This document shows, one piece after another, positions 1 through 64,000 of a stretch of DNA of 64,000 nt. Both the position numbers and the translations under genes were made by a program. The stretch lies in assembly GCA_038087875.1 (NCBI GenBank), contig CM075982.1, positions 18,104,001 through 18,168,000 on the forward strand, read 5' to 3'. Numbering within the stretch: the stretch's first letter is position 1; each line of letters opens with the position of its first letter. This DNA comes from Malacoraja senta. Taxonomy: Eukaryota. Under the pieces are notes generated by a model that saw only the letters and a list, made by a program, of their open reading frames with translations, was not told the origin of the DNA and searched no databases.

Positions 1-830
1 GACTACAGATGATAGAAACTGGAGCAAAAACTTCTGGGGAACTCAGTGGGTCAAGCAGCATCTGTGGAGGCAAGATGATGGTTGACTTTACGGGTCGCGA
101 CCCTGCATTAGGACTGAGATTATAGAGGGCACCTAGCCAATGTGAAACAGTGAAAGGGAGGAATGAAACAGGGGCTGGCATGTGATAAATGGAGCTGGTG
201 AAGTAGATTGATGGCAGATGGAGGTGGAAGATATAGTTTAGAGATAGTTGGTGGGTGATAGGTGGAAACAGTTAAAGGAAAAAAAATGTGCAGGGGTGGG
301 GAGGTAGCACAAAGGCTGGAAAATGACCAATGGAATATGGGAGAGATGGTGGGCAGATTGTACCAGGTGGGAAAGGGAATAGGAAAAGAAGGCTAAGGAG
401 GAAGAAACCAAGGTGGATAGAAGTGTGGGTGATGGTCAGATGGAACCAGGTAGCGGACGGTAGCCAATCTAGGTAACGGGGCAGAGGGGTGTTAGAAGAG
501 GTGAACAAATGAGATAGAACCTAAGAGGACTGGAAGGAATGGAAAAGGAACACAGCAAGTAAGAATAGCCTAAAACTGGAAAATCTAATGTTGATACCAC
601 TGGGTTGTTGGCCACCCAAGTGTAATAGGAGGAGTTGTTCTCAAAATTTGTGTTTCGCCTCACCATGGCAGTGGAGAAGGCCAAGGGCAGACACGCAGGG
701 CAGGAATGGGAAGGTGAGTTAAATGACATGCAACTCAAAGATCAAGATAGCTGTTGCTCCACAAAACAGTCGCCTAGTCAACGCTTGGTCTCACCGATGT
801 TGAGGAGGCTGCATTGAAAGCACTATATGC
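1..830 (-). mobile_element. Old Penelope-like element, 3' portion with terminal repeat
   Basis: Reverse strand resembles the PLE GIY-YIG C-terminus (...GGQQPSGINIRFSSFR), followed by a pyrimidine-rich UTR and the terminal motif shared with younger copies. Confidence 0.7.
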
Positions 831-2134
831 AATGTTAAATACCTTAGTGAGCTATGTAAAGTGGAATGCATACTTTAAGATTGTCAAGTCTTAAGTTTCT
901 TACGAGGGAGTAGTCAATTTTGTCCAGAGAATTAAACCAATGGGATGATATTACTGTATATGTTTCAGTTTGCTTTCTTATATACAAGTGTCACATGGGG
1001 GCAATTGCCACAACTACCATAGTGACAATAGATGCAGATTGCTCCTGGGGAGAATGGCTACATAGAATGTTTGTATTTCATGCATCGCAAAATCTACAAA
1101 ACCTTTAACACCCATTGAATGTTTTCATTGTACCACCCAGGTGAAAGCCAGCTTTGTATCAGCAAAGCGAAACCAGTCCTGAAAGGGCTGAGCCACTTGG
1201 ATTTAAAACACATCACTCACAATAATCAATAACCATTGGCTTACCTGTGATACTTAAAAGGAATAAAATGGATAGATACATTTCAGACAAATTTCTATTT
1301 CATGGAAAAGGAGCAGTAATGATTCTTATTCGTTTGCTTCAATTTCAATCCCGTGCAGATTCCCAATTTTATCCTTTCTCTTTTGTAGATTTTTACCTCC
1401 AACTATTCCTGTTGGTCAAGTGGATTAGCTTCCATCTTTTTCAGGCCCTGATTTATGATCAGTCTGCTTTGGAACCAGGTAGATTTCAGAATAGGACATG
1501 CCAAAAATTCCAGTGGGAAAACAAAAACCAGGTGATTTTGGAACAAAAGTCAGATACCATACCTGGTATGTTGATCCATTAATAATGAAATGTTGTGGCA
1601 CTTTTTGTTATCTGTGCAGCAAAGCTCAAATGGGAACACAAAATCCACATAAAGTGTTCAAATTCCATGCTTACACACCCTTAAACCACAAGAACTGGAA
1701 TGATTATGAGTGGAAACTGATTTCTTGTACCCATGGACGAATATGCCATAGTTGTTACCAATTTCATAAGGAAGTGTGTGGAGGAGTGTGTTCCCACCAA
1801 GACTTTCTGAGTGTTCTCTACCCAGATGCCTTGAATGAATCAGGAAATCCATCATATACTGAGGACCTGATATCAGGCGTTCAAATCTGGCTTCGCAGGT
1901 TCATATCAGAAAGGTTAAGAGACATTTTTGCTTTGAACTGGAGGCTTAGACAGACATTTGGCAGCTGTGGCAGGGCCCGCACATAATCACTTCCTGCAAG
2001 GGTAAACCGAGTGGTAGCCCAAACGGTAGCATGGCATCACTGCTCATTGTACGAGCTCAATGCTTACTAGACTCACTTTGATAGATCGAGAACATCGATG
2101 CACATTCTTATGCCACCAGAGCCCTTGATAGCAG

Positions 2135-3890
2135 TGTAATCACAGTCACCAAGGCCGACAATAGAAGATTCTTCATGAGTATGAACCCTGGCAAAGCAAC
2201 CGGCCCTGATGGTATTCCTGGTTGCGTTCATAAAGGATCCGTGGGCCAACTAGCTGGAGTGTTTGTGGATATCTTCAACCCCTCATTCCTAAGTTTAGAG
2301 GTTCACATATATGCTTTAAAAGGACATCAATAAAATCGGTGCCCAAGAAGAGTAAGGTGACATGCCTCAATGACTACTGTCCGGTGGTGTAGTCAAATAT
2401 CCGTAGTGATGAAGTGCTTTGAGAGATTGGTTATGACATATATTAACTCCTACCTTGTTAATGACATGGAGCTATTACAATTCATCTACCACCACAATAG
2501 ATCAATAGGGGATGCTATCTCACTGGCTTGCCACTCTATCACTGGACCACTTGGACAATAAGAGCACTTACTCTGTATGTTGTTTGTCAGCTTGGATGTT
2601 GTTCGTCAACTACAGCTCGGCATTCAACACCATTATCTCAACCAAACATTATCAAACTAAAAAAACTGGGTCTCTGCTTATCCCTATATAATTGGATCCT
2701 TGACATCCTCACTGGCAGACCACCATCGGTATAAATTGGCAACAGCGCCTCTTTCTCCATAACAATCAGCATAGAAACCCTTCAAGCCTGTGTACTCAGT
2801 CCCCTGCTCTACTCTCTCTATATCCATGACAGTGTGACCAGACACAGCTCCAATGCCATCTTCAAATTCACCGACAAAACCACCATTGGTGGACAATTGG
2901 TATGAAGTGGTCTGAAGAAGGGTCTCGTCCCGAAACGTCGCCTATTCCCTTCACTCCATAGATGCTGCTTCACCCGCTGAGTTTCTCCAGCATTTTTGTC
3001 TACCTTCAATTTTCCAGCATCTGCATTTCCTTCTTAAACATTGGTGGACAATTAATGGGTAATGATGAATCAGAGTATAGAAGGATTGAAAAATTGATTG
3101 AATGGTACCAGAACAATAATTTTGCTCACAACATCAACAAGACTAAAGAGCTAATTGTTGACTTCAGCGGGGGAAAGCCAAGGATCCGTGAACTGGTCTT
3201 CATTGATGGGATGGCAGTGGAGAGAGTCAAATGCTTCAAGTTCCTGTGCGTGCATATGTCTGAATATCTTTCCTGGGCCCAGCACATTGAAGCAATCACA
3301 AAGAATGCTCATCAATGCCCCTACTTCCTCAGATGATTGTGCAAATTAAGTTAGTGAATGTATTCTCCACTGAGCTTCTACAGGTGTACCGCAGAGAGCA
3401 TAGAGACTGGTTGCATCACGTACTGTTTCAATGAATTGAACACCCAGGAATGAAGGAGGTTAAAAGAGTGGGTGCCAAGTCCATCAGAGATACTGACCTC
3501 CCAAGTATAGAAACTTGCTGCCTCAAAAAGATAGCCCATATCATCAAAGATCAACACCACCCTGGCCACATGCTCATTTCACTCCTACCATTTGGAAGAA
3601 GGTACAGGAGCCTGAAAATCATGACCACCAGATTAAAAAATACCTTCTTCCCAACAACCATCAGGCTACTCGACACTAACCTTCGCAACTATGAACCTTC
3701 ATGGACTCTCTTTGTTTGCACTAAGGACTGTAGTTTCTATTTTGCCTAGTATTATGGCTATTAATTCATTAAAAATATATTATATATTATCTGTGTGTTT
3801 TATGTTTATGGACCTGTTAAGATGCTGCACGCAAGAATTTCACTGTTACATTGTTCATACAAATGACAATTGAATACTCTTGACTCTTGT
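2135..3890 (+). mobile_element. Rex1/Babar-type LINE, degenerate RT and 3' end, interrupted by a Penelope-derived mini-element
   Basis: ORF fragments VVMKCFERLVM...LLQF.Y..NRS..DAIS, NINKTKELIVDF, VERVKCFKFL and LLPFGRRYRSLK...RLKNTFFP. Confidence 0.85.
2899..3038 (+). mobile_element. Penelope-derived mini-element with hammerhead-like core and exact 15-bp TSD
   Basis: TSD cattggtggacaatt at 2884-2898 and 3039-3053. CTGAAGA-agggtctcgtccc-GAAAC-GTC at 2912-2939. Confidence 0.8.
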
Positions 3891-4334
3891 CTTGACTAAC
3901 TCTTTTATATGTCTAAAAGTTTGTAATTGGTAGAGTATGGTATGTTGTGATCATTTTTTCACATGGCCACTTTCAGCTATGTGGAATTACACTGACCTCA
4001 TTTGAAATGGCTTTGCTGACCACTTAGATAAGTGCAGAGACAGATGATAGGCACAGACTCTTCCTTCAAGTCACAATCAATACTGAACAGTGCACCATGA
4101 TTGCTGTAGAGAGAGGCATTAACAATGACTAGAAGGGGAAGTTCATCCAATTAGTTGCATGGAAACCTGACCACCGCACTGTTGTTTAGTTCCTCTCACA
4201 CTTTACGGCTGTAAACCCTGCATTTACAAAAAGGGTCACCGATCAGATTATAATCAATTATATTTTCTAGCATCAATGCTTTCCTACTTCACCATGAGTT
4301 AATTAGGGGGCATCTTTTCATTTAATTCTTTTAT

Positions 4335-4615
4335 GCCATTTAAGCCATTTAGAACAGAGATGAGGAAACACTTTTTCTCACAGAGAATGGTGAGTCTGTG
4401 GAATTCTATGCCTCAGAGTACGGCGGAGGCAGGTTCTCTGGATGCTTTCAAGAGAGATCTAGATAGGGCTCTTACAAATAGCGGAGTCAGGGGATATGGG
4501 GAGAAGGCAGGAACGGGGTACTGATTGGGGATGATCAGCCATGATCACATTGAATGGCGGTGCTGGCTCGAAGGGCCAAATGACCTACTCCTGCACCTAT
4601 TGTCTATTGTCTATA
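4335..4615 (+). mobile_element. CR1 LINE 3' end
   Basis: PFRTEMRKHFFSQRMVSLWNSMPQ...FKRDLD, then the 3' UTR and an (ATTGTCT)n tail. Confidence 0.9.
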
Positions 4616-4889
4616 GCATGGACTGAGCTTCGTGGGGGTTCACATCGGCTGTGGGGTTCATACCTGCTATCAGAGATGTATATTAAATTTTGTTTCAAAA
4701 ATCTTATAACTCTCACTGGACTGTCATTGGGACAAGTCTCCTGTGAAAATTTAGAGGTATTTCAATGCAGATGAATAGAGCTTAACGGGAATTCAAGAGG
4801 ACAAATTTGCCTGTGCACATAGCAGCATGAAATCTGTGTATATAATTTAAGGTCTGTGGTAATGAACTGAAGGAAAAAAAAGATCAAAA

Positions 4890-5115
4890 GGACCGACAAA
4901 AAGTGCTGGAGTAATTCAGCAGGTCAGGCAGCATCTCTGGAGAACATGGATGGGTGAAGTTTCGAATCGAGAACTTTCTTCAGTCTGATGAAGGGTCTCG
5001 ACCCGAAACGTCACCCATTCCTTCTCTCCAGAGATGCTGCCTGTCCTGCTGAGTTACTCCAGCATTTTGTGTCTACCTTCGATTTAAACCAGCATCTACA
5101 GTTCTTTCCTACACA
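4890..5115. mobile_element. Palindromic Penelope-derived mini-element (inverted terminal-repeat pair)
   Basis: gctggagtaattcagcaggtcaggcagcatctctggag...cttcag|tctgatgaagggtctcgacccgaaacgtc...ctccagagatgctgcctgtcctgctgagttactccagc; the two arms are reverse complements. Confidence 0.85.
4985..5012 (+). ncRNA. Minimal type I hammerhead ribozyme-like motif
   Basis: CUGAUGA-A-GGGUCUCGACCC(helix II)-GAAAC-GUC. The core is intact and helix III is reduced to the palindrome ACGU, as in PLE-associated minimal hammerheads. Helix I is only about 2 bp. Confidence 0.6.
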
Positions 5116-7956
5116 TCTAATCAAAGAATGTTAGTTAAAAGAATTTATAAAATAAATGAACAAAAATAGCATTGAATTGCACTTTTCACCTTTGTTTTCT
5201 GGACTTGCTAAAACATAGCAGATCAACCTGCATACTAATTATATGTTTACCATCGCGGATCAAGGGACATGGTTGCTTTGCTGCTACCCATCATGAAAGA
5301 GGGCAATATAAAAATGCAAACAAAATATACCAAACTGAATTTCAAGGCTTCTAATTAGACTAAACTGAAGTAGGTAGGGACATGTACATATACACTGTAC
5401 ATATATACAGTAAATGGATCGATTGTAATCATGTATTGTCTTTCTATTGACTGGTTAGCACGCAACAAAAGCTTTTCACTGTACATCGGTACACGTAACA
5501 ATAAACTAAACTGAACAATCAGTAAAGGAGAAGACGCTGAAACACAAGAGGAAGTTGGCATCCATGGTCTGGAAATTTCCCAAGGAGAAATCAACTTTAC
5601 AAGTAACAAAGGAGGAGAAATTAATCTTTAGTGATCCAGTTGAAACATGTACAATACTAAATGTTGCCTGCTGGACTCACATCCACAAACCAAATATGCA
5701 ACTAGCAATCAATGTTCTGCTTTATATCTAACGCTAGCGACCAAACTCAATTGTTTTTTCATCATCCATGAGGCAAATGATAAAGGACTCCTGCACAATC
5801 CTTGTTCAGCTGATGTTTCACAGAGAGCAGGTAGAATATTTGTTATCAACAGTGAAAGACGGCTTCAAGTCGACGGTATCAATAATTTTAAGAGGGATGC
5901 AGGCACTTAACTGGAGAACTAACTAAGGAACATGGCTATTGCATGGTGTGGTTTGTTTATGAATTCAGCCTCTGAGATAGATGAAGGTGTAGTTTAATGT
6001 TCCCAGGGTATGATGCACCAGTGTTAGTTACAGTTGTTTGTATATTACAATTTTTCTATTATCGATAATTCGCTGTAATTTTTGCTAATAGTTTCTGGCT
6101 AGTGGCGAAAAATTGTAAATGCCCTATGACATCCATTAATTAGATGTTGCAAGTAGAAGTGAATTTACCATTAGCCTTGTCCCAGGCCTATGATAATGCC
6201 AGTTCTGTGGACATGGTTCGCTTGAACCTCTTGCTATAGATGTGGAGAAATGGATCGCAAATCGAAGATTCTAATATTATGAGGCACAGGATGTTGGAAG
6301 GAATGTCCAGGAATGTTCTAGTAGGCTGGAAGATCAGCTTATATAAATATCACCATTTTGGTTGTTCGTGTGCGTTATGGCATCATTTTATCTTCACTAA
6401 TTAAATAATTGCTAGACAGCAGAGTTATCTCTCAGATTGAAGATTAAATACAGGAAAGCAATCGAGCTACAAGAATAAAATGATAGAGCTTCTGGGTGAA
6501 GAGAGCTAGGGCTGGTGAACATGGTGCAGCAAGTCTGAAATGCATGTGCAGTAGTGGCACCTGGAGAGACACACGGATGGCACCTTGAATAAGTAAATAA
6601 CATCATGTTTTGCCAAATAAGGTGGTATCTGTTGTATACCCAGTAAGAAAATGCAGACAGCTGCGTTTGAGAATGCTGCAACTGGAAATTGGTGCTGTGT
6701 ATCACTTCATCATTTGTTTCCACCAGCTGTATTGGTATATTCAAAGTGGTGGCAGCGTGAGGAAACACAATAAAAATAATCATATCTCCCTAAAAGTTTT
6801 ACCCAAGGATGCTTCCTTTAATCGCTAACATGTGGCTTCAGATTGTTTCTCTTGTATTTTGTTTCAAGATACAGGGAAAATGGAACACATCAATGGAATA
6901 CATATTAGTTTGGCTAATCCCTGAGTAATTCTGCTGAATTACGCCAAAATGAAGCTGACAGTAATCACAAAATCACAAAATCTGCAGGGGACTGATCATA
7001 TTTCCAGACTGTTGAGCCTCTCAAACAGCAAACTTGAATCTATGGCTTGCACATTACAATTCATTACAATGGGGATGGGTTGCAAAAACTAATTAAGAGT
7101 TCATGAAACTTAAATTTTAATTGTCATAACATCCTGCTTAGGACCAAAGGTCTATCAGTCCTATCCCAATGTTTAACCTATATTGGTTTTTTTTCCTTTG
7201 AAGTATTTGACTTTCTTTTCTTAAATTTACTTTTGCATCTGTTTCCATCCATTTTTCAAACAGGCATTCTGATCAAGAAATCTTAATGCCGATACTTTTT
7301 TGTCTCATGTTCTCTTGCCATTGTTAATTATTTTATACATTTGTCATGCGAGCCTCCTGTCAGAAGAAATAATTTCTCCTTTACCAAGCCATTCATAATC
7401 TTGACTACTTCTTTTTACACTTCTAGCCAACCTTTCCTGCTCAAAAGGAAATATCAGTTTAACTCTTATTTCTTTGAACAACTGAGGTCTCTCATCACTA
7501 CTAGAAAACATTATTAATACCATAATGCAATCAAATTTTGTGAAAGGCTAGTCGGTTCTGTCTCTGTTCTCCCTACTTTTCCTTACCAATTGGATATAAA
7601 TTTTCACTAAAGCCTTTAACGAAATGATCATTAGTTCAATAGACAAATTTCTGGATACAATTTATATATGGAGGAAGGACATTCTAAGATTAATAAGATA
7701 CTCTCTACTAAATTGTTCGTAGGATTTGGAATTTTCTACCACAAATGAAGCTTATTGCTAATGAACTGCACATGCTGTTCAGATGGTAATGAGAAATAGA
7801 AAACAATGATGGGAATGGAGCACACACAAGATTCTGATTGGAAACTGGCTTCAAAACTCCCAGAAGAGAGAGAGAGAGGAAAAGAGAGGGGGCTGGATAG
7901 GAGAAAAAGAGAGAGAAAAGAGGAAAACCAGAGAAAAGAAGGAAAAGACTACATAC

Positions 7957-8176
7957 ATCCTGTGATCTGTTTGGTGGATGTCTGTGTCTTGGACTGTGTC
8001 TGTCACTCCACGAAGGACCCTTGTGTCCATTCTCTCTGGGAGTCACTGATCTGTTGCGTCGGCCTTGCAGAGGAGATTGACTGGGTTCGTTTGTGTCATT
8101 CTTGGGCTGCCTGGAAATAGCACTGCGTTTGCTTTTGGAATGTGATGTTCTACGCTCTGAAGATGGGCTGTGGGAA
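7957..8176 (-). CDS. SRRM3: SRRM3 coding exon (~exon 11), 220 nt, phase 2-0: SHSPSSERR...SVTPRENGHKGPSWSDRHSPRHRHPPNRSQD
   Basis: ttttatttgttttccag|TTCCCAC...CAGGAT|gtatgt. S/R/P-rich, lies within ORF 7708..8187(-), and is in frame with the previous exon. Confidence 0.87.
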
Positions 8177-9120
8177 CTGGAAAACAAATAAAAGCAAGTG
8201 GCCGATTAAGTGTAACCAATAAGCTCGTTGCTGAGTTCCAACATTGGTCAGTGGGTGAACTTTGATTAGTTTTTAGTCAATGAAGAGTAGAAAGATTGTA
8301 ATATACTGTTGCACACAGTGCATTTGCGAATACAATTCAAGTACATTTTGACCACACTGCAGCCCCTCAATCACTCCACACAGCTTCCTTCATTGTAGTA
8401 CCACCTAATCAGAACGCTATTAAACTTCACCCTTAACCTGTCATGCCACTATTAAATATTAAAAAGTTCATGTGGCAAAATCTGGCACTTGCACGTTAGG
8501 TATTTGTTGATGGTTTATTTTCTCCTATGCTTGATGAACTTAAGACCAAATAATATTGGGATTAAACAATTAACTAAATGCAGATAAATCCTCCATGGCA
8601 TTGCTGTTTTATGAACAATATTGGGGAGGTATTACAGCAAGAAAGCGTTAACTTATCGAAAATGGGTATTATAAGCAAGGCATCTTAATGTTGTGAATTT
8701 TGCCAGTAACTTCACATAAATATCCATGTTTTGGAATTTGATATTTAAATTGTGATATTATATATTTTTGTGTCTTTGCCAATTAAAAAAAAAAATTGTA
8801 ATAAACTATTTGTTTTAATTACAATGTCAGGAATAATCAAAAACAATCAATGGCCTTGGTGACTTTTAAGCTACGAGTGAGTGGCATAGATGGCAATGGT
8901 GACGCCAAGCAGCATTGTGCCCCAGATGCACCCTATATTAAGGGCATTGTCATCTGCCAAAAGTTCAGAGGGATTTTTTAAGTGGAGATGGTTCCAGATA
9001 TCACTGGAATGAGTTGCTGCTGCTTAGGACCTAACTGTTTGGCTCCAGGACCTTGGTTCAGATGAATAGTCTTTACAGGCAGCAGGTTGTCAAGGTGAAT
9101 CCAGGCCTGTGTATCAGTAA

Positions 9121-9215
9121 ATAGACACAAAAAGCTGGAGTAACTCAGAGGGACAGGCAGTATCTCTGGAGAGAAGGAATGGGTGACGTTTTGGGTCGAG
9201 ACCCTTCTACAGAAG
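9121..9215 (-). mobile_element. Penelope-derived mini-element (single arm)
   Basis: atagacacaaaaagctggagtaactcagagggacaggcagtatctctggagagaaggaatgggtgacgttttgggtcgagaccc. Confidence 0.8.
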
Positions 9216-10253
9216 ATCATCTTCTCCTGTTTTGTTGACAGGTTTAAGACCTGCATGTTAATAGAAAGGATGCATGGACGCAATGCAAACCTGACGTGAA
9301 AGCTTGGGGAAAACATTTAATTTAGATCGCTATTGAAAGTATAGGCTGGCAGCTGTAGTTATATCTTTATGTTCTATGCCAATTTAGAACCGTCGGTCTA
9401 GAGATGAGTACACCTGTTAAAACTGCCCTTGCTACACATGATTTGTCAAGATGAAATAAATGGTCAGATAGGATCAAATGGAAAGCAAAATGACCTGGGT
9501 GCCAACATAGCCCATACACATTTTAGATTGATACATTTTGTCCTTTTTCACACTCTGTTGTTATTTATTTACAAAATCATGGTAATATATTAATAGGCCT
9601 ATTAAAAAAAAAAAGTGTGTTAATCAGTTTTAACTATTATGTTAAGGAACAGTGCAATAATAATTTCTCTCTCCTCCTTCCTTTCTCGATTCCTCACACT
9701 TTCTATCTTTTGTCTGTATCTTTCTTACTCTTCATCCCCATTTTTTAAAATCATTCTCAGAACGCATTTACCCATTGCAGCAATCTGCTCTCTAGGTGGG
9801 CTGTAATATAAAGTGCCAAATCACTAAACTTCCAGTATTTCATAAAACAGAATTGGGTGTTACATATTATTTATTCTGTTACAAGTTTTAGACGTTTAAC
9901 AGATGGGAGTTACAAATTAAGAATACTGTAGTGATGTAATCTCATTTTGACTAGGATCATGAAATCGGCAGTGTGGAACCTTTGAAAGCACTGCTGAATA
10001 TCTAATTCTATTAACTGCTGGGTGCTGCCTTGAACAGATGGCCTTTGTGATAAAACTTGTAACGTACTGCAGAACAAGAGTAATATCTAACCAAAATTAG
10101 AAAAGTTCCCATTCTAATTATGAATGGGGATAGGTAATGATGGTAATGTTAACATCAGGGAATTAGGTTTACAGACGGGAAGTCAGAATTTGTATAATAA
10201 CATAACACCTAGTCTGTTAATATTCAGCCGAATCTGTGGCATGTAATACTGAC

Positions 10254-10361
10254 CTCCTTAGAGATTTGGAGGAGCTGCGTATGGACGATGCAGACACACT
10301 GCGGGAGCTGCAACAGCTTCGTGCTTTGTGTGTTTTCCGTGGTGGTGACTCACTGGGTGAC
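10254..10361 (-). CDS. SRRM3: SRRM3 coding exon (~exon 10), 108 nt, phase 2-2: SPSESPPRKTHKARSCCSSRSVSASSIRSSSKSLRS
   Basis: ctctttccctcaacag|GTCACCC...CTAAGGAG|gtcagt. Lies within ORF 10217..10408(-). Confidence 0.88.
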
Positions 10362-13339
10362 CTGTTGAGGGAAAGAGGCTTGCATGAGAAATGGACCACA
10401 CTGAGCAATGTCTTTCCTGAGGATGTTATCAGCAGCGGAAATTTTAGTATAATATAGAATTAGAAAAGAGTATCATTAGCAGACAATCAGAAAACAGCCC
10501 TTCAAGCAGAATCTACCTTTCAATCAGAACACGACTGATTACTTAATGTATCACAGCATTTCATTATTATTTATAATGTAAAAAAATTAATTCTATTAAT
10601 CACACAATTTAAAAAAAAATTATGTTATGTACAGAATGCAAGAATTTAGGCCACATTCCCTTAAATTAGGAAGATTAAAGCATAAATATTTCCTCTGGTT
10701 GAAGAATTTAGAATAAATACATGAATCAGGCGAGATGTCAGGAGGTATTTCACACTAAGAATATTACAAATCTGGAAATTTCTCCTCAAAAAGCTGCTAA
10801 TTCATAAATCTTACCATTTTTCTATTCAAAGGTACTCAAAACCTATCTGATCACTTGTTCATAAACCTCTTTTGTGGTTTAGTATTACATTTGTTTGATA
10901 AGACATCTGCAAAATGCTTTGAGATGTTTCACAACATTAACGGTATTAAAACAAATAGTAGTTGTCTAATCATTACATTTATGAACACTGAACTCCATCT
11001 GCCAGTTGCCTCCATCCATACATTTAGGATTATTGTGCATTGACTATTTGTATTATTGTGCATTGGGTCGGTCTTATCTACAGGTTTATCTACAAACCTG
11101 AAAACTTAGAAGAGTCTCTTTCTTTATGATGATTAAAAGGACAGCTGATAATCCGTATGAAACTGCATGAGGAACCTGAATTCACAACAACATCTCCGCT
11201 GTAGCCATCTCTCACTCATTGTTCCAAAGAAAGGTCTTTCCACAGATCCTGCCTGAGCTACTGGGTGCTTCCAGCTTTTTATTCCCACTCACACAATTTC
11301 TCTTAAATGGTGCAATGTAAAACCCAGATGGATTCCCATAGAATCTTCAAGATAAAAGAAATATAGGTGACCTAACATTTCTGAATTTCTGCATGTTTGC
11401 CCTAATTCTCACCATTGGCAAATTACCTCTGGATCTATCTCTTGCTTCTGGTATACTTTACAACTGCTACATTTTTTGCCTAATCTTCCTTTTTATTGTC
11501 TAAAATAGAGCAGATATAAATGGAAAACAACTTACTGGTTGTTATCCCACTGCATCAAATATCAACGGAGACCAAGATCCAAAGCGTTACAACCAACAAG
11601 GCATTGCACTTTCCTCATGGGGTCTGTTATCAGGGTCACTGACCTTTCAACTTATGAATGTACAAAGGAACTGAAGCCACTTTGGGTACGCTCTAACGCT
11701 CAATAAGTTTGTGGCTGGTGTCCTTCCTTAACTCTATCCTTTGCATTTTCCTACTTTTCAAAATTAACCAAAATGTAATAATCTCTTTCTTGAACATACA
11801 TGACCGAGCTCATGCAAGCCTTTGGGATAGAGAATTCCAAAAAATATCAAATAATTTGAGGTGAACAATTCCTCCTAATCCGTCCTAAATATCAGGTTTT
11901 AATGAATGATCATTGGCCTGAAACATTTACACTATTTTCTCTTAATGTATAAACTCTCATTGAATATGATCATGGTACATCAAGGTGTTCTTGTGTTGCT
12001 GATTCAAGGATAAGTGTTGGCTATACTATAGAGGATGTGATTGTGGAACTAAAGGTAGCCCTTGTAAATTGGCCATGGATCTGGAACATTATCAACTCCA
12101 ACCTGATTTCATACATTATTAATTCAACTGGAGGCACAAGCTACATTTTGCAGTGGGTGGGAGCAATAAAACAAAATGCCAATTAGAACATAGATGCCTA
12201 ATCTCTTGGGATTCATTTTAATTAATCACTGATTTGGAGAAATATTATTATACTGCAATGGATTAATAAAAAATATGTAGTCAGGAAGGCAGTCGAATGT
12301 TTGTGCACAAAACCGTGACTAACCTGAAAATACAGATCAGAATTTATTTTGGTAGCTTTTAAATTATACGTTAATATGTGAATTATTTAGTGGATTGGAC
12401 AAGACTTCTATTTACCAGTACAGAATAAATGCGTTCATTCCATTCACTCCACTGTTAGTGCTGCAATATTTTTAGGTTTACTACATTATTGTGGCTGTTG
12501 TGAAATCAGTCTCACACATTAACTAGTTAAGGTTGTAGGAACATAAAATGGGATTATTAAAGTTATAAATACTGCTGTAATTATTCCAAGTTTACTCATT
12601 AGTGTGCTTAACGCCCTACAAGTTTTAAAGTGATGTCAAACGGGTGAAAAACATTTCAAACATAGGAAAAGAGTAGGCCATTCAATACTTTGAACATGTT
12701 TCATTATTCAATTAGATTGCAGTTGATTGGCACCTTCATTCAATTCCCATGGTTTCATATTACTTAATGCCTTGCTAACATAAATCTCCAGTCTTATCAA
12801 ATTTTAATTGATCTATCCTCAACAACGTCATGAAGGACAGAGTTCCAGATTTTCATTACCATTTAGACAAAGAAGTGCTGTCTAAAATTACACATTATAT
12901 ACGAGAAAGGCATAGTTCTAATTTCACCCACGGGTGTAAACTCTCCTACCAGAGGAAACACTTTCTGTACGTCTAATGAAAATATTTGATCATCTTAAAC
13001 AACTCGATTATATACGCTCTTAATTAATTTCATATGAGAAATATAAGCCTAGCCTAGGAAACCTGTTACCATAATTTTCTATGATTAGGACTGATGCTAT
13101 TTGAGTGAATAAACACTACATGTCCTTCAAGGCTAATATATCCTTACTGAAAATCAGTGTTCAGAACTAAATATAGTAGTACTCTAGATAGTATTTGTAG
13201 AATTCATATGGCTCTTCTTTCTGACACACCCACTCTATCACATGCCTACTCATTTGTCCTTTCCTCCTGTCCTTTATTTCTCTAAAAAGCTACTGATCTC
13301 CAACGTGTCACAGTTTTGACAAAATACTTGATTTTAATA

Positions 13340-13715
13340 GGCATTGAAGAGGTTTACCAGATTGCTGATTGGATTAGAGGGGATTAGTTATAGGAGAGGC
13401 TGGACACCCCTGGAATGTTTTCTCTGGAACGTCAGAGGTTGAGGGATATCTGATAGAGGAATAAAAATTCCGAGAGGCATTGATAGGGTAGACTGTCAGA
13501 TCAAAAGACTAGAAGACTTAGCTTTAAGGTAAGTCAGAGGGGGGAATTTAAAGGTGTGGCAGTTAAAAGATGTTTAGACAGGCACACAGAAAGGCAGAAA
13601 ATGGAGAGATGTGGATCATGTATAGGGAGAGATTAGTTTAAATTGAGATCATAATTGGCACAGACATTGTGGGCCGAAGGGCCTGTTCCTGGGCAGTACT
13701 GATCTGCGTTCTGTG
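13340..13715 (+). mobile_element. CR1 LINE 3' fragment
   Basis: aggtttaccag...ttttctctgga.cgtcagaggttgaggg...gggccgaagggcctgttcct, a typical CR1 C-terminus and 3' UTR. Confidence 0.75.
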
Positions 13716-14004
13716 TGTGCAGGCCATCAACCTGAAATATTATCTCTGATCTCTTGATCACCAATGCAATTTGACCTGCTGAGTATTTACCATTTTTTTC
13801 TGTTATTTTATGGTGGATATGTACCCAACACTAATGTAAGGCAACACTGCAAATAATTTTACAAACTAAATGGGAACTCCATGTACTTTCCCTGTGCAAC
13901 TTAAACTATAAACATGAGGTACATTTTAAATCAACATTACTTGAACTATAACAAAAAATCACCGCAAAATGGAAAGTTAACAAACAAAGTGTAATATAAA
14001 AGAA

Positions 14005-14665
14005 AACAGAACGATGGAAGAACTCAGAATGCACTAATGAGTCAAGCAGCTCCTGCAGAGGCAAAAAATGGAATTTGACGTTTAGGGTCGGGACTGCATC
14101 AAGATTGAGAGGAAATAAAAAAAGTTGCCAGGAAATAACAGCACAAAGTGAGGTGGGACAGAGGCTGGTGGGTGATAGGTGCAACCATTGGTTCATGGGA
14201 GGGGATGATGGGATGAGGTGGGGCGAGGGGAGAATAAGGTGAGAAGAAACCTAGAAGGACAGGTGAGTCTGTGTGGAAGGAGAACACTGGGGTGCTGGTG
14301 TGTGGTGTAGGTTTGGAAATTAGAACAATTATTTTTCATTCCATTGCATTGTAAACTACCAGGCAGAATATGAGTGGTGTTCCCCAAAGTTGCAGCGGCC
14401 ATCTTGAGCTTTTGGTGGCATGGCACGTCAACATTTCCACTCCCACACTGAACTGTCTGCCCTTGGACTTCTCCATTGCTAAGGTCAGGCCAACATCCTC
14501 ATTGGCCTCTATCCCATCTGCCCTCGCACTCCTATTTATTGAAAATCTTTCCTATCCCCTCTCAATCCTGATGCAGGATCTCAACCCAAATCAATGACCC
14601 ACTGAGACCTTCTGCCATTCTAATTTATGTTCTACATTCCAGCATCTGCAGTGTCTTTTGTCTTT
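14005..14665. mobile_element. Old Penelope fragments in inverted arrangement
   Basis: Terminal motif on the minus strand at about 14020-14110 and on the plus strand at about 14560-14665, with a GIY-YIG C-terminal remnant between them. Confidence 0.6.
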
Positions 14666-15263
14666 AAACAAGAAAGCATTGAGCACTATGCTTTATGCTG
14701 GTGTCCAATGAGGCTATTTGTTATTTTGGTTTTGGTTACGTAAATAATTTTGGTTACGCAAATAATTTGAATCCAACATGAAAGACCAAAAGTAACATTT
14801 ACAGCAGGCAAATAAGCTGGTGGAACCTATTCTAGGTAACAAATACATTGTGATGGTGGGCAATAAAATTCCCAATCCCTTTGTGTACTTGCGTCCAATT
14901 GGTCAGGAAAGAACTTTATTCAGTTGGTCAATTTTATGTAACCATTTGATAAGAATAGGTTCTTGAATTTTTATTATTATACATTTATTCAACATTTTAA
15001 ATTAGGCATTAGAACTATAGAAATGAAAAGATAAAGAGAAAAGCTAAAAAGACAAATGTGGGAAACTGAGTTCTACAGGGCTGTGTAACTAGATTATTTG
15101 GCATTATCATGAACTCTGCACCAAACCCTTGTAACAATATATGAATAAGAATCACCATGGTACAACATCTAGCATTCAGGCCATCTCTGTGAGCAAGAAG
15201 CAGCTTATATCAAAGGCTGAATCCCGAGTCCCGCTAGGATAATCATGAATAATTTAAACATAC

Positions 15264-15314
15264 CGCCTTCTTTGTTTGCTTCTGTCTTTGCGTTTGGTTT
15301 TAGGGCTTGTAGAC
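15264..15314 (-). CDS. SRRM3: SRRM3 coding exon (~exon 9), 51 nt, phase 2-2: STSPKTKRKDRSKQRRR
   Basis: ttttctccgtag|GTCTACAAGC...AGAAGGCG|gtatgt. Matches human SRSSKCKRKEKNKEKKR in length and composition. Confidence 0.9.
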
Positions 15315-15989
15315 CTACGGAGAAAATTAATGAATAAAAGTCAGGGGAGTAAAATTATATGACCCAATATGTGTGTAGACTTCCTTAGGAGTACTTTAGA
15401 TTTCAGACTTCCTTCGGAGCAGATTTCAACAGTATGTGTAGTTAAAATAACCTTTCCCCCCCCCCACCAAGAGAATAATACTGCTACTCATTATGATAAA
15501 ATGTGGCAAATTTTGATGAACAATATACTTTACCACAATTTCCTTGCAACACCTGCATGAAGTACTTCCAGGTCAAAGGGGAGTTGCTTCCATTCATGAG
15601 ATGCAGCATTAAATTTCATGAATGGAACAATTCTATTAGGCAACAATTTTAATTGGATTAATGACCACCCATTATGATGGACATTTACCATTTAAATTGC
15701 GACATAATGCACGCAATTAAGATATTCAAGAAGGTATAATTTTTAATTATTCATGCTTAATATCTACAGTAAGTAGTTATTGCACTGAAGCATGGGTACA
15801 CAAAATGTTGGGGCAGGAACAATCAGGGTTTGCTGAAGACAGTGCCAACATATTTTTGTATACAATAGTATAAAACTATTTCTGAACTTCTGAAACACAT
15901 GACTTTAATTTACTGGGTATGTCACCTAATCCTGGAGTCCCCTAATACTTTGAAAATCAAATCAATTCCTATAGAGGAGTTCATAGATG

Positions 15990-17995
15990 AAATGGACAAT
16001 CGTTTAGGATAGCTGAATATAATTAAACCTAGTCACAACATGATTTTACAAAAGGTAAATTATGTTTGGCAAATCCACTTGAATTCTTTGAGGACATAAC
16101 AGAGAGAGTTGATGGAGGAGAACATGTATCTTTAGTGTAAATTCACAAAGGGCATTTGACAAGATGCCACATAAAGGCTTGTGCATAAATTAAAGGCCCA
16201 TAGAACCAGAGAAAGTGTGTTAGAAAGGATTGTAAACTGGCGGTCTCATAGAAAACAGAGATAGACACAAAATGCTGCAGTAACTCAGCGAGACTAGGCA
16301 GCATCTCTGGAGAGAAGGAATGAGTGGCGTTTCAGGTCAAGACCCTTCTTCAGTCTGGCAGGTGCTGATTAGTGGGGTGCCGCAAGGCTCGGTGCTGGGA
16401 CACCAGTTATTTACAAGATATATTAACGATTTAGCCGAGGGAATTAAATGTAACAGCTCCAAGTTTACGAATGACACAAACCTGGGTGGCAGTGTGAGCT
16501 GCAAGGAGAATGCTATGAGGCTGCAGGGTGACTTGGATAGGATGGGTGAGTGGGCAGATGCATGGCAGATCAAAATAATGTGGATAAATGTGAGGTAAAT
16601 GGGTGTGGATGGAAGCATGCAGGTACAGCAGGCAGTGAAGAAAGCTAATGGCATGTTGGCCTTTATTGCGAGACGATTTGAGTTTAGGAGCAAGGAGGTC
16701 CTACTGCAGTTGGACAGGGCCCTGGTGAGACTGCACCTGAAGTATTGTGTGCAATTTGGGTCTCCTAATTTGAGGAAGGACATTATTGCTATTGAGGGAG
16801 TGCAGCATATTTTCACCAAGTTAATTCCCGCGATGGCGGGACTGACATAGGATGAAATAATAGGTCGACTGGGCTTGTATTCACTGGAATTTAGAAGGAT
16901 GAGAGGGAATCTTATAGAAACATATAAAATTCTTAAAGGTTTGGACAGGCTAGATACGGGGAAAAAAATCCCAATGTTGGGGGAGTGCAGAACCAGGGGT
17001 CACAGTTTAAGAAGAAGGGGTAGGCCATTTAGGACCAAGATGAGGAAAAACTTTTCACCCAGAGAGTTGTGAATCTGTGGAATTTACTGCCACATAAGAC
17101 AGTGGAGACCAATTCACTGGATGCTTTCAAGAGAGATTTAGATTTAGCTCTCAGGGCTAAATGAATCAAGGGATATGGGGAAAAAGCAGGAACGGGGTAC
17201 TGATTTTAGGTGATCAGCCATGATCATATTGAATGGCTGTGCTGGCTCAAAGGGCTGAATGGCCTACTCCTGCACCTATTTTTCTCTGTTTCTATGTTTC
17301 AATTTTGTGGCTATCTTTCATTTAAACAAGCATCTTCAGTTCTTTCCTACTCATAGAAAACAGAGTTCAAATAAATATGTACTTTTTTCACCGGAAGGAG
17401 GTAACTAGTGGAAAACCTCAGGGAGCAGTTCTTGGCCGCAATTGTTCACTATTTATATTAATGATCTGAAGGGAGATGTTGTAAGCAAAATTTCCAAATT
17501 TGTTGATGGTACAAAAAATAGACGGAAGGCCGTATTATGATAGTGCAACAGGATACAAGTATATCGAGTGAATGGGCAAAATACTGGCAGATGTAGTTTA
17601 ATGTGCGGAAGCTGTATACATTGGTAAGAGGCAGGTTATTATCTAAATGGCGAGAGACTGGAAATGATTGAAGTTCAGGGAGACATAGGTGTAATAGTAA
17701 GAGAACTAAAAAATGGGTTAGGATCTCAATGAAGGGACTACAAATGAGAAGGCAAACAACATTTTGTCTTTCAAGGGATTGGAGTTTAAAAAAGGTAAGT
17801 TTTGTTGCCGCTTTATAGGATAATGATGAGGCCTCACCTGGATTACTGCATACAGTTTTAGTCCACTGAACTAAAACTGAAGAAATAGTAACTAGAGACA
17901 TTACAAAAGATATTCGCTGGCTGATTCCGGGAATGAGAGGTTGTCCTAACAATTTAGACTAAATAGCATGGGCCTATATTCCTTGGAGTTTAAAT
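15990..17995 (+). mobile_element. Nested insertion: old CR1 RT, split by a Penelope-derived mini-element (16261-17349), itself split by a younger CR1 (~16356-17300)
   Basis: Exact 16-bp TSD ctcatagaaaacagag at 16245-16260 and 17350-17365. Young CR1 translates as SGVPQGSVLG...YINDL...LQGDLD and KKANGMLAFIAR...YSLEFRRMRG. Confidence 0.88.
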
Positions 17996-19164
17996 TCCTC
18001 TTTGGGAATAACACAACAGCCATAAATAACATTGTTCAAATTGTTTGATAATCATGCATTGCATGGCATAGAGGTAATTATTTTTATTTGCCACTGTCCA
18101 CGGCCAATAAAGGTTTTTCTCAAGCATACCATCCTGAAATGCATCACCTTAGCAAGCTTGCAAAGAAGGTACCACAGGATATGGAACAATGCCAGCAGTT
18201 GTCACACCTGTGTAAATGATCTCTACAGTGAAAAATGTTAAGTGTCCAAATTGAGAATGCGTTAGGTAACTGCTTATACCAAACTAAAATCACAACATCT
18301 GTTTATCAAGCTAAACACCATTTAAACCATATTGTAAATGGGCTTTGATTATCTAGGCCCAATGGTGAAGTCTATGGCCTAAGTCTAGGCCCTATGGTGC
18401 AGGCCCTGTGCTGAAGTCTGATCATTGGAAGGCAGCTCCATTTCCTTTACAGTCCATGCAGATATCCTTGATGACCCACTTGAAACTCTGGCCCTAAACA
18501 GGGTGGCTTCAGACTATTGCCCTCAGTTAATCAAAAGACAGTCTAAGATGGCTGGCAATGGGCTAGTGATGATTGTGTCGCCCAGCAGATCATGGGGGAG
18601 GTTGACTCAGAAGCCTTTGCTGGGATAGAGTAACACACTGAACCTACACACCAAGAACCTGTTTGAACATTCAGACATAATGCTGAGCTGGTTGATAGAC
18701 ATCCCATCCCCAAATCACCTGTAGATGGGAGATTAATTCACATGTTCTGGTTCTCAGTAAGAATAAGGGGGCAATCTGTTTTAGCATGGCAAACCTCCAC
18801 TGATGGAGAATAGCTGATCACCCATGTATAGCATCCCCTCGCTGCTTGAGAATCCTGCCTCATACCAGCAATCTATTTACACGTGGCATTGCTTTTGTAT
18901 TGAAATGTTGATCTATCTCTGACCCTGAGGAGCTCGTGCTATTCCTGTGTGACAGCTACCAGACCTCTAATAATTTCAGTGTGAAACTGTATCGAAGTAG
19001 AAAGACTTTGTGGCCTCCTCCTGTATCAAACATCTAGCTCCCCAACAAATATACATAGGCTCTTGATTCCTGACTCTGTGCCTTCTCTTGCAAGAGGCCA
19101 GAGGTGACCTTCTCTATGATCCTCATCATCTCCAGCAATTTGGGCATGCAGGCCTGATAATATC

Positions 19165-19345
19165 TTCACTATCCCACTTACATGCATTTGGCCCATATCC
19201 TTCTAAACCTTTCCTCTCCATGTACTTGTCTAAGTGTCTTTTAAATGCTGTTATAGTACCTGCCTCAACTACCTCCTCTGACAGCTTGTTGCATATACCC
19301 AGCGCCCTCTGTTTGAAAAGGTTGTCCCTCGGGTTTTTAATGATT
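19165..19345 (-). mobile_element. CR1 3' fragment
   Basis: catttggcccatatccttctaaacctttcctctccatgtacttgtctaagtgtcttttaaatg. Confidence 0.75.
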
Positions 19346-20989
19346 CTAAAACAACTTTAGAACGTAGAATAGGTCTTTCAGCCCACAATATCTATGTCAA
19401 GTACATCACTACCTGTGATGTTACTCTCAGGGAACTGTACCTGGACTCCTAGAGCACTCCGCTCTACAACACTCTGTATTATGTGTTGCTTCTCCTGCTC
19501 TCTACCCTGTACTAGTGAGGGGAGAAATATAGTCTCTCCTCATAGCCTAGAATGATAATAAGGAAGAATTGCACATGTTAGCTGTGCTCACATCATAATA
19601 GTTTTGAAACAGCACACGTGCTACGGAGATGGATACTTCAGCTCAATACAAAATGGAAGTAATTACAACAATGAAATACTATTAATATACTTAGTAGATT
19701 GCACATAGCCTCTGTTTGTAAGGTGATTTTGATCTTTCTGGCTATGAGTAAAGGATCACATCCTACAATTGATTGAGACACTGTGTCTGGAATTTGGGGT
19801 GGGATGGAGACCTCCATTGTGGATGGACTCCCTCCTATTCATTACTGTTTTGCCAAAATAAAAATAATAAAAGGGTGCCAAATCACCTTTCTGTTACCTT
19901 CTTAATTTGTGAAAGAATTAGGTCGGTGAGAGTGGTGTGGGAGAAAATAGGTTTCTAGGTCAAGGCCATTTTATTGTCACATGTAGCAATTAAGGTACAG
20001 TGATATTTGAGTTACTGTTTTTGTGGTTTGAGTAACAGATTGTGCAAGTGTTTGTGTGCTTGCCTGTATGTATTCTACATGTGCTTGCCTGTCTCTCGAT
20101 AAGTGTGTTGGTACGAAATATTTATTTTACACTGAAACTGAAACTTAGAGAGTTTGTGGAATTTCATGAGACATTGCTGATTGAGAAAGGACCCCTAGAG
20201 AAACAACTTGAGCATCCATCTGTGAAGCCTCCACCATCATTCCCTGTGCACCATGCCTGTCTCTCGCCATGCATTGTACTGGAAAGCACTTGTGTTCATT
20301 TCTACTTCATGGGAATCACAGTATAGTTTGTTGTTGTCTGGTCACCATGAGCAATGAGTCATCACTGGCAGACTCCCTTTTCTGATTACTGGGCAGTAAA
20401 GTGGTAGCAACTGCAACTTAACCCTGCCCTTTCAGAATTGTGAAGGTTATGTATTTAGCGCTTCTTGCTGTGTACAGAAATCTTTATACCTCTGCATCCT
20501 TGTTTTGACCAATTTTTTTTAGGGCAATCTGCAACATGGTTTAGTTACAACAAAAAAAGTGGAACTGAATTTCAAGGCAACAATTGCCATCAATTTAACC
20601 ATAATCTCTAGATTTAACTTGACTGCACCGTTTGTTTAATATTTTGATTGTGTTCTGATTATTTATTGTTTGATGGTACTTCATGGATTCTATTGTTGCA
20701 ACATGAGATTAGAACTGATTAAAGTGCCAATGGCACAGAAAAGGGGCACTGCAGTAACATACCGTTCTTGCTCTACCTAGTTTAAACTATCATCACAATA
20801 ATTGCAAGTCACAATTACTTCCTTCCTGTGTTATATTTTAGTAAAAGAAGTGGAGCAAATAAGTAATTTGTAAAACATTTAACCAATCCACGATCATACA
20901 ATCGGACTTTCAAGTAAGAACATAATGAATCAGAAATTCTGTTACTGACTGGAAATTAAAAAATTGCACCATTCTTTCTCCACTTATTT

Positions 20990-22500
20990 TGTTCTGTCTC
21001 ATACATGAGAACAGAAAAAAAGCTTTTTGCACCTGTTTCATCTTTGAGCATGGCTGATCCATTGCTTTCTGCCTTAGATATGTTCAGTTACTGATCCTTC
21101 ACATCTCTCCAAGGTACAGAGTTCCAATTTGCTTTATAATCTCTTATTTGCTACCTGATTGAAAGTCTTTGGACAGTCCAAATTCACCATATCCAATCAT
21201 GTGCTCTTATCTATGCTGCTATTTACAATATCTAAAAGCCTTAATAGATCTACAAATGTCCTCATCCCGTTCCAAATCCCCTCTTCCAATCGCATTATTT
21301 TCAAAGAGTCAAGTTACCATTTCCTTATTAATAGATTTGCCATTTGCTCTATGATGTCAGGCTAACTGATCTCTAATTCCCAATTATCTTTCTCTCTCCT
21401 CTCTTCAATGCTGGGGTTATATTTGCATTCTTCCAATTTCTGGGAACCACTCAAGAATCAATGGAAATTTGGAACATGACAACCAGTGCATGCACCATCT
21501 CAATCAGCATCTCCTCAACAATATTGCAATGAGGGGCTTCAGACACTGGGGATATATCAGCCTTCAAACCCATTAACTTCTCCTTTACATTTTTAAAACT
21601 AATATTTCCCAGTTATTCTAAACCAACTGTTCTTCCAAGAAGACAGACACAAATAATTACTCTGCTATGTAGACAATAGACAATAGACAATAGGTGTAGG
21701 AGTAGGCCATTTGGCACTTCGAGCCAGCACTGCCATTCAATGTGATCATGGCTGATCATCCCCAATCAGTACCCCGTTCCTGCCTTCTCCCCATATCCCC
21801 TGACTCCGCTATTTTTAAGAGCCCTATCTAGCTCTCTCTTGAAAGCATCCATTTATTTATTCCCTGATAGAAATTTCCCTTGTCTCAGGCTGAAAGGAGT
21901 TCTCTCTATGTTTGGTATTTTACATGTCTACAACAGCTTTTACACATTTTTAAGCTTCTTGTTAGATCTCAAGTTCAACTTTCTTATTCCTTATTAATAC
22001 CTCAGCCCTCCATTGCCAAATTTGGATATTTCCTCAATGTTCAAGACTTTTCATTTTTGGCAGCATTGTAAGACTTTATCTTTGATCCAATATTACCTTT
22101 AAATGTTCCTGTCAGCCATGGTTGGACCCATTTACCAATTTATTTTTAGTGCCTTACAAGAGATATATAATTTGTTGTAATCTATGAAATAATGAAATAA
22201 TTAATTATTTAAATAGTTTGTTTACTGTTGGACATTTAATGTAGACTCCCAATTTACCACAATCTGCTTGTGCCTCATACCTTTGTAGTTTGCTTTGTTT
22301 AGATTTAATACTAATTTTGGACTAAATTAAATAAATTCCCATCTTTGTATAAAATTCTACCATATTTTCATCAGTCTTCCCTAAAATCCCCTTAACCACA
22401 AAGTTATTTAGTTAACTTCTCACTGCAAAATACTAGATCTAAATAACCTGTTCTCTAATTGGTTTATTGACATATTTATCCATAAAACAATCTTGTACGA
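20990..22500 (-). mobile_element. Old degenerate CR1 body
   Basis: Reverse-strand CR1 ORF2 signatures (gtcaggctaactgatctctaattccc, ttccaatttctgggaacc, gtcagccatggttggacc). Confidence 0.6.
21672..21850 (-). mobile_element. Young CR1 3' end nested in the older CR1
   Basis: (AGACAAT)3 tail followed by the reverse complement of the 3' UTR seen at 4440-4615 and 30232-30406. Confidence 0.9.
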
Positions 22501-22638
22501 AGTCCTGGGACAAAGAAGATTTCTGCAGCATAGACGACCAGCCGATGCCCATAATCCCAATAGCACTAGTTGTGTGATCATTGACAGTAGGCAGCTAATG
22601 AACCTTTACAATGGTATCCAATGATTTTCTATGCTTAC

Positions 22639-22675
22639 CTATGCTTCCTCTTTTTTTCTGGAACCTGAATCAGAC
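22639..22675 (-). pseudogene. SRRM3: Disrupted SRRM3 exon (~exon 8, SDSGSRKKRKH): acceptor reads GG instead of AG and there is one extra A (37 nt instead of 36)
   Basis: Minus strand reads cttatacgg|GTCTGATTCAGGTTCCAGAAAAAAAGAGGAAGCATAG|gtaagc. The donor is intact. The A7 run shifts the frame to ...AGA AAA AAA GAG GAA GCA TAG. Confidence 0.8.
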
Positions 22676-23154
22676 CCGTATAAGATGAGAAGTGACTGAG
22701 TGTAGGGGTTTGCTCGATGTAGTCTTGAGCACAATGCTCTTTGATTGCTCCACAAAGAAAATACTTGCAAAATATATTTAAGATTCCATGTATCAAGGAT
22801 ACTTAAACAAGTGGTTTATTTCAAAGAGATTAAGACATTCTCCTAGTTTTTTTTATCACCGGATCACAACATTAGGCAATTATTGTGGGTCACTTTTCCC
22901 ATTTTAGAAGACATAAATACAAAGACCATTTTCTTTAGTAAGAACAATTAACACGAGCATTTGGAAAAACCAATGATGCACAATGTTCATTTGGATATCA
23001 AAGAGCCACTTCACAATTTCTAAGTCCTACCTTTAATGTTCTGAGAAGAAAGGTTACTGACCTGAAATGATCACCATCTCATTCCACAATTGCTGCCTGA
23101 CCTGCTGAGTATTTCCAACATTTTAGATTTAATATATAATTTTGAATGTGACTT

Positions 23155-23985
23155 AAGAGTCAAAGAGCCATACAATGTGGAAACAAGCCCTTCAGCCCAA
23201 CTTGCCCACACCGGCCAACATGTCCCATCTATATTACTCCTACCTGCCTGCGTTTGATCCATATCACTTTAAACGTGTCTTATCCATGTACCTATCTAAA
23301 TGTTTCTTAAACATTGTGACTGTACCTATGTCAACTACCTCCTCCGCAGCTCCTTCCATACACCCACCACCCTTTGTATGAAAATGTTAGCCCTCAGGTT
23401 CCTATTACATCTTTCCCCCCTCACCTTAAACCTATGTGCTCTGGTTCTCAACTCCCCTACTCTGGGCAAGAGACTCTGTGCGTCTACCTGATCCATTCCT
23501 TTCGATGGATGATTTCGTACAACTCTATAAGATCACCCCTCACACTTCTGCACTCCATTGAATAGAATCCTAGCCTGCTCAACCTCTTCGTACAGCTCAG
23601 GCACTCGAGTCATGGCAAAATCCTCATAAATCTTCTCTGCACCCTTTCAAGCTTGATAAAATCTTTCCTAAGTGTCCAAAACTGAACACAATACTCTAAA
23701 TGCGGCCTCATCGACGTCTATACAACTGCAACATGACCTCCCAACTTCTATACTCAATACTCTGAGTGATGAAGGCCAATGTGTCAAAAGCCTTATCTAC
23801 CTGTGATGCCACTTTCAACACGATATGCACCTGTACTCCTAGATCCCTCTGCTCAACAACACCCCCCAGAGCCCTACCATTCATTGTGCAGGTCACGTCC
23901 ATGTTAGTGCTCCCAAATTGCACCATCTCACATTTCTCTGTATTAAATTCCATTAACCATTCCTCAGCCCATCTACTCAGCATGA
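23155..23985 (-). mobile_element. CR1 LINE 3' fragment
   Basis: ORF 23708..23983(-): WAEEWLMEFNTEKCEM...EQRDLGVQVH...YRSWEVMLQLYR. Confidence 0.9.
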
Positions 23986-24727
23986 GTTAACTTCCACATC
24001 ACATATGAACAAGTTATTCCCTATACAACATTCCTACTTTGTTGTGTGCCTGAGATGACTAAATTGTAATAATTCTGTGTTGAACTGGGATGCCACAAAG
24101 GTTAAATCTCATTACTTACCTGGTATATTTTGGGCATCCCACTAACATGGTACTGTATTCAACCAAATAATCTCTTCCAACAGCTAATCTCCTTGATCAC
24201 CAACTTTCTGATCTCCAAACTGACACTGGCACTGACCACAGATCTCCTATTAGACCCTTATTGGTCTTCAATCCCAACTGGACTCGAGATGTGACCAGAC
24301 ATCTTACTGCGGCCTTCTTCCCCTGACAGAGAATCTATTTTGGAAGCTGAAATGCTACCTTGGGAACCATTTACATTTGTAGTTGCAGACCACAACTTAA
24401 ATTAGCATGCCTTGCAACAGGGAGCCAAAATAAACAGAAACAACTGTCCATGGAACTCGATGGTATAAGAATTATCCAGATCCCTCACATTTCCTCATGT
24501 GCAAGGTTTTAAAAAAGATTGTCTGGAAACAGATTCAAAATTGCACTGTAATCTATTTCAAAATCTTGATGGTTCCTTTAACTTTCATTCAGATATTGTG
24601 CTGTGGCCAAGGATGTGAGAAAGACATTATGATTTTCTCCAGGGATTATGCAGCCGATCGATTCTGCATTAGATGTGCTATACCTAGAGGGGCTGGTATG
24701 ACTACAGAAGAACAGAAGCAACTCCAC

Positions 24728-24796
24728 CTGTCTCTCTTGTGTTTCTTCCCACTCTTCTTTTTTCTCTCTTTCCGTGATGATGAAGAACTTTCGCAA
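24728..24796 (-). CDS. SRRM3: SRRM3 coding exon (~exon 7), 69 nt, phase 2-2: CESSSSSRKERKKKSGKKHKRDR
   Basis: tttttcttcatag|TTGCGAA...GAGACAG|gtggag. Matches human CGSSSPLRKKKKSVKKHRRDR. Confidence 0.9.
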
Positions 24797-25494
24797 CTAT
24801 GAAGAAAAACAAAACATTTTAAATATAACAATTGTCTCTTTCTGAAAATACTTGCATCTAGTACAAGAAGAACCAACCAGGAAACAATACGTCAGAAAAA
24901 TAACTTGCTGGCTTTGCAATTTTATTTACAGCAGAGGAAGACAAATCAACAATTCTCAAGCTAGACTTCTCTACCCCTGGTGTATTTTTTTTGTGGCTTT
25001 TTATGTAAGCAAGTTTAATGTGCTGCGTTTCACAAAAATTGTCCGAGTCACGTTAAATTATAATCATAGCTTCCCAATAAATGAATGAGTGGGAAGATGG
25101 AAATAGAATTTGCAAAAGAGCAAAAGAAATTAAAGTTGTTCAGGGTGTCAGGAAGTTCCTCTTCATGCAAATGCTAATGGAAATCTGGAATGCTGTCTTC
25201 AAAAAGCACTGATGAAACAGGGAGTTCAAAACTGAGCTTGATAGCTTGTATGTAGAAGTGTATTAATGGATTTGAAACTAGAGAAGTAGACAGAGTTACG
25301 ATGTACATCAGTTTCGATATACTAAATGGAAGAACAGACTTGCAGAATATAAACAGACAATCATGGAAATACTCTACAGGTTGGGGAGAAAACATTAAGG
25401 TTACAGGTTGACTACATGCATGATAATTGGAAATGGTGAGAAAGCAAGCATGCTTTCAATTGTAGAGGTGGAAGTAAGAGTGGAGAGAACAAAT

Positions 25495-25760
25495 GGACTG
25501 GAGGTCATAGCCTCAGAATTAAAGGGCGTTCTTTTAGGAAGGAGATGAGGAGGAGTTTATATAGTCAGAGGGTGGTGAATCTGTGGAATTCTTTGCCAGA
25601 GAAGGCTGTGGAGGCCAAGTCAGTGGATATATTTAACGTAGACAGATAGATTCTTGATTAGTACAGGTGTCAGAGTTCAAGGGGAGAAGGCAGGAGAATG
25701 CGGTTAGGAGAGATAGATCAGCCATGGCCAATGGTGGAGTAGACTTGATGGGCTTAATAA
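25495..25760 (+). mobile_element. CR1 3' fragment
   Basis: gtcatagcctcagaattaaagggcg...gtgaatctgtggaattctttgcc...ggagtagacttgatgggc. Confidence 0.85.
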
Positions 25761-26379
25761 TAACATGAAATGGAATGCCTGTGGAAATTGTTTCCTTCCC
25801 TTCCCAATTGTATAAATAACCAAGCTCTCCCCTCACGAGTTTCAGCTTGGGCTAAAATCACATGTGTATGATGGGCCTGATAGAATCACAATATTGATAC
25901 AAACCGCACAGCAACAGACCTTTATAAAATCCAATCTATGTAGGCAGTGATAGAGAAATGAAACTGGAAAAATAAAAGTATTACAAGAGAAAAACACCTT
26001 TCCATTTCTTTAAAAAGGCAGAAATAGTTTACCATTATAAATTTTCTGATGCTTCTGAAATGCTCTTGCTCAATGCAGCCTTCCTCAGGATGTATCCTGG
26101 TTATTTTAATTAATTATTTTCCGCCAAAAAATGGCATGAACATCTTAATTGTTGTTTACATTTATTACCTCAATATCCAATCTTTTCCCTCTAGTCAGAC
26201 GGTTGAGTTAAGTGAGGATGGAGTGGGCACTTTACCTGTCTCATAGGGAACTGTCTGCTTGTAGAGTGTGTGGAATGGAGGTAGTAGAAACCTTTAATAT
26301 ATTTCCTTTGAGGGTAACAATATTGCTCGCAAGTTGAAAAATGTCCAACCACACTTCAGATGTTTTAAAAGATTCAAAT

Positions 26380-26690
26380 TGATTTTTCACGCAAAGGATG
26401 GTAGGTGTATGGAATGAACTGCCGGGGGAGGTAGTTGAAGTAGGTACTATCACAATGTTCAAGAAACATTTAGGAAGGCACATGGATAGGACAGGTTTAG
26501 AAGGATACGAGCCAAATGCAGGCAGGTGGGACTAGTGTAGATGGGACATGTTGGCCGGTGTGGGCAAGTTGGGATGAAGGGCCTGTTTTCATGCTGTATG
26601 ACTCTATGACTCTATGATTCAGATTCAGATTCAGATTCAACTTTATTGTCATTGTGCAGTGTACAGAATAAGCAACAGTACACAGCAAAG
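26380..26690. mobile_element. CR1 3' end (+) abutting a reverse Rex/L2-type tail with (ATTCAG)n
   Basis: tggaatgaactgccggggg...ctctatgactctatga, then attcagattcagattcagattcaactttattgtc. Confidence 0.8.
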
Positions 26691-26779
26691 AGCATTTAAT
26701 GACTTGCTCATTCAAGCATTTCGATAGGACAGTGTCACTTTTTCTATAGATGACCTCCACTTTGACCTTCTCACACTTA

Positions 26780-27016
26780 AGGGCCTGTCCCACTTTCACG
26801 ACCTAATTCACGACCTCTGCCGAGTTTGCCCTTGACTCATACTCGCAACATGGTCGTCACGAGGTCGTAGGAGGTCGTAGGTAGGTCATAGCAGGCCGTG
26901 ATGGTAGTCGTAGGTACTCATGGCATCAAGTAGGTCGGGCCGTTTTTCTCGCATGATGAAAAATGTCCACGAGAAAAAGAGGTTGTGAATTAGGTCGTGA
27001 AAGTGGGACAGGCCCT
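26780..27016. mobile_element. PIF/Harbinger-type MITE (237 bp, 39-bp TIRs, TTA target-site duplication)
   Basis: Left TIR agggcctgtcccactttcacgacctaattcacgacctct; the right TIR is its reverse complement with one mismatch. TTA at 26777-26779 and 27017-27019. Internal GTCGTAG repeats and no coding capacity. Confidence 0.9.
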
Positions 27017-27020
27017 TTAC

Positions 27021-27050
27021 CTTCTTCCTGATCCAGCTTTCCTCTTTTTG
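27021..27050 (-). CDS. SRRM3: SRRM3 30-nt exon (~exon 6), phase 2-2: KKRKAGSGRS
   Basis: aattgccag|CAAAAAGAGGAAAGCTGGATCAGGAAGAAG|gtaaag. In frame with both neighbours and the same length as the human KKRRLESECS exon as I recall it. Confidence 0.85.
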
Positions 27051-27642
27051 CTGGCAATTATCAATGTGAGAATGCAGTGAAACAGATGAGCAAGAGTGAT
27101 TGGTAAAGAGAGGAAGCCAAGCTTCAGTCTGTAAACCACTCAAAGCACAAGAAACCATCAGGTTATTAAAACAGAAAATGTGCTGTGTCATATTGTAAAT
27201 TGTGGGACAAATATCCCCATAGATAAGCAGCAAGCAGCATCCATAAAGCTCATGGGAATATCAATTGCTTGGTATTAATGCAGAGGAGAGTGTTTCAGGA
27301 CTGCACTGCAAACAATTTTAAGAAGGTTTTGTCTGTAATAAATCTAGTGAGGATATTGGTTGTACTGAAATTTGCAGTGAATGCAGAACAGGATTGAATC
27401 TAAACAAAAAGCTGGACTGTTTGCCATGTTTTTACATTTGAACTGCGAAAATAACCCCATATTAGCATTATTAGTGGGGTAAGCCATTTATGATTACTTC
27501 CTACTTTGATATAATGGAAATAAATGAAAGGGCATCATGTAACAGATCTTAAAAATGTAAGAATTATCTGTCATAATTTCAGACCAGAGTGATCTTCCAA
27601 AACCATACTGAACCAATGGTACAAAGGCATTCTACAACCTTT

Positions 27643-27930
27643 AGTTTTAGTTTGGTTTAGAGATACAGCGTGGAAACAGGCCTTTTGGCACACTGAGTCC
27701 ACACCAATCAATGATCACCTGTTTAGTGGTTCTATCATAGAAACTAGGACAATTTACAGAAGCCAATTAACTTACAAACCTGCATGTCTTTGGAATGTGG
27801 GAGGAAACCAGAGTAGCCGGAAAAAGCCCATGCATACTCCGTACAAACAGCAAGATTGAACCCAGGTTTAGATTGAACCCAGGTCTCTGCCGCTGTAAGG
27901 CAGCAACTCTACCCCTGTGCCAGTGTGCCA
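27643..27930 (-). mobile_element. tRNA-derived HE1-type V-SINE
   Basis: Reverse strand: ggcacactggcacaggggtagagttgctgccttacagcggcagagacctgggttcaat (A/B boxes), V-domain ggtttcctcccacattccaaagacatgcagg, and a ctaaac tail. Confidence 0.85.
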
Positions 27931-28179
27931 GCCTTTCCTTATTTTATAAAGTTATTGAGCAAATCAGTTAACATTGACAAATGAATTATTTAAAATTGGG
28001 TGGATTTATGTACATTTTACTGTTTTCTAGGGATGGTATTTCACCTGCTGAACATTGCAAAAACAGATTACGTTTTCAAATGTCATCATTTGAATCAGAA
28101 GCATTGTGAAACTCCCGATGATCTGATAAAGTGCAGCATTATGCATGCATCATCCCAGAATTAAGTAGGGGCAATTATA

Positions 28180-28975
28180 CAAGAATGGGAAGCTGAGGTT
28201 TCTTAGGTTCATGATTTGCAAGAAAGCAAATGAGATGATGGTGGAAAGGGTGATAATGAATATGTGGAGAACAAAATAAGAATCCAGGAGAAGTGGATGT
28301 AGGGATTAACAGAATCAGTATCTGAAATTGCATGGCTAGTCTGATGGGCTTTCCCATGGGCTGCCACTGTAATGTGCCTAGCTGGAAGATGCAGTGCTGT
28401 AGCTCAAACTTACCTTTAGCATTATACAGTGCTGAGGATAGGAAGTCACAGCAGAATTTTGGTGGAGGAGTACAATGCCAGATGACGAGAAATTTGGGGA
28501 CATGCTTGCTAACTGAACTGAACAGTGGTCTGCAAAGTGATTTGGGGATTTTCTCTCCCAAAAGGAGAGAAGATGGCACCATGAGTAACAAACGCAACAT
28601 GCTAACTGAAAGAAATACAAGAAAGTCATTGTTTAATTTGCAAAATACAAGAGGAAGGGGCCTGAAAATGGGAAGGAAGAACAGGCAGCAACTGAGTCTC
28701 CAGCAGTGACACAAGATGGTGTTCTGGTATGATGAAGCCTATTGGTGAGGTTAAGGAATGATCAGGATACTCCAAAGAAAAAGGCCCCTTTGTAATGTTG
28801 ATAGAGGAGGGCTTGGGGGGATGAAAGGGGTGATGTGCTTGGTGACAGTAAGATCCTGGTAAATAAAGAAATGTCAGAGGTTATACGTGGAGATTGGTGT
28901 TTTCAAGGGAAAACCTATTTAAGTTGTAAAAAGGTGTGAGGGAATGGATCACAGTCCTGTCATCTTTGATGGAAG
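28180..28975 (-). mobile_element. Highly degenerate Penelope endonuclease remnant
   Basis: ORF 28175..28714(-) contains KFELQHCIFQLGTLQ, similar to the PLE motif LEEQHLIFRLGTLQP. Confidence 0.55.
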
Positions 28976-29950
28976 AGTCTGATTTATACTGTATGGAAAC
29001 AGGCCCTGCATCCAACTCATGCTGACAAGATGCCTACCACAGCTAGTTCCATTTGCCTGCATTCGGCCCAAATCCTGCTAAATCTTTCCTGTCTGTCTAC
29101 CTGCCAAAATGTCTTTTAAACATCGTAATTGTACCTGCTTCTACACTTCCTCTTGCAGTTCATTTCGTACATCCATCATTCCCTCAGCTTGTCCCTCCGG
29201 ATCTCTTTAAATCTTCCTCCTCGCTCTCCAGTTTTAGATCAATTTTCTGGGCAAAAGATTGTGACATTCACCTTATCTATGCCCCTAATGATTTTATATA
29301 CCTCCAAGGTTACCCCTCAGCCTCCTCCAAGTGATCCTGTCCTGGCAACATCTTTGTAATTTTTTTTAGACTCTTTCTAACTTAATGAGATCCTTCCTAG
29401 AGTTAGATGACTAGAATGGCACATTGTATAGCTGCAACATGACATTCTAACGCTTGCAGTCAATGCCTTGACCAATGAAGGTATGTGTGCCCGTCACTGT
29501 TCTGTGTTCCCGATCTCAAGGAACTATGTACTTGCAACCCGAGGTCTCTTTGTTCTACAGCATATTCCATGGTCCTGACATTAAACGTGCGAATCCTGCC
29601 TTGGGTTAACCTCCCAAAATGTAACACACTTCGCACTTATCCACGTTAAATTTCATCTGCCATTCCTTGGGCCACATTCACAGTTGATCTAGATCCTGAT
29701 GTAATTTATAAATTATAAATTTCCATCAAGTCTCCCATCAGGCTCCAACATTCCAGTGAAAACAATGCAAATTTGCCCAACTTCTCCATATAATTAATAT
29801 TCTCTAATTCAGGCAGCATCCTGGTAAACTTCTTCTGCACCCTCGACCAAAGCCTGCACTTCCTTCTTATAAAGAAGCAACCACAACTGTATAGTACTCC
29901 AAATGTAGTCTAACTAAACTTTTATAACACTGCAACATGACTTCCTGATC
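28975..29950 (-). mobile_element. CR1 fragments
   Basis: Reverse CR1 3' UTR (ggaaacaggccc...cctgcattcggccc) and RT C-terminus (cccaaaatgtaacac...aaatttcatctgccatt). Confidence 0.8.
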
Positions 29951-29994
29951 TGATACATTTTTTCAGCCGTCTCTGTTTTTATTTAACAAAATTA

Positions 29995-30406
29995 TACTCT
30001 GGAATTTAGAAGGATGAGAGGGTATCTTATTGAAACATATAAGATAATTAAGGGATTGGACACGCTAGAGGCAGGAAACATGTTCCCGATGTTGGAGGAG
30101 TCCATAACCAGGGGCCACAGTCTAAGAATAAGGGGTAGGCTATTTAGAACAGTGATGAGGAAAAACGTTACCCAGAGAGTGGTGAATCTGTGGAATTCTC
30201 TGCCTCAGAAGGCTGTGGAGGCTAATTCTCTGGATGCTTTCAAGAGAGAGTTAGATAGAGCTCTTAAAGATAGCGGAGTCAGGAGATATGGTGAAAAGGC
30301 AGGAACGGGGTACTGAATGTGGATGATCAGCCATGATCACAGTGAATGGCGGTGCTGGCTCGAAGGGCCGAATGGCCTACTCCTGCACCTATTGTCTATT
30401 GTCTAT
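29995..30406 (+). mobile_element. Young CR1 3' end
   Basis: MRGYLIETYKIIKGLD...TRGHSLRIRG...VVNLWNSLPQKAVEA and an attgtct tail. Confidence 0.92.
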
Positions 30407-31394
30407 AATTGCAAAGGCTGGGTTCCTTTAGCTCTTGCCTGCCTGACTGCATTTAAACCCTCACGTCCCTGATCACTAAGCAGACCAATATAATCTATAG
30501 GAGGGGTGTTATTAGGTTTGAATGCACTCCTGGACCAAAGTATCTGTCAAACTCCCTCCTCAATAGCCTGCAAGGTCTGCGAAACCTCTGATTTGTTGCT
30601 CCTAATGATACACATATTTTTAACACATCTAGTTTTCCAGGATGGCGATTACAGAACTATACTAAAGCCTCTTAAAAGGTTGATTAATTTGCGTGCACAA
30701 AAGTGGCTTGTAATTCAATGAAATACAATTGGGCACTGTAGCTTTAGGGTAATCTGTTTAAAATTTAAAAAGAGTTGATAACATCGATATAATAAAGGCA
30801 TTTCCTCTTTTGTAGAATCAAGAATGATTCTTAGATCATTTGGGATCAAAATCAAGATTTTTTTTTCACCCTGGTTGTAGAAATCTAGAATCTCTTTTAT
30901 TAAAATGCTGTGAATACTTGGTCAATTGGAGCTATCAAGTCAGATTTATAAATTCCTGTTCAGTAAGCAATCAAGAAATATGGATCCAAGGTAATTGGAC
31001 CCAAGATGCAGGTCATGCATGATCCATTTTTATTTTTTAAAGTCTTTTATTTTCATAAATTGAATATCTATAAATAGTTTTTACAGATATATATGTAGTT
31101 TTATACAATATATTTATCAATGTCCAGTCACAGTAACCAAACACAAAAATCTGCAAAATACGGGGTCGGAAAAGGAACAGGTTATGTGGTCAAAACTAGT
31201 GTTGAAAGGATTATACCTGCACTTCAAGGGAGATTCCACACTTAGCAGTACTCTCTGAAGAAAGGTGACTTTTATTTCCATAAATAAAACGTTTGAATCA
31301 AATTTTCTCCCCTTGTAAATCTTTTTTCAAGAGTTAATTTATGGGATTTTTTTCATACATTTAAAGAACTATCAAATATAAGAAACTAAAAACA

Positions 31395-31610
31395 GCAGGA
31401 ACTGCAGATGTTTTTTTTTAAAGAGACACAAAGTGCTGGAGTAACTCAGCAGGTTAAGCAGCATCTCTGGAGAACATGGATAGGTGATGTTTCGGTTCTG
31501 GATGCTTCTCCAGTCTCTGAATCTGCTGAAGGGTCCTCACCTGAAACGTCCATGCTCTCCAAAGATGCTGCCCGACCCACTGAGTTACTCCAGCACTTTG
31601 TGTCCTTTCT
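31395..31610. mobile_element. Palindromic Penelope-derived mini-element
   Basis: Inverted arms gtgctggagtaactcagc ... gagttactccagcac. Confidence 0.8.
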
Positions 31611-32270
31611 TTATATAAGAAACAGAATATTTTTTGCCTGCTTTTATTGCCTGCTGTTTAATTTTCACATCTTCAAAGTCTGAAATGCAAAAGGAATTAT
31701 AGAGTCACAATTGGTCTTCGAACATTCAGCTAGTGTCAGCTGAATTGGAATCCACTGTTAGGTGTCACATAAGAAAGGATTTTGAAATAAAACAGTTAAT
31801 AATTTTGAAAACTGTGCCCCCTATGCAGTTTCATCTGCAAAACTAGGTGAGACGATGTTACCTCTTGGAACCTTACTAAAGCTTAATACAAACCTCCACC
31901 TGTCAAACATTGCATTCCATTTCAGCAAGATTTTTTGGAAATATGCACCAAAAATTCAACAAGCATCAAGAAAAAAGACAGATGGTTTCCTCTTGATGAA
32001 TGCTTTGTACATGGATTAATCATTCCAACAAGGAATAGCACTTAAAAGAGATGCTATGATGCATCTCAGTAGGTCTACTCTAGGCTCAGAACCTGAAATG
32101 ACACCTCAAAGGAACGTCATATTTTTGAAATACACAAAAAACCCCAACTTTGTTTAATTTAAGAACACAATCTACTTGTATGGTAGGTATGGACAGTTTG
32201 TTATGACTAATCGTGAAGCTTCCAATCCTTTTTATGGCACCCTTATTGTACTACACAAAAAGACATTTAC

Positions 32271-32351
32271 CGGATTTTGTAGTGCCCCGATTTCTTCTTC
32301 TTCTTCTTCTTGGGTGGTGGTGAGGGAGAACTGCTTGATTTCCTTTTCATA
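32271..32351 (-). CDS. SRRM3: SRRM3 coding exon (~exon 5), 81 nt, phase 2-2: MKRKSSSSPSPPPKKKKKKKSGHYKIR
   Basis: Acceptor ctgaag|TATG and donor ATCCG|gtaaat. Contains the SPPPKKKKKKK motif of SRRM3. Confidence 0.88.
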
Positions 32352-33227
32352 CTTCAGTGGCATTATTCGCATGAGAAAAATTATTAAGATATAAACACAA
32401 ATAAGTTACTTAATGTAGGATAAGAAATCTTTACATAGGATATACAATATATAATCAGACCATATTCTGCCTGCAGATAAGATGCACCCTCTCTTTAACT
32501 ACTCTATCATCATATTAATTCTCGATCATGGAAGACATGTCACACATGTAAACTCTCAATTAATTCATCAAGACAATATAGGTTTGTCAAAGTGATGCAC
32601 ACAGCTGTCTAGACAGTTAGGTATTGTGTCAGAGCAAAAAACACATATATTGATATACACAAGATTGGTTCCCTCCTTTTTTCATGATAAGGATCAAAAT
32701 CCCAGACAACAAAAGGTTTGTTACTGAGCAGAGACCAACTGATTCCCCACAGCAGAGGAAGGCGAATCTGCTTCAGACACATCCTATCTCTGTGTCCCCT
32801 TTAAAAATATTTTCGTGTGTGCAAATTAATAGACAAGTGCCACGGCATGTAAAGGATTCAAGCCTCATTTTTGTGCTGCATATTATACTGACCTGCGCCT
32901 TCCCAAATATTGAGCTGTGAACACTAGCAGCACAGAAACCAAGAGGAAAAGAGATGGTTTCACTTAACCTTTTGAATTCATTGTTGCCCAGCAGGAGATT
33001 TATGCTCCTGTTATTTATTCATAAAGGAAATACAAATCTGTTCTATGTTCGGAGCTTTTAATGTTTACCGGTGACCTCACCTCGAGACCCAATCTTCATG
33101 AGGGACTGTGCTTGATGAAGTGAACAAAAATTTTAAAGCTGATATCAGTAAAAGTATTGCACATCAGTAAAACTTTCAGTGACTATAAACATGACACAAA
33201 CTTCTTTGTTTCTGCATTGTGTAATTT

Positions 33228-34375
33228 TTCCATACCAGGACATCCAAGATGTCCTCCTTCTTTTGGGAATGGGGGTTCCACTCTCCCATCATAGATGACG
33301 CCCTCACTCGTGTCTCCTCGGCACCCCGCAGCTCCACCCTTGCCCCCTCCCCCGAGTCACAACAGAGACAAACTCTCCCTAGTCCTTGCCTTTCACCCCA
33401 TCAGCCATTGCATATAACATATAATCCACCAAAGTTTTCGCCACCTCCAACAGGATCCCAACACTAGTCACATCTTCCCATCTCCACCCCTTTCTGCTTT
33501 CCGCAGAGACCATTCCCTCCACAATTCCCGGGTTAACTCATCCCTTCCCACCCAAACCACCCCCTCCCCAGGTACCTTCCCCTGCAACTGCAGAAGATGC
33601 AACACCTGTCCCTATTCCTCTTCCCTCCATTCTGTCCAGGGACCCCAGCAGTCCTTTCAGGTTAGGCAGAGGTTCACTTGCACCTCCTCCAACCTCATCT
33701 ATTGTATCCGTTGTTCAAGATGTGGACTCTTATACATTGACAAGACCAAAGGTAGACTGGGCAATCGTTTCACTGAAAACCTTCGCTCAGTCTGCCTGAA
33801 CATACCTGATCTCCCGGTTGCTACACACTTTAATTCTCATTCCCATTCCTACATAGACCTTTCTGTCCTTGGTCTCCTCCATTGTCTAAATGAGGCTAAA
33901 GGCAAATTCGAGGAACAGCATTTCATATTTCGCTTGGTCAACTTCCAACCCAGTGGTATGTATATTGATTTCTCTAACTTCAGGTAGCCCCGGCATTCCC
34001 TCTCTCTATCCCTCCCCACCCAAGTCGCACTAGCTTCTCGTTTTCACCTAACACGCAGCTAACAATGGCCTGTTTCCTTTATCATCATTACCTTTTTGCA
34101 CATCTTTCATTCATTGTTCATTATCTCTCTACATCCCTTATCTCCCTTGCCCCTTACCAGTCTGAAGAAGGGTCTTGACCCAAAATGTCACCCATTCCTT
34201 CTCTCCGCCTGTCCTGCTGAGTTACTCCAGTTTTTTGTGTCTAACTGCAGATGCTGGTTTACACAAAAGGACACAAGGTGCTGGAGTAACTCAGCAGATC
34301 AACACAGAACACAGATAGGTGATGTTGTGGATCCCTTCTTCAGACTGAAGAAGGGTCCCGACCTGGAATGTCACT
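33228..34375 (+). mobile_element. Penelope-like retroelement 3' half with GIY-YIG endonuclease and terminal repeats
   Basis: SNLIYCIRCSRCGLLYIDKTKGRLGNRF...PVATHFN...EEQHFIFRL...QPSGMYIDFSNFR, followed by the same ctgaagaagggtc terminal unit found in the mini-elements. Confidence 0.92.
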
Positions 34376-34469
34376 ATTATACAATGCAGGTTAGTTATGC
34401 TATTGGGGTTGTTTATTACTCTCAGCTAATTTGTTCCTGGTATTTTCAGTATTTATCATCAAAATGGTA

Positions 34470-34625
34470 AAATGTTAAGAAACATTTAGACAGGTACATG
34501 GATAGGACAGGTTTAGAGGAATATGGGTCAAATGATGGCAGGTGGGACTAGTGTAGATGGGACATGTTGGCCGGTGTGGGCAACTTGGGCTGAAGGGCTT
34601 GTGTCAACGCTGTAAGACTGTATGA
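34470..34625 (+). mobile_element. CR1 3' end
   Basis: aagaaacatttagacaggtacatggataggacagg...gggctgaagggcttgtg. Confidence 0.8.
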
Positions 34626-35594
34626 AAAGAAATATATCCTAAACTGTAAGATATTTAAAAGAGGGACTGAGAGCACGGTTCATTAAAGGTGATGGTAGAA
34701 ATAGCCATAGAAAAGGTGAATGGGAGTCTGGGTTTTCTGTGTGGAGTGATTACATATCAAAGCAAAGTGATGAGAAAATTCTGCAAGATATTGGTTTGGC
34801 TGCTTTTGGCAGCACAACATTTTTCTTAGAGGTCCATCATAGGAGGTCCTTAGAGGTCCATCATATCAGAGCCATGTACAGGGTAGTGTAACAGTGAGAT
34901 TAATTGTATGAGGTTCTGCTATTAGACCAGCAACCGAAAGATCCTAATTGCAAGTTTCAGCATGGTAAGGCATGAAATCAACTTTTTACATAGTTGATAA
35001 TGTGTTTGTTACCCTTCATATGTTGGTTCACTATTGTTGTGTAAGAGTGAGAACCTGCCTTTCCTACTGGGCCCATCTATGTGCTCTTAGCATAGGTTAA
35101 TGGTTAAAAGAATAAAAAGGGGAATTGATGGGCATGTGTGAGGCAGGGTAAGTTTCAGGGGTACAGGAATGGGGAGTTGCTTTTCAGATACTGCCATTAT
35201 CCCTATGAGCCAAATTGGCTCTTTCCATGTTGTTTTAAGTTTAAGATAAACTAAATGTGAGAAAGTTCAGTGCTGGTCAGTGGTGCTTCACTTGGACCAC
35301 CGCTGATTGATTAGGCCTGGCTTGTGATAGCTGCAGATGGTGAAACTGTTAACTGAAGCAACATCTAAAGTGCTGCACAGTGCTTACTAAGGCAAAGTCT
35401 TGTACTTTACCAAGGACACCGTGCACCACTATCTGTAGTCTCATGACCCAGTAAATCAGGATGAGACTGGGGAATTAATAAAGAGATATAAGGAAATGGA
35501 TGGGATATAAGGACATTTGTTTTTGGTCTTTAAGGTGTCAAGTTTATGGGGATAAAGCAGGTAAGTGAAGTTGAAACCAAGATCTTATTGGGCA

Positions 35595-35825
35595 TAGAGT
35601 GCTGGAGTTGCTCAGCGTTTCAGGCAGCATCCCAGGATAGTATGTATAGGTGACGTTTCGAGTCAGGACCCTTCTTCGGACTGATCGTTGATCAAAGATC
35701 AGTCTGAAGAAGTGTCCCAACCCGAAACATCACCTATCCCTGTTCTCTTGAGACGCTGCCTGACCTACCGAGCTACTGCAGCATTCTGTCTTCTTTTGTA
35801 AACCAGCATTTGCAGTTCCTCGTTT
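35595..35825. mobile_element. Palindromic Penelope-derived mini-element
   Basis: Inverted arms around cttcttcgga...agtctgaagaag. Confidence 0.8.
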
Positions 35826-37194
35826 CTTTATCAGATCAGGCAAAATGTTATTTAATGGCCGAGCAAGCTCAAAGGCCAATGTGGCCCACTCTTCCTCCAA
35901 TTTCTTAAGTACATGTAACTATTGTCACTTAACCATGTGAATACAATTGGATGCATTGTTTGATTCATAAATTTGATGCCTGATTTTCAATACTTAAGAA
36001 GCATATTGAAAAATCTAACACTAACAGTTTGATCTATTTACGATGAGACTCAGGCTCACTTGAAACCTAAAGTACTAGCATTTGAGCAAACAAATATGTT
36101 GGAAATAAGGCAGAGTATCAGAAATAGTACGCAATGTTTGTACTCAAACTCCCACCTGTCTATTATTGTACATGTTGCTTGGGAAATTGACAGCAAAATA
36201 TACACATATTAAATAAGAAAATGCAACAAAGAAAGGAGAGCTATTGTGGGAAAAGGATTAAGACTCATGGAAGCTAGTTAATTTAGTAAGAAACAGACAA
36301 GTCTGCAATAATTAAAAAAGCAACGCTGAGCAGCGACTATCGAGCATTGCTGCCTTGTTTTTTACTCCCTGGAAGCCTACTGTTAATGTTTCAATAGCTA
36401 TTGCATTTGATTAAATAAATTAGATAGCTTTGGTACTATAAAATCTGCACACATTCCATTTGAAGAAGGTTCCAAAGTCCAACTGTACCATTTCTTACAC
36501 CTCACAACACTTAAAATGTTTCTCACACAATCGAAGCATAAAATTAAAATCCCATGATAATTGCAAGGCGGTGATGATTCACACTAAGTGAATGACTCAC
36601 AATGCCCTTCATCACCATGGAATTTATATTTATAGGCACTGAAGCTCAGTGAGACTGCAAGAATGTCTATTATGCTGTTGTAAAAAATTGACTCTAGCTG
36701 CATGTTATAATTTTACCAGTGAGTGTCCTTTAAATTTCCAGTTCGTTTTCTATCTTGAGTTATAGCCAGGGCTTGAAAAATTAAGGTTTGATTTCCATTA
36801 ACTAACTGGGAATACATACATACATAGCACAAGATCACTTTTTATATCTATCCACTGCATTTGTCATTAATGCCATGTACTGTAAAATAGACAAATTCTC
36901 AGATTTTTCCATCCCTCTCCCACAGATGTAAATTCATCCATTATCAATGCCTAATCTGCTACTCTGTCCCTAACAATAAAAAGCACAGTACTTCTGCACC
37001 ACAGTGATGATTAAGAAGACATACATTTCACATTGATGGATTAGATTGGATAAAGGACAGTTATTTTTTTTTTACGAAGGCTTTTGAGGGATATTGGCCA
37101 AATGCAGGCAAATGGGACAAGCCCAGGGGACAAGTAAAGGCCAAAGGGCTTGTTTCCATGTCATATAGCTCTAGGACTATGTCAGTATTTATTC

Positions 37195-37510
37195 ATATTT
37201 TAAATCTCTATTTTTGTATTCTTTGTAAATATTTGATTAGAGTATAAATGTAAATAATTTGGTGTACATATAGCTGCTGGTGTACATATGGTGTACATAT
37301 AGCTGCTAAATTTGTATATGATAATTATAAGCAGTTGAATAAGGGGTGGGAATTAATAAGGTTTGGCTTCTTCCTGCTCCTTTTCAGACACATACGATTT
37401 CATTTATTTATAGATATTGTTTATGACACTTTATAAATATTCTTGTTTTGTTTTTTTGTATGCTGTTTCACACTTGCTTTTAGTTCTTTTATTCTGTTTG
37501 AAATAAATAT
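37195..37510 (+). mobile_element. Probable L1/Tx1-type LINE 3' end
   Basis: AT-rich UTR with ggggtgggaattaataaggtttggcttcttcctgctcc, ending in gaaataaat. Confidence 0.45.
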
Positions 37511-38574
37511 ATATATTTTTTAAATTTAAAAAAAGGAACTTTCACATGCACTTGGAACAGATCACCCATTATCTAACTAAGTGGCAGAATGGGCTCAATG
37601 TACTGTAGTTGGTGGACACCTGAAATATTGCATATTAAATGGCTACATTTATGCAGACATCAGGACCTCTAGAGATATAAAATTTCAAATTACCAACGAG
37701 TTGTCTTTGGAGATAACAAGCAAGGTCACGGGAAGCAAGCGGATGGGAAAACTCATGACCTTGGCTTATAATCAGCATTCATCGCTGGTCATTTTTAATT
37801 CTTTAATCCATCACGTAGAGTACAAGACAGCAATAACTATTTCTCTGAGCATTCGCTGATTTTGTGGGTGCGTCATCATACCATGAAGCAGCTCGGATAG
37901 CAATCTTTGGTGAGTCCAGTAAGAAAAATGTTTGGGGTTTCACCTGCATCTTACATATTATTATATGTATCAGTGCAGAAGATGGAAGGAGGCAGCTGTG
38001 GGATGTCCATATTGGAAGTCATTGGACATTCTGTGCTCATCAGGATGTTACTACCGCAGTAAGGGCAATGTGCCATAGGTACACCAGCAAAGAATGCATG
38101 ATGATCTATAAAGCATTCTAGCCACACAACATTATGCTTCAATAGAAAGAGCATGAGGAGTATGAGGAAGATCCTTGCATTGTCATTTTGGTGCATTGAA
38201 AGAATAGCCACCAACAAAGAACATCAAATATCTTAATCTTACAAGTGCTCATATGTCTTCATTTAGGGCTTGCACATTATGCATGTAGCTATGAATGGAT
38301 GTCATTCAAATGTCATATGCAAGGAGAGAAGATATCTTCTACTATGCCTTTTGGTAGCACAGCCAGAGGATTTTATGTGCATTGCAGTCTTTCTCAAGTT
38401 AATGCATGTACAGACTACACGCATGCAGTATTACACCTAGCAGAGACCATTTTGCAACCTCTGTGGCAGAGGAGACAAAGATTGCAAAGAATGTTGCAGA
38501 AATTACAGCATTCTAGACAGAAATAAGCACCACTCCTTTTGCATTGCCTGCATCATGCACCTTTCTTTTCTTAC

Positions 38575-38701
38575 TGTGTCTGTGTCTCTGGCTTCTGTAT
38601 CCTGGACAATAACTTTGATGCTGGGCAATGCGGTTGCTGACAAAATTTCTTGTTGATTATCAACAGGTAACCCTTCTAGTTGATGAACAGTCCTTAATGA
38701 T
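38575..38701 (-). CDS. SRRM3: Candidate upstream SRRM3 exon (~exon 4); frame and 3' boundary unresolved
   Basis: gctttctgcag|ATCATT...GACACA|gtaaga gives 127 nt. One frame is open throughout (SLRTVHQLEGLPVD...). Another frame ends YCPGYRSQRHRH, reminiscent of human CPASCYRGHRGY. An alternative donor AAG|gtgcat at 38561 gives a frame-compatible 141 nt. Confidence 0.4.
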
Positions 38702-39539
38702 CTGCAGAAAGCCAGAATCATGTAGTCAAATATACGCAGTCTTTGTGGAAAACTGGCAAAAGTCACATACTCTATCTCATTCTGACGAGCTGCATTGCAG
38801 CAAAATTGACAAAACTGTTCTCTCTGGAAAACAAAATACTGGTCACCTTACTTCTGCATTAATACCTGATAAGGGGTTAAGGCAGCAGCCTGGAAGGACC
38901 CGAGGCAAAGAGGTCTTCAATGTGACCAAGCGCTTACCTTGATCTCACTCATACATTTTAAGATGCCTGGGAAACCCTTACACACTATATTAAAGTTGAA
39001 ATCCCCTCTTAATAGTACTCATAATACCATTAACAAAGCAACTTCATGGAGCTGGATGCTCGGATGCAAACAGATGTGCCAGGATTAAATGGGAGGTCAG
39101 TTATTAATGGGCGATTTTGCATCACTCTGGTAATTCAGTCTCTTTCTGGGCACTTGTTTTTGCACCCATGATGAAATTTCCATGTTAGTTGCACGAGGGT
39201 TGAATCATTTCCCCTTGAAATGAGACACATTTGTCCCAAGATTAGTCTTCATTGGGTATCGTGGGACAATTAGTCAATAATAAACTTGAATTTGAACTTC
39301 TTCATGCCAAGTTTTATACTCTGATATTTCAGACACACCACTCTAAAGATGTACTGCTTTCCTACTCTCAACCCTTACCACAACCGCTTCCACCCACCCC
39401 TTCAGATTTTAAGCCCAACCACCTCCCATAACCTGTTTCTTGATGCCAAGATGCATGATGAAAGTCATTCTCTACATACCCCCCAACTTGATCCATCTGA
39501 CAGACCCGCCTTCAATCCCAATCCCTCTCTTGTTGAAGA

Positions 39540-39660
39540 TAGACACAAAATGCTGGAGTAACTCAGCGGGACAGGCAGCATCTCTGGAGAGAAGGAATGG
39601 GTGACATTTCAAATCAAGCACCCTTCTTCAGACCCGAAACATCACCCATTCCTTCTTCCA
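39540..39660. mobile_element. Penelope-derived mini-element
   Basis: tagacacaaaatgctggagtaactcagcgggacaggcagcatctctgg...gacccgaaacatcacccattcc. Confidence 0.8.
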
Positions 39661-40436
39661 ACTCAAATATTTAGCTTTGACCAGGTCCTGATTTTTCTGG
39701 CTACATTTACTCGTAAACCATCACTACCACCTACTTTATTTACTCCCTTAGCTGATTCTGGGCTGAAGTCCTCCACCAACAGCACCAGCCCCATCTCAGG
39801 CATCAACCAAGTACGAATTTCATTGTTCTGGTTTGGGATATATGACAATCAAACACTCTTGATCCTGGATTTGGTTTTGGCCAGAAGTGGCACATTTTCC
39901 ACAATAAAGTGTCCACTGCACTTTCAATATCATATTTTTTATGCCCTAGGATGTCTAGGCGAAATTACTTTTATATTTTTACCCTCTAACGTTAGATATC
40001 TTCTTCAGTGTATTTAAAGAGTACATAAATCTCCCTCTCTCGCTCTCTCTCTCCATCTTTTCTCCATTCCCCTCTGCCACTGATGAACAGATAGATTTCA
40101 CTTGGCACCAGTGGTCCCCACTCCCTCGACCTATTAATTAGATTATGGACAAAAATATCCTGGCATCCAACGGAACGCCATCTGGGAAATTGTCATAAAT
40201 TCACAGCCAAATATCTCATGACGGATTCAAGTCTTTTCATCTGTCAATGTGTGTTCCAAGGTTCTGTTCCTCTAGTTCCTGCCAGGATTTCACACGTAGC
40301 TCTCATTCAGTTCTGCCAAATTCAAATTAAAAATGCCTTTCCCAAATTTCCATGAATAGATAATAGGATGGCAATTTTAAAATATCACTGTATGCTCACT
40401 CCATATTTAAAAAACCAACCCACAGCTATAATCAAT

Positions 40437-40532
40437 GGTAGACAAAAATGTTGGAGAAACTCAGCGGGTGAGTTTCTCCAGCATTTTTGTCAACCTTCGA
40501 TTTTTCCAGCATCTGCAGTTCTTTCTTAAACA
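40437..40532. mobile_element. Internally deleted palindromic mini-element with 15-bp TSD
   Basis: TSD acagctataatcaat (40422-40436) and acagcaataatcaat (40533-40547). Confidence 0.8.
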
Positions 40533-40979
40533 ACAGCAATAATCAATAGTCAGTTTTTAACAAAATGCACCCAATTAATCTATTTTTAAATGATAGTAAT
40601 AGCATAAGTATTTCCTACAAATTGTTTATGTTTTACAGTATACATTTACTAGTATATAGGATGCATCGAATAATAGGTATTTTACATTAGAATATTCTAT
40701 CCTGTGTCTTTAAAATGTAATCACAATTAAAACAGCCAACTTCAGCAAGCAGAAGTTATATACCCTGATTGAGTTAAACAAAAATCACAATTAGAGTTCA
40801 TTTACCGGTGCTGTTGCATTAAACTTTCACCTGCATTTGTGAGAAGATAACTCTATATTGACATCTTCAGCAAACATTACTACATTGGATCTTACACTGA
40901 TAAAAAAATGTCATCCTTGTGGTGTGGCAGGTATCTGGCCATTTCCACGCTGTTTTCAAACATCTATTGGTATTTTCAT

Positions 40980-41545
40980 AAATTAAGTTATAGGAGCAGA
41001 ATTGGGCCATTCGGCCCAACAGGTCTACTCTGCCATTCAATCATGGCTGATCTAGCCCTCCCTTAACCCCATTTTCTGCCTTCTCCCCATAATCCCTGAC
41101 ACCTATACTAATCAAGTATCTATCAATTTCCACCTTAAAAATATCCTTTGACTTTGCCTCCACAACCTTCTGTAGCAATGAATTGTACAGGTTCACCATC
41201 CTCTGATTAAAACAATTCCTCCTCATCTCTTTTCTAAAGGTACCTTTAATTTTAAGGCTATAGCCTCTGGTTTCCACTAGTGGAAACATCCTCTCCACAT
41301 ACACTCTATCCAGGCCTTTCACTATTCAGTAAAGTATCAATGAAGTCTCCCCTCATCCTTCTAAACCCTAGCGAGTACAGGCCCAGTGCCGTCAAACGCT
41401 AATTGTATGTTAACCCAACCACCCTGGTATCATTCTTGTAATCCTCCTCTGGACCCTCTCCAATGCCAGCACATCCTTACTCCGATATGGAGCCCAAAGC
41501 TGCTCACAATACTCTAAATGTGGTCTGACCGGTGCCTTATAATGT
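40980..41545 (-). mobile_element. CR1 3' fragment
   Basis: ORF 41041..41322(-): KGLDRVYVERMFPLV...RMVNLYNSL. Confidence 0.9.
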
Positions 41546-41639
41546 TCTTTTAAAAAAGGACCTTTTTTAAAGAGGTTATCCCAAAAGGATGCACTGCGGC
41601 ATTGAGCATTAGGTTGAATTTGACCTATTATGTAATTCT

Positions 41640-42695
41640 TAGTTTAGTTGTTAGTTTAGTTTATTGTCACATGTGCTAGGGTACAGCGAACAGCTTTTTG
41701 TTGCATGCTATCCAGTGAGTGAAACGACTATACATGATTACATTCGAGCTGTCCACAGTGTACGGATACAGGAATAATGTTTATTGCAATATAAAGTCCC
41801 AACACGTCCGATTAATGATAGTCCAAGGGTCTCCAATGAGAAAGATAATGGCTCAGGCCCTCTCTAGTTGGTGACAGGAGGTTCACTTGCCTGATAACAG
41901 CTGGGAAGAAATTGTCTGTGAATCTGGATGTATGAATTTTCACACTTCTGTACCTCTTCCCTTACTGGCAGAGGGGAAAAGAGGGAGTGTTTGGGATGAG
42001 ATCATTAATTATGTTGGTGACCTTGCTGAGACAGTGTGGTGTAGATGGGTCCAATGGAAGGGAGGTTAGATTGTGTGATGGTCTGGGTTGCATCCACAAT
42101 TTTCTGTAATTTTTTGCAGTCTTGATTGGAGCTGTTCCCAAACTATGCTGTGATGCATTCCGATAAAATGTTTTCTACAGTGTATCTGTTGGTGAGAGTT
42201 GTTTGGGGACATGCCAAACTTTCTAAGCCTTCTAGAGAAGTAGAGGCGTTGGTATGCTTTATTGGCCATTGCTTTGCAATGGCTAGTCCAGGATAAATTG
42301 CTGGTGATATTTACTATGAACTTTCAACCATCTCCCCTTTGGCGGCATCAATGTATACCAGGGTTGTGTATCGCTTCGCTTCTTGAAGAAGATCACTATC
42401 TCCTTTGTCTTGCGGACATTGAGAGGAAGGTTGTTGTCTTGACACAAGGTTATGAGGCTCTTGATCTCCTTCCAGTTACCCGTCTCGTCATTATTTGATA
42501 TCCGGCCCTTTGCAGTGCTGTTGTCTGCAAATTTGTAAATTGAGTTGGATTTGTATTTGGCTGCACAGTTGTGGGTGTATAAGGAGTAAAGAAGGGGCTG
42601 AGAACACATTCATGCAGAGCACCAGTGTTCAGGATTATCATAGAGGATGATTTGTCTCCTATCCTCATTGATTGTGATCTGTTGGTCAGGAAGGG
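41640..42695 (-). mobile_element. Rex1/Babar-type LINE 3' fragment
   Basis: LLYSLYTHNC...IYKFAD...LNVRKTKEIVI and KAYQRLYF.RRLRKFG, with an (actaa)n tail. Confidence 0.88.
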
Positions 42696-43079
42696 CCTTG
42701 AACTATCCTGGACTAGAATCGTTCCATGCTGCCTGTTGTAACAAGCTCTGAAATATAATTTAATGTTGTATTGTGACCTCCAAGGATGTTATGTTGGGAC
42801 AGATGGGAAGGTAAAAGCATTTGAAAATCTCAAACCGACACTCTTGAGTTTAATAGCTGCAGGTCAGGCAGCATTCCTCTCCTAAGTGGTAGATTTTCAT
42901 TTGAATGTGCCAACATTTTATCATGGGTTAATTATTTAAACTTTTGTAGGTTGTAATTCCAAATAAATATTACTGTTAGCTTAACACCTGGGATGAAAGG
43001 TTTATCACAACCTCTGGCATTTCAGGTGACTTTGGTCAGAATGAGAGCTGTTTGCAGGTGGCTGTAAAATCTTCAACTG

Positions 43080-43800
43080 TTCAAAATATAAACTCTCAGA
43101 ATGCCTTGATCCACCATTCATACACATTTGACAATTGGCAAGCAACATCTACATCACACAGATATCAGGTAATGACCATATCCAAAAAGAGGGAGCCTAA
43201 CCAGCTCCTTTGCGCATTCAATGGCAATGGCATTACCTAATTCCCCAGCCATCCACATCCCGGGGTCACCTTTGACCAGATTCTCAGCTGGATTTACCAA
43301 ATAAATACCATGGCTACCAATGTAGGTCAGTCTAGTAATCTTCTTTGAGGGAATCATCGCAGGATATTCCCAAGCATTTAAAAGACAGTGGGTGTTGGAA
43401 TAATCCTCCACTTGGCTAGATATTGCCACTTGCACAACACACTAGAAGCTCAATGCCATTTGAACAATTGCTCAGTTGGCACCCAATCCACCAACCTAAA
43501 CCTTTATCCATTCACCACTACATAATGCACTGCAGTTATTGCCTCAGCTCCTCTGACAGTAAGTCCTAAACACCTGGCTACCTCCAAAAAGTATAAGAGT
43601 AGCAGGTGCATGGGTGCGCTGCCACCTACTGGCTTTCTTCCAAGTAACACATGATCCCGATTTGGAAATATTATCAACATGACTTCTTTGTTATGGAATC
43701 TGATACTTTGGATTCCCACAAACACTGCAAACAATATGGACTTTGCAATCAATTGCAACATTTACTGGCCACTATTAATTAAATTGTGGAAGCAGTTAAG
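43080..43800 (+). mobile_element. Old CR1/L2-like LINE remnant
   Basis: tggcaagcaacat...ggtaatgaccatatccaa...ggggtcacctttgaccaga; similar to 52010-52570. Confidence 0.55.
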
Positions 43801-44139
43801 AGTAAACCTCATTGGTGAGAGTCTGGATTAAGAGATGAACATGTCTGGAGTTACTCCAGGTAAGGATGCCTGATTTCCTTCCCTTAAGACTTTGGTGAAT
43901 GAGATGTGTTCATGTAAATAAGAATTGGCAATAAATTCTGCCCTTTGAGCAATCTTGAAATGCCATAATATTAATTTTTAAAATCAATAATATCACAACT
44001 GATCATTATGTTAAGTGATCTTTTATGTTAAATTATTAATTCTTGCCATTAAGAATGTTTGGAATTTTTCATTGGATCCTCTGTCTCAAAACCTTTTGGG
44101 GGTGAGAGCTATTCCAAATTTCCGTTATCCCGTTTATAA

Positions 44140-44375
44140 AGGTGTACTAGAGTAACTCAGTGGGACAGGCAGCATCTCTGGAGAGAAGGAAAGGGTGACA
44201 TTTTGGGTCAAGACCCTTCTTCAGTCTGAAGTCTGAAGAAGAGTATGAAGAAGGGTCTCGACCTTAAACATCACCATTCCTTTTCTCCAGACATGCTGCC
44301 TGTCCTGCTGAGTTACTCCAACATTTTGTGTCTAGCTTCGGTGTATAACCAGCATCTGCAGTTCCTTCCTACACA
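44140..44375. mobile_element. Palindromic Penelope-derived mini-element
   Basis: Inverted arms around cttcttcagtctgaagtctgaagaag. Confidence 0.82.
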
Positions 44376-44959
44376 TGAAGGAGCATTTCCTTATATTCCC
44401 TTGAAAATCCATGCTCACAATTCTGAATTGCTAGTTCTGGATTCCCCACTCATGGAAACAATTCCACAATATCTACTATCAAATATTTCAGTCATTTCAA
44501 TCAGCCTTTCATGACTGTATGGCTCCAAGATTTAATCTCCTTGCATATCAGTTGTCGAGAAGAACATGGAAACCCCACTCTTTATATAACAAAGAAGAAA
44601 AATCATTGTTCCAGAGAAGCAAGCCACTTGCAAGGTTGGGGTTGAGATACGCTTCATGTCTTGGCATTTACCTATCTGCACTCTCTCCACTCTGACAAAT
44701 GGCACCTTCTTAGCCACAGCAGTCAGGGTGGAAAGTACATCAATATGTGCAGCACCTCCTCTGTGCCAAGCTTCATCTTCTTTCCAATTAACAACTAACA
44801 TCTGCTGGGACTCATGAAAAACTGCAAAGTTTTGCAAGGTGAAGTATTTCAGAATGAGGATGAATGCATTTTGTACAAATGCAACTGTCAGGTTATAACG
44901 TTTAAAATGGGTCTGAAACTTGATCATGACTCCAGGATCTTATTCACCTATTATATACC

Positions 44960-45700
44960 ACCGGGTGGCGCCGCGATAGCAGTCTCGCCAACAGGCTGTC
45001 TGTCCTTTCGTCTTTTTAAAATTATTTTTAGTGTGTTTTATAAGTTTGTGTTAATGTTCTCCAGTTTGTTGTATGTGGGGGGTGGGCGGGAGGGTCGGGG
45101 AAAACTTTTTTTCAATCTTTTACCTTGCCGGAGATGCGATTGTATTCCAGGTCGTATCTCCGGTCGCTCTGCGGCCTAACATCATGCAGCTGGAGGCCTT
45201 GCTCGGGACTAACTGTAAGTTCACGGGGCGTGGACTTACATTGGAGCCGATTCCTTGCCTGGGATCGACGCTCCAACCGCGGCCTGAGGACTTTAACATC
45301 AAGGGCTCGTAGTCGCGGGAGCTCCAAAACCGCACGACGTTCGACTAGCCCCGACCCGGGGTCCGATCACCAGCGCGGGGGAGCTGACAACCCCCAGTTG
45401 CAAGAGCTTGATCGCCCCATCGAGGAGGCCCACCGCCGGCTACGGGAGTCAAGATCGTTCCGTCAACGGAAGGCTCAAGGCCCCTGACCGTGGTTGAACA
45501 TTGAAGGGAAGAGATTGAACTTTTTTTCGCCTTCCATCACAGTGAGGAATGTAGAGAAGTCACTGTGGTGGATGTTTATGTTAAAATGTATTTTGTGTGT
45601 TCTGTTGCTTTTTATTAGTAATACTGTATGGCAAATCAAATTCCTCGTATGTTGCAAAACATACTTGGCTAATAAAGTATGATTATGATTATGATTAATT
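44960..45700 (+). repeat. CpG-rich unclassified interspersed repeat joined to a Rex/L2-type tail ending in (ATTATG)n
   Basis: Abrupt GC/CpG rise at 44960-45490, followed by gctaataaagtatgattatgattatgatt. Confidence 0.5.
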
Positions 45701-45824
45701 ACACACAGCAGCAATATACCCTCTGCAGTCAGTGCAGAATTTTCAACAACTTATTATTAAATAGTACTTTCACCTCAAGAGAAGTCTAGATTTTCACTAA
45801 GGCAAATTGGTGGTAATAACTTTC

Positions 45825-45962
45825 TTCAAAATTCCAGTGAGTACAGGCCCAGTGCCAACAAATGCTCATCATGGGTTAACCTACTCATTCTTGGGATCAT
45901 TCTTGTAAACCTCCTCTGGACCCTCTCCAGAGCTAGAACATTCTTCCTCAGATACGGTGCCC
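45825..45962 (-). mobile_element. CR1 RT C-terminal fragment
   Basis: [24 protein letters not shown]...LGLYSLEF. Confidence 0.88.
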
Positions 45963-46199
45963 AAGGCCGCACAGCAGAAGGGGCTGTCGGACCGCGGCCA
46001 TACCCGGCAGCAGGCCTGGCTCGTCTGCCGTGGAACCGGGGAACCCACCTGGAGAGGGAAGCCAATGAGCCTGACCCCTGCTCTTCTCTGAGTGCCAAAG
46101 AACCAGAGAGGAAGGTGGAGGGAGTCATGCAGGTTTTGTTCTTTCGACGGCAAACGCAAGAACAGGCGGCCGGTAGGAAGAACGAGGGGTCTAATTGGT

Positions 46200-46330
46200 G
46201 TCTGAAGAAGGGTCTAGACCCAATACGTCACCTTTTCCATTTTTCCAGAGATGCTGCCTGACCTGCTGAGTTACTCCAGCATTTTGTGTCTATTTTCGGT
46301 ATAAACCAGCATCAGCAATTCCTTCCTACA
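46200..46330 (+). mobile_element. Penelope-derived mini-element (single arm)
   Basis: tctgaagaagggtctagaccc...gagttactccagcattttgtgtc...ttccttcctacaca. Confidence 0.8.
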
Positions 46331-47039
46331 CAGGGCTCTTATCTTCCGGTCGTCTACGGGAGGCACTCCCAGAGCACAAAGACTGAATGGTGGCTGGGTG
46401 AGGAGATGGATGACGGTTTTCTGGACACTCCGATACAGGCGGCGGATGCAGTGAGCCTTTATGGCCATCTGCAGCTTGAACTTTGACTCGTACGTTTGGT
46501 CTCAGTGGGTTATTTCTATGCACCTTGGAATTAAACTGGAATTGTATTTATTTATGACAATAATTTACTGAACTGTGTGCAAAAAAGGATTTTCTCTGTA
46601 CCTTGGTATGTATGATAATTAAGAACCATTGAATGTATTTTACGACAGTGCTTATAAGAGTTGGTAGTTACAGAACTCAGAATTAAAATGGTTGGCAAAA
46701 GTGAAGACAACTGAGAATGCTATACGCATCAAGGAGATACATATAGGAGAAATGGATCTGTACACTAAACTCTGCAAATGAAAGGGGTTCCATTTTTATG
46801 AGACATTTCACCTTCATAGGACATTTGAAGCCAGTTCTCAGATGCTACCTCCGATTAATTGTACAAGCATATGGCCATCTCAGTAAGGCCTGCAATGTCT
46901 TAGAAAATGATAAACCCGGATTGTAAAATCGAAGGGACAGAAAGCAGATAGAGGAAGGAGAAGGAGAGATAGAAAGCAGAGGAGTAGAACAAAGAAGAGG
47001 AGGAGAGAAAATAGGAGAAAAGTGGCAGGGGTTGTGGCG

Positions 47040-47885
47040 GATCTCGACCCAAAACGTCACCCATTCCTTCTCTCCAGAGATGCGGCCTGTCCCGCTGAGT
47101 TACTCCAGCATTTTGTGTCAATCATCAATAGTTAATTCAGTTCCTCAAGTTCATGATAGAACTGGCAGACCGATTGTTTCTCTTTGCTCGTGCCCCACTA
47201 AACTCATCTTCAAATAACTTGATTCTGTCTTGTCCTCCCTTGTCGAGTCCATTTTGATCTACATCTGAGATGCTTTGCATGCTCTTCAACAACGTTCAAT
47301 TCCTAGGCCCCCATTGCCTCATCTTTAACATGGATGTCCAGTCCCTTCACACCTTCACTCCCAACCAGAAAGGTCTCAGGAGCTCTCCCATTCCTCCTTG
47401 AACAGAGATCCTCTCAGTTCCCCTCTAATAACACTCTCCTCCTCCTGGTGGAACATCCTCACCCTCAACAACTGTTCTTTTGACTCCTCTCAGTTTCTTC
47501 AAATCATAGATATAGCCATGGGGACACATGTGGGGCGCAGCTACGCCTGCCTTTTTATTAGTTACATTGAATAGACCTTGTTTCAAATGTACGCTGGCAC
47601 CATCCCCTAATTCTTTCTCCGCTACAACTGCATCAGGGCTGCCTCCTGGACCCATGCAGAACTCGTTGATTTCATCAACTTTACCACTAACTTCCACCCT
47701 GCCCTCAAATTCACTTGGACTATCTCTGACAACCTCTCACCCCTCGATCTCTGTCTCCATCACAGGGGACTCACTTTCGACTGACATCTATTATAAAACC
47801 ATTGATTCCCACAGGTATCTGACTGCACCTCCTCTCATCCTGACTCTTGCAAGGATGCCATCCTCTACTTTCAAATTCCCCATCT
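47040..47885 (+). mobile_element. Penelope RT fragment preceded by a terminal-repeat arm
   Basis: LIFNMDVQSL..., LTLNN.SFDSSQFLQ...AMGTH and LSTDIYYKT.DSH.YL motifs of PLE reverse transcriptase. Confidence 0.85.
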
Positions 47886-48164
47886 CCCACTAGCTGGCAC
47901 TAAGCGAGAAAAGAAGGATTAGAGGCCCAATTTAGCTTTTTTTTAAAGTTTCCTTGAGAACCATGGACAATAGTAATCATCTATGCTCCTAGTTTGGAAT
48001 GAATAGCATTTGGTTTCATCAGGCCACCTTTCCCAACATCAGAACTACCTGAAGAGCTTCTCAGCCAATTCTGTTCCCAAAAACTGTTCGTAACCCAAAT
48101 TGTTTGCAAGTTGGAAATGCATTCTTAAAAGGGGATAGAAGGAACTGCAGGTGCTGATTCACCA

Positions 48165-48280
48165 GAGAACCAATGCAGTTACAGGGAGAATGTACAAACT
48201 CCATACAGACAGCACCTGTAGTCAGGATTGAACCCGAGTCTCCGGAGCTGTAAGGCAGCAACTCTACCGTCGCGCCACTG
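48165..48280 (-). mobile_element. HE1-type SINE 5' part
   Basis: Reverse strand: gtggcgcgacggtagagttgctgccttacagctccggagactcgggttcaatcctgac. Confidence 0.8.
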
Positions 48281-48990
48281 TTCCTCCAGTTTGGATGTGG
48301 CCTCATTCTAGGAATGGAAATTGGAATAGGAGTTAAAATGGTTAGCAAATTGGAGATCCCCAAGGTCTTGACGGACTGAATGCAAGTGTTCGTCGAAACG
48401 GTTGCCGACTCTACACTTGGTCTTGCCAATGTACAGGAGACCATATCGGGAACACCGTATGCAATAGATGAGGTTAGACGAGGTGCTCATGAACCACAAT
48501 CTCACCTGGAAAGTGTGCTAGTCCCTGAGGCGAGGGAGGAAGTAAAGGGACAAGTGTTACATCTCTTATGGTGCATGGGAAAGTACCTGATGACAGGATG
48601 GTTTGGGTGGGAAAGGATGAATGAATCAAGGAGATGTGAAGGGAGCATTTTCTGCAGAAGGTGGAAAGGGCTGGGAATGGGAAGATGAAACTGGTGGTGG
48701 GATCACATTGAAGATGGCGGAAATGTCGGAGGATGATGTGTTGGATGCGACGGCTGGTGGGTTGAGAGATGGGGACCAAGGGAGCTCTATCCTTGTTCCA
48801 TCTGGATTGGAGAAGTGAGAACAGAACTGCAGGGCACAGAGGAGAGGTGGGTAAGGAATTAATCTATGACAGCAGGGGGGGGGGGGACCACTTTTACTGG
48901 AATGTCCTAGAATGGAAAGCCTCATTTAGGGAGCGTTTGCAGCAGAGAAATTGAGAACAGGGGATAGTGTCTTTGCAGGGGACAGCGTTT
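48280..48990 (-). mobile_element. Penelope GIY-YIG fragment
   Basis: TSSNLIYCIRCSRYGLLYIGKTKCRVGNRFDEHL and PTSRRIQHIILRHFRHLQ. Confidence 0.92.
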
Positions 48991-49484
48991 ACTTGACTTG
49001 CTGAAGCCAATGCTACACATATGGTCCAATTAAGGGTTTTAAATCACTTTCACCTCATTTTGTAACAGGGAATGTTATGGGAGAGAAATAGATGATGTTG
49101 CTTTACAAGTGATTTGATTAAAGGGTAAATTTAATGAGGTAAATATATACATGCGTGGGCAGTTTAATTATTATTTTTCACATATGTAGTTACTGAATGC
49201 CTCACAGACTTTCCACTTATAGTAATAGTCACGTCCGATTCCACAATCACATGACAGCGATGACTGAGGTTCATCAATGCGGTAATTAATACATTGATTA
49301 TAAAAAATATTTCAAACCTATGATCAATTACAGTGAAATTCAGAGGCCCAATGTGCATGTGAAAATATGAAATTCATACTGATTACCCTGCATGGACCAA
49401 GAAATGACACCAGTCTTACAACATCCTACTGTGATTGATAGATACCACTTGACATTCATTGAAATACATTTCTCGGTTTACTGT

Positions 49485-49680
49485 AGAAACAAAGAACTGC
49501 AGATGCTGGTTTACCCGAAAAGGCACAGAGTGCTGGAGTAACTCGTCGGGTAAGACAGCGTCTCTGGAGAATATAGATGAGATGAATTCAGAAGAAGGAT
49601 CCCGACCCGAAACGTCACCTATCCATGTTCTCCAGAGATGCTGCCTGACCCGCTGAGTTATTACAGCACTTGGTGTCGGT
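49485..49680. mobile_element. Palindromic Penelope-derived mini-element
   Basis: aagaactgcagatgctggttta...gacccgaaacgtcacctatcc...gctgagttattacagcac. Confidence 0.8.
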
Positions 49681-51429
49681 TTTCGCAGTCTATTTTTCAG
49701 ATTGTATTTCCGCAACACAGGGTCCCAAGACACACTTGTTGCTCTAAGTCCGTTTCTCTCGCTGCTTTTACTTTCGACAATGTGTACCACAGTGGGAAAT
49801 GGGCATGTTCTCAAGCTTCCTAATACCTGTCTCTGACACACGGAGGTCAAGATGGGCTTCCTTACTAGCCTTCCATATCCTTCAATGGTAATATCCCACC
49901 TGCGGTAACGTTTTCACAACACTCAGCAAAGGTAATTCAGCGATGCAAATTTCAATTTAATTTTGTTCATAATATTAAATAATAGGACAGTGGTGTTTCC
50001 CGATATGGCAAAACTGACTCGGGATAAGGATGCTCTAGGTAGGTAGCGCTGGAGCGAAATGGACAGCGGAGCACTGGGGGGGAAAAGCATCCATTTTACA
50101 TACAAGAAAAATGAACATCAACCACAACATTTTAATTATCTACAGTGTAAAGTCACCTTTGCATTTAGACATCAATTTAGAAAATAGGGGAGCATTCTCA
50201 GGTATGGCGAGGTGTCGTTAAACAATGAAACATGCAGTACGCCACTAACCTGCTTTCATATGAGCTGACAGGCTTTGTGGAATCAATGTTTTCCAATGGC
50301 ATACTCTGGGGCCTTGGGGTGGCCACTGTTTGCAACGCTCCTCTCCAAAACTGCTCAAAGAGCTGCTTCTCACCGCATTCTGCCCTTGTCATGTCCGAAC
50401 ACATTTTGCATCATTTATGTGCTGCTGGCACATGAACCGTGAGCAGACACAGATTAAAAAATGGATGCTCGAGGAGTGCCTTCCAGTTGAATGAAGAGGG
50501 TGAAGCAGATCCTCCTCAGCTCTGTCTATGCTCTCACGGTCTGGTTGTAACGGTGCCTGATATGTTCTTGCTTGTGCAGCACGTAGTACATGCAGCGTTC
50601 GCAGCGCTGTCGACTTTACACTGCACACCTTTTCACAACACTGTCTGCAAGACCACCATAAGAGCCCTCAGCCATGATCCCCAGGGCTTGCCACTGAGGG
50701 ATTTATTCTATTGCCTTGGCAGAGGAATTTCCCTTTTCCTCCCTTTCCCGATTAAAACATCCAAGCAAATGCTGCATCTTTCTCTCAACTTTCTCTCAGC
50801 AGCAATTATTCACAGAACTTTAAAAATCCACCATAAAGTACAAGGCAATTAAACAGTTCGGAATTTTGTGCAAGGTAGCCTTTCAATATTCTTGAAGACA
50901 GCAGCGTTTCAATGTGAACTGCAAGGTAAAAATCTCAATAACTGGCTCCGCAGAAAACCAGGATCCCGGATTTCCCGAGACGCAGGATTCAGTCAATAAT
51001 GTTCAAGGATTCCGTCTACAATGCCTACGATGTTATATTAACGGTATAATGTGCCGGTGGGAATTATTTGATCGGGCATCATACGCTTTGAAGCAAGTGT
51101 AAATATTTGTTTCTGCAAAGTGAATTGACTTTAAATTATGCTCTTTATCCTGAGCTACTACTGTCCCCTAAACTATTTGCTTCTATGAGAAGTGAATCAC
51201 ATAGTGCTTTTTACACTAAGCAAACCACAATAAATATAACACAGTACTGTAATAATTTCCAGATGATATTCCACCATTTAGTAACGATCCACATTACTGT
51301 TCTCACGTTTTCCCAGTCAGATTTTCATCTCATGTTTGAAACCTTCACAACATAAATTGGAGCTCCCAGGTCAAACGACTGTTTACAGCAGTCACAAATA
51401 AACATGGCGCACAACCCACGTCAAACCCA

Positions 51430-51950
51430 TGGGTAGAATTGTGTTTAAAAACAGTCAAGCACTTTGTTCATTCCCACCTACTTCTCATGATGGCAAATGG
51501 ATGGCCCTGTATTCTGAAACTATACCCACCATCTTTAGATTCCCCCATGAGAGAGACATCCTCTTAGTATCTATTCTGTTAAACTCTCTCAGAATATTAT
51601 ATATTTTAGATGATACTCTCCAGTTCTAAATTCCAATGAGCACATGTCCAGCCCCTTCAACCTTTCCTCGTAAGTTAACCTCTTCTTCCCACAAATCAAC
51701 CTGCAGAATCTTCTCTGACTTGTGTCTGCTACAAATAAATCCCTCCAATATTGCATGCTATACTCCAGGTATAACCTCACTAACAGCCTGTATGGTTGCA
51801 CTAAGATTCCCTGCATTCATACTCCATCCTCTTTGCAATAAAGGATAATGTTTAATTTGCCTTCCTGGTCACTCACTGTATGTACCTGCATTCTAACATG
51901 TGTGCTTCAGGCACAAGCACATTCAGATCCCTTTATTCTGTAACATCCGC
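51430..51950 (-). mobile_element. Old CR1 fragment
   Basis: LVRLYLEYSMQYW...LTYEERLKGLD.CSLEFR. Confidence 0.75.
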
Positions 51951-52009
51951 TATTGACAACATTGACAAGGAACAATTGGACTAGCAACATTTAAAAAAAA
52001 CCTGTGGTT

Positions 52010-52570
52010 CTAAGGGCAAATCTGAAGTTGGGGATTTTGTGGTGAGCAACAAGATCTCCAATACCTGATGTCTTTCTAACATCTACAAGGCACAAATCAC
52101 AAAGGTGCTGAAATACTATACACTGGCTGAATAAATGCAACTCCAACAATGCTTAAGAAACTTTACACCATAAGAGCATCCAACTGAGACCCTATTTTCG
52201 ACCATGAGCAGTCATTATTTACAGCATTGGTACATCATAGCTTTGTATCATCAACACAATATACTGCAGTCCCTTGCCAAGGCTACTTTGACAGCATTTT
52301 CCCAGTCTGCAATCCCTAGCAACAAGAAGGGAAAAAAATAGGCACTATGGAACACCACTACCTGCGAGTTTCTCTCTAAATTGCACAGCAACTGGCTCAG
52401 TCTTTCATTATCTGTGGATCAGTGTCCTACAATAACCTACGCAAATGCATTGTGTTAACACCTTTACAACCAAAACTGCTGGAGTTCAAGAAAGTTGCTC
52501 ACCACCATGTTCTCAACTGCAAGTAGGGATGGACAGTTGACATTGGCTTTGCCAGTGATATATATCCACC
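52010..52570 (+). mobile_element. Old CR1/L2-like LINE 3' end
   Basis: ccatctacaaggcacaaatca...gagttcaagaaagttgctcaccaccatgttctcaa...tagggatgg. Confidence 0.6.
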
Positions 52571-53569
52571 TATCCCCCAAAAAATTATTAAAACAAAACA
52601 GGGGACCTGGCAACAATTTGTCTAGTTTTGCAATTCACAAAGTAAGTACCAATCACATTCAGCAATTTGGATTTTTATAAGATTCATTTTGTAATGCACA
52701 TAAACATGGAGCTATGAGAAATAATTTCCAGGCCTTTAGCTATCATATCAATGGTTATGTGTGAATTCCAGTGAAACTGTGGGATAAGAGTCCAGAGGAG
52801 TGTTTACAAATGAATTTCACGACTTATCTTCAGCTGAACTGTTGATAATAAACTGTACGGAACAAAAGACCTGTATGTAGTGATGTAATGTAGCATTAAA
52901 ATGCAATGTTCCAAACTGCCACCAAGACACAGAAATGATGCAAGATATTTGTGGCACTCTTCTCTCCACAAACAAGAAACAATCTTAAAGGTTATAACCA
53001 CCAATTAAAAAATGGCACACACACTAATGGATCCATTACATTGCATCAGTCCATCTTTCCCTCTAATTTAAATCAGACTCCAAACAGGTAAACATCGCTC
53101 TATGAGCCACTTCCTACATAAAAAGATAAATGAAGAAATTGTGACAATAGATGAGAGGAGAATGGATTTCTGTACCTATGCTGCAAGATCAATCCGTACT
53201 CAGTTACATGGACCATGTAAACTTCCTATTTTGAAGCATCTTTTATTCAGTTCCTCTCAGTGAAGGGAATGTTTCTTCCTTTGATTTTGCAGCAAAATCG
53301 CTGCTGTATAAACTTTATTTTTAGTTCACGTCTGGCATGACTTCATAAAGAATGTTTATAAAGAATTTATTACTGGTCATAAAAGAATTACTGAGACTTT
53401 CTGAAAGTCACAATATTATAATTCTTTAACTTAGCCAATATTGGAAATAACACTATTATTTGATCTTAAGCTGAGATGGATGTGATAAAAGACATATTTG
53501 AACCTACCAGATCCATGCGTCAATGTACCTGCACTTTGTTTTGAAATTAAATTTGCCTTACATGATCTG

Positions 53570-54810
53570 AGTTAGCATTTGAAATCTGGCATAAATATAC
53601 TATCAAATATGGCATTAATACATTGCTAAACTCAAGAAAATATGGCACCAGCAGTCTACTATATACGACCACACCTGCCACCAATCTTCCTCAACACAAC
53701 CCAACACATCAACACACTGCTCTACATTATCAAACATGGCATGAACGCACTGCTGCACATTACTGAATCTACCATTGATGCACTGCAACACATCAATACT
53801 CTGTCACATATTAATTAGCCTTGCATAACTATACTTATGCACCTCACTAGAAGAGGCAGCAGATCATTATTATACAACACCAGCCAGGCATTCAAAGCAT
53901 TGTCCTGCATTATTAAACAATACATAGTGCACTGCTAATCCTTATCAAACATGGCATCACAATTCTGCTACACACTATGAAAACTGGTGTAAATGCACTG
54001 CTATACAGCACCAATCTGGCACCATTACACTGCCTCGGATCCCCAACCTGACAGGATTCTGTTGCTATATATCACTAAATGTGCTATCAACATATTGATA
54101 AGCACCACCAAAGCTGGGTTCAGCACACTGCCGTACAAAACCAGATCTGGCATCAATGCACAATTGCATTTCATTAAACCTGGTGCCTGCAGTCTGGTAC
54201 CTATTACCAAATCTGGCAACAATACACTGCTACACAACAGCAATGCTGGCATCAGCACTTACCTATACATTTTCAAACCTGGCATCCATACACTACCAGA
54301 TGTATACTGAATCTGGAATGAGTACAAAGCTATACCTAACAAAGCTGGTATAACTTCATTACTACACATCACCAAACTGAGCATTAATTAACATACATAT
54401 CATAAAACAGTGGCAGGAATATATTGCTACTTATAAAAGCAGGCACCAGCAGACAGCTACACATCATCAAACCTGGCACTGACATACTGCTGCACATTAT
54501 CAATACAAGAATCAATGCACTGCCATGCATTATCAAAGTTGGCATCAGCACACTGCTACACATCACTAAACTAGATGTCAGCATGTTGCTCCCCATCACT
54601 AAAGCTGCAATGAGGCCATCCTCAAAGCTACCATAACTACATTGTGACATGTCAACAAAATAGGTATCAGGATAGTGGAACATATCCCCAAACCTGACAT
54701 TAATGCAGTGTTACACATTATCAAACATGACATGAATACACTGCTGCACTTCACAAAAAACTGGCACTAATGAACTGTTCCATCTTGTCAATTACGGCAC
54801 CAGTGATCAC
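53570..54810. repeat. Degenerate 33-bp tandem array, consensus about AAACCTGGCATCAATACACTGCTACACATCACC; resumes at ~55400-55600
   Basis: Consecutive 33-nt units: aaacctggcactgacatactgctgcacattatc / aatacaagaatcaatgcactgccatgcattatc / aaagttggcatcagcacactgctacacatcact / aaactagatgtcagcatgttgctccccatcact. Confidence 0.85.
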
Positions 54811-55034
54811 AATCATCATAAAATTTACAGGGAATGGAAAATGTGATCTAACTATCTCTCCCCCACTCACTCTACAACTTTAACTTCTTTCTCCCTCTGA
54901 CAAAGGGTCTCTGGCATATACTGTACATGAACTCACCACAAATTCTGCCTGATCTGCTTAGCGTTTCCAGCATTTTCCAATTTTTATCTTGCTGCAAATA
55001 TCTGTATCCTCCTCACTCCTTGCCTTCTTCCCTC

Positions 55035-55385
55035 CTCTTCTTTTATTTCATCTGCAAATTTGGCTACAGCACATTCATTTCCTTCCTCTAAATCACTAAC
55101 ATATTTTGCAACCAGCTACAGTCATATCACTGATGCCTGTGGGATCCCACTGGTTACAAGTTATCAACCTATAAATGACAATTCTCTATCAATGCTAATA
55201 TATTACTTTTAGCACCATGAGATCATATCTTGGTAGATAACCTTTTTTTGTGGCACTGCTCCTAATGCCTATTGAATATCCATATAAATTACATTCATTG
55301 GTTCCCCTCCATCCATTCTGGTCTATATTTTCACAAAGGACTCTAATAATTTGTCAAACACAAATTCCCTTTCATAAGGCTACCG
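55035..55385 (-). mobile_element. Old CR1 RT fragment interrupting the 33-bp array
   Basis: tcatctgcaaatttggc...actgatgcctgtgggatcccactggtt (reverse of the GVPQGS motif) and tttgtcaaacacaaattccctttc. Confidence 0.7.
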
Positions 55386-56255
55386 CTAAACAGTGGATTA
55401 TTGTGCATTAAAACACATTGCTACTCATCACCAAATTTGGCATCAGCAGTCTGCTATAAATTACCAAATGTGGCACCATTCTTGCTAGCATCACCAAAAC
55501 TGCAATATCACACCAATTCTGTCAAAAAAAATTACCAAATGAGACACCATTCTTGCTAACATCACCAATACTGTATTAACACACCGTCTATCAAAACACA
55601 TGAACCCTGTCCGACCTTTGAACAGAGGAAACATTAAAGAAATTCATTGGATTTAGTAGCTCAGAAGGTCATCTACTGTGTTTTTTTCCACTTTGACGGT
55701 CACATACTCCAAAAGAAGTCAGTGCTGTTGAGTGATTCAATAAATAAATTGATATCAATTAATTCAAAGCACACAGATATGAGGCCAGATGGTGGGAACC
55801 AAATATCTACAGTCTCTGGTTCTGTCCCCTTATGTATAAGAGACTTACTACATGTGTCTCAAATTAATCAGATACTACAGAGCAGGATAATAATTTTGGA
55901 AATAAATCTATCAAATTTGCATTTTAATGTATTAGTGCTATCTGATTGTTTCATCTCCTCCAAGGGATAGAATGTGTAAATTAAAACTGCTGGACCTTAA
56001 TTGTACAAGAGACTTGGCTGTGCAGACTGCTAAAAAAAAATCTCATGCAATAATGATGGCAGATTTTCAGAGAAACGTGTCTGCTCATAAATCTGTCTCA
56101 GAAAAATTGTTTTGCTTGTCTTGTACCTACAGAATTGCAAGAAATTTATTTAAATTACCATTTTTGTGGGATTCATACCAAGACTAAATGAAATCTGTCA
56201 TGTTATTGGTAACCATTCCCCTGTTTCATCCCAATTGAAAAAGATAAATTCAACC

Positions 56256-56445
56256 ATAGGCACAACATTCTGGAATAACACAGTGGGTCAGGCAACATCT
56301 CTGCAGAAAATGGATAAGTGACGTTTAAGGTTATGAAGGGTCGCCTATCCATTTTCTCCAGAGATGCTGCCTGACCCACTGAGTTACTCCAAAATTTTGT
56401 GTCAATCTTTGGTATAAACCAACATCTGCAGTTACTTTTTGTTAC
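56256..56445. mobile_element. Palindromic Penelope-derived mini-element with 15-bp TSD
   Basis: TSD aagataaattcaacc (56241-56255) and aagagaaattcaacc (56446-56460). Confidence 0.82.
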
Positions 56446-56521
56446 AAGAGAAATTCAACCTACATTTCAAGGGCTAAGACACTGATGCATTGTCAGTTCG
56501 GGAGCTGGTTATTTTGAATCT

Positions 56522-59500
56522 TGTCACACAATCAATCACATTTAGCAGTAGATTCACAGTGGGCTTGTTTACCCAATTGGAAAAGTTGTATACCTCTTAA
56601 TCTATCTGAAGAGGGAGCAGTCTTGAGGTGATGCAAGAGAGGGTGGCAAGAAGCAGTAACAGGGAGAATTTAAAAAATGGTTCAAATGAGCCAATTGACA
56701 GAAGTTACCAGTAAATAGAAAACTGGGGGGATGAGAATGCGAAATGCAAGAAATGGAGATAACATTAATAAAGGGAAATGTTTGGTGGGCATTATGAAGA
56801 TATAAATCTTAAATACAGTAAATGGGGAAAACATAAATGGGAGAAGTTGAGGAGGATGACAGTACTGCAAATAGGTGATTTAAGAAGAGCAGAGAATGAG
56901 AGAAGCAGACGAACATATCATAAGGAAAAAAGAATGAAGAGCATGGAAAAGCGACCTGCCACTTTGAGCTTGCTCTGCCTTTATGAAGAACATAGACACA
57001 AAATGTTGGACAGGCAGCATCTCTGGAGAGAAGGAATGGATGATATTTCAGGTCGAGACCCTTCTTCAGTGCATAATTGATTTTCTATCCAGCTCCATGT
57101 TCCTGCATTATTCCTATATCCCTTGATTTTTTGGCGGAGTAGACTTGATGGGCTGAATGGCCTAATTCTGCACCTATCCCTTATGACCATGTGACCTTAT
57201 GAAGTCTACTCTGCCATTTAATCATGGCTGATCTATCTTTTCCTCTCAACCACATCCTCCTGCCTTCTCCCCATAACCCCTGAAACCCTTACGAATCAAG
57301 AATCTGTCAATCTCCGCTTTAAAAATATCCAGCTCTTGATAAAGAGCTGTGACCTTCCCCGCTCTTTATCAAAAAGACCCTCATGACCTTTCATGCCCAC
57401 CTGAGGGGGCAAGTGAAACCTTGACTTAACATCTCAATTGAAATATGGATCCTCCATCAGTTATAGAGGTATGGTGCCATATAGCACAGAGACAGGACCT
57501 TCAGCCCACCATGCCCTTGCCAACTATCAAGTACCCATCTTTACTAGTCCCACTTACCAGCACTTGGTCCATATCCTTCTAAGCCTTGGTGTTTCAAATA
57601 CTCACCCTGATAGTTATTACTGGTAAGTGTTTAGTTTAGAGATACAGTGCGGAAACAGTTCCCTTCGGCCCAATGTCCACTCTGATCAGCGATCCCCGCA
57701 CACTTACACTATCCTACACACACTAAGGACAATTTTACATTCATACCAAGCCAATTAACCTACAAACCGCTACGTCTTTGGAGTGCAGGAGGAAACCAAA
57801 GATCTCGAAGAAGACCTAAGCAGGTCACGTGGAGAACGGACAAACTCCATACAGACAAGCACCCATAGTCAGGATCGAACCCAGGTCCCTGGCGCTGTAA
57901 GGAAGTAGCTCTACCACTATGCCACCGTGCCACCCCTATGTTATGAGAGTGCCAGATTCCACCAGTTAGATTGGGACTGTTGGGACTCAGGTTATTTTTT
58001 AGAACTGCCTAAGAAATTGGCCAGAAGAATGAAAACAATTACTGCATTACAGGGTTATGTTGAGGGAGAGAGAAATGTAGGATGTATTTTGGAGCCAGCA
58101 TGACTTATGTTTCCATATCTTGGATTTATAAATGTGGTCTACTTGACCAGATGCAACAAGAAGGTGAATCAAAAATGATGTTACACAGTGACTTAGATAA
58201 ACAAACAAATAATGAAATATTAGATTTCACAAGGCTAGAATACTTCATTGGAGAAGTAAACAAATCACATGAATTCGTGGATTCAAGTTCCAAGAGATAA
58301 AACAGAGAGTTCAGGCAGAAAAAAACATATCCATCATTTTTCATTGTCTCTGTTAGATCTTCCTGCCATATTAATTGAGGTCAGTTTCTACTCTAGCAAA
58401 ACTCAGCAGGAAAGGCACATCAATTGGTAGATTTTGGATTATTTCAACTTCAAGCATCGATTTTCCAATCTAAATTATACTGGAGTAACCAACCATTTCC
58501 TTTCCTTCTCTGCTGACAAAGTGAAATGAGATGCACTTATGCACCATTTGCGGCTGCACTTTTCCAATTTTGCAAATCATAGAGCTTGATTACGAGCTAC
58601 TAAAACAGATTTACTAGTCAACTGGCCTTCCATGAAAACAATATATCACATTAAAGAGCATGCTTTTAAAATATCTTTTGTTTCTTTTCATGCTCCTTCA
58701 CAGCACAGGTTGAATGTGAAAATGATTAATCTCAACATCCATTGCATTTATGGATATTGACACTGACATTATTTGCATTGATGCAGAGCTTGGCTACCCA
58801 ATCTGAGCCTGGCAGAGACAGACCACGCATCAGATTTGGGTAGGGTTGGGTGTGAACGCTGACAGAATGTTCAGCTTCAGGTCAGATGCAACCCACCAAC
58901 CAGGTCTTTTGCCTGATAGAATGAGAAACTGAAGCAACCATGTGTATCTCTTTCTTGCCTGCTCTGTCACAGTAAAATCATGGCTAGTCTTTTAAAACTG
59001 TGCCACATCCCTGCACTAACTTCAATAAATGTTGGTCTCTGTTTTCACTGTCACACAATCAATCACAGTTAGCAGTAGATTCACAGTGGGCTTGTTTACC
59101 CAATTGGAAACATTGTATACCTCTTAATCTATCTGAAGAGGGAGCAGTCTTGAGGTGATGCAAGAGAGGGTGGCAAGAAGCAGCAACTGGGAGAATTAAA
59201 AAAAATGGTTCAAATGAGCCAAATGACAGAAGTTACTAGTAAATGGAAAACTGGGGGAAAGAGAATGTGAAATGCAAGAAATTGAGATAACCTTAATAAA
59301 GGGAAATGTTTGGTGGGCATTATGAAGATATAAATCTTAATTACAGTAAATGGGGAAAACATAAATGGGAGAAGTTGAGGAGGATGACAGTACCGTAAAT
59401 AGGTGATTTAAGAAGAGCAGAGAATGAGAGAAACAGACGAACATATCATAAGGAAAAAAGGATGAAGAGCATGGAAAAGCTACCTGCCACTTTGAGCTTG

Positions 59501-61259
59501 CTCTGCCTTTATCAAGAACATTGACACAAAATGCTGGAGTAACTCAGCAGGACAGGCAGCATCTCTGGAGAGAAGGAATGGATGATATTTCAGGTCGAGA
59601 CCCTTCTTCAGTGCAGAATTGATTTTCTATCCAGCTCCATGTTCCTGCATTATTCCTATATCCCTTGATTTCTTTAACAACCAGAAAACCTTTTGATCTT
59701 TGTTTTGAATGAAATCAGTCACTGTCACCAGAGCCTCAAGGGTAGAGAAATCCAAAAATACATCACCCTCCACTTGAAATAGTTTTTCTTGACTAAATCC
59801 TCAAGAACCTACTCCTTATTTTGACATTGTAATCCCCAGTTCTAGACTCAGTGGTGTGTAATCCCAAGTTCCAGACTTCTCAGGCAGGGGAAACATTCTC
59901 CTATCATCTACCCTGTGGGGCCTGTAAGAATTTTGAAAGATTCAACAAGATCACTTCTTATTCTTTTAAACTCTAGAAAATACAGATCTTCACAATAAAT
60001 TTTCTTATGGCTTACCCCCTACCATAGAGACCATTCACATAGAGAATTTCACTGTGCCTTGTCGCATGTGACATTAAAGTATTCCATTCCATTCCATTCT
60101 TGTGAATCTTTGTTGAAATACCCCTAGAGCAAGTGTTTCTTTTATAAATTAATGAGACCAAAACTTTACACAAACACTCTCATACACGGACATCTCATCC
60201 CCAATGAACATCAACATTTCCCAATTTGTTAACATTTGAAAATATTCTGGTTTTTTCTACAATGACTTCACATTTTTCTTCATTATATTCTCTCTGCCAG
60301 GTTCATAACTTCATAAGTTCTAGGAGCTGAAATTGGCCATTCGGCCCATCAAGAGATCATTCTTGATTGACCATTCTCAACTAATCCTTGATTAGTACAG
60401 GTGTCAGAGGTTATGGGGAGAAGGCAGGAGAATGGGATTAGGAGGGAGAGATAGATCAGCCATGATTGAATGGCGGAGTAGACTTGATGGGCTGAATGGC
60501 CTAATTCTGCTCCTATCCCTTATGACCATGTGACCTTATGAAGAACTTTTCATTGTCTCTGTTAGATCTTCCTGCCATATTAATTGAGGTCAGTTTCTAC
60601 TCTAGCAAAACTCAGCAGGAAAGGCACATCAATTGGTAGATTTTGGATTATTTCAACTTCAAGCATCGATTTTCCAATCTAAATTATACTGGAGTAACCA
60701 ACCATTTCCTTTCCTTCTCTGCTGACAATGAGAAATGAGATGCACTTATGCACCATTTGCAGCTGCACTTTTCCAATTTTGCAAATCATAGAGCTTGATT
60801 ATGAGCTACTAAAACAGATTTATTAGTCAACTGGCATTCCATGAAAACAATATATCACATTAAAGAGCATGCTTTTAAAATATCTTTTGTTTCTTTTCCT
60901 GCTCCTTCACAGCACAGGTTGAATGTGAAAATGATTCATCTCAACATCCATTGCATTTATGGATATTGACACTGACATTATTTGCATTGATGCAGAGCTT
61001 GGCTACCCAATCTGAGCCTGGCAGAGACAGACCACGCATCAGATTTGGGTAGGGTTGGGTGTGAACGCTGACAAAATGTTCAGCTTCAGGTCAGATGCAA
61101 CCCACCAACCAGGTCTTTTGCCTGATAGAATGAGAAACTGAAGCAACCATGTGTATCTCTTTCTCGCCTGCTCTGTCACAGTAAAATCATGGCTAGTCTT
61201 TTAAAACTGTGCCACATCCCTGCACTAACTTCAATAAATGTTGGTCTCTGTTTTCACTG
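56522..61259 (+). repeat. Tandem segmental duplication (copy 1 ~56522-59050, copy 2 ~59049-61259)
   Basis: 56522-57129 matches 59049-59671; 57132-57204 matches 60471-60543; 58338-59050 matches 60547-61259. Each pair is near-identical with scattered substitutions. Confidence 0.95.
57630..57935 (-). mobile_element. tRNA-derived HE1-type V-SINE
   Basis: Reverse strand: gggtggcacggtggcatagtggtagagctacttccttacagcgccagggacctgggttcgatcctgac...ggtttcctcctgcactccaaagacg...ctctaaactaaac. Confidence 0.88.
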
Positions 61260-61269
61260 AAAACAATAT

Positions 61270-62010
61270 TCATATTTTAGTTCTGAATTGCCAACACTTT
61301 ACTTTGAAACTGCAAAAGATATTCACCATGAACCTGTCTTCATTGATGGTTTGGCTGTGGAGAGAGTGAACAATTTCAACTTTCTGGATGTACATGCCTT
61401 TGAAGGTCTGTCCTATGCCCAACACATTGATGCAATCATAAAGAAAGCCCATTGGCACATCTATTTCCTAAGAAGACTGAGGTGGTTCAGTGTGTCAACA
61501 AACATTCTCTTGAATATCTATAGGTGCACAGTAGAGTGTATATTAATTAGTTATATCATGGCATGGTTCAGTAACTTGAACTTCTAGGAAGGAAGGAGAT
61601 TACTAATGTGGTGGACACCGCCCGGTTCATCACTGGTATTGAATACCCCACATAGAAGGGATCTTTAGGAGGCGACGCCTCAAAAAGGCAGCACAATGGC
61701 CACACTTTCATTGCATTCCTTTCTGTCCAGAAGAAGGAACAGGAGCATGAAAACCATGACCATCAAGTTCAGGAATAGCTTCTCCCCAACAACCATCAAG
61801 CTCTTGAACACTACACAACACTAACCAATGAACTATGGACTGTCTTTAGTTGCACTAAGGACTTTGTGATTCTTTTGGTACAAGAACTGGTATTATTGAT
61901 TAAGATTGTTTTTGTTATTATATATTATCCATGTGTATTGTGTCATTGGTCCGTTAAGCTGCTGAATATCATTGTTCCATATGGCAATTAAAAACTCCTG
62001 ATTCTCTTGA
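61270..62010 (+). mobile_element. Rex1/Babar-type LINE 3' end
   Basis: PVFIDGLAVERVNNFNFL...KKAHWHIYFLRRLR...YRCTVECIL; same family as 2135-3890. Confidence 0.88.
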
Positions 62011-62185
62011 CGTGACTTATTGTTGCAAATGATACGCAAACTGACAGAGATCAAAAGTATTAGCCTGGAAGGCTCCTGAGGATAAGAAGCTGAGAGTGAC
62101 TATGACAGTAACCCTTATGGGTAAAGTTATATTTTAAATCATGGGATCGGACATCTCAGTGAGATATAAAGAATGTAGTTTGAGT

Positions 62186-62342
62186 CGAAGGTAGACACAA
62201 AATGCTGGAGTAACTCAGCGGGACAGGCAGCATCTCTGGAGAGAAGAATGTCATGAAGAAGATGCTGCGTGTCCCACTGAGTTACTCCAGCATGTTGTGT
62301 CTATCTTTGATTTAAACCAGCATCTGCAGTTCTTTCCAACAC
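62186..62342. mobile_element. Palindromic Penelope-derived mini-element with 14-bp TSD
   Basis: TSD aatgtagtttgagt (62172-62185) and aatgtaatttgagt (62343-62356). Confidence 0.82.
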
Positions 62343-63079
62343 AATGTAATTTGAGTGGCAGTCCTTTCAAAAATAAAATCTAATGGGGAAACGGCATCTT
62401 AAACATTTGCCAGTACTGTGAGTTAATATAACTTCAGATTCTTTTCAGTGTGGTAAGGTTGAAAATCATTTTTTAGTAGATTTAGTGTTAGTACATTTGG
62501 GTTGTTTAATTCTGCCAAAATTCCGATCTGGATCTGTATGCAAATTTACTCACCTCTGGTTTGAACTGAATATTTTTTACTAAATCTCAACGGCACGACT
62601 TTTTTTTTCTGGAACTGAGTAAATTAACTTCTCAGTCTCAAACTTTCAGGCTTTGAATGTAAAGTTGACTTGGGGAAAGCTTCTTAATAGTCAAACCTCT
62701 CAGGATTGGTACTGAATCTCATTGTCATTTATCTGTTTTGATTTTTATGAAATGCGTGCTGTCTGAGCAATGACTGCAGGGGCCGCAGTTGAGTTTGGAA
62801 GTTGGAGAACAGAAGAGGGAGTGTAATTAATCTACATAAAGTGCTATGACTCCCATCGCCATTTAGGTTAATGATCTACTGATGTTAATGTAATTTTCTT
62901 GCTCAGATCTAACCACCTGAAACTGGTTCCATGAATGACTAATGACCTTGATCTGATTATATTTAAAAATAAATATTGCACCTGTAATTTGATCTGCTAA
63001 TGTGGAAGGTACTATATTAATCAAAAGAGTGAAGAATGTTTCATTGTCACATTCACTGGGACCAATACAACATTTATTA

Positions 63080-64000
63080 ATGGATCCCTCACCTGCGTCT
63101 CTTCTGTGTCCTTAGTTCTGCTCTCCCCCTAGACGCAACAACGATAGAGTTCCCCTGGTCCTCACCTTCCACCCCACCAGACTCCGCATCCAACACATCA
63201 TCCTGTGACATTTCCATCACCTCCAACGCGATCCCACCACTAGTCACATCTTCCCATCTCCACCTTTTTAACCTTCTGCGAAGACCGCTCCCTCAACATT
63301 TCTTTGGTTCACTCATTCCTTCCCTCCCAAACCACTCACTCCTCAGGCACTTTCCTCTACAACTGCAAGAGATGTAACACCTATCCTTAAACCTCCTCCT
63401 TCACCTCCATTTAGGGACCCCTGCCGTCCTTCCAGGTGAGACAGAGCTTCACATGCACCTCCTCTAACCACATTTACTGCATTTGATGTTCCAAATGTGG
63501 GCTCCTGTACATTGGCGAGATCAAGCATAGACTTGGTGACCGCTTTGCCGAACACTTGCGCTTGCTCCACCAATGCCTACCGAATCTCCAGGTTGTTAAC
63601 TATTTTAACTCCCCTCCCCAACCCCATACTGACCTTTCTGTCCAGGGCTTCCTACATTGCCAAAGTGAGGCCACACGCACACTGGAGGAAGAGCACCTCA
63701 TATTCTGCCTCGGTAGTTTATAATCCAATGGCATGAACATTGAATTTTCCAATTTTAAGAAACTCCCACTGTCACCCCTCCCCCCTCCCTTCCCCCCCTC
63801 TCCTGCTCTTCCCTCCCCCTCTCCTCTCACCCCCATCCCTTGAAACCTGGCTGACCTCGCTCTGGATTTCCCCCTCCCCCTCCATCTGTACCATTTACAA
63901 TGGACACACAATTCACAACTTTTCTACCCCTCAGTGTAACAATTCACAACTCTTTATCCTCTCGGGCCCACACCCGTCTCCTCATCTCTGGTCTTTATCC
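63080..64000 (+). mobile_element. Penelope-like element 3' part (GIY-YIG), running off the window edge
   Basis: VPLVLTFHPTRLRIQHII..., CSKCGLLYIGEIKHRLGDRFAEHL...LEEEHLIFCLG, then a C-rich UTR. Confidence 0.92.

What the first reader, a model, noticed from the sequence alone, without database searches (positions are those of the whole stretch)
7957..38701. Possible erosion or remodelling of SRRM3 in this lineage
Seen: three exon-level anomalies in one gene, namely the dead exon at 22639, the MITE-hit donor at 27020 and the frame-ambiguous candidate exon at 38575. Six other exons remain open with GT-AG ends and compatible phases. Established: SRRM3 and SRRM4 redundantly drive neural microexon inclusion through the eMIC domain. 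Inference: this is either early pseudogenisation buffered by SRRM4, or trimming of the basic K/R/S-rich region in a still functional gene.
Basis: inference. Interest (0 to 1): 0.7.

Follow-up and report, generated by a model that had tools for sequence, protein, structure and literature searches.

The report
Skate SRRM3: one exon lost, gene intact
The middle of the neural splicing-factor gene SRRM3 in this skate-like fish has one small broken exon and a jumping element beside another, but the remaining exons look intact and conserved, so this is ordinary local remodelling of a floppy protein region, not a dying gene.

Summary
The window holds the central, minus-strand part of srrm3. Seven exons (81, 30, 69, 36/37, 51, 108 and 220 nt) match the SRRM3 exon series of turtle and catfish and the protein of the electric ray Narcine (91% identity).

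- **Broken exon, confirmed.** The 36-nt exon at 22639-22675 has GG in place of the acceptor AG. It also has one extra A in an A-run, which creates a TAG.
- **Transposon at the donor, confirmed.** A 237-bp MITE with a TAA target duplication sits inside the donor of the 30-nt exon. GT is kept; U1 pairing falls from -12.5 to -6.8 kcal/mol, within the range of the gene's other donors.
- **Third anomaly, not established.** The stretch at 38575-38701 has no similarity to SRRM3. It is one of 17 such open AG..GT stretches in the window.

Skipping the broken exon keeps the reading frame. So does the nearest upstream AG, which would give an open 57-nt exon. Both affected exons are absent from annotated SRRM3 proteins of other vertebrates. 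A relative-rate test shows no acceleration (3 against 4 unique changes).

Trimming of a disordered basic region in a working gene is favoured over pseudogenisation. The cwf21 and eMIC exons lie outside the window and could not be checked. Other notes of this scan already flagged the broken exon and the transposon.

The parts
32271..32351 (-). 81-nt poly-lysine exon of srrm3 (MKRKSSSSPSPPPKKKKKKKSGHYKIR), phase 2-2
   Evidence: tblastn 74-80% identity to Callorhinchus, turtle and gar SRRM3, E down to 9e-11. AG/GT ends. Same 81-nt exon in turtle and catfish loci.
27021..27050 (-). 30-nt exon (KKRKAGSGR), phase 2-2; optional in other vertebrates
   Evidence: About 24 of 30 nt match the turtle exon by eye (alignment printed). 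The peptide matches Callorhinchus KKRKPGCER. Present in 44 orthologue proteins and absent in 45.
26780..27016 (.). 237-bp MITE inserted at positions +2 to +4 of the 30-nt exon's donor; TAA duplications at 27017-27019 and 26777-26779
   Evidence: 40-nt terminal inverted repeats, 98% complementary. 31-nt end found twice in the window against 0 expected. TSD and excision reconstruction. RNA hairpin of -117.5 kcal/mol, z -7.0, with the stem starting at +4 of the 5' splice site.
24728..24796 (-). 69-nt exon (CESSSSSRKERKKKSGKKHKRD), phase 2-2
   Evidence: 96% identity to Narcine residues 115-139, E 1.6e-9. AG/GT ends.
22639..22675 (-). Relic of the 36-nt exon (ancestral SDSGSRKKRRHR): acceptor GG at 22676-22677, extra A in the run 22651-22657, resulting TAG at 22639-22641, donor GT intact
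   Evidence: side by side with the 36-nt exons of turtle and catfish. The exon is present in about 114 of 121 SRRM3 proteins.
22639..22695 (-). Possible remodelled 57-nt exon using the nearest upstream AG (22696-22697); open and in phase, reads SHFSSYTGLIQVPEKKRKHR
   Evidence: the only one of 7 upstream AGs within 90 nt that gives an open, in-phase exon. Pyrimidine fraction 0.56, between those of the poly-K (0.44) and 30-nt (0.61) acceptors. Not supported by any transcript.
15264..15314 (-). 51-nt exon (STSPKTKRKDRSKQRR), phase 2-2
   Evidence: 94% identity to Narcine 151-168. AG/GT ends.
10254..10361 (-). 108-nt exon (SPSESPPRKTHKARSCCSSRSVSASSIRSSSKSLR), phase 2-2
   Evidence: 89-94% identity to Narcine 168-205, E 1e-14. 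Same 108-nt exon in turtle and catfish.
7957..8176 (-). 220-nt exon (SHSPSS...PPNRSQD), ends in phase 0. Lacks 9 residues (27 nt, junction near 8085/8086) that Narcine and Callorhinchus have
   Evidence: phmmer E 1.7e-24, 88% identity. tblastn E 2.6e-36 with a 9-residue gap. Three-way alignment.
38575..38701 (-). 127-nt AG..GT stretch proposed as an exon; not supported
   Evidence: Only one open frame, and including it shifts the frame to a stop in the 51-nt exon. Profile rank 267 of 3159. No nucleotide similarity. One of 17 such stretches. Not repeated within the window.

Best explanation
This is the central, intrinsically disordered K/R/S-rich part of a working srrm3 gene in a batoid (skate-like) fish. 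In this lineage one small symmetric exon (36 nt, SDSGSRKKRRHR) has lost its acceptor AG and gained a 1-nt insertion, so it can no longer be used in its ancestral form. The mRNA most likely joins the 69-nt exon directly to the 51-nt exon, which removes 12 basic residues in frame.

A young MITE landed on the TAA inside the donor of the neighbouring 30-nt exon. Its target duplication rebuilt GTAA, so the donor survives in weakened form. That exon is optional in other vertebrates in any case. A further 27-nt in-frame deletion shortened the 220-nt exon.

Shown here: the lesions, the reading frames, the exon homology and the equal substitution rates. Inferred: the splicing outcome, and that the gene as a whole is functional.
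For: - The exon series and phases are the same as in turtle and catfish srrm3.
- With the broken exon skipped, there is one continuous 186-codon frame.
- All 12 splice sites of the other six exons are canonical.
- Identity to Narcine SRRM3 is 91%, and Narcine SRRM3 carries cwf21 and SRRM_C.
- Relative-rate test: 3 window-unique against 4 Narcine-unique changes in 150 columns, p = 1.
- The only frameshift and the only splice-site lesion both fall in the 37-nt relic, not in the other 559 nt.
- A few annotated products in frogs, a tree shrew and a thrush lack the 12-residue exon. The 30-nt exon is absent from 45 of about 92 orthologue proteins, including Narcine X2.
- The donor after the MITE keeps GT, and its U1 pairing (-6.8 kcal/mol) lies within the range of the gene's other donors, -3.2 to -8.5.
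- The eMIC domain, not the central region, is reported as necessary and sufficient for microexon splicing (PMC8797185).
Against: - There is no transcript evidence.
- The cwf21 and eMIC exons are outside the window and were not seen.
- No nucleotide sequence from another cartilaginous fish could be fetched, so dN/dS and the dating of the lesions were not possible.
- The relative-rate test rests on only 7 informative sites.
- The 12-residue exon is kept in about 114 of 121 SRRM3 proteins, so losing it may carry a cost.
- The MITE hairpin starts at +4 of the donor and might hinder U1 more than the pairing energy suggests.
Confidence: 0.6

Rival explanations
1. The exon is remodelled rather than dead. 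The acceptor has moved 20 nt upstream to the nearest AG, and the 1-nt insertion in the A-run compensates for the 20 extra bases. The result is a 57-nt in-frame exon that keeps the ancestral KKRKHR end and replaces SDSGSR with HFSSYTGLIQVPE.
For:: the first AG upstream gives an open exon of 57 nt (a multiple of 3) in the correct phase at both ends. The six AGs further upstream do not. The 3' half stays in the ancestral frame with only one residue changed. The donor is strong, with U1 pairing of -9.4 kcal/mol.
Against: The chance that the nearest AG is in frame and open is about 0.27 (my own estimate: one frame in three, times the odds of no stop in 7 codons), so this is not significant. Its pyrimidine tract is mediocre (0.56). 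The new residues come from the former pyrimidine tract and are unlike SRRM3. The tool for fetching gene loci returned no DNA for Narcine or Callorhinchus, so it could not be checked whether this AG is old.
Confidence: 0.2
2. Early pseudogenisation of srrm3, buffered by srrm4. On this reading the broken exon, the transposon at the donor and the deletion are the first hits in a gene that is no longer needed.
For: Several lineage-specific changes lie in one 30-kb stretch. The functional domains were not seen in the window.
Against: All changes preserve the reading frame. Six exons and 12 splice sites are intact. There is no excess of amino-acid change against Narcine. If the other 559 nt had decayed at the rate of the 37-nt relic, several frameshifts would be expected, and none is seen. 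An unchecked scan note (s1-200022) describes a REST-site array just upstream of the gene's start codon that is shared with two sharks.
Confidence: 0.1
3. The lesions are an assembly error, or a rare haplotype of the sequenced individual, and the species normally has the intact 36-nt exon.
For: The extra base lies in a 7-A homopolymer, a typical site of consensus errors. Only one assembly was seen.
Against: The AG to GG change is a substitution outside any homopolymer, and two independent errors within 40 nt are unlikely. The neighbouring exons show no such problems.
Confidence: 0.1

Closest known systems
SRRM3 of other jawed vertebrates (Narcine bancroftii isoform X2, Callorhinchus milii, Gopherus evgoodei, Pangasianodon hypophthalmus)
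   Same: Same order, sizes and phases of the central exons (81, 30, 69, 36, 51, 108 and a long exon). Identity is 91% to Narcine over 150 residues. The same poly-lysine and basic patches are present.
   Different: The 36-nt exon has a GG acceptor and a +1 frameshift. Nine residues (RKPCCARCS in Narcine) are missing from the long exon. A MITE sits in the donor of the 30-nt exon. No counterpart of the acidic/Cys exon of bony vertebrates was found, and it is also absent from the Narcine X2 and Callorhinchus proteins.
PIF/Harbinger-type (Tourist-like) MITEs
   Same: Short (237 bp), non-coding, with long terminal inverted repeats and a 3-bp TAA target duplication. That TAA/TTA is the usual target of this superfamily is established knowledge, not tested here.
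   Different: Only one copy lies in this window. The family, its copy number and any autonomous partner were not examined. The insertion point, inside a 5' splice site that the duplication rebuilds, is unusual but has no special mechanism behind it.
Lineage-specific loss of symmetric cassette exons in disordered protein regions
   Same: A small exon of a multiple of 3 nt, in a low-complexity basic region, is lost through a splice-site mutation, and the frame is preserved.
   Different: This exon is kept in nearly all vertebrates sampled. A compensated alternative form of 57 nt is also possible.

Membership tests
SRRM3 (vertebrate serine/arginine repetitive matrix protein 3) | Closest relatives by sequence are SRRM3, not SRRM2 or SRRM4 | tested here: met
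   The single hit at E<=0.001 in 1.84 billion representatives is Narcine SRRM3. Nearly all of the 120 listed hits to it are named SRRM3 or are unnamed products, and nearly all carry PF08312, mostly together with PF15230. A few partial bird proteins carry an SRRM2 label.
SRRM3 (vertebrate serine/arginine repetitive matrix protein 3) | Central exon series with SRRM3-specific poly-K and basic patches, with the same exon sizes and phases | tested here: met
   Exons of 81/30/69/36/51/108 nt map one to one onto the turtle and catfish srrm3 loci L001 and L002.
SRRM3 (vertebrate serine/arginine repetitive matrix protein 3) | N-terminal cwf21 domain | tested here: inconclusive
   No match in the window by motif search or by a profile of 61 orthologues. 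A scan note places the start codon about 69 kb beyond the window end. The flanks are not readable here.
SRRM3 (vertebrate serine/arginine repetitive matrix protein 3) | C-terminal eMIC (SRRM_C) domain | tested here: inconclusive
   No match in the window to a profile of 104 orthologues or to Narcine residues 287-611. The domain must lie beyond the window start if it is present.
PIF/Harbinger-type MITE | Terminal inverted repeats and small non-coding size | tested here: met
   40-nt arms at 98% complementarity, 237 bp.
PIF/Harbinger-type MITE | 3-bp TAA/TTA target-site duplication | tested here: met
   TAA on both sides. Excision gives a clean AAG|GTAAGT site.
PIF/Harbinger-type MITE | Multi-copy family related to an autonomous Harbinger element | not tested
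   There is one copy in the window, and no repeat library or genome-wide search was available.
Unitary pseudogene | Disabling lesions in constitutive exons and relaxed constraint | tested here: not met
   Lesions are confined to one skippable exon. The other exons are open with canonical splice sites. There is no rate acceleration. Only the central third of the gene could be tested.

The most novel reading that the evidence does not exclude
The two 'lesions' of the 36-nt exon are a compensated pair. A shift of the acceptor 20 nt upstream together with a 1-nt insertion would create a new in-frame 57-nt exon. That exon recruits the old pyrimidine tract as coding sequence and keeps only the ancestral KKRKHR end. 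This would be a clean natural example of exon remodelling by a compensated frameshift in an otherwise deeply conserved exon of a master splicing regulator.
Probability: 0.2. Interest if true: 0.4.

Novelty: new member of a known kind. Interest (0 to 1): 0.25.

Why it matters
SRRM3 is a master regulator of neural and photoreceptor microexons, so real decay of the gene in a vertebrate lineage would be notable. The evidence points the other way. The changes are in-frame trims of a disordered basic region that other vertebrates also vary. Microexon activity is reported to reside in the eMIC domain (PMC8797185).

The case is a tidy illustration of two things: how a symmetric mini-exon dies, and how a TAA-targeting transposon can land inside a 5' splice site and rebuild it through its own target duplication. 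It does not open a new question.

Tried and rejected
- **cwf21 and eMIC in the window.** Motif and profile searches found nothing significant.
- **More cartilaginous-fish SRRM3 proteins.** Full-length, region-limited and fragment-length searches gave only Narcine X2 and Callorhinchus.
- **Genomic DNA of Narcine or Callorhinchus srrm3.** Narcine is not on record, and the Callorhinchus gene range is too long to fetch. Two metagenome scans with exon patterns found nothing. dN/dS and dating of the lesions were therefore not possible.
- **The 38.6-kb candidate as a decayed copy of the acidic/Cys exon.** I first thought its 3' end read like ...CP..YR..HRH in phase with the next exon. That was a frame-counting slip of mine. 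Profile searches in all frames rank it 267 of 3159, and the nucleotide alignment scores below shuffles. The idea is dropped.
- **Two weak profile hits elsewhere.** The hit at 42853-42927 has no splice sites and a stop follows at once. The hit at 63296-63400 lies in repeated DNA.
- **Other acceptors for the broken exon.** By my own frame count on the sequence, AGs inside the exon would give 26-nt or 19-nt exons that are out of frame or hit the TAG.
- **Pfam on ten other long ORFs of the window.** No families matched.
Full report
**What is in the window.** The window has no N. K/R/S-rich open stretches lie on the minus strand. The longest, 7957-8175, was searched against 1.84 billion representative proteins. 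It gave a single hit, P0001 (E 1.7e-24, 88% identity). P0001 is SRRM3 isoform X2 of the electric ray Narcine bancroftii, with cwf21 (PF08312) and SRRM_C/eMIC (PF15230). The hits to P0001 are nearly all named SRRM3 or are unnamed products carrying these same domains, so the gene identity stands.

tblastn of P0001, Callorhinchus SRRM3 (P0012) and bony-vertebrate SRRM3s places exons at these minus-strand positions:

| Exon | Coordinates | Length |
|---|---|---|
| poly-K | 32271-32351 | 81 nt |
| 30-nt exon | 27021-27050 | 30 nt |
| 69-nt exon | 24728-24796 | 69 nt |
| relic of 36-nt exon | 22639-22675 | 37 nt |
| 51-nt exon | 15264-15314 | 51 nt |
| 108-nt exon | 10254-10361 | 108 nt |
| long exon | 7957-8176 | 220 nt |

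I fetched the srrm3 loci of a tortoise (L001) and a catfish (L002). Both have the same series: 126/129, 81, 30 (tortoise only), 69/72, 36, 51/54, 108 and a long exon. All the small exons are symmetric (phase 2 to phase 2), so any of them can be skipped in frame.

Neither the cwf21 region nor the eMIC region, nor Narcine residues 287-611, is encoded in the window. An earlier scan note (s1-200022, unchecked) puts the start codon about 69 kb beyond the window end. Other notes call the genome skate-like.

**Anomaly 1, the 36-nt exon.** Side by side with tortoise and catfish, the homology is plain. Both of those have ...ag|GTC...AG|gt with exactly 36 nt. The window has ...tacgg|GTCTGATTCAGGTTCCAG-A7-GAGGAAGCATAG|gtaagc, which is 37 nt. 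Two things follow: the acceptor AG is GG, and one A has been added to the A-run.

tblastn accordingly finds SDSGSRKK in one frame and KKRKHR in the next. The TAG before the donor is a consequence of the shift, not a third lesion. Without the extra A, the exon would differ from Narcine and Callorhinchus (SDSGSRKKRRHR) by one residue, so the damage is young.

The exon is present in about 114 of 121 SRRM3 proteins that have the flanking anchor. A few annotated products (two frogs, a tree shrew, a thrush) join the neighbouring exons directly. Skipping it in the window gives one uninterrupted 186-codon frame; including it gives stops.

The nearest upstream AG (22696-22697, 20 nt upstream) would give a 57-nt exon. 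That exon is open and in the correct phase at both ends, and it reads SHFSSYTGLIQVPEKKRKHR. The 20 added bases plus the 1-nt insertion make 21. None of the six AGs further upstream does this.

The prior chance of this for the nearest AG is about 0.27, so it proves nothing. It does mean that 'dead' and 'remodelled' cannot be told apart without cDNA. Tortoise and catfish have no AG in the 30 nt before this exon.

**Anomaly 2, the transposon.**
- **Element.** A 237-bp element at 26780-27016 has 40-nt inverted ends at 98% complementarity. It is flanked by TAA on both sides.
- **Effect on the donor.** Taking it out with one TAA gives AAG|GTAAGTGT. The present donor is AAG|GTAAAGGG. The element therefore landed on the TAA at +2 to +4 of the 5' splice site, and its own duplication rebuilt GTAA.
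- **U1 pairing.** Predicted pairing with the U1 5' end drops from -12.5 to -6.8 kcal/mol. The gene's other donors span -3.2 to -8.5.
- **Hairpin.** As RNA the element folds into a hairpin of -117.5 kcal/mol whose stem begins at +4. This could reduce access further.
- **The exon itself.** The 30-nt exon is old: about 24 of its 30 nt match the tortoise exon by eye, and Callorhinchus has its peptide. It is nevertheless absent from 45 of about 92 orthologue proteins, including Narcine X2, ray-finned fishes and amphibians. Even full loss of this exon would mimic forms annotated in other vertebrates.

**Anomaly 3, the candidate at 38575-38701.** The coordinates and the AG/GT ends are right. However:
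- Only one frame is open.
- The stretch is 127 nt, so including it shifts the frame and gives a stop in the 51-nt exon.
- A profile of the acidic/Cys exon from 45 bony-vertebrate proteins does not find it in any frame, with best rank 267 of 3159.
- Nucleotide alignment to the tortoise and catfish exons scores no better than shuffles. That test has little power, because those two exons do not align with each other either.
- The window contains 17 AG..GTRAG stretches of 100-160 nt with an open frame.
- Narcine X2 and Callorhinchus proteins have no such exon.

It is not established as part of the gene.

**Is the gene decaying?** Three internal tests argue against it.
1. The one frameshift and the one splice-site lesion both fall in the 37-nt relic, and none falls in the other 559 nt or 12 splice sites.
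2. The other window-specific change is the loss of 9 residues that Narcine and Callorhinchus share. It is a clean 27-nt in-frame deletion.
3. With Callorhinchus as outgroup, the window has 3 unique substitutions and Narcine 4 in 150 aligned columns, at 91% identity. The retained part therefore evolves as slowly as in a species whose SRRM3 has both domains.

These tests are small and cover only the middle of the gene. According to PMC8797185, the eMIC domain is necessary and sufficient for microexon splicing. That fits tolerance of trimming in the central region.

**What could not be done.** No DNA from another cartilaginous fish could be obtained. There is therefore no dN/dS, no dating and no transcript evidence.

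**Verdict.** Two of the three anomalies are real and precisely described, and the third is unsupported. The favoured reading is lineage-specific, in-frame trimming or remodelling of the disordered basic region of a functional srrm3. This is an ordinary kind of event in a well-known gene.

Noticed in passing
window 7897-7956 (-), intron just after the 220-nt exon; L001 and L002 at the same junction: The donor GAT|GTATGTAG and about 15 nt after it are conserved between this fish, tortoise (GAT|gtacgtatgctcttc) and catfish (GAT|gtatgtattctcctc). Read in frame, the intron gives D|VCSLF. Callorhinchus P0012 (no eMIC) ends ...QD|VCSLF..., a cyprinid product ends ...ND|VCSLL..., and bird products end ...SD|VRRLF.... 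Many annotated short, eMIC-less SRRM3 products therefore run through this same weak donor (U1 pairing -3.2, the weakest in the gene). This may be a conserved intron-retention or alternative-end isoform.
   Followed up: partly
window 8085/8086 (-): A 27-nt in-frame deletion relative to Narcine and Callorhinchus removes a Cys-rich patch (RKPCCARCS in Narcine) from the 220-nt exon.
   Followed up: partly
window, about 20 sites, e.g. 2909-3041, 4885-5116, 9112-9222, 31387-31624, 44144-44376, 46200-46332: A short interspersed repeat of roughly 100-240 bp occurs about 20 times in the window. LINE-like fragments with a shared ...LYSLEFRRMRG...KGLD... peptide also recur (16851-17069, 29987-30313, 45829-46227). 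None of the srrm3 exons lies in repeated DNA.
   Followed up: no
P0001 against window exons 32271-32351 and 27021-27050: The Narcine isoform X2 protein goes straight from ...EHHV to CESSSS. It skips both the poly-K exon and the 30-nt exon, which suggests these are alternative exons in batoids.
   Followed up: no

Follow-up and report, generated by a model that had tools for sequence, protein, structure and literature searches.

Lineage-specific loss of exons through the weakening or destruction of their splice sites is a well-described evolutionary route (reviewed in PMC12992808, where Wang et al. 2015 is cited for it). Among the cases named in that review is exon 3 of TNNI3, which has been lost or inactivated in shrews and moles (PMC12992808). 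The DNA analysed here, a window of 64,000 nucleotides, contains a further case of this kind. SRRM3 lies on its minus strand, and the intron between two of the gene's exons holds a 37-nt relic of a conserved 36-nt exon (22675-22639). We put the probability that this is a dead, skipped exon, lost in this lineage, at roughly 80%. It is a new instance of the described route, not a new kind of event.

Neural, retinal and endocrine microexons have a master regulator in SRRM3. For the splicing of microexons, its eMIC domain by itself is reportedly both necessary and sufficient (PMC8797185). A comparison of the window's 220-nt exon (8176-7957, minus strand) with 1.84 billion representative proteins yielded a single match, isoform X2 of SRRM3 from the electric ray Narcine bancroftii (XP_069741050.1), which reads ...KKHKRDR-SDSGSRKKRRH-RSTSPKSKRK.... 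A wider search gathered 128 vertebrate SRRM3 proteins, and the ...KKH(K/R)RDR anchor could be located in 120 of them. The 12-residue exon peptide is present in 113 of these 120, from the chimaera Callorhinchus to mammals, birds, turtles, frogs, gar, bichir and teleosts. Four proteins skip the exon exactly (two frog isoforms, a thrush and a tree shrew), and three are apparently mis-annotated. Cartilaginous fishes were represented in the protein searches only by N. bancroftii and Callorhinchus milii, with no skate or shark protein, and a search of the literature on SRRM3 in skates or sharks brought up no relevant paper. In genomic DNA, a tinamou locus (L001, ~10503-10538) has a discrete 36-nt exon with ...ctcag/G...CACAG/gtgag borders and the same phase as here.

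The encoded patch corresponds to Narcine residues 140-151, between cwf21 (59-102) and SRRM_C/eMIC (481-544) and outside both Pfam domains. The 36-nt exon is ancient and normally constitutive in SRRM3, and its patch belongs to the disordered linker that runs from cwf21 to the C-terminal eMIC. Since the exon is found almost throughout the jawed vertebrates, two other cartilaginous fishes among them, its loss in the window is lineage-specific. DSG is a beta-TrCP-type degron motif, and a degron of this type was considered for the patch; this reading was dropped because the D varies among vertebrates, where SESGS, SASGS and STSGS also occur.

The order of exons in the window (24796-24728, 22675-22639, 15314-15264, all on the minus strand) is that of the orthologues. 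The upstream 69-nt exon (24796-24728; ...CESSSSSRKERKKKSGKKHKRD plus 2 nt) has an AG acceptor and a CAG/gtggag donor, and it is 96% identical to Narcine SRRM3 residues 115-139 by tblastn. The downstream 51-nt exon (15314-15264; STSPKTKRKDRSKQRRR), to which the 69-nt exon is joined when the relic is skipped, has AG/GT borders and is 94% identical to Narcine residues 151-168. With the exons at ~32359-32270, 10361-10254 and 8176-7957, these two make up the intact SRRM3 exons of the window, which are 89-96% identical to Narcine except for a 9-residue gap in the 220-nt exon. The gene as a whole is alive.

The gap in the 220-nt exon (8176-7957, minus strand) amounts to ~27 nt and is in frame; Narcine has RKPCCARCS at this place, and Callorhinchus has the residues too. 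The gap reads as a second lineage-specific trimming of the linker. The annotated Callorhinchus SRRM3 of 376 residues ends by read-through of the donor of this same exon into the intron, and the translated intron start in the window (7956-7890, minus strand) is similar to the Callorhinchus tail (DVCSLF..., C/T-rich). This similarity suggests conservation, either of a pyrimidine-rich intron start or of a truncated isoform.

The original prediction placed a homologue of the SDSGSRRKR.H exon in the expected position with an intact GTAAGC donor, and both the letters and the flanking exons agree with it. The relic encodes the S-x-SGSR-K/R-KRR-H/Y patch as SDSGSRKK (8/8), followed by RKH in the +1 frame; with one A removed, it reads SDSGSRKKRKH. 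In all six frames of the 64-kb window, SDSGSRKK is the sole site where 6 or more of the 8 residues are identical to the exon peptide, a match far beyond chance. No second, functional copy of the exon was found in the 64-kb window, and no Rfam match for a structured RNA over the relic was found in 21500-25500. The 5' splice site (22638-22633, minus strand) is intact and is the same in relative B, one of the species considered below.

The former 3' splice region (22697-22676, minus strand) has retained a pyrimidine tract as strong as those of the window's real acceptors (13 of 17 pyrimidines), and it ends in tacGG where ..AG is expected, the acceptor dinucleotide at 22677-22676 (minus strand) being GG. 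The predicted TACGG is thus seen at 22677, while the TACAG given as its ancestral form is inferred; the tinamou exon is preceded by ...ctcag. Downstream, an A7 homopolymer (22657-22651, minus strand) contains an extra, frame-shifting A, seen in the window sequence and in reads. As had been predicted, the relic is consequently 37 nt long, and its SDSGSRKK is followed by a shift of frame to EEA-stop. The in-frame TAG forms the last three letters of the relic (22641-22639, minus strand) and is TTG in relative B. With 37 nt and an in-frame TAG, the relic lacks the 36-nt open frame of a 2-2 phase exon. Inclusion would yield ...KKHKRDR-SDSGSRKKEEA-stop. Skipping gives ...KKHKRDR/STSPKTKRKDRSKQRR, that is ...KKHKRDR/STSPKTKRK..., with the frame kept, and translation in this way confirms the predicted 2-2 phase of the flanks and the frame-neutral junction ...KRDR/STSPK....

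Contigs from four public runs were aligned to window positions 22300-24900. In the species of the window (species A), a 1297-nt contig from run X1, which may derive from the assembled sample and is hence not fully independent, covers 22300-23120 (821 nt) with zero substitutions and zero gaps. Because this contig is identical to the window, the GG, the A7 and the TAG are all present in reads. Inspection of reads at 22651-22657 and 22677, as had been proposed, therefore returns A7 and GG, and the earlier caution that the homopolymer alone might be a sequencing error is contradicted by the seven As in species A reads. The remaining case for an artefact of assembly or sequencing, under which the true genome would have AG and six As and the exon would be normal, is that homopolymer length is error-prone and that the best species A DNA run may be the assembled sample itself. 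Against this stand the identity of the read contig over 821 nt and the A-run length, which differs between species in clean single contigs. Furthermore, relative B, an independent species covered at depth 26.5, has what we read as the same GG, and this is not explicable by an assembly slip. An artefact is extremely improbable.

For relative B, DNA run X3 supplies one contig over 22300-23116 at depth 26.5; it carries 31 substitutions and 5 gaps relative to the window, a divergence of ~4%. Its differences near the relic lie at 22624, 22627 and 22628 (intron), 22640, 22645, 22651 and 22698. At 22640 the TAG becomes TTG (minus strand), at 22645 AAG becomes AGG, the ancestral Arg, and at 22651 one T fewer leaves six As. 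Rebuilt accordingly, the relic of relative B is 36 nt long with an open frame, SDSGSRKKRRHW (SDSGSRKKRRH). No difference is listed at 22676-22677, among the 29 of 31 contig substitutions that are listed; the other two most likely lie in the transposon-covered last 34 nt (23083-23116). As the 29 other differences of this depth-26.5 contig are all listed in order, the absence of one at the acceptor is read as GG. Compared across cartilaginous fishes, as the original prediction suggested, the exon is present in the proteins of the electric ray Narcine and the chimaera Callorhinchus, and relative B appears to share the GG acceptor.

Two further observations concern this region in the relatives. 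At 22624-22628, three clustered substitutions (AAAATC to GTAAGC) give relative B a second CATAG/GTAAGC 10 nt past the relic donor, and the cluster looks like one templated or slippage event, not three point mutations. For relative E, two of six substitutions are displayed (22645 and 22698), both as in relative B. Relative E lacks the one-letter deletion of relative B, so its A run has at least seven letters, and the distance-to-end figures point to an additional letter inserted between 22646 and 22697.

Taken across species, the two lesions appear to differ in age. Since the GG is common to A and B and the extra A is absent from B, the acceptor mutation would be the older lesion and the extra A the later one. 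The near-intact frame of relative B likewise indicates that the acceptor change came early, and it is probably the killing lesion. The original argument, that two independent lesions mark a real lineage-specific loss, is upheld as regards the loss by the reads, the GG of relative B and the near-universal presence of the exon elsewhere; the lesions are not equal, however, the extra A being absent from B. Over the 37 nt of the relic, A and B are separated by 3 changes. The 220-nt exon, in which all 18 sampled words are common to the window and relative B RNA, was counted as 0 changes in 220 nt (Fisher p = 0.003 against the relic), and the flanking intron has 29 in 809 (Fisher p = 0.16). By these counts, the divergence of the relic is that of intron and not that of a functional exon.

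All AGs in the 120 nt upstream of the donor were listed, and just two of them yield a product that is open and in frame: the 9-nt GAG option, and an AG farther upstream, at 22697-22696 (minus strand), with which the exon is 57 nt long. The earlier statements that internal AGs yielding 26 or 19 nt would shift the frame and that a 9-nt GAG exon would keep it are correct; that the GAG is the sole in-frame option is not, given the 57-nt exon. With the upstream AG, the frame is restored by 20 extra nt together with the extra A. The product would be ...KRD-SHFSSYTGLIQVPEKKRKH-RSTSPK, with 19 residues in place of the ancestral 12 and inserted residues that end in ...EKKRKH. If this were true, the two lesions would cancel each other out, and the exon would have been reborn through a compensated splice-site shift. 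The donor is intact, and among the AGs upstream of the relic within 120 nt, this is the only one whose product is open and in frame. The pyrimidine tract before it is weak, however (9 of 17, against 12-14 of 17 at four real acceptors of the window), unrelated residues would replace the conserved SDSGSR, and an RNA contig of relative E passes the AG unspliced. An open frame of this kind is expected by chance in ~13% of cases (an estimate, from 1/3 for frame and ~0.4 for no stop in 19 codons). In relative B the same acceptor would give 56 nt and a frameshift, so the 57-nt exon is probably a coincidence, and we consider its use very unlikely.

SRRM3 was found in no RNA run of species A; the RNA compared with skipping of the dead exon is that of relatives B and E. 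Transposon depth (~23000-24040) filled the joint and loose-end tables, so the RNA reading rests on depth. In each of the four runs these transposon fragments are present at extreme copy number, their summed depths ranging from tens of thousands to millions; they include a reverse-transcriptase-like open frame at 23986-23711, and the window's other copies match at 75-85% identity. The RNA run of relative B (X25) has zero coverage on the unique sequence of 22300-24900, the 69-nt exon included, and is uninformative on splicing. In the RNA run of relative E (X23), the 69-nt exon is covered at a depth of ~25, as calculated back from the two bins into which it falls, and within the 2.6 kb examined all unique intronic bins are empty except 22517-22708. 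This stretch is a single 192-nt contig at depth 3.8, which crosses the upstream AG, the dead acceptor and the donor without being spliced at any of them. Because this contig accounts for all depth over the relic, the well-expressed transcript contig of relative E is without the relic. The coverage fits skipping plus a trace of pre-mRNA, as read from depth and not from junctions.

The 192-nt contig itself may reflect pre-mRNA that was covered by chance, or else a relic that is still recognised to some extent. The latter touches on a poison exon, in which low-level, frameshifting inclusion through the internal AGs (26 or 19 nt) would down-tune SRRM3. The donor and the pyrimidine tract have stayed the same in A and B, as such a role would have it, and the only covered non-exonic unique stretch in relative E RNA sits exactly over the relic. 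That contig, however, is unspliced at both ends, is of low depth and could be pre-mRNA; the divergence of the relic is intron-like; and the internal AGs have no upstream TGC motif, which is typical of SRRM3/4-dependent microexons. We regard a poison exon as improbable, if somewhat less so than the 57-nt exon.

For the preferred reading, a dead and skipped exon, the following history is proposed. An AG-to-GG change would have struck the 3' splice site in the common ancestor of species A and relative B. GG cannot serve as a splice acceptor, so the spliceosome would join the 69-nt exon straight to the 51-nt exon, and since both junctions have the same phase, the protein would merely be short of 12 residues. 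With the frame kept, the skip would cost only these residues of a redundant basic linker. Selection on the relic would then have lapsed and neutral drift set in. Decay in species A would comprise the extra A in the homopolymer, with its frameshift and in-frame TAG, and an Arg-to-Lys codon change; in relative B it would comprise a change of the exon-end AG to TG and the three clustered changes just past the donor. We infer that the mRNA of this species skips the relic, and that the acceptor mutation caused the skipping and did not follow it.

The reverse order, in which the exon was already alternative or rarely used and the acceptor mutation was merely the first neutral hit, is unlikely but is the alternative to be taken most seriously. 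A few annotated isoforms, from frogs, a bird and the tree shrew, skip exactly this exon, and a neighbouring 30-nt SRRM3 exon (27050-27021, minus strand; KKRKAGSGR...) is also compromised. Its donor is now GTAAAG followed by a MITE with terminal inverted repeats (26770-27020), which begins directly after the GTAA of the donor. With the MITE in this donor and the 36-nt exon dead, two adjacent linker mini-exons are compromised in this lineage. Narcine isoform X2 is likewise without upstream mini-exons, lacking both the 30-nt exon and the exon preceding it. Against skipping having come first, the frame of relative B is otherwise open over 36 nt (SDSGSRKKRRH), which leaves little decay before or with the acceptor change; the present-day outcome would in any case be the same as under a causal acceptor mutation.

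Loss by acceptor mutation makes this a clean, datable exon death, with the splice site going first and neutral decay after. A 12-residue patch kept from chimaera to mammals is evidently dispensable in one cartilaginous-fish lineage. The dead 36-nt exon and the damaged 30-nt exon together suggest that the K/R/S-rich linker tolerates erosion, which fits the eMIC domain carrying the activity. For annotators, the practical consequence is that the 36-nt exon should not be "repaired". The case is otherwise ordinary, with no evident phenotype, and it opens no long-standing question.

The relic is best placed by comparison with its orthologues and with other lost exons. In Narcine and the tinamou, the orthologous 36-nt exon occupies the same place between the ...KKHKRD and STSPK/SRSPK exons, in the same phase and with a GT donor. 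The first eight residues of the relic, SDSGSRKK, are identical to those of the Narcine exon, and RKH comes next once the extra A is discounted. The relic differs from the orthologous exon in having GG for AG, 37 nt for 36 and an in-frame stop, and in not being demonstrably present in mRNA. As in losses of the TNNI3 type, a constitutive exon of a length divisible by 3 has been inactivated in one lineage, the gene is otherwise intact and the relic is still recognisable in the intron. Unlike those losses, the SRRM3 case comes without a phenotype or an adaptive story, and the lost residues form a short basic patch within a K/R/S-rich linker that is redundant. The closest parallel within the gene is the 30-nt exon, a frame-neutral mini-exon of the same linker region whose lesion is likewise common to relatives; there a transposon sits at the 5' splice site, whereas the relic of the 36-nt exon carries a point mutation at its 3' splice site.

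What the first reader, a model, noticed from the sequence alone, without database searches (positions are those of the whole stretch)
26770..27050. A Harbinger-type MITE has inserted inside the 5' splice site of SRRM3's 30-nt exon
Seen: the TTA TSD (26777-26779 and 27017-27019) coincides with intron positions +2..+4 of the donor. Removing the element reconstructs GAAG|GTAAGTGTGAG, a perfect consensus donor, whereas the present sequence is GAAG|GTAAAGGGCC, which has lost +5G and +6T. The 39-bp TIRs would form a long pre-mRNA stem starting at +5. Established: +5G is important for U1/U6 pairing, and 3-bp TWA TSDs mark PIF/Harbinger elements. Inference: the insertion may have weakened or re-tuned inclusion of a short in-frame exon in the microexon regulator itself, or the hairpin may loop the element out and partly rescue splicing.
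Basis: partly seen in the sequence, partly recalled or inferred. Interest (0 to 1): 0.85.

Follow-up and report, generated by a model that had tools for sequence, protein, structure and literature searches.

The report
Old MITE in SRRM3 exon donor
A small, very abundant jumping-gene remnant sits exactly inside the splice signal of an ancient 30-letter exon of the SRRM3 gene in this cartilaginous fish. The insertion is old and shared with related species, and the one relative with usable RNA data skips the exon, so this looks like ordinary exon loss rather than new regulation.

Summary
A 237-bp element (26780-27016) has 40-nt inverted ends that are 98% complementary. It is flanked by TTA on both sides and lies between +4 and +5 of the donor of a minus-strand exon (27050-27021). 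Removing the element and one TTA gives AAG|GTAAGTGTGAG. This fits the GTGAGTG donor of the same exon in a turtle and an owl.

The exon is a real, ancient SRRM3 exon. It has the same boundaries as in turtle and owl, 24 of 30 bases are identical to the turtle exon, and chimaera, reptile, bird and mammal proteins contain it.

The insertion is not recent. DNA contigs of two other species (B and D, about 4-5% diverged in the flanks) run into both ends of the element at the same site. Both species have also lost the exon's acceptor (AG to AA). Spliced contigs from two runs of species D join the upstream exon directly to the downstream exon, so the 30-nt exon is skipped there.

No RNA data were available for the window's own species, and no empty site was found in a close relative. 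The most likely reading is a dying exon, with the element as the oldest lesion found. Whether the element caused the loss is not shown. This is a neat example of a known kind of event, of moderate to low interest. The scan also holds first-reader notes on SRRM3 erosion in this same window.

The parts
26780..27016 (.). Non-coding MITE, 237 bp, outermost bases A...T
   Evidence: TIRs. Stops in all six frames and CpG observed/expected 0.95 against 0.29 for the window. Summed contig depth is roughly 10^4 times or more that of the unique flanks in four species.
26780..26818 (+). Left terminal inverted repeat, carrying two copies of the subterminal motif TTCACGACCT
   Evidence: pair I1, direct repeat D4.
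26978..27016 (-). Right terminal inverted repeat, with one mismatch to the left arm (CACAACC against CACGACC, a CpG-type transition)
26777..26779 (.). Left copy of the 3-bp target-site duplication TTA
27017..27019 (.). Right copy of the duplication TTA; on the minus strand these are positions +4 to +2 of the donor
27021..27050 (-). 30-nt SRRM3 coding exon encoding (R)KKRKAGSGR(S), phase 2 to phase 2
   Evidence: Turtle and owl have an exon with identical boundaries; 24 of 30 nt are identical to the turtle exon.
27019..27020 (-). GT of the present donor AAG|GTAAAG
   Evidence: U1 duplex energy -6.8 kcal/mol.
27051..27052 (-). Acceptor AG of the 30-nt exon. It is intact in the window and changed to AA in species B and D (27051 C>T, together with 27053 G>T).
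   Evidence: table 3.
26766..26776 (-). Former intron positions +5 onward (GTGTGAGAAGG), now pushed 240 nt downstream
   Evidence: It matches the GTRAGTG donors of turtle and owl.
32271..32351 (-). Upstream SRRM3 exon (81 nt, MKRKSSSSPSPPPKKKKKKKSGHYKI..), donor CG|GTAAAT
   Evidence: In species D contigs it is joined directly to the exon at 24796.
24728..24796 (-). Downstream SRRM3 exon (69 nt, (S)CESSSSRKERKKKSGKKHKRDR)
   Evidence: Covered exactly by spliced contigs of species D.

Best explanation
A PIF/Harbinger-type MITE from a very high-copy family inserted into the TAA of the GTAAGT donor of an ancient 30-nt SRRM3 exon. This happened in an ancestor of at least three species: the window's species A, and B and D.

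The 3-bp duplication kept GTAA. Positions +5 and +6 (G, T) were replaced by the element's first bases (A, G), and the donor now sits at the foot of a 40-bp RNA stem. For a 30-nt exon that depends on both of its splice sites being recognised, this most likely lowered inclusion. Skipping is in frame and removes ten K/R-rich residues, which amphibian and ray-finned-fish gene models also lack. The loss was therefore tolerated and the exon began to decay.

Shown: the anatomy; the age of the exon; the shared insertion; loss of the acceptor in B and D, which by parsimony came later; and the skipped form as the only spliced form assembled in D.

Inferred: that the element caused the first drop in inclusion, and that the exon is little used or unused in the window's own species, where AG, GT and the reading frame are still intact.
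For: Anatomy.

The 3-bp TTA reading is backed by the reconstructed donor AAG|GTAAGTGTGAG, which fits cag|...CAG|gtgagtg in turtle and owl.

Age of the exon: KKRKPGCER in Callorhinchus, KKRKPGSER in reptiles and birds, KKRRLESEC in mammals.

Shared insertion: right-flank contigs of B and D begin at 26997, about 20 nt inside the element. This matches species A's own contig, which begins at 26996. Left-flank contigs of B and D span about 26663 to 26803-26814, so they end 24-35 nt inside the element.

Acceptor: AG changed to AA in B and D (table 3).

Splicing: spliced contigs in two runs of D cover 24726-24795 and continue straight into the end of the upstream exon (..AAATCAGGGCACTACAAAATCCG), without the 30 nt.

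Donor weakening: U1 duplex energy -12.5 before and -6.8 now; +4 onward is paired in the predicted ensemble; fold z-score -6.4.
Against: - No RNA of the window's species could be examined, and its exon is intact.
- In D the acceptor lesion alone would explain the skipping.
- The upstream exon's donor is weaker by the U1 measure (-5.5) and is used in D, so loss of +5G and +6T need not be disabling.
- Narcine isoform X2 lacks this exon and the upstream exon as well, and amphibian and ray-finned-fish models lack it. The exon may therefore already have been optional.
- A second small exon nearby (22695-22630) is also lesioned and skipped without any MITE.
- Contigs show what is present, not what is absent, so a minor isoform that includes the exon is not excluded in D.
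Confidence: 0.45

Rival explanations
1. Neutral passenger. The 30-nt exon was already optional or dispensable in batoids before the insertion. The donor's TAA simply happened to be a suitable Harbinger target, and the element had no effect of its own on splicing.
For: Narcine SRRM3 isoform X2 lacks this exon and the upstream exon. Amphibian, gar, bowfin, bichir and teleost models all lack it. A neighbouring small exon is being lost without any MITE. The present donor is no weaker by U1 pairing than the neighbouring donor that is in use.
Against: The exon has kept its exact boundaries and 24 of 30 nt between this fish and a turtle, so it was under constraint for most of its history. The insertion removes two consensus donor positions and buries +4 onward in a long stem. 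By parsimony the acceptor lesion in B and D came after the insertion.
Confidence: 0.33
2. Still a working exon in the window's species. The GTAAAG donor works well enough, or the hairpin makes inclusion conditional, so the element is harmless or re-tunes inclusion. Decay is confined to the B/D branch.
For: In the window the acceptor CAG, the donor GT and the open frame are all intact. GTAAAG keeps six contiguous U1 pairs. All seven substitutions listed as private to A in the unique flank lie in the intron, outside the exon and its splice sites.
Against: Thirty nucleotides give no power to detect constraint at about 2% divergence per lineage. The only spliced contigs obtained, from a carrier species, skip the exon. 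The predicted stem occludes +4 to +6. Species C departs from the window at 27067, so the exon region may be missing there too.
Confidence: 0.2
3. Assembly artefact. The element was wrongly placed at this site by a misassembly through a high-copy repeat.
For: The family is extremely abundant, and the DNA run of the window's species has a hole at 26669-26750.
Against: Independent contigs from two other species carry both junctions at the same site, and species A's own contig crosses the right junction with no differences.
Confidence: 0.02

Closest known systems
Tourist-like MITEs of the PIF/Harbinger superfamily (for example mPing)
   Same: A small non-coding element with long TIRs and a 3-bp TTA/TAA target-site duplication, which is the superfamily's mark (PMC2213677, PMC2836001, PMC4561436). 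It has subterminal short repeats and a very high copy number. The terminus GGGCCTGT resembles plant Tourist ends; that comparison rests on my memory only.
   Different: It is in a cartilaginous fish. No autonomous partner was identified. The duplication could be read at this one copy only. The element is CpG-rich (observed/expected 0.95) in a CpG-poor genome.
Transposable-element insertions at or near splice sites that cause exon skipping or alternative splicing (Alu insertions in human disease genes; MITEs at alternative splice sites in mulberry, PMC6593561)
   Same: An insertion next to a splice site alters its sequence context, and the exon is skipped in a carrier species.
   Different: Here the target-site duplication regenerates GTAA, so a usable GT donor remains. 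The event is old, shared between species, and followed by secondary decay of the acceptor in one branch. Causality was not tested.
Lineage-specific loss of short, frame-preserving exons in low-complexity protein regions
   Same: The exon is in frame (30 nt) and encodes K/R-rich residues. It is missing from the gene models of several other vertebrate groups. A second small exon of the same gene (22695-22630) is also lesioned and skipped.
   Different: A datable first lesion (the MITE) can be placed before a second one (the acceptor loss).

Membership tests
PIF/Harbinger-derived MITE | 3-bp target-site duplication TWA (TTA/TAA) | tested here: met
   TTA stands on both sides. Removing the element plus one TTA restores AAG|GTAAGTG, in line with GTGAGTG in turtle and owl. 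Only this one copy could be read.
PIF/Harbinger-derived MITE | Terminal inverted repeats | tested here: met
   40 nt, 98% complementary; 0 matches expected by chance.
PIF/Harbinger-derived MITE | Short, non-coding, many copies | tested here: met
   237 bp with stops in all six frames. Summed contig depth is 2x10^5 to 2.7x10^6 against about 20-50 in the unique flanks, in four species. This is a depth ratio, not a copy count.
PIF/Harbinger-derived MITE | The same 3-bp TWA duplication at other copies of the family | not testable with these tools
   There is no second copy in the window. No elasmobranch genome could be searched, and the metagenome scan was empty.
PIF/Harbinger-derived MITE | An autonomous partner with a DDE transposase and a Myb/SANT-like second ORF that shares the termini | not testable with these tools
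   None is present in the window.
piggyBac-type MITE | 4-bp TTAA target-site duplication | tested here: not met
   The four flanking bases are TTAA on the left and TTTA on the right. A TTAA reading would reconstruct a poor donor, GTTAAG.
SRRM3 orthologue | Exons collinear with and similar to named SRRM3 proteins | tested here: met
   The exon at 7960-8178 hits Narcine SRRM3 at 88% identity, E 5.7e-24, as the sole hit. Six exons are collinear with Narcine, Callorhinchus and turtle SRRM3.
SRRM3 orthologue | cwf21 and SRRM_C (eMIC) domains | not tested
   Neither domain is encoded in the window. The gene extends beyond both ends of the window.
SRRM3/4-dependent neural microexon | Length 3-27 nt and neural-regulated inclusion | tested here: not met
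   The exon is 30 nt. No evidence on tissue regulation was obtainable.

The most novel reading that the evidence does not exclude
The MITE was the causal first hit that killed an exon conserved since before the split of cartilaginous and bony vertebrates. Related species would then hold successive stages of that death: hit but otherwise intact in A, acceptor lost and exon skipped in B and D, and possibly deleted in C. This would be a natural time series of exon loss driven by a transposon, made possible because the GTAAGT donor consensus contains the Harbinger target TAA.
Probability: 0.3. Interest if true: 0.5.

Novelty: new member of a known kind. Interest (0 to 1): 0.33.

Why it matters
If the element did cause the loss, this is a clean, datable vertebrate example of a DNA-transposon remnant disabling a deeply conserved exon. 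It would also show that the donor consensus GTAAGT is itself a Harbinger target, and that the 3-bp duplication preserves GTAA. The consequence for SRRM3 is probably small. The ten residues lie in a low-complexity K/R stretch that several vertebrate groups lack, and neither the cwf21 nor the eMIC domain is touched.

Tried and rejected
Steps that gave nothing:
- The Callorhinchus SRRM3 locus could not be fetched because the gene range exceeds 100 kb.
- Narcine isoform X2 is not on record as a gene product.
- No other elasmobranch SRRM3 protein appeared in two protein searches.
- A search with the open reading frame that crosses the exon-element junction, meant to fish orthologous contigs of other species, found nothing.
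- A metagenome scan for the 23-nt terminus found nothing.
- Rfam found nothing in 26200-27300.
- Two RNA runs of species G held the exon at 7960-8178 but laid nothing on the exon at 24728-24796.
- MaxEntScan is not installed, so I used U1 duplex energies instead.

Readings considered and rejected:
- A piggyBac reading with a TTAA duplication, because the right side reads TTTA and the donor it reconstructs is poor.
- Rescue of the donor by looping out the hairpin, because the sequence across the base of the stem does not restore the consensus.
- Reading the spliced contigs of D as a retrocopy in DNA. The tool marks one run as 'probably DNA'. However, neither run covers the flanking introns, which a DNA run would, so spliced RNA is the simpler reading. 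The retrocopy reading is not fully excluded.

Full report
**1. The observation**

The window holds an inverted repeat at 26779-26818 and 26978-27017. It is 40 nt long, 98% complementary, with 159 nt between the arms. A 23-nt terminal motif occurs only at these two places, against 0 expected from shuffles. TTA flanks the element on both sides, at 26777-26779 and 27017-27019.

The element proper is 26780-27016, 237 bp. It has stops in all six frames. Its CpG observed/expected ratio is 0.95, against 0.29 for the window. It carries subterminal TTCACGACCT repeats and internal GTCGTAGG repeats.

On the minus strand the sequence reads ccag|CAAAAAGAGGAAAGCTGGATCAGGAAGAAG|gtaaagggcc. The right TTA therefore covers donor positions +2 to +4, and the element starts at +5. 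Removing the element and one TTA gives AAG|GTAAGTGTGAG.

**2. The gene and the exon**

R/S/K-rich open segments on the minus strand line up in order with SRRM3 proteins.

- The exon at 7960-8178 had a single hit among 1.8 billion representative proteins: Narcine bancroftii SRRM3 isoform X2, 88% identity, E 5.7e-24.
- The upstream exon (32351-32271) ends in phase 2. The 30-nt exon then reads (R)KKRKAGSGR(S), and the exon at 24796-24728 continues in frame.
- The same ten residues are present in Callorhinchus (KKRKPGCER), in reptiles and birds (KKRKPGSER) and in mammals (KKRRLESEC). They are absent from amphibian, bichir, gar, bowfin and teleost models, and from Narcine isoform X2.
- In the fetched turtle and owl loci the exon is cag|CAAAAAGAGGAAACCCGG.TC.GAGCGCAG|gtgagtg. 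It is 30 nt long with identical boundaries, and 24 of 30 nt match between the turtle exon and the window.

So the exon is ancient and real. The reconstructed donor GTAAGTG agrees with the GTGAGTG of tetrapods. That agreement also settles the duplication as 3 bp: a TTAA (piggyBac) reading fails because the right side reads TTTA and the donor it implies is GTTAAG.

**3. The family**

DNA contigs of four species were laid on 26300-27500. Summed depth over the element was 2x10^5 to 2.7x10^6, against about 20-50 in the unique flanks. The family is therefore very abundant and shared between species. Most laid records were 90-95% like the window's repeats, although that count also includes the other high-copy repeat at 26382-26668. 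The 3-bp TTA duplication and long TIRs are the marks of PIF/Harbinger elements (PMC2213677, PMC2836001, PMC4561436). Other copies and an autonomous partner could not be examined.

**4. The age of the insertion**

Species A (X1) matches the window exactly, and its contig begins at 26996. Species B (X3) and D (X7) differ from the window at 3.8% and 4.8% of sites in 26997-27500.

- Their right-flank contigs begin at 26997, about 20 nt inside the element.
- Their left-flank contigs run from about 26663 to about 26803-26814, which is 24-35 nt inside the element (tables 3 and 8).

Both junctions therefore exist at the same site in B and D, so the insertion predates the split of A, B and D.

Species C (X6) aligns only from 27067 rightward, and its 2095-nt contig continues for about 1.5 kb of unlike sequence. 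This could be a deletion of the exon region or a foreign insertion, and it remains unresolved. No empty site was seen in a close relative.

**5. Later decay**

B and D both carry 27051 C>T and 27053 G>T. On the minus strand this turns the acceptor CAG|C into AAA|C. The window keeps the ancestral AG that turtle and owl also have. By parsimony the acceptor loss came after the insertion.

**6. Splicing evidence**

No RNA run of species A was offered. Two runs of species D each gave one contig covering exactly 24726-24795 at 100% identity, with nothing on the flanking introns.

- On the upstream side the contig continues into the end of the exon at 32271 (..AAATCAGGGCACTACAAAATCCG), without the 30 nt.
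- On the downstream side it continues into the exon at about 15316 (GTCTACAAGCCC..), skipping 22695-22630 as well.

So in a species that carries the element, the assembled SRRM3 message lacks the 30-nt exon. Three caveats apply. Contigs drop rare isoforms. One run is flagged as possibly DNA, although the uncovered introns argue for spliced RNA. And D also lacks the acceptor.

**7. Mechanism**

The predicted U1 duplex energy is -12.5 kcal/mol for the reconstructed donor and -6.8 for the present one. The neighbouring donor CG|GTAAAT scores -5.5 and is used in D. The sequence change alone is therefore not clearly disabling.

The predicted pre-mRNA fold has an MFE of -120.4 kcal/mol and a z-score of -6.4. 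It pairs the two arms from +4 onward: the probability of being unpaired is 0.15 at +4 and 0.03 or less from +5 on. This would compete with U1 and U6 binding.

Reading across the base of the stem does not restore the consensus, so the 'loop-out rescue' idea has no support. Skipping is in frame.

**8. Verdict**

The anatomy is confirmed, and the exon's identity and age are established. The functional claim is only partly supported. The element is the oldest lesion found in an exon that is skipped in one carrier, D, which like B has also lost the acceptor. Causality and the state of the exon in the window's own species are open. The rival reading is that the exon was already dispensable. That reading is serious, because several vertebrate groups and one Narcine isoform lack the exon, and a neighbouring small exon is being lost without any MITE.

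This is a tidy instance of a known kind of event. The scan's first-stage notes on this same window (s1-140517 and s1-140797) point to the same SRRM3 erosion.

Noticed in passing
window 22630-22695 (minus strand): The orthologue of the SDSGSRKKRRHR exon, which is intact in Narcine and Callorhinchus proteins, lacks an acceptor AG here (..tatacgg|GTCTGAT) and reads into a stop after an A-run. Spliced contigs of species D join 24728 directly to the exon at about 15316, so this exon is skipped there too.
   Followed up: partly
window 7891-7956 (minus strand), just downstream of the donor of the exon at 7960-8178: The Callorhinchus SRRM3 model (376 aa) reads through this donor. Its tail (DVCSLFPLNSVSLSF..) aligns with the window's intron translation (DVCSLFLLFSGFPLF..). 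This suggests a conserved sequence after the donor, possibly a conserved retained-intron or early-termination isoform that lacks the eMIC domain.
   Followed up: no
window 26382-26668: A second, even more abundant repeat in all four species, with summed depth up to 1.8x10^7. It ends in TATGACTC repeats and a (GATTCA)n tail. It contains AAGGGCCTGTTTTCA, and most family copies read AAGGGCCTGTTTCCAC there, which resembles the MITE terminus AAGGGCCTGTCCCAC.
   Followed up: no
window about 9148, 39566, 44160, 47083, 56283/56367, 57005, 62218/62265: At least nine copies of a roughly 45-nt motif (CAGAGATGCTGCCTGTCCCACTGAGTTACTCCAGCATTTTGTGTCT). Two pairs lie in opposite orientation 50-85 nt apart. 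These are probably the ends of another repeat family.
   Followed up: no
window 27067 (species C contig): The contig of species C matches 27067-27500 at about 97% and then continues for about 1.5 kb of sequence unlike 26300-27066. This is either a deletion that removes the 30-nt exon and the element, or a lineage-specific insertion.
   Followed up: no
window 26780-27016: The element keeps 15 CpGs (observed/expected 0.95) in a window with CpG observed/expected 0.29, although the insertion predates a species split with 4-5% flank divergence.
   Followed up: no
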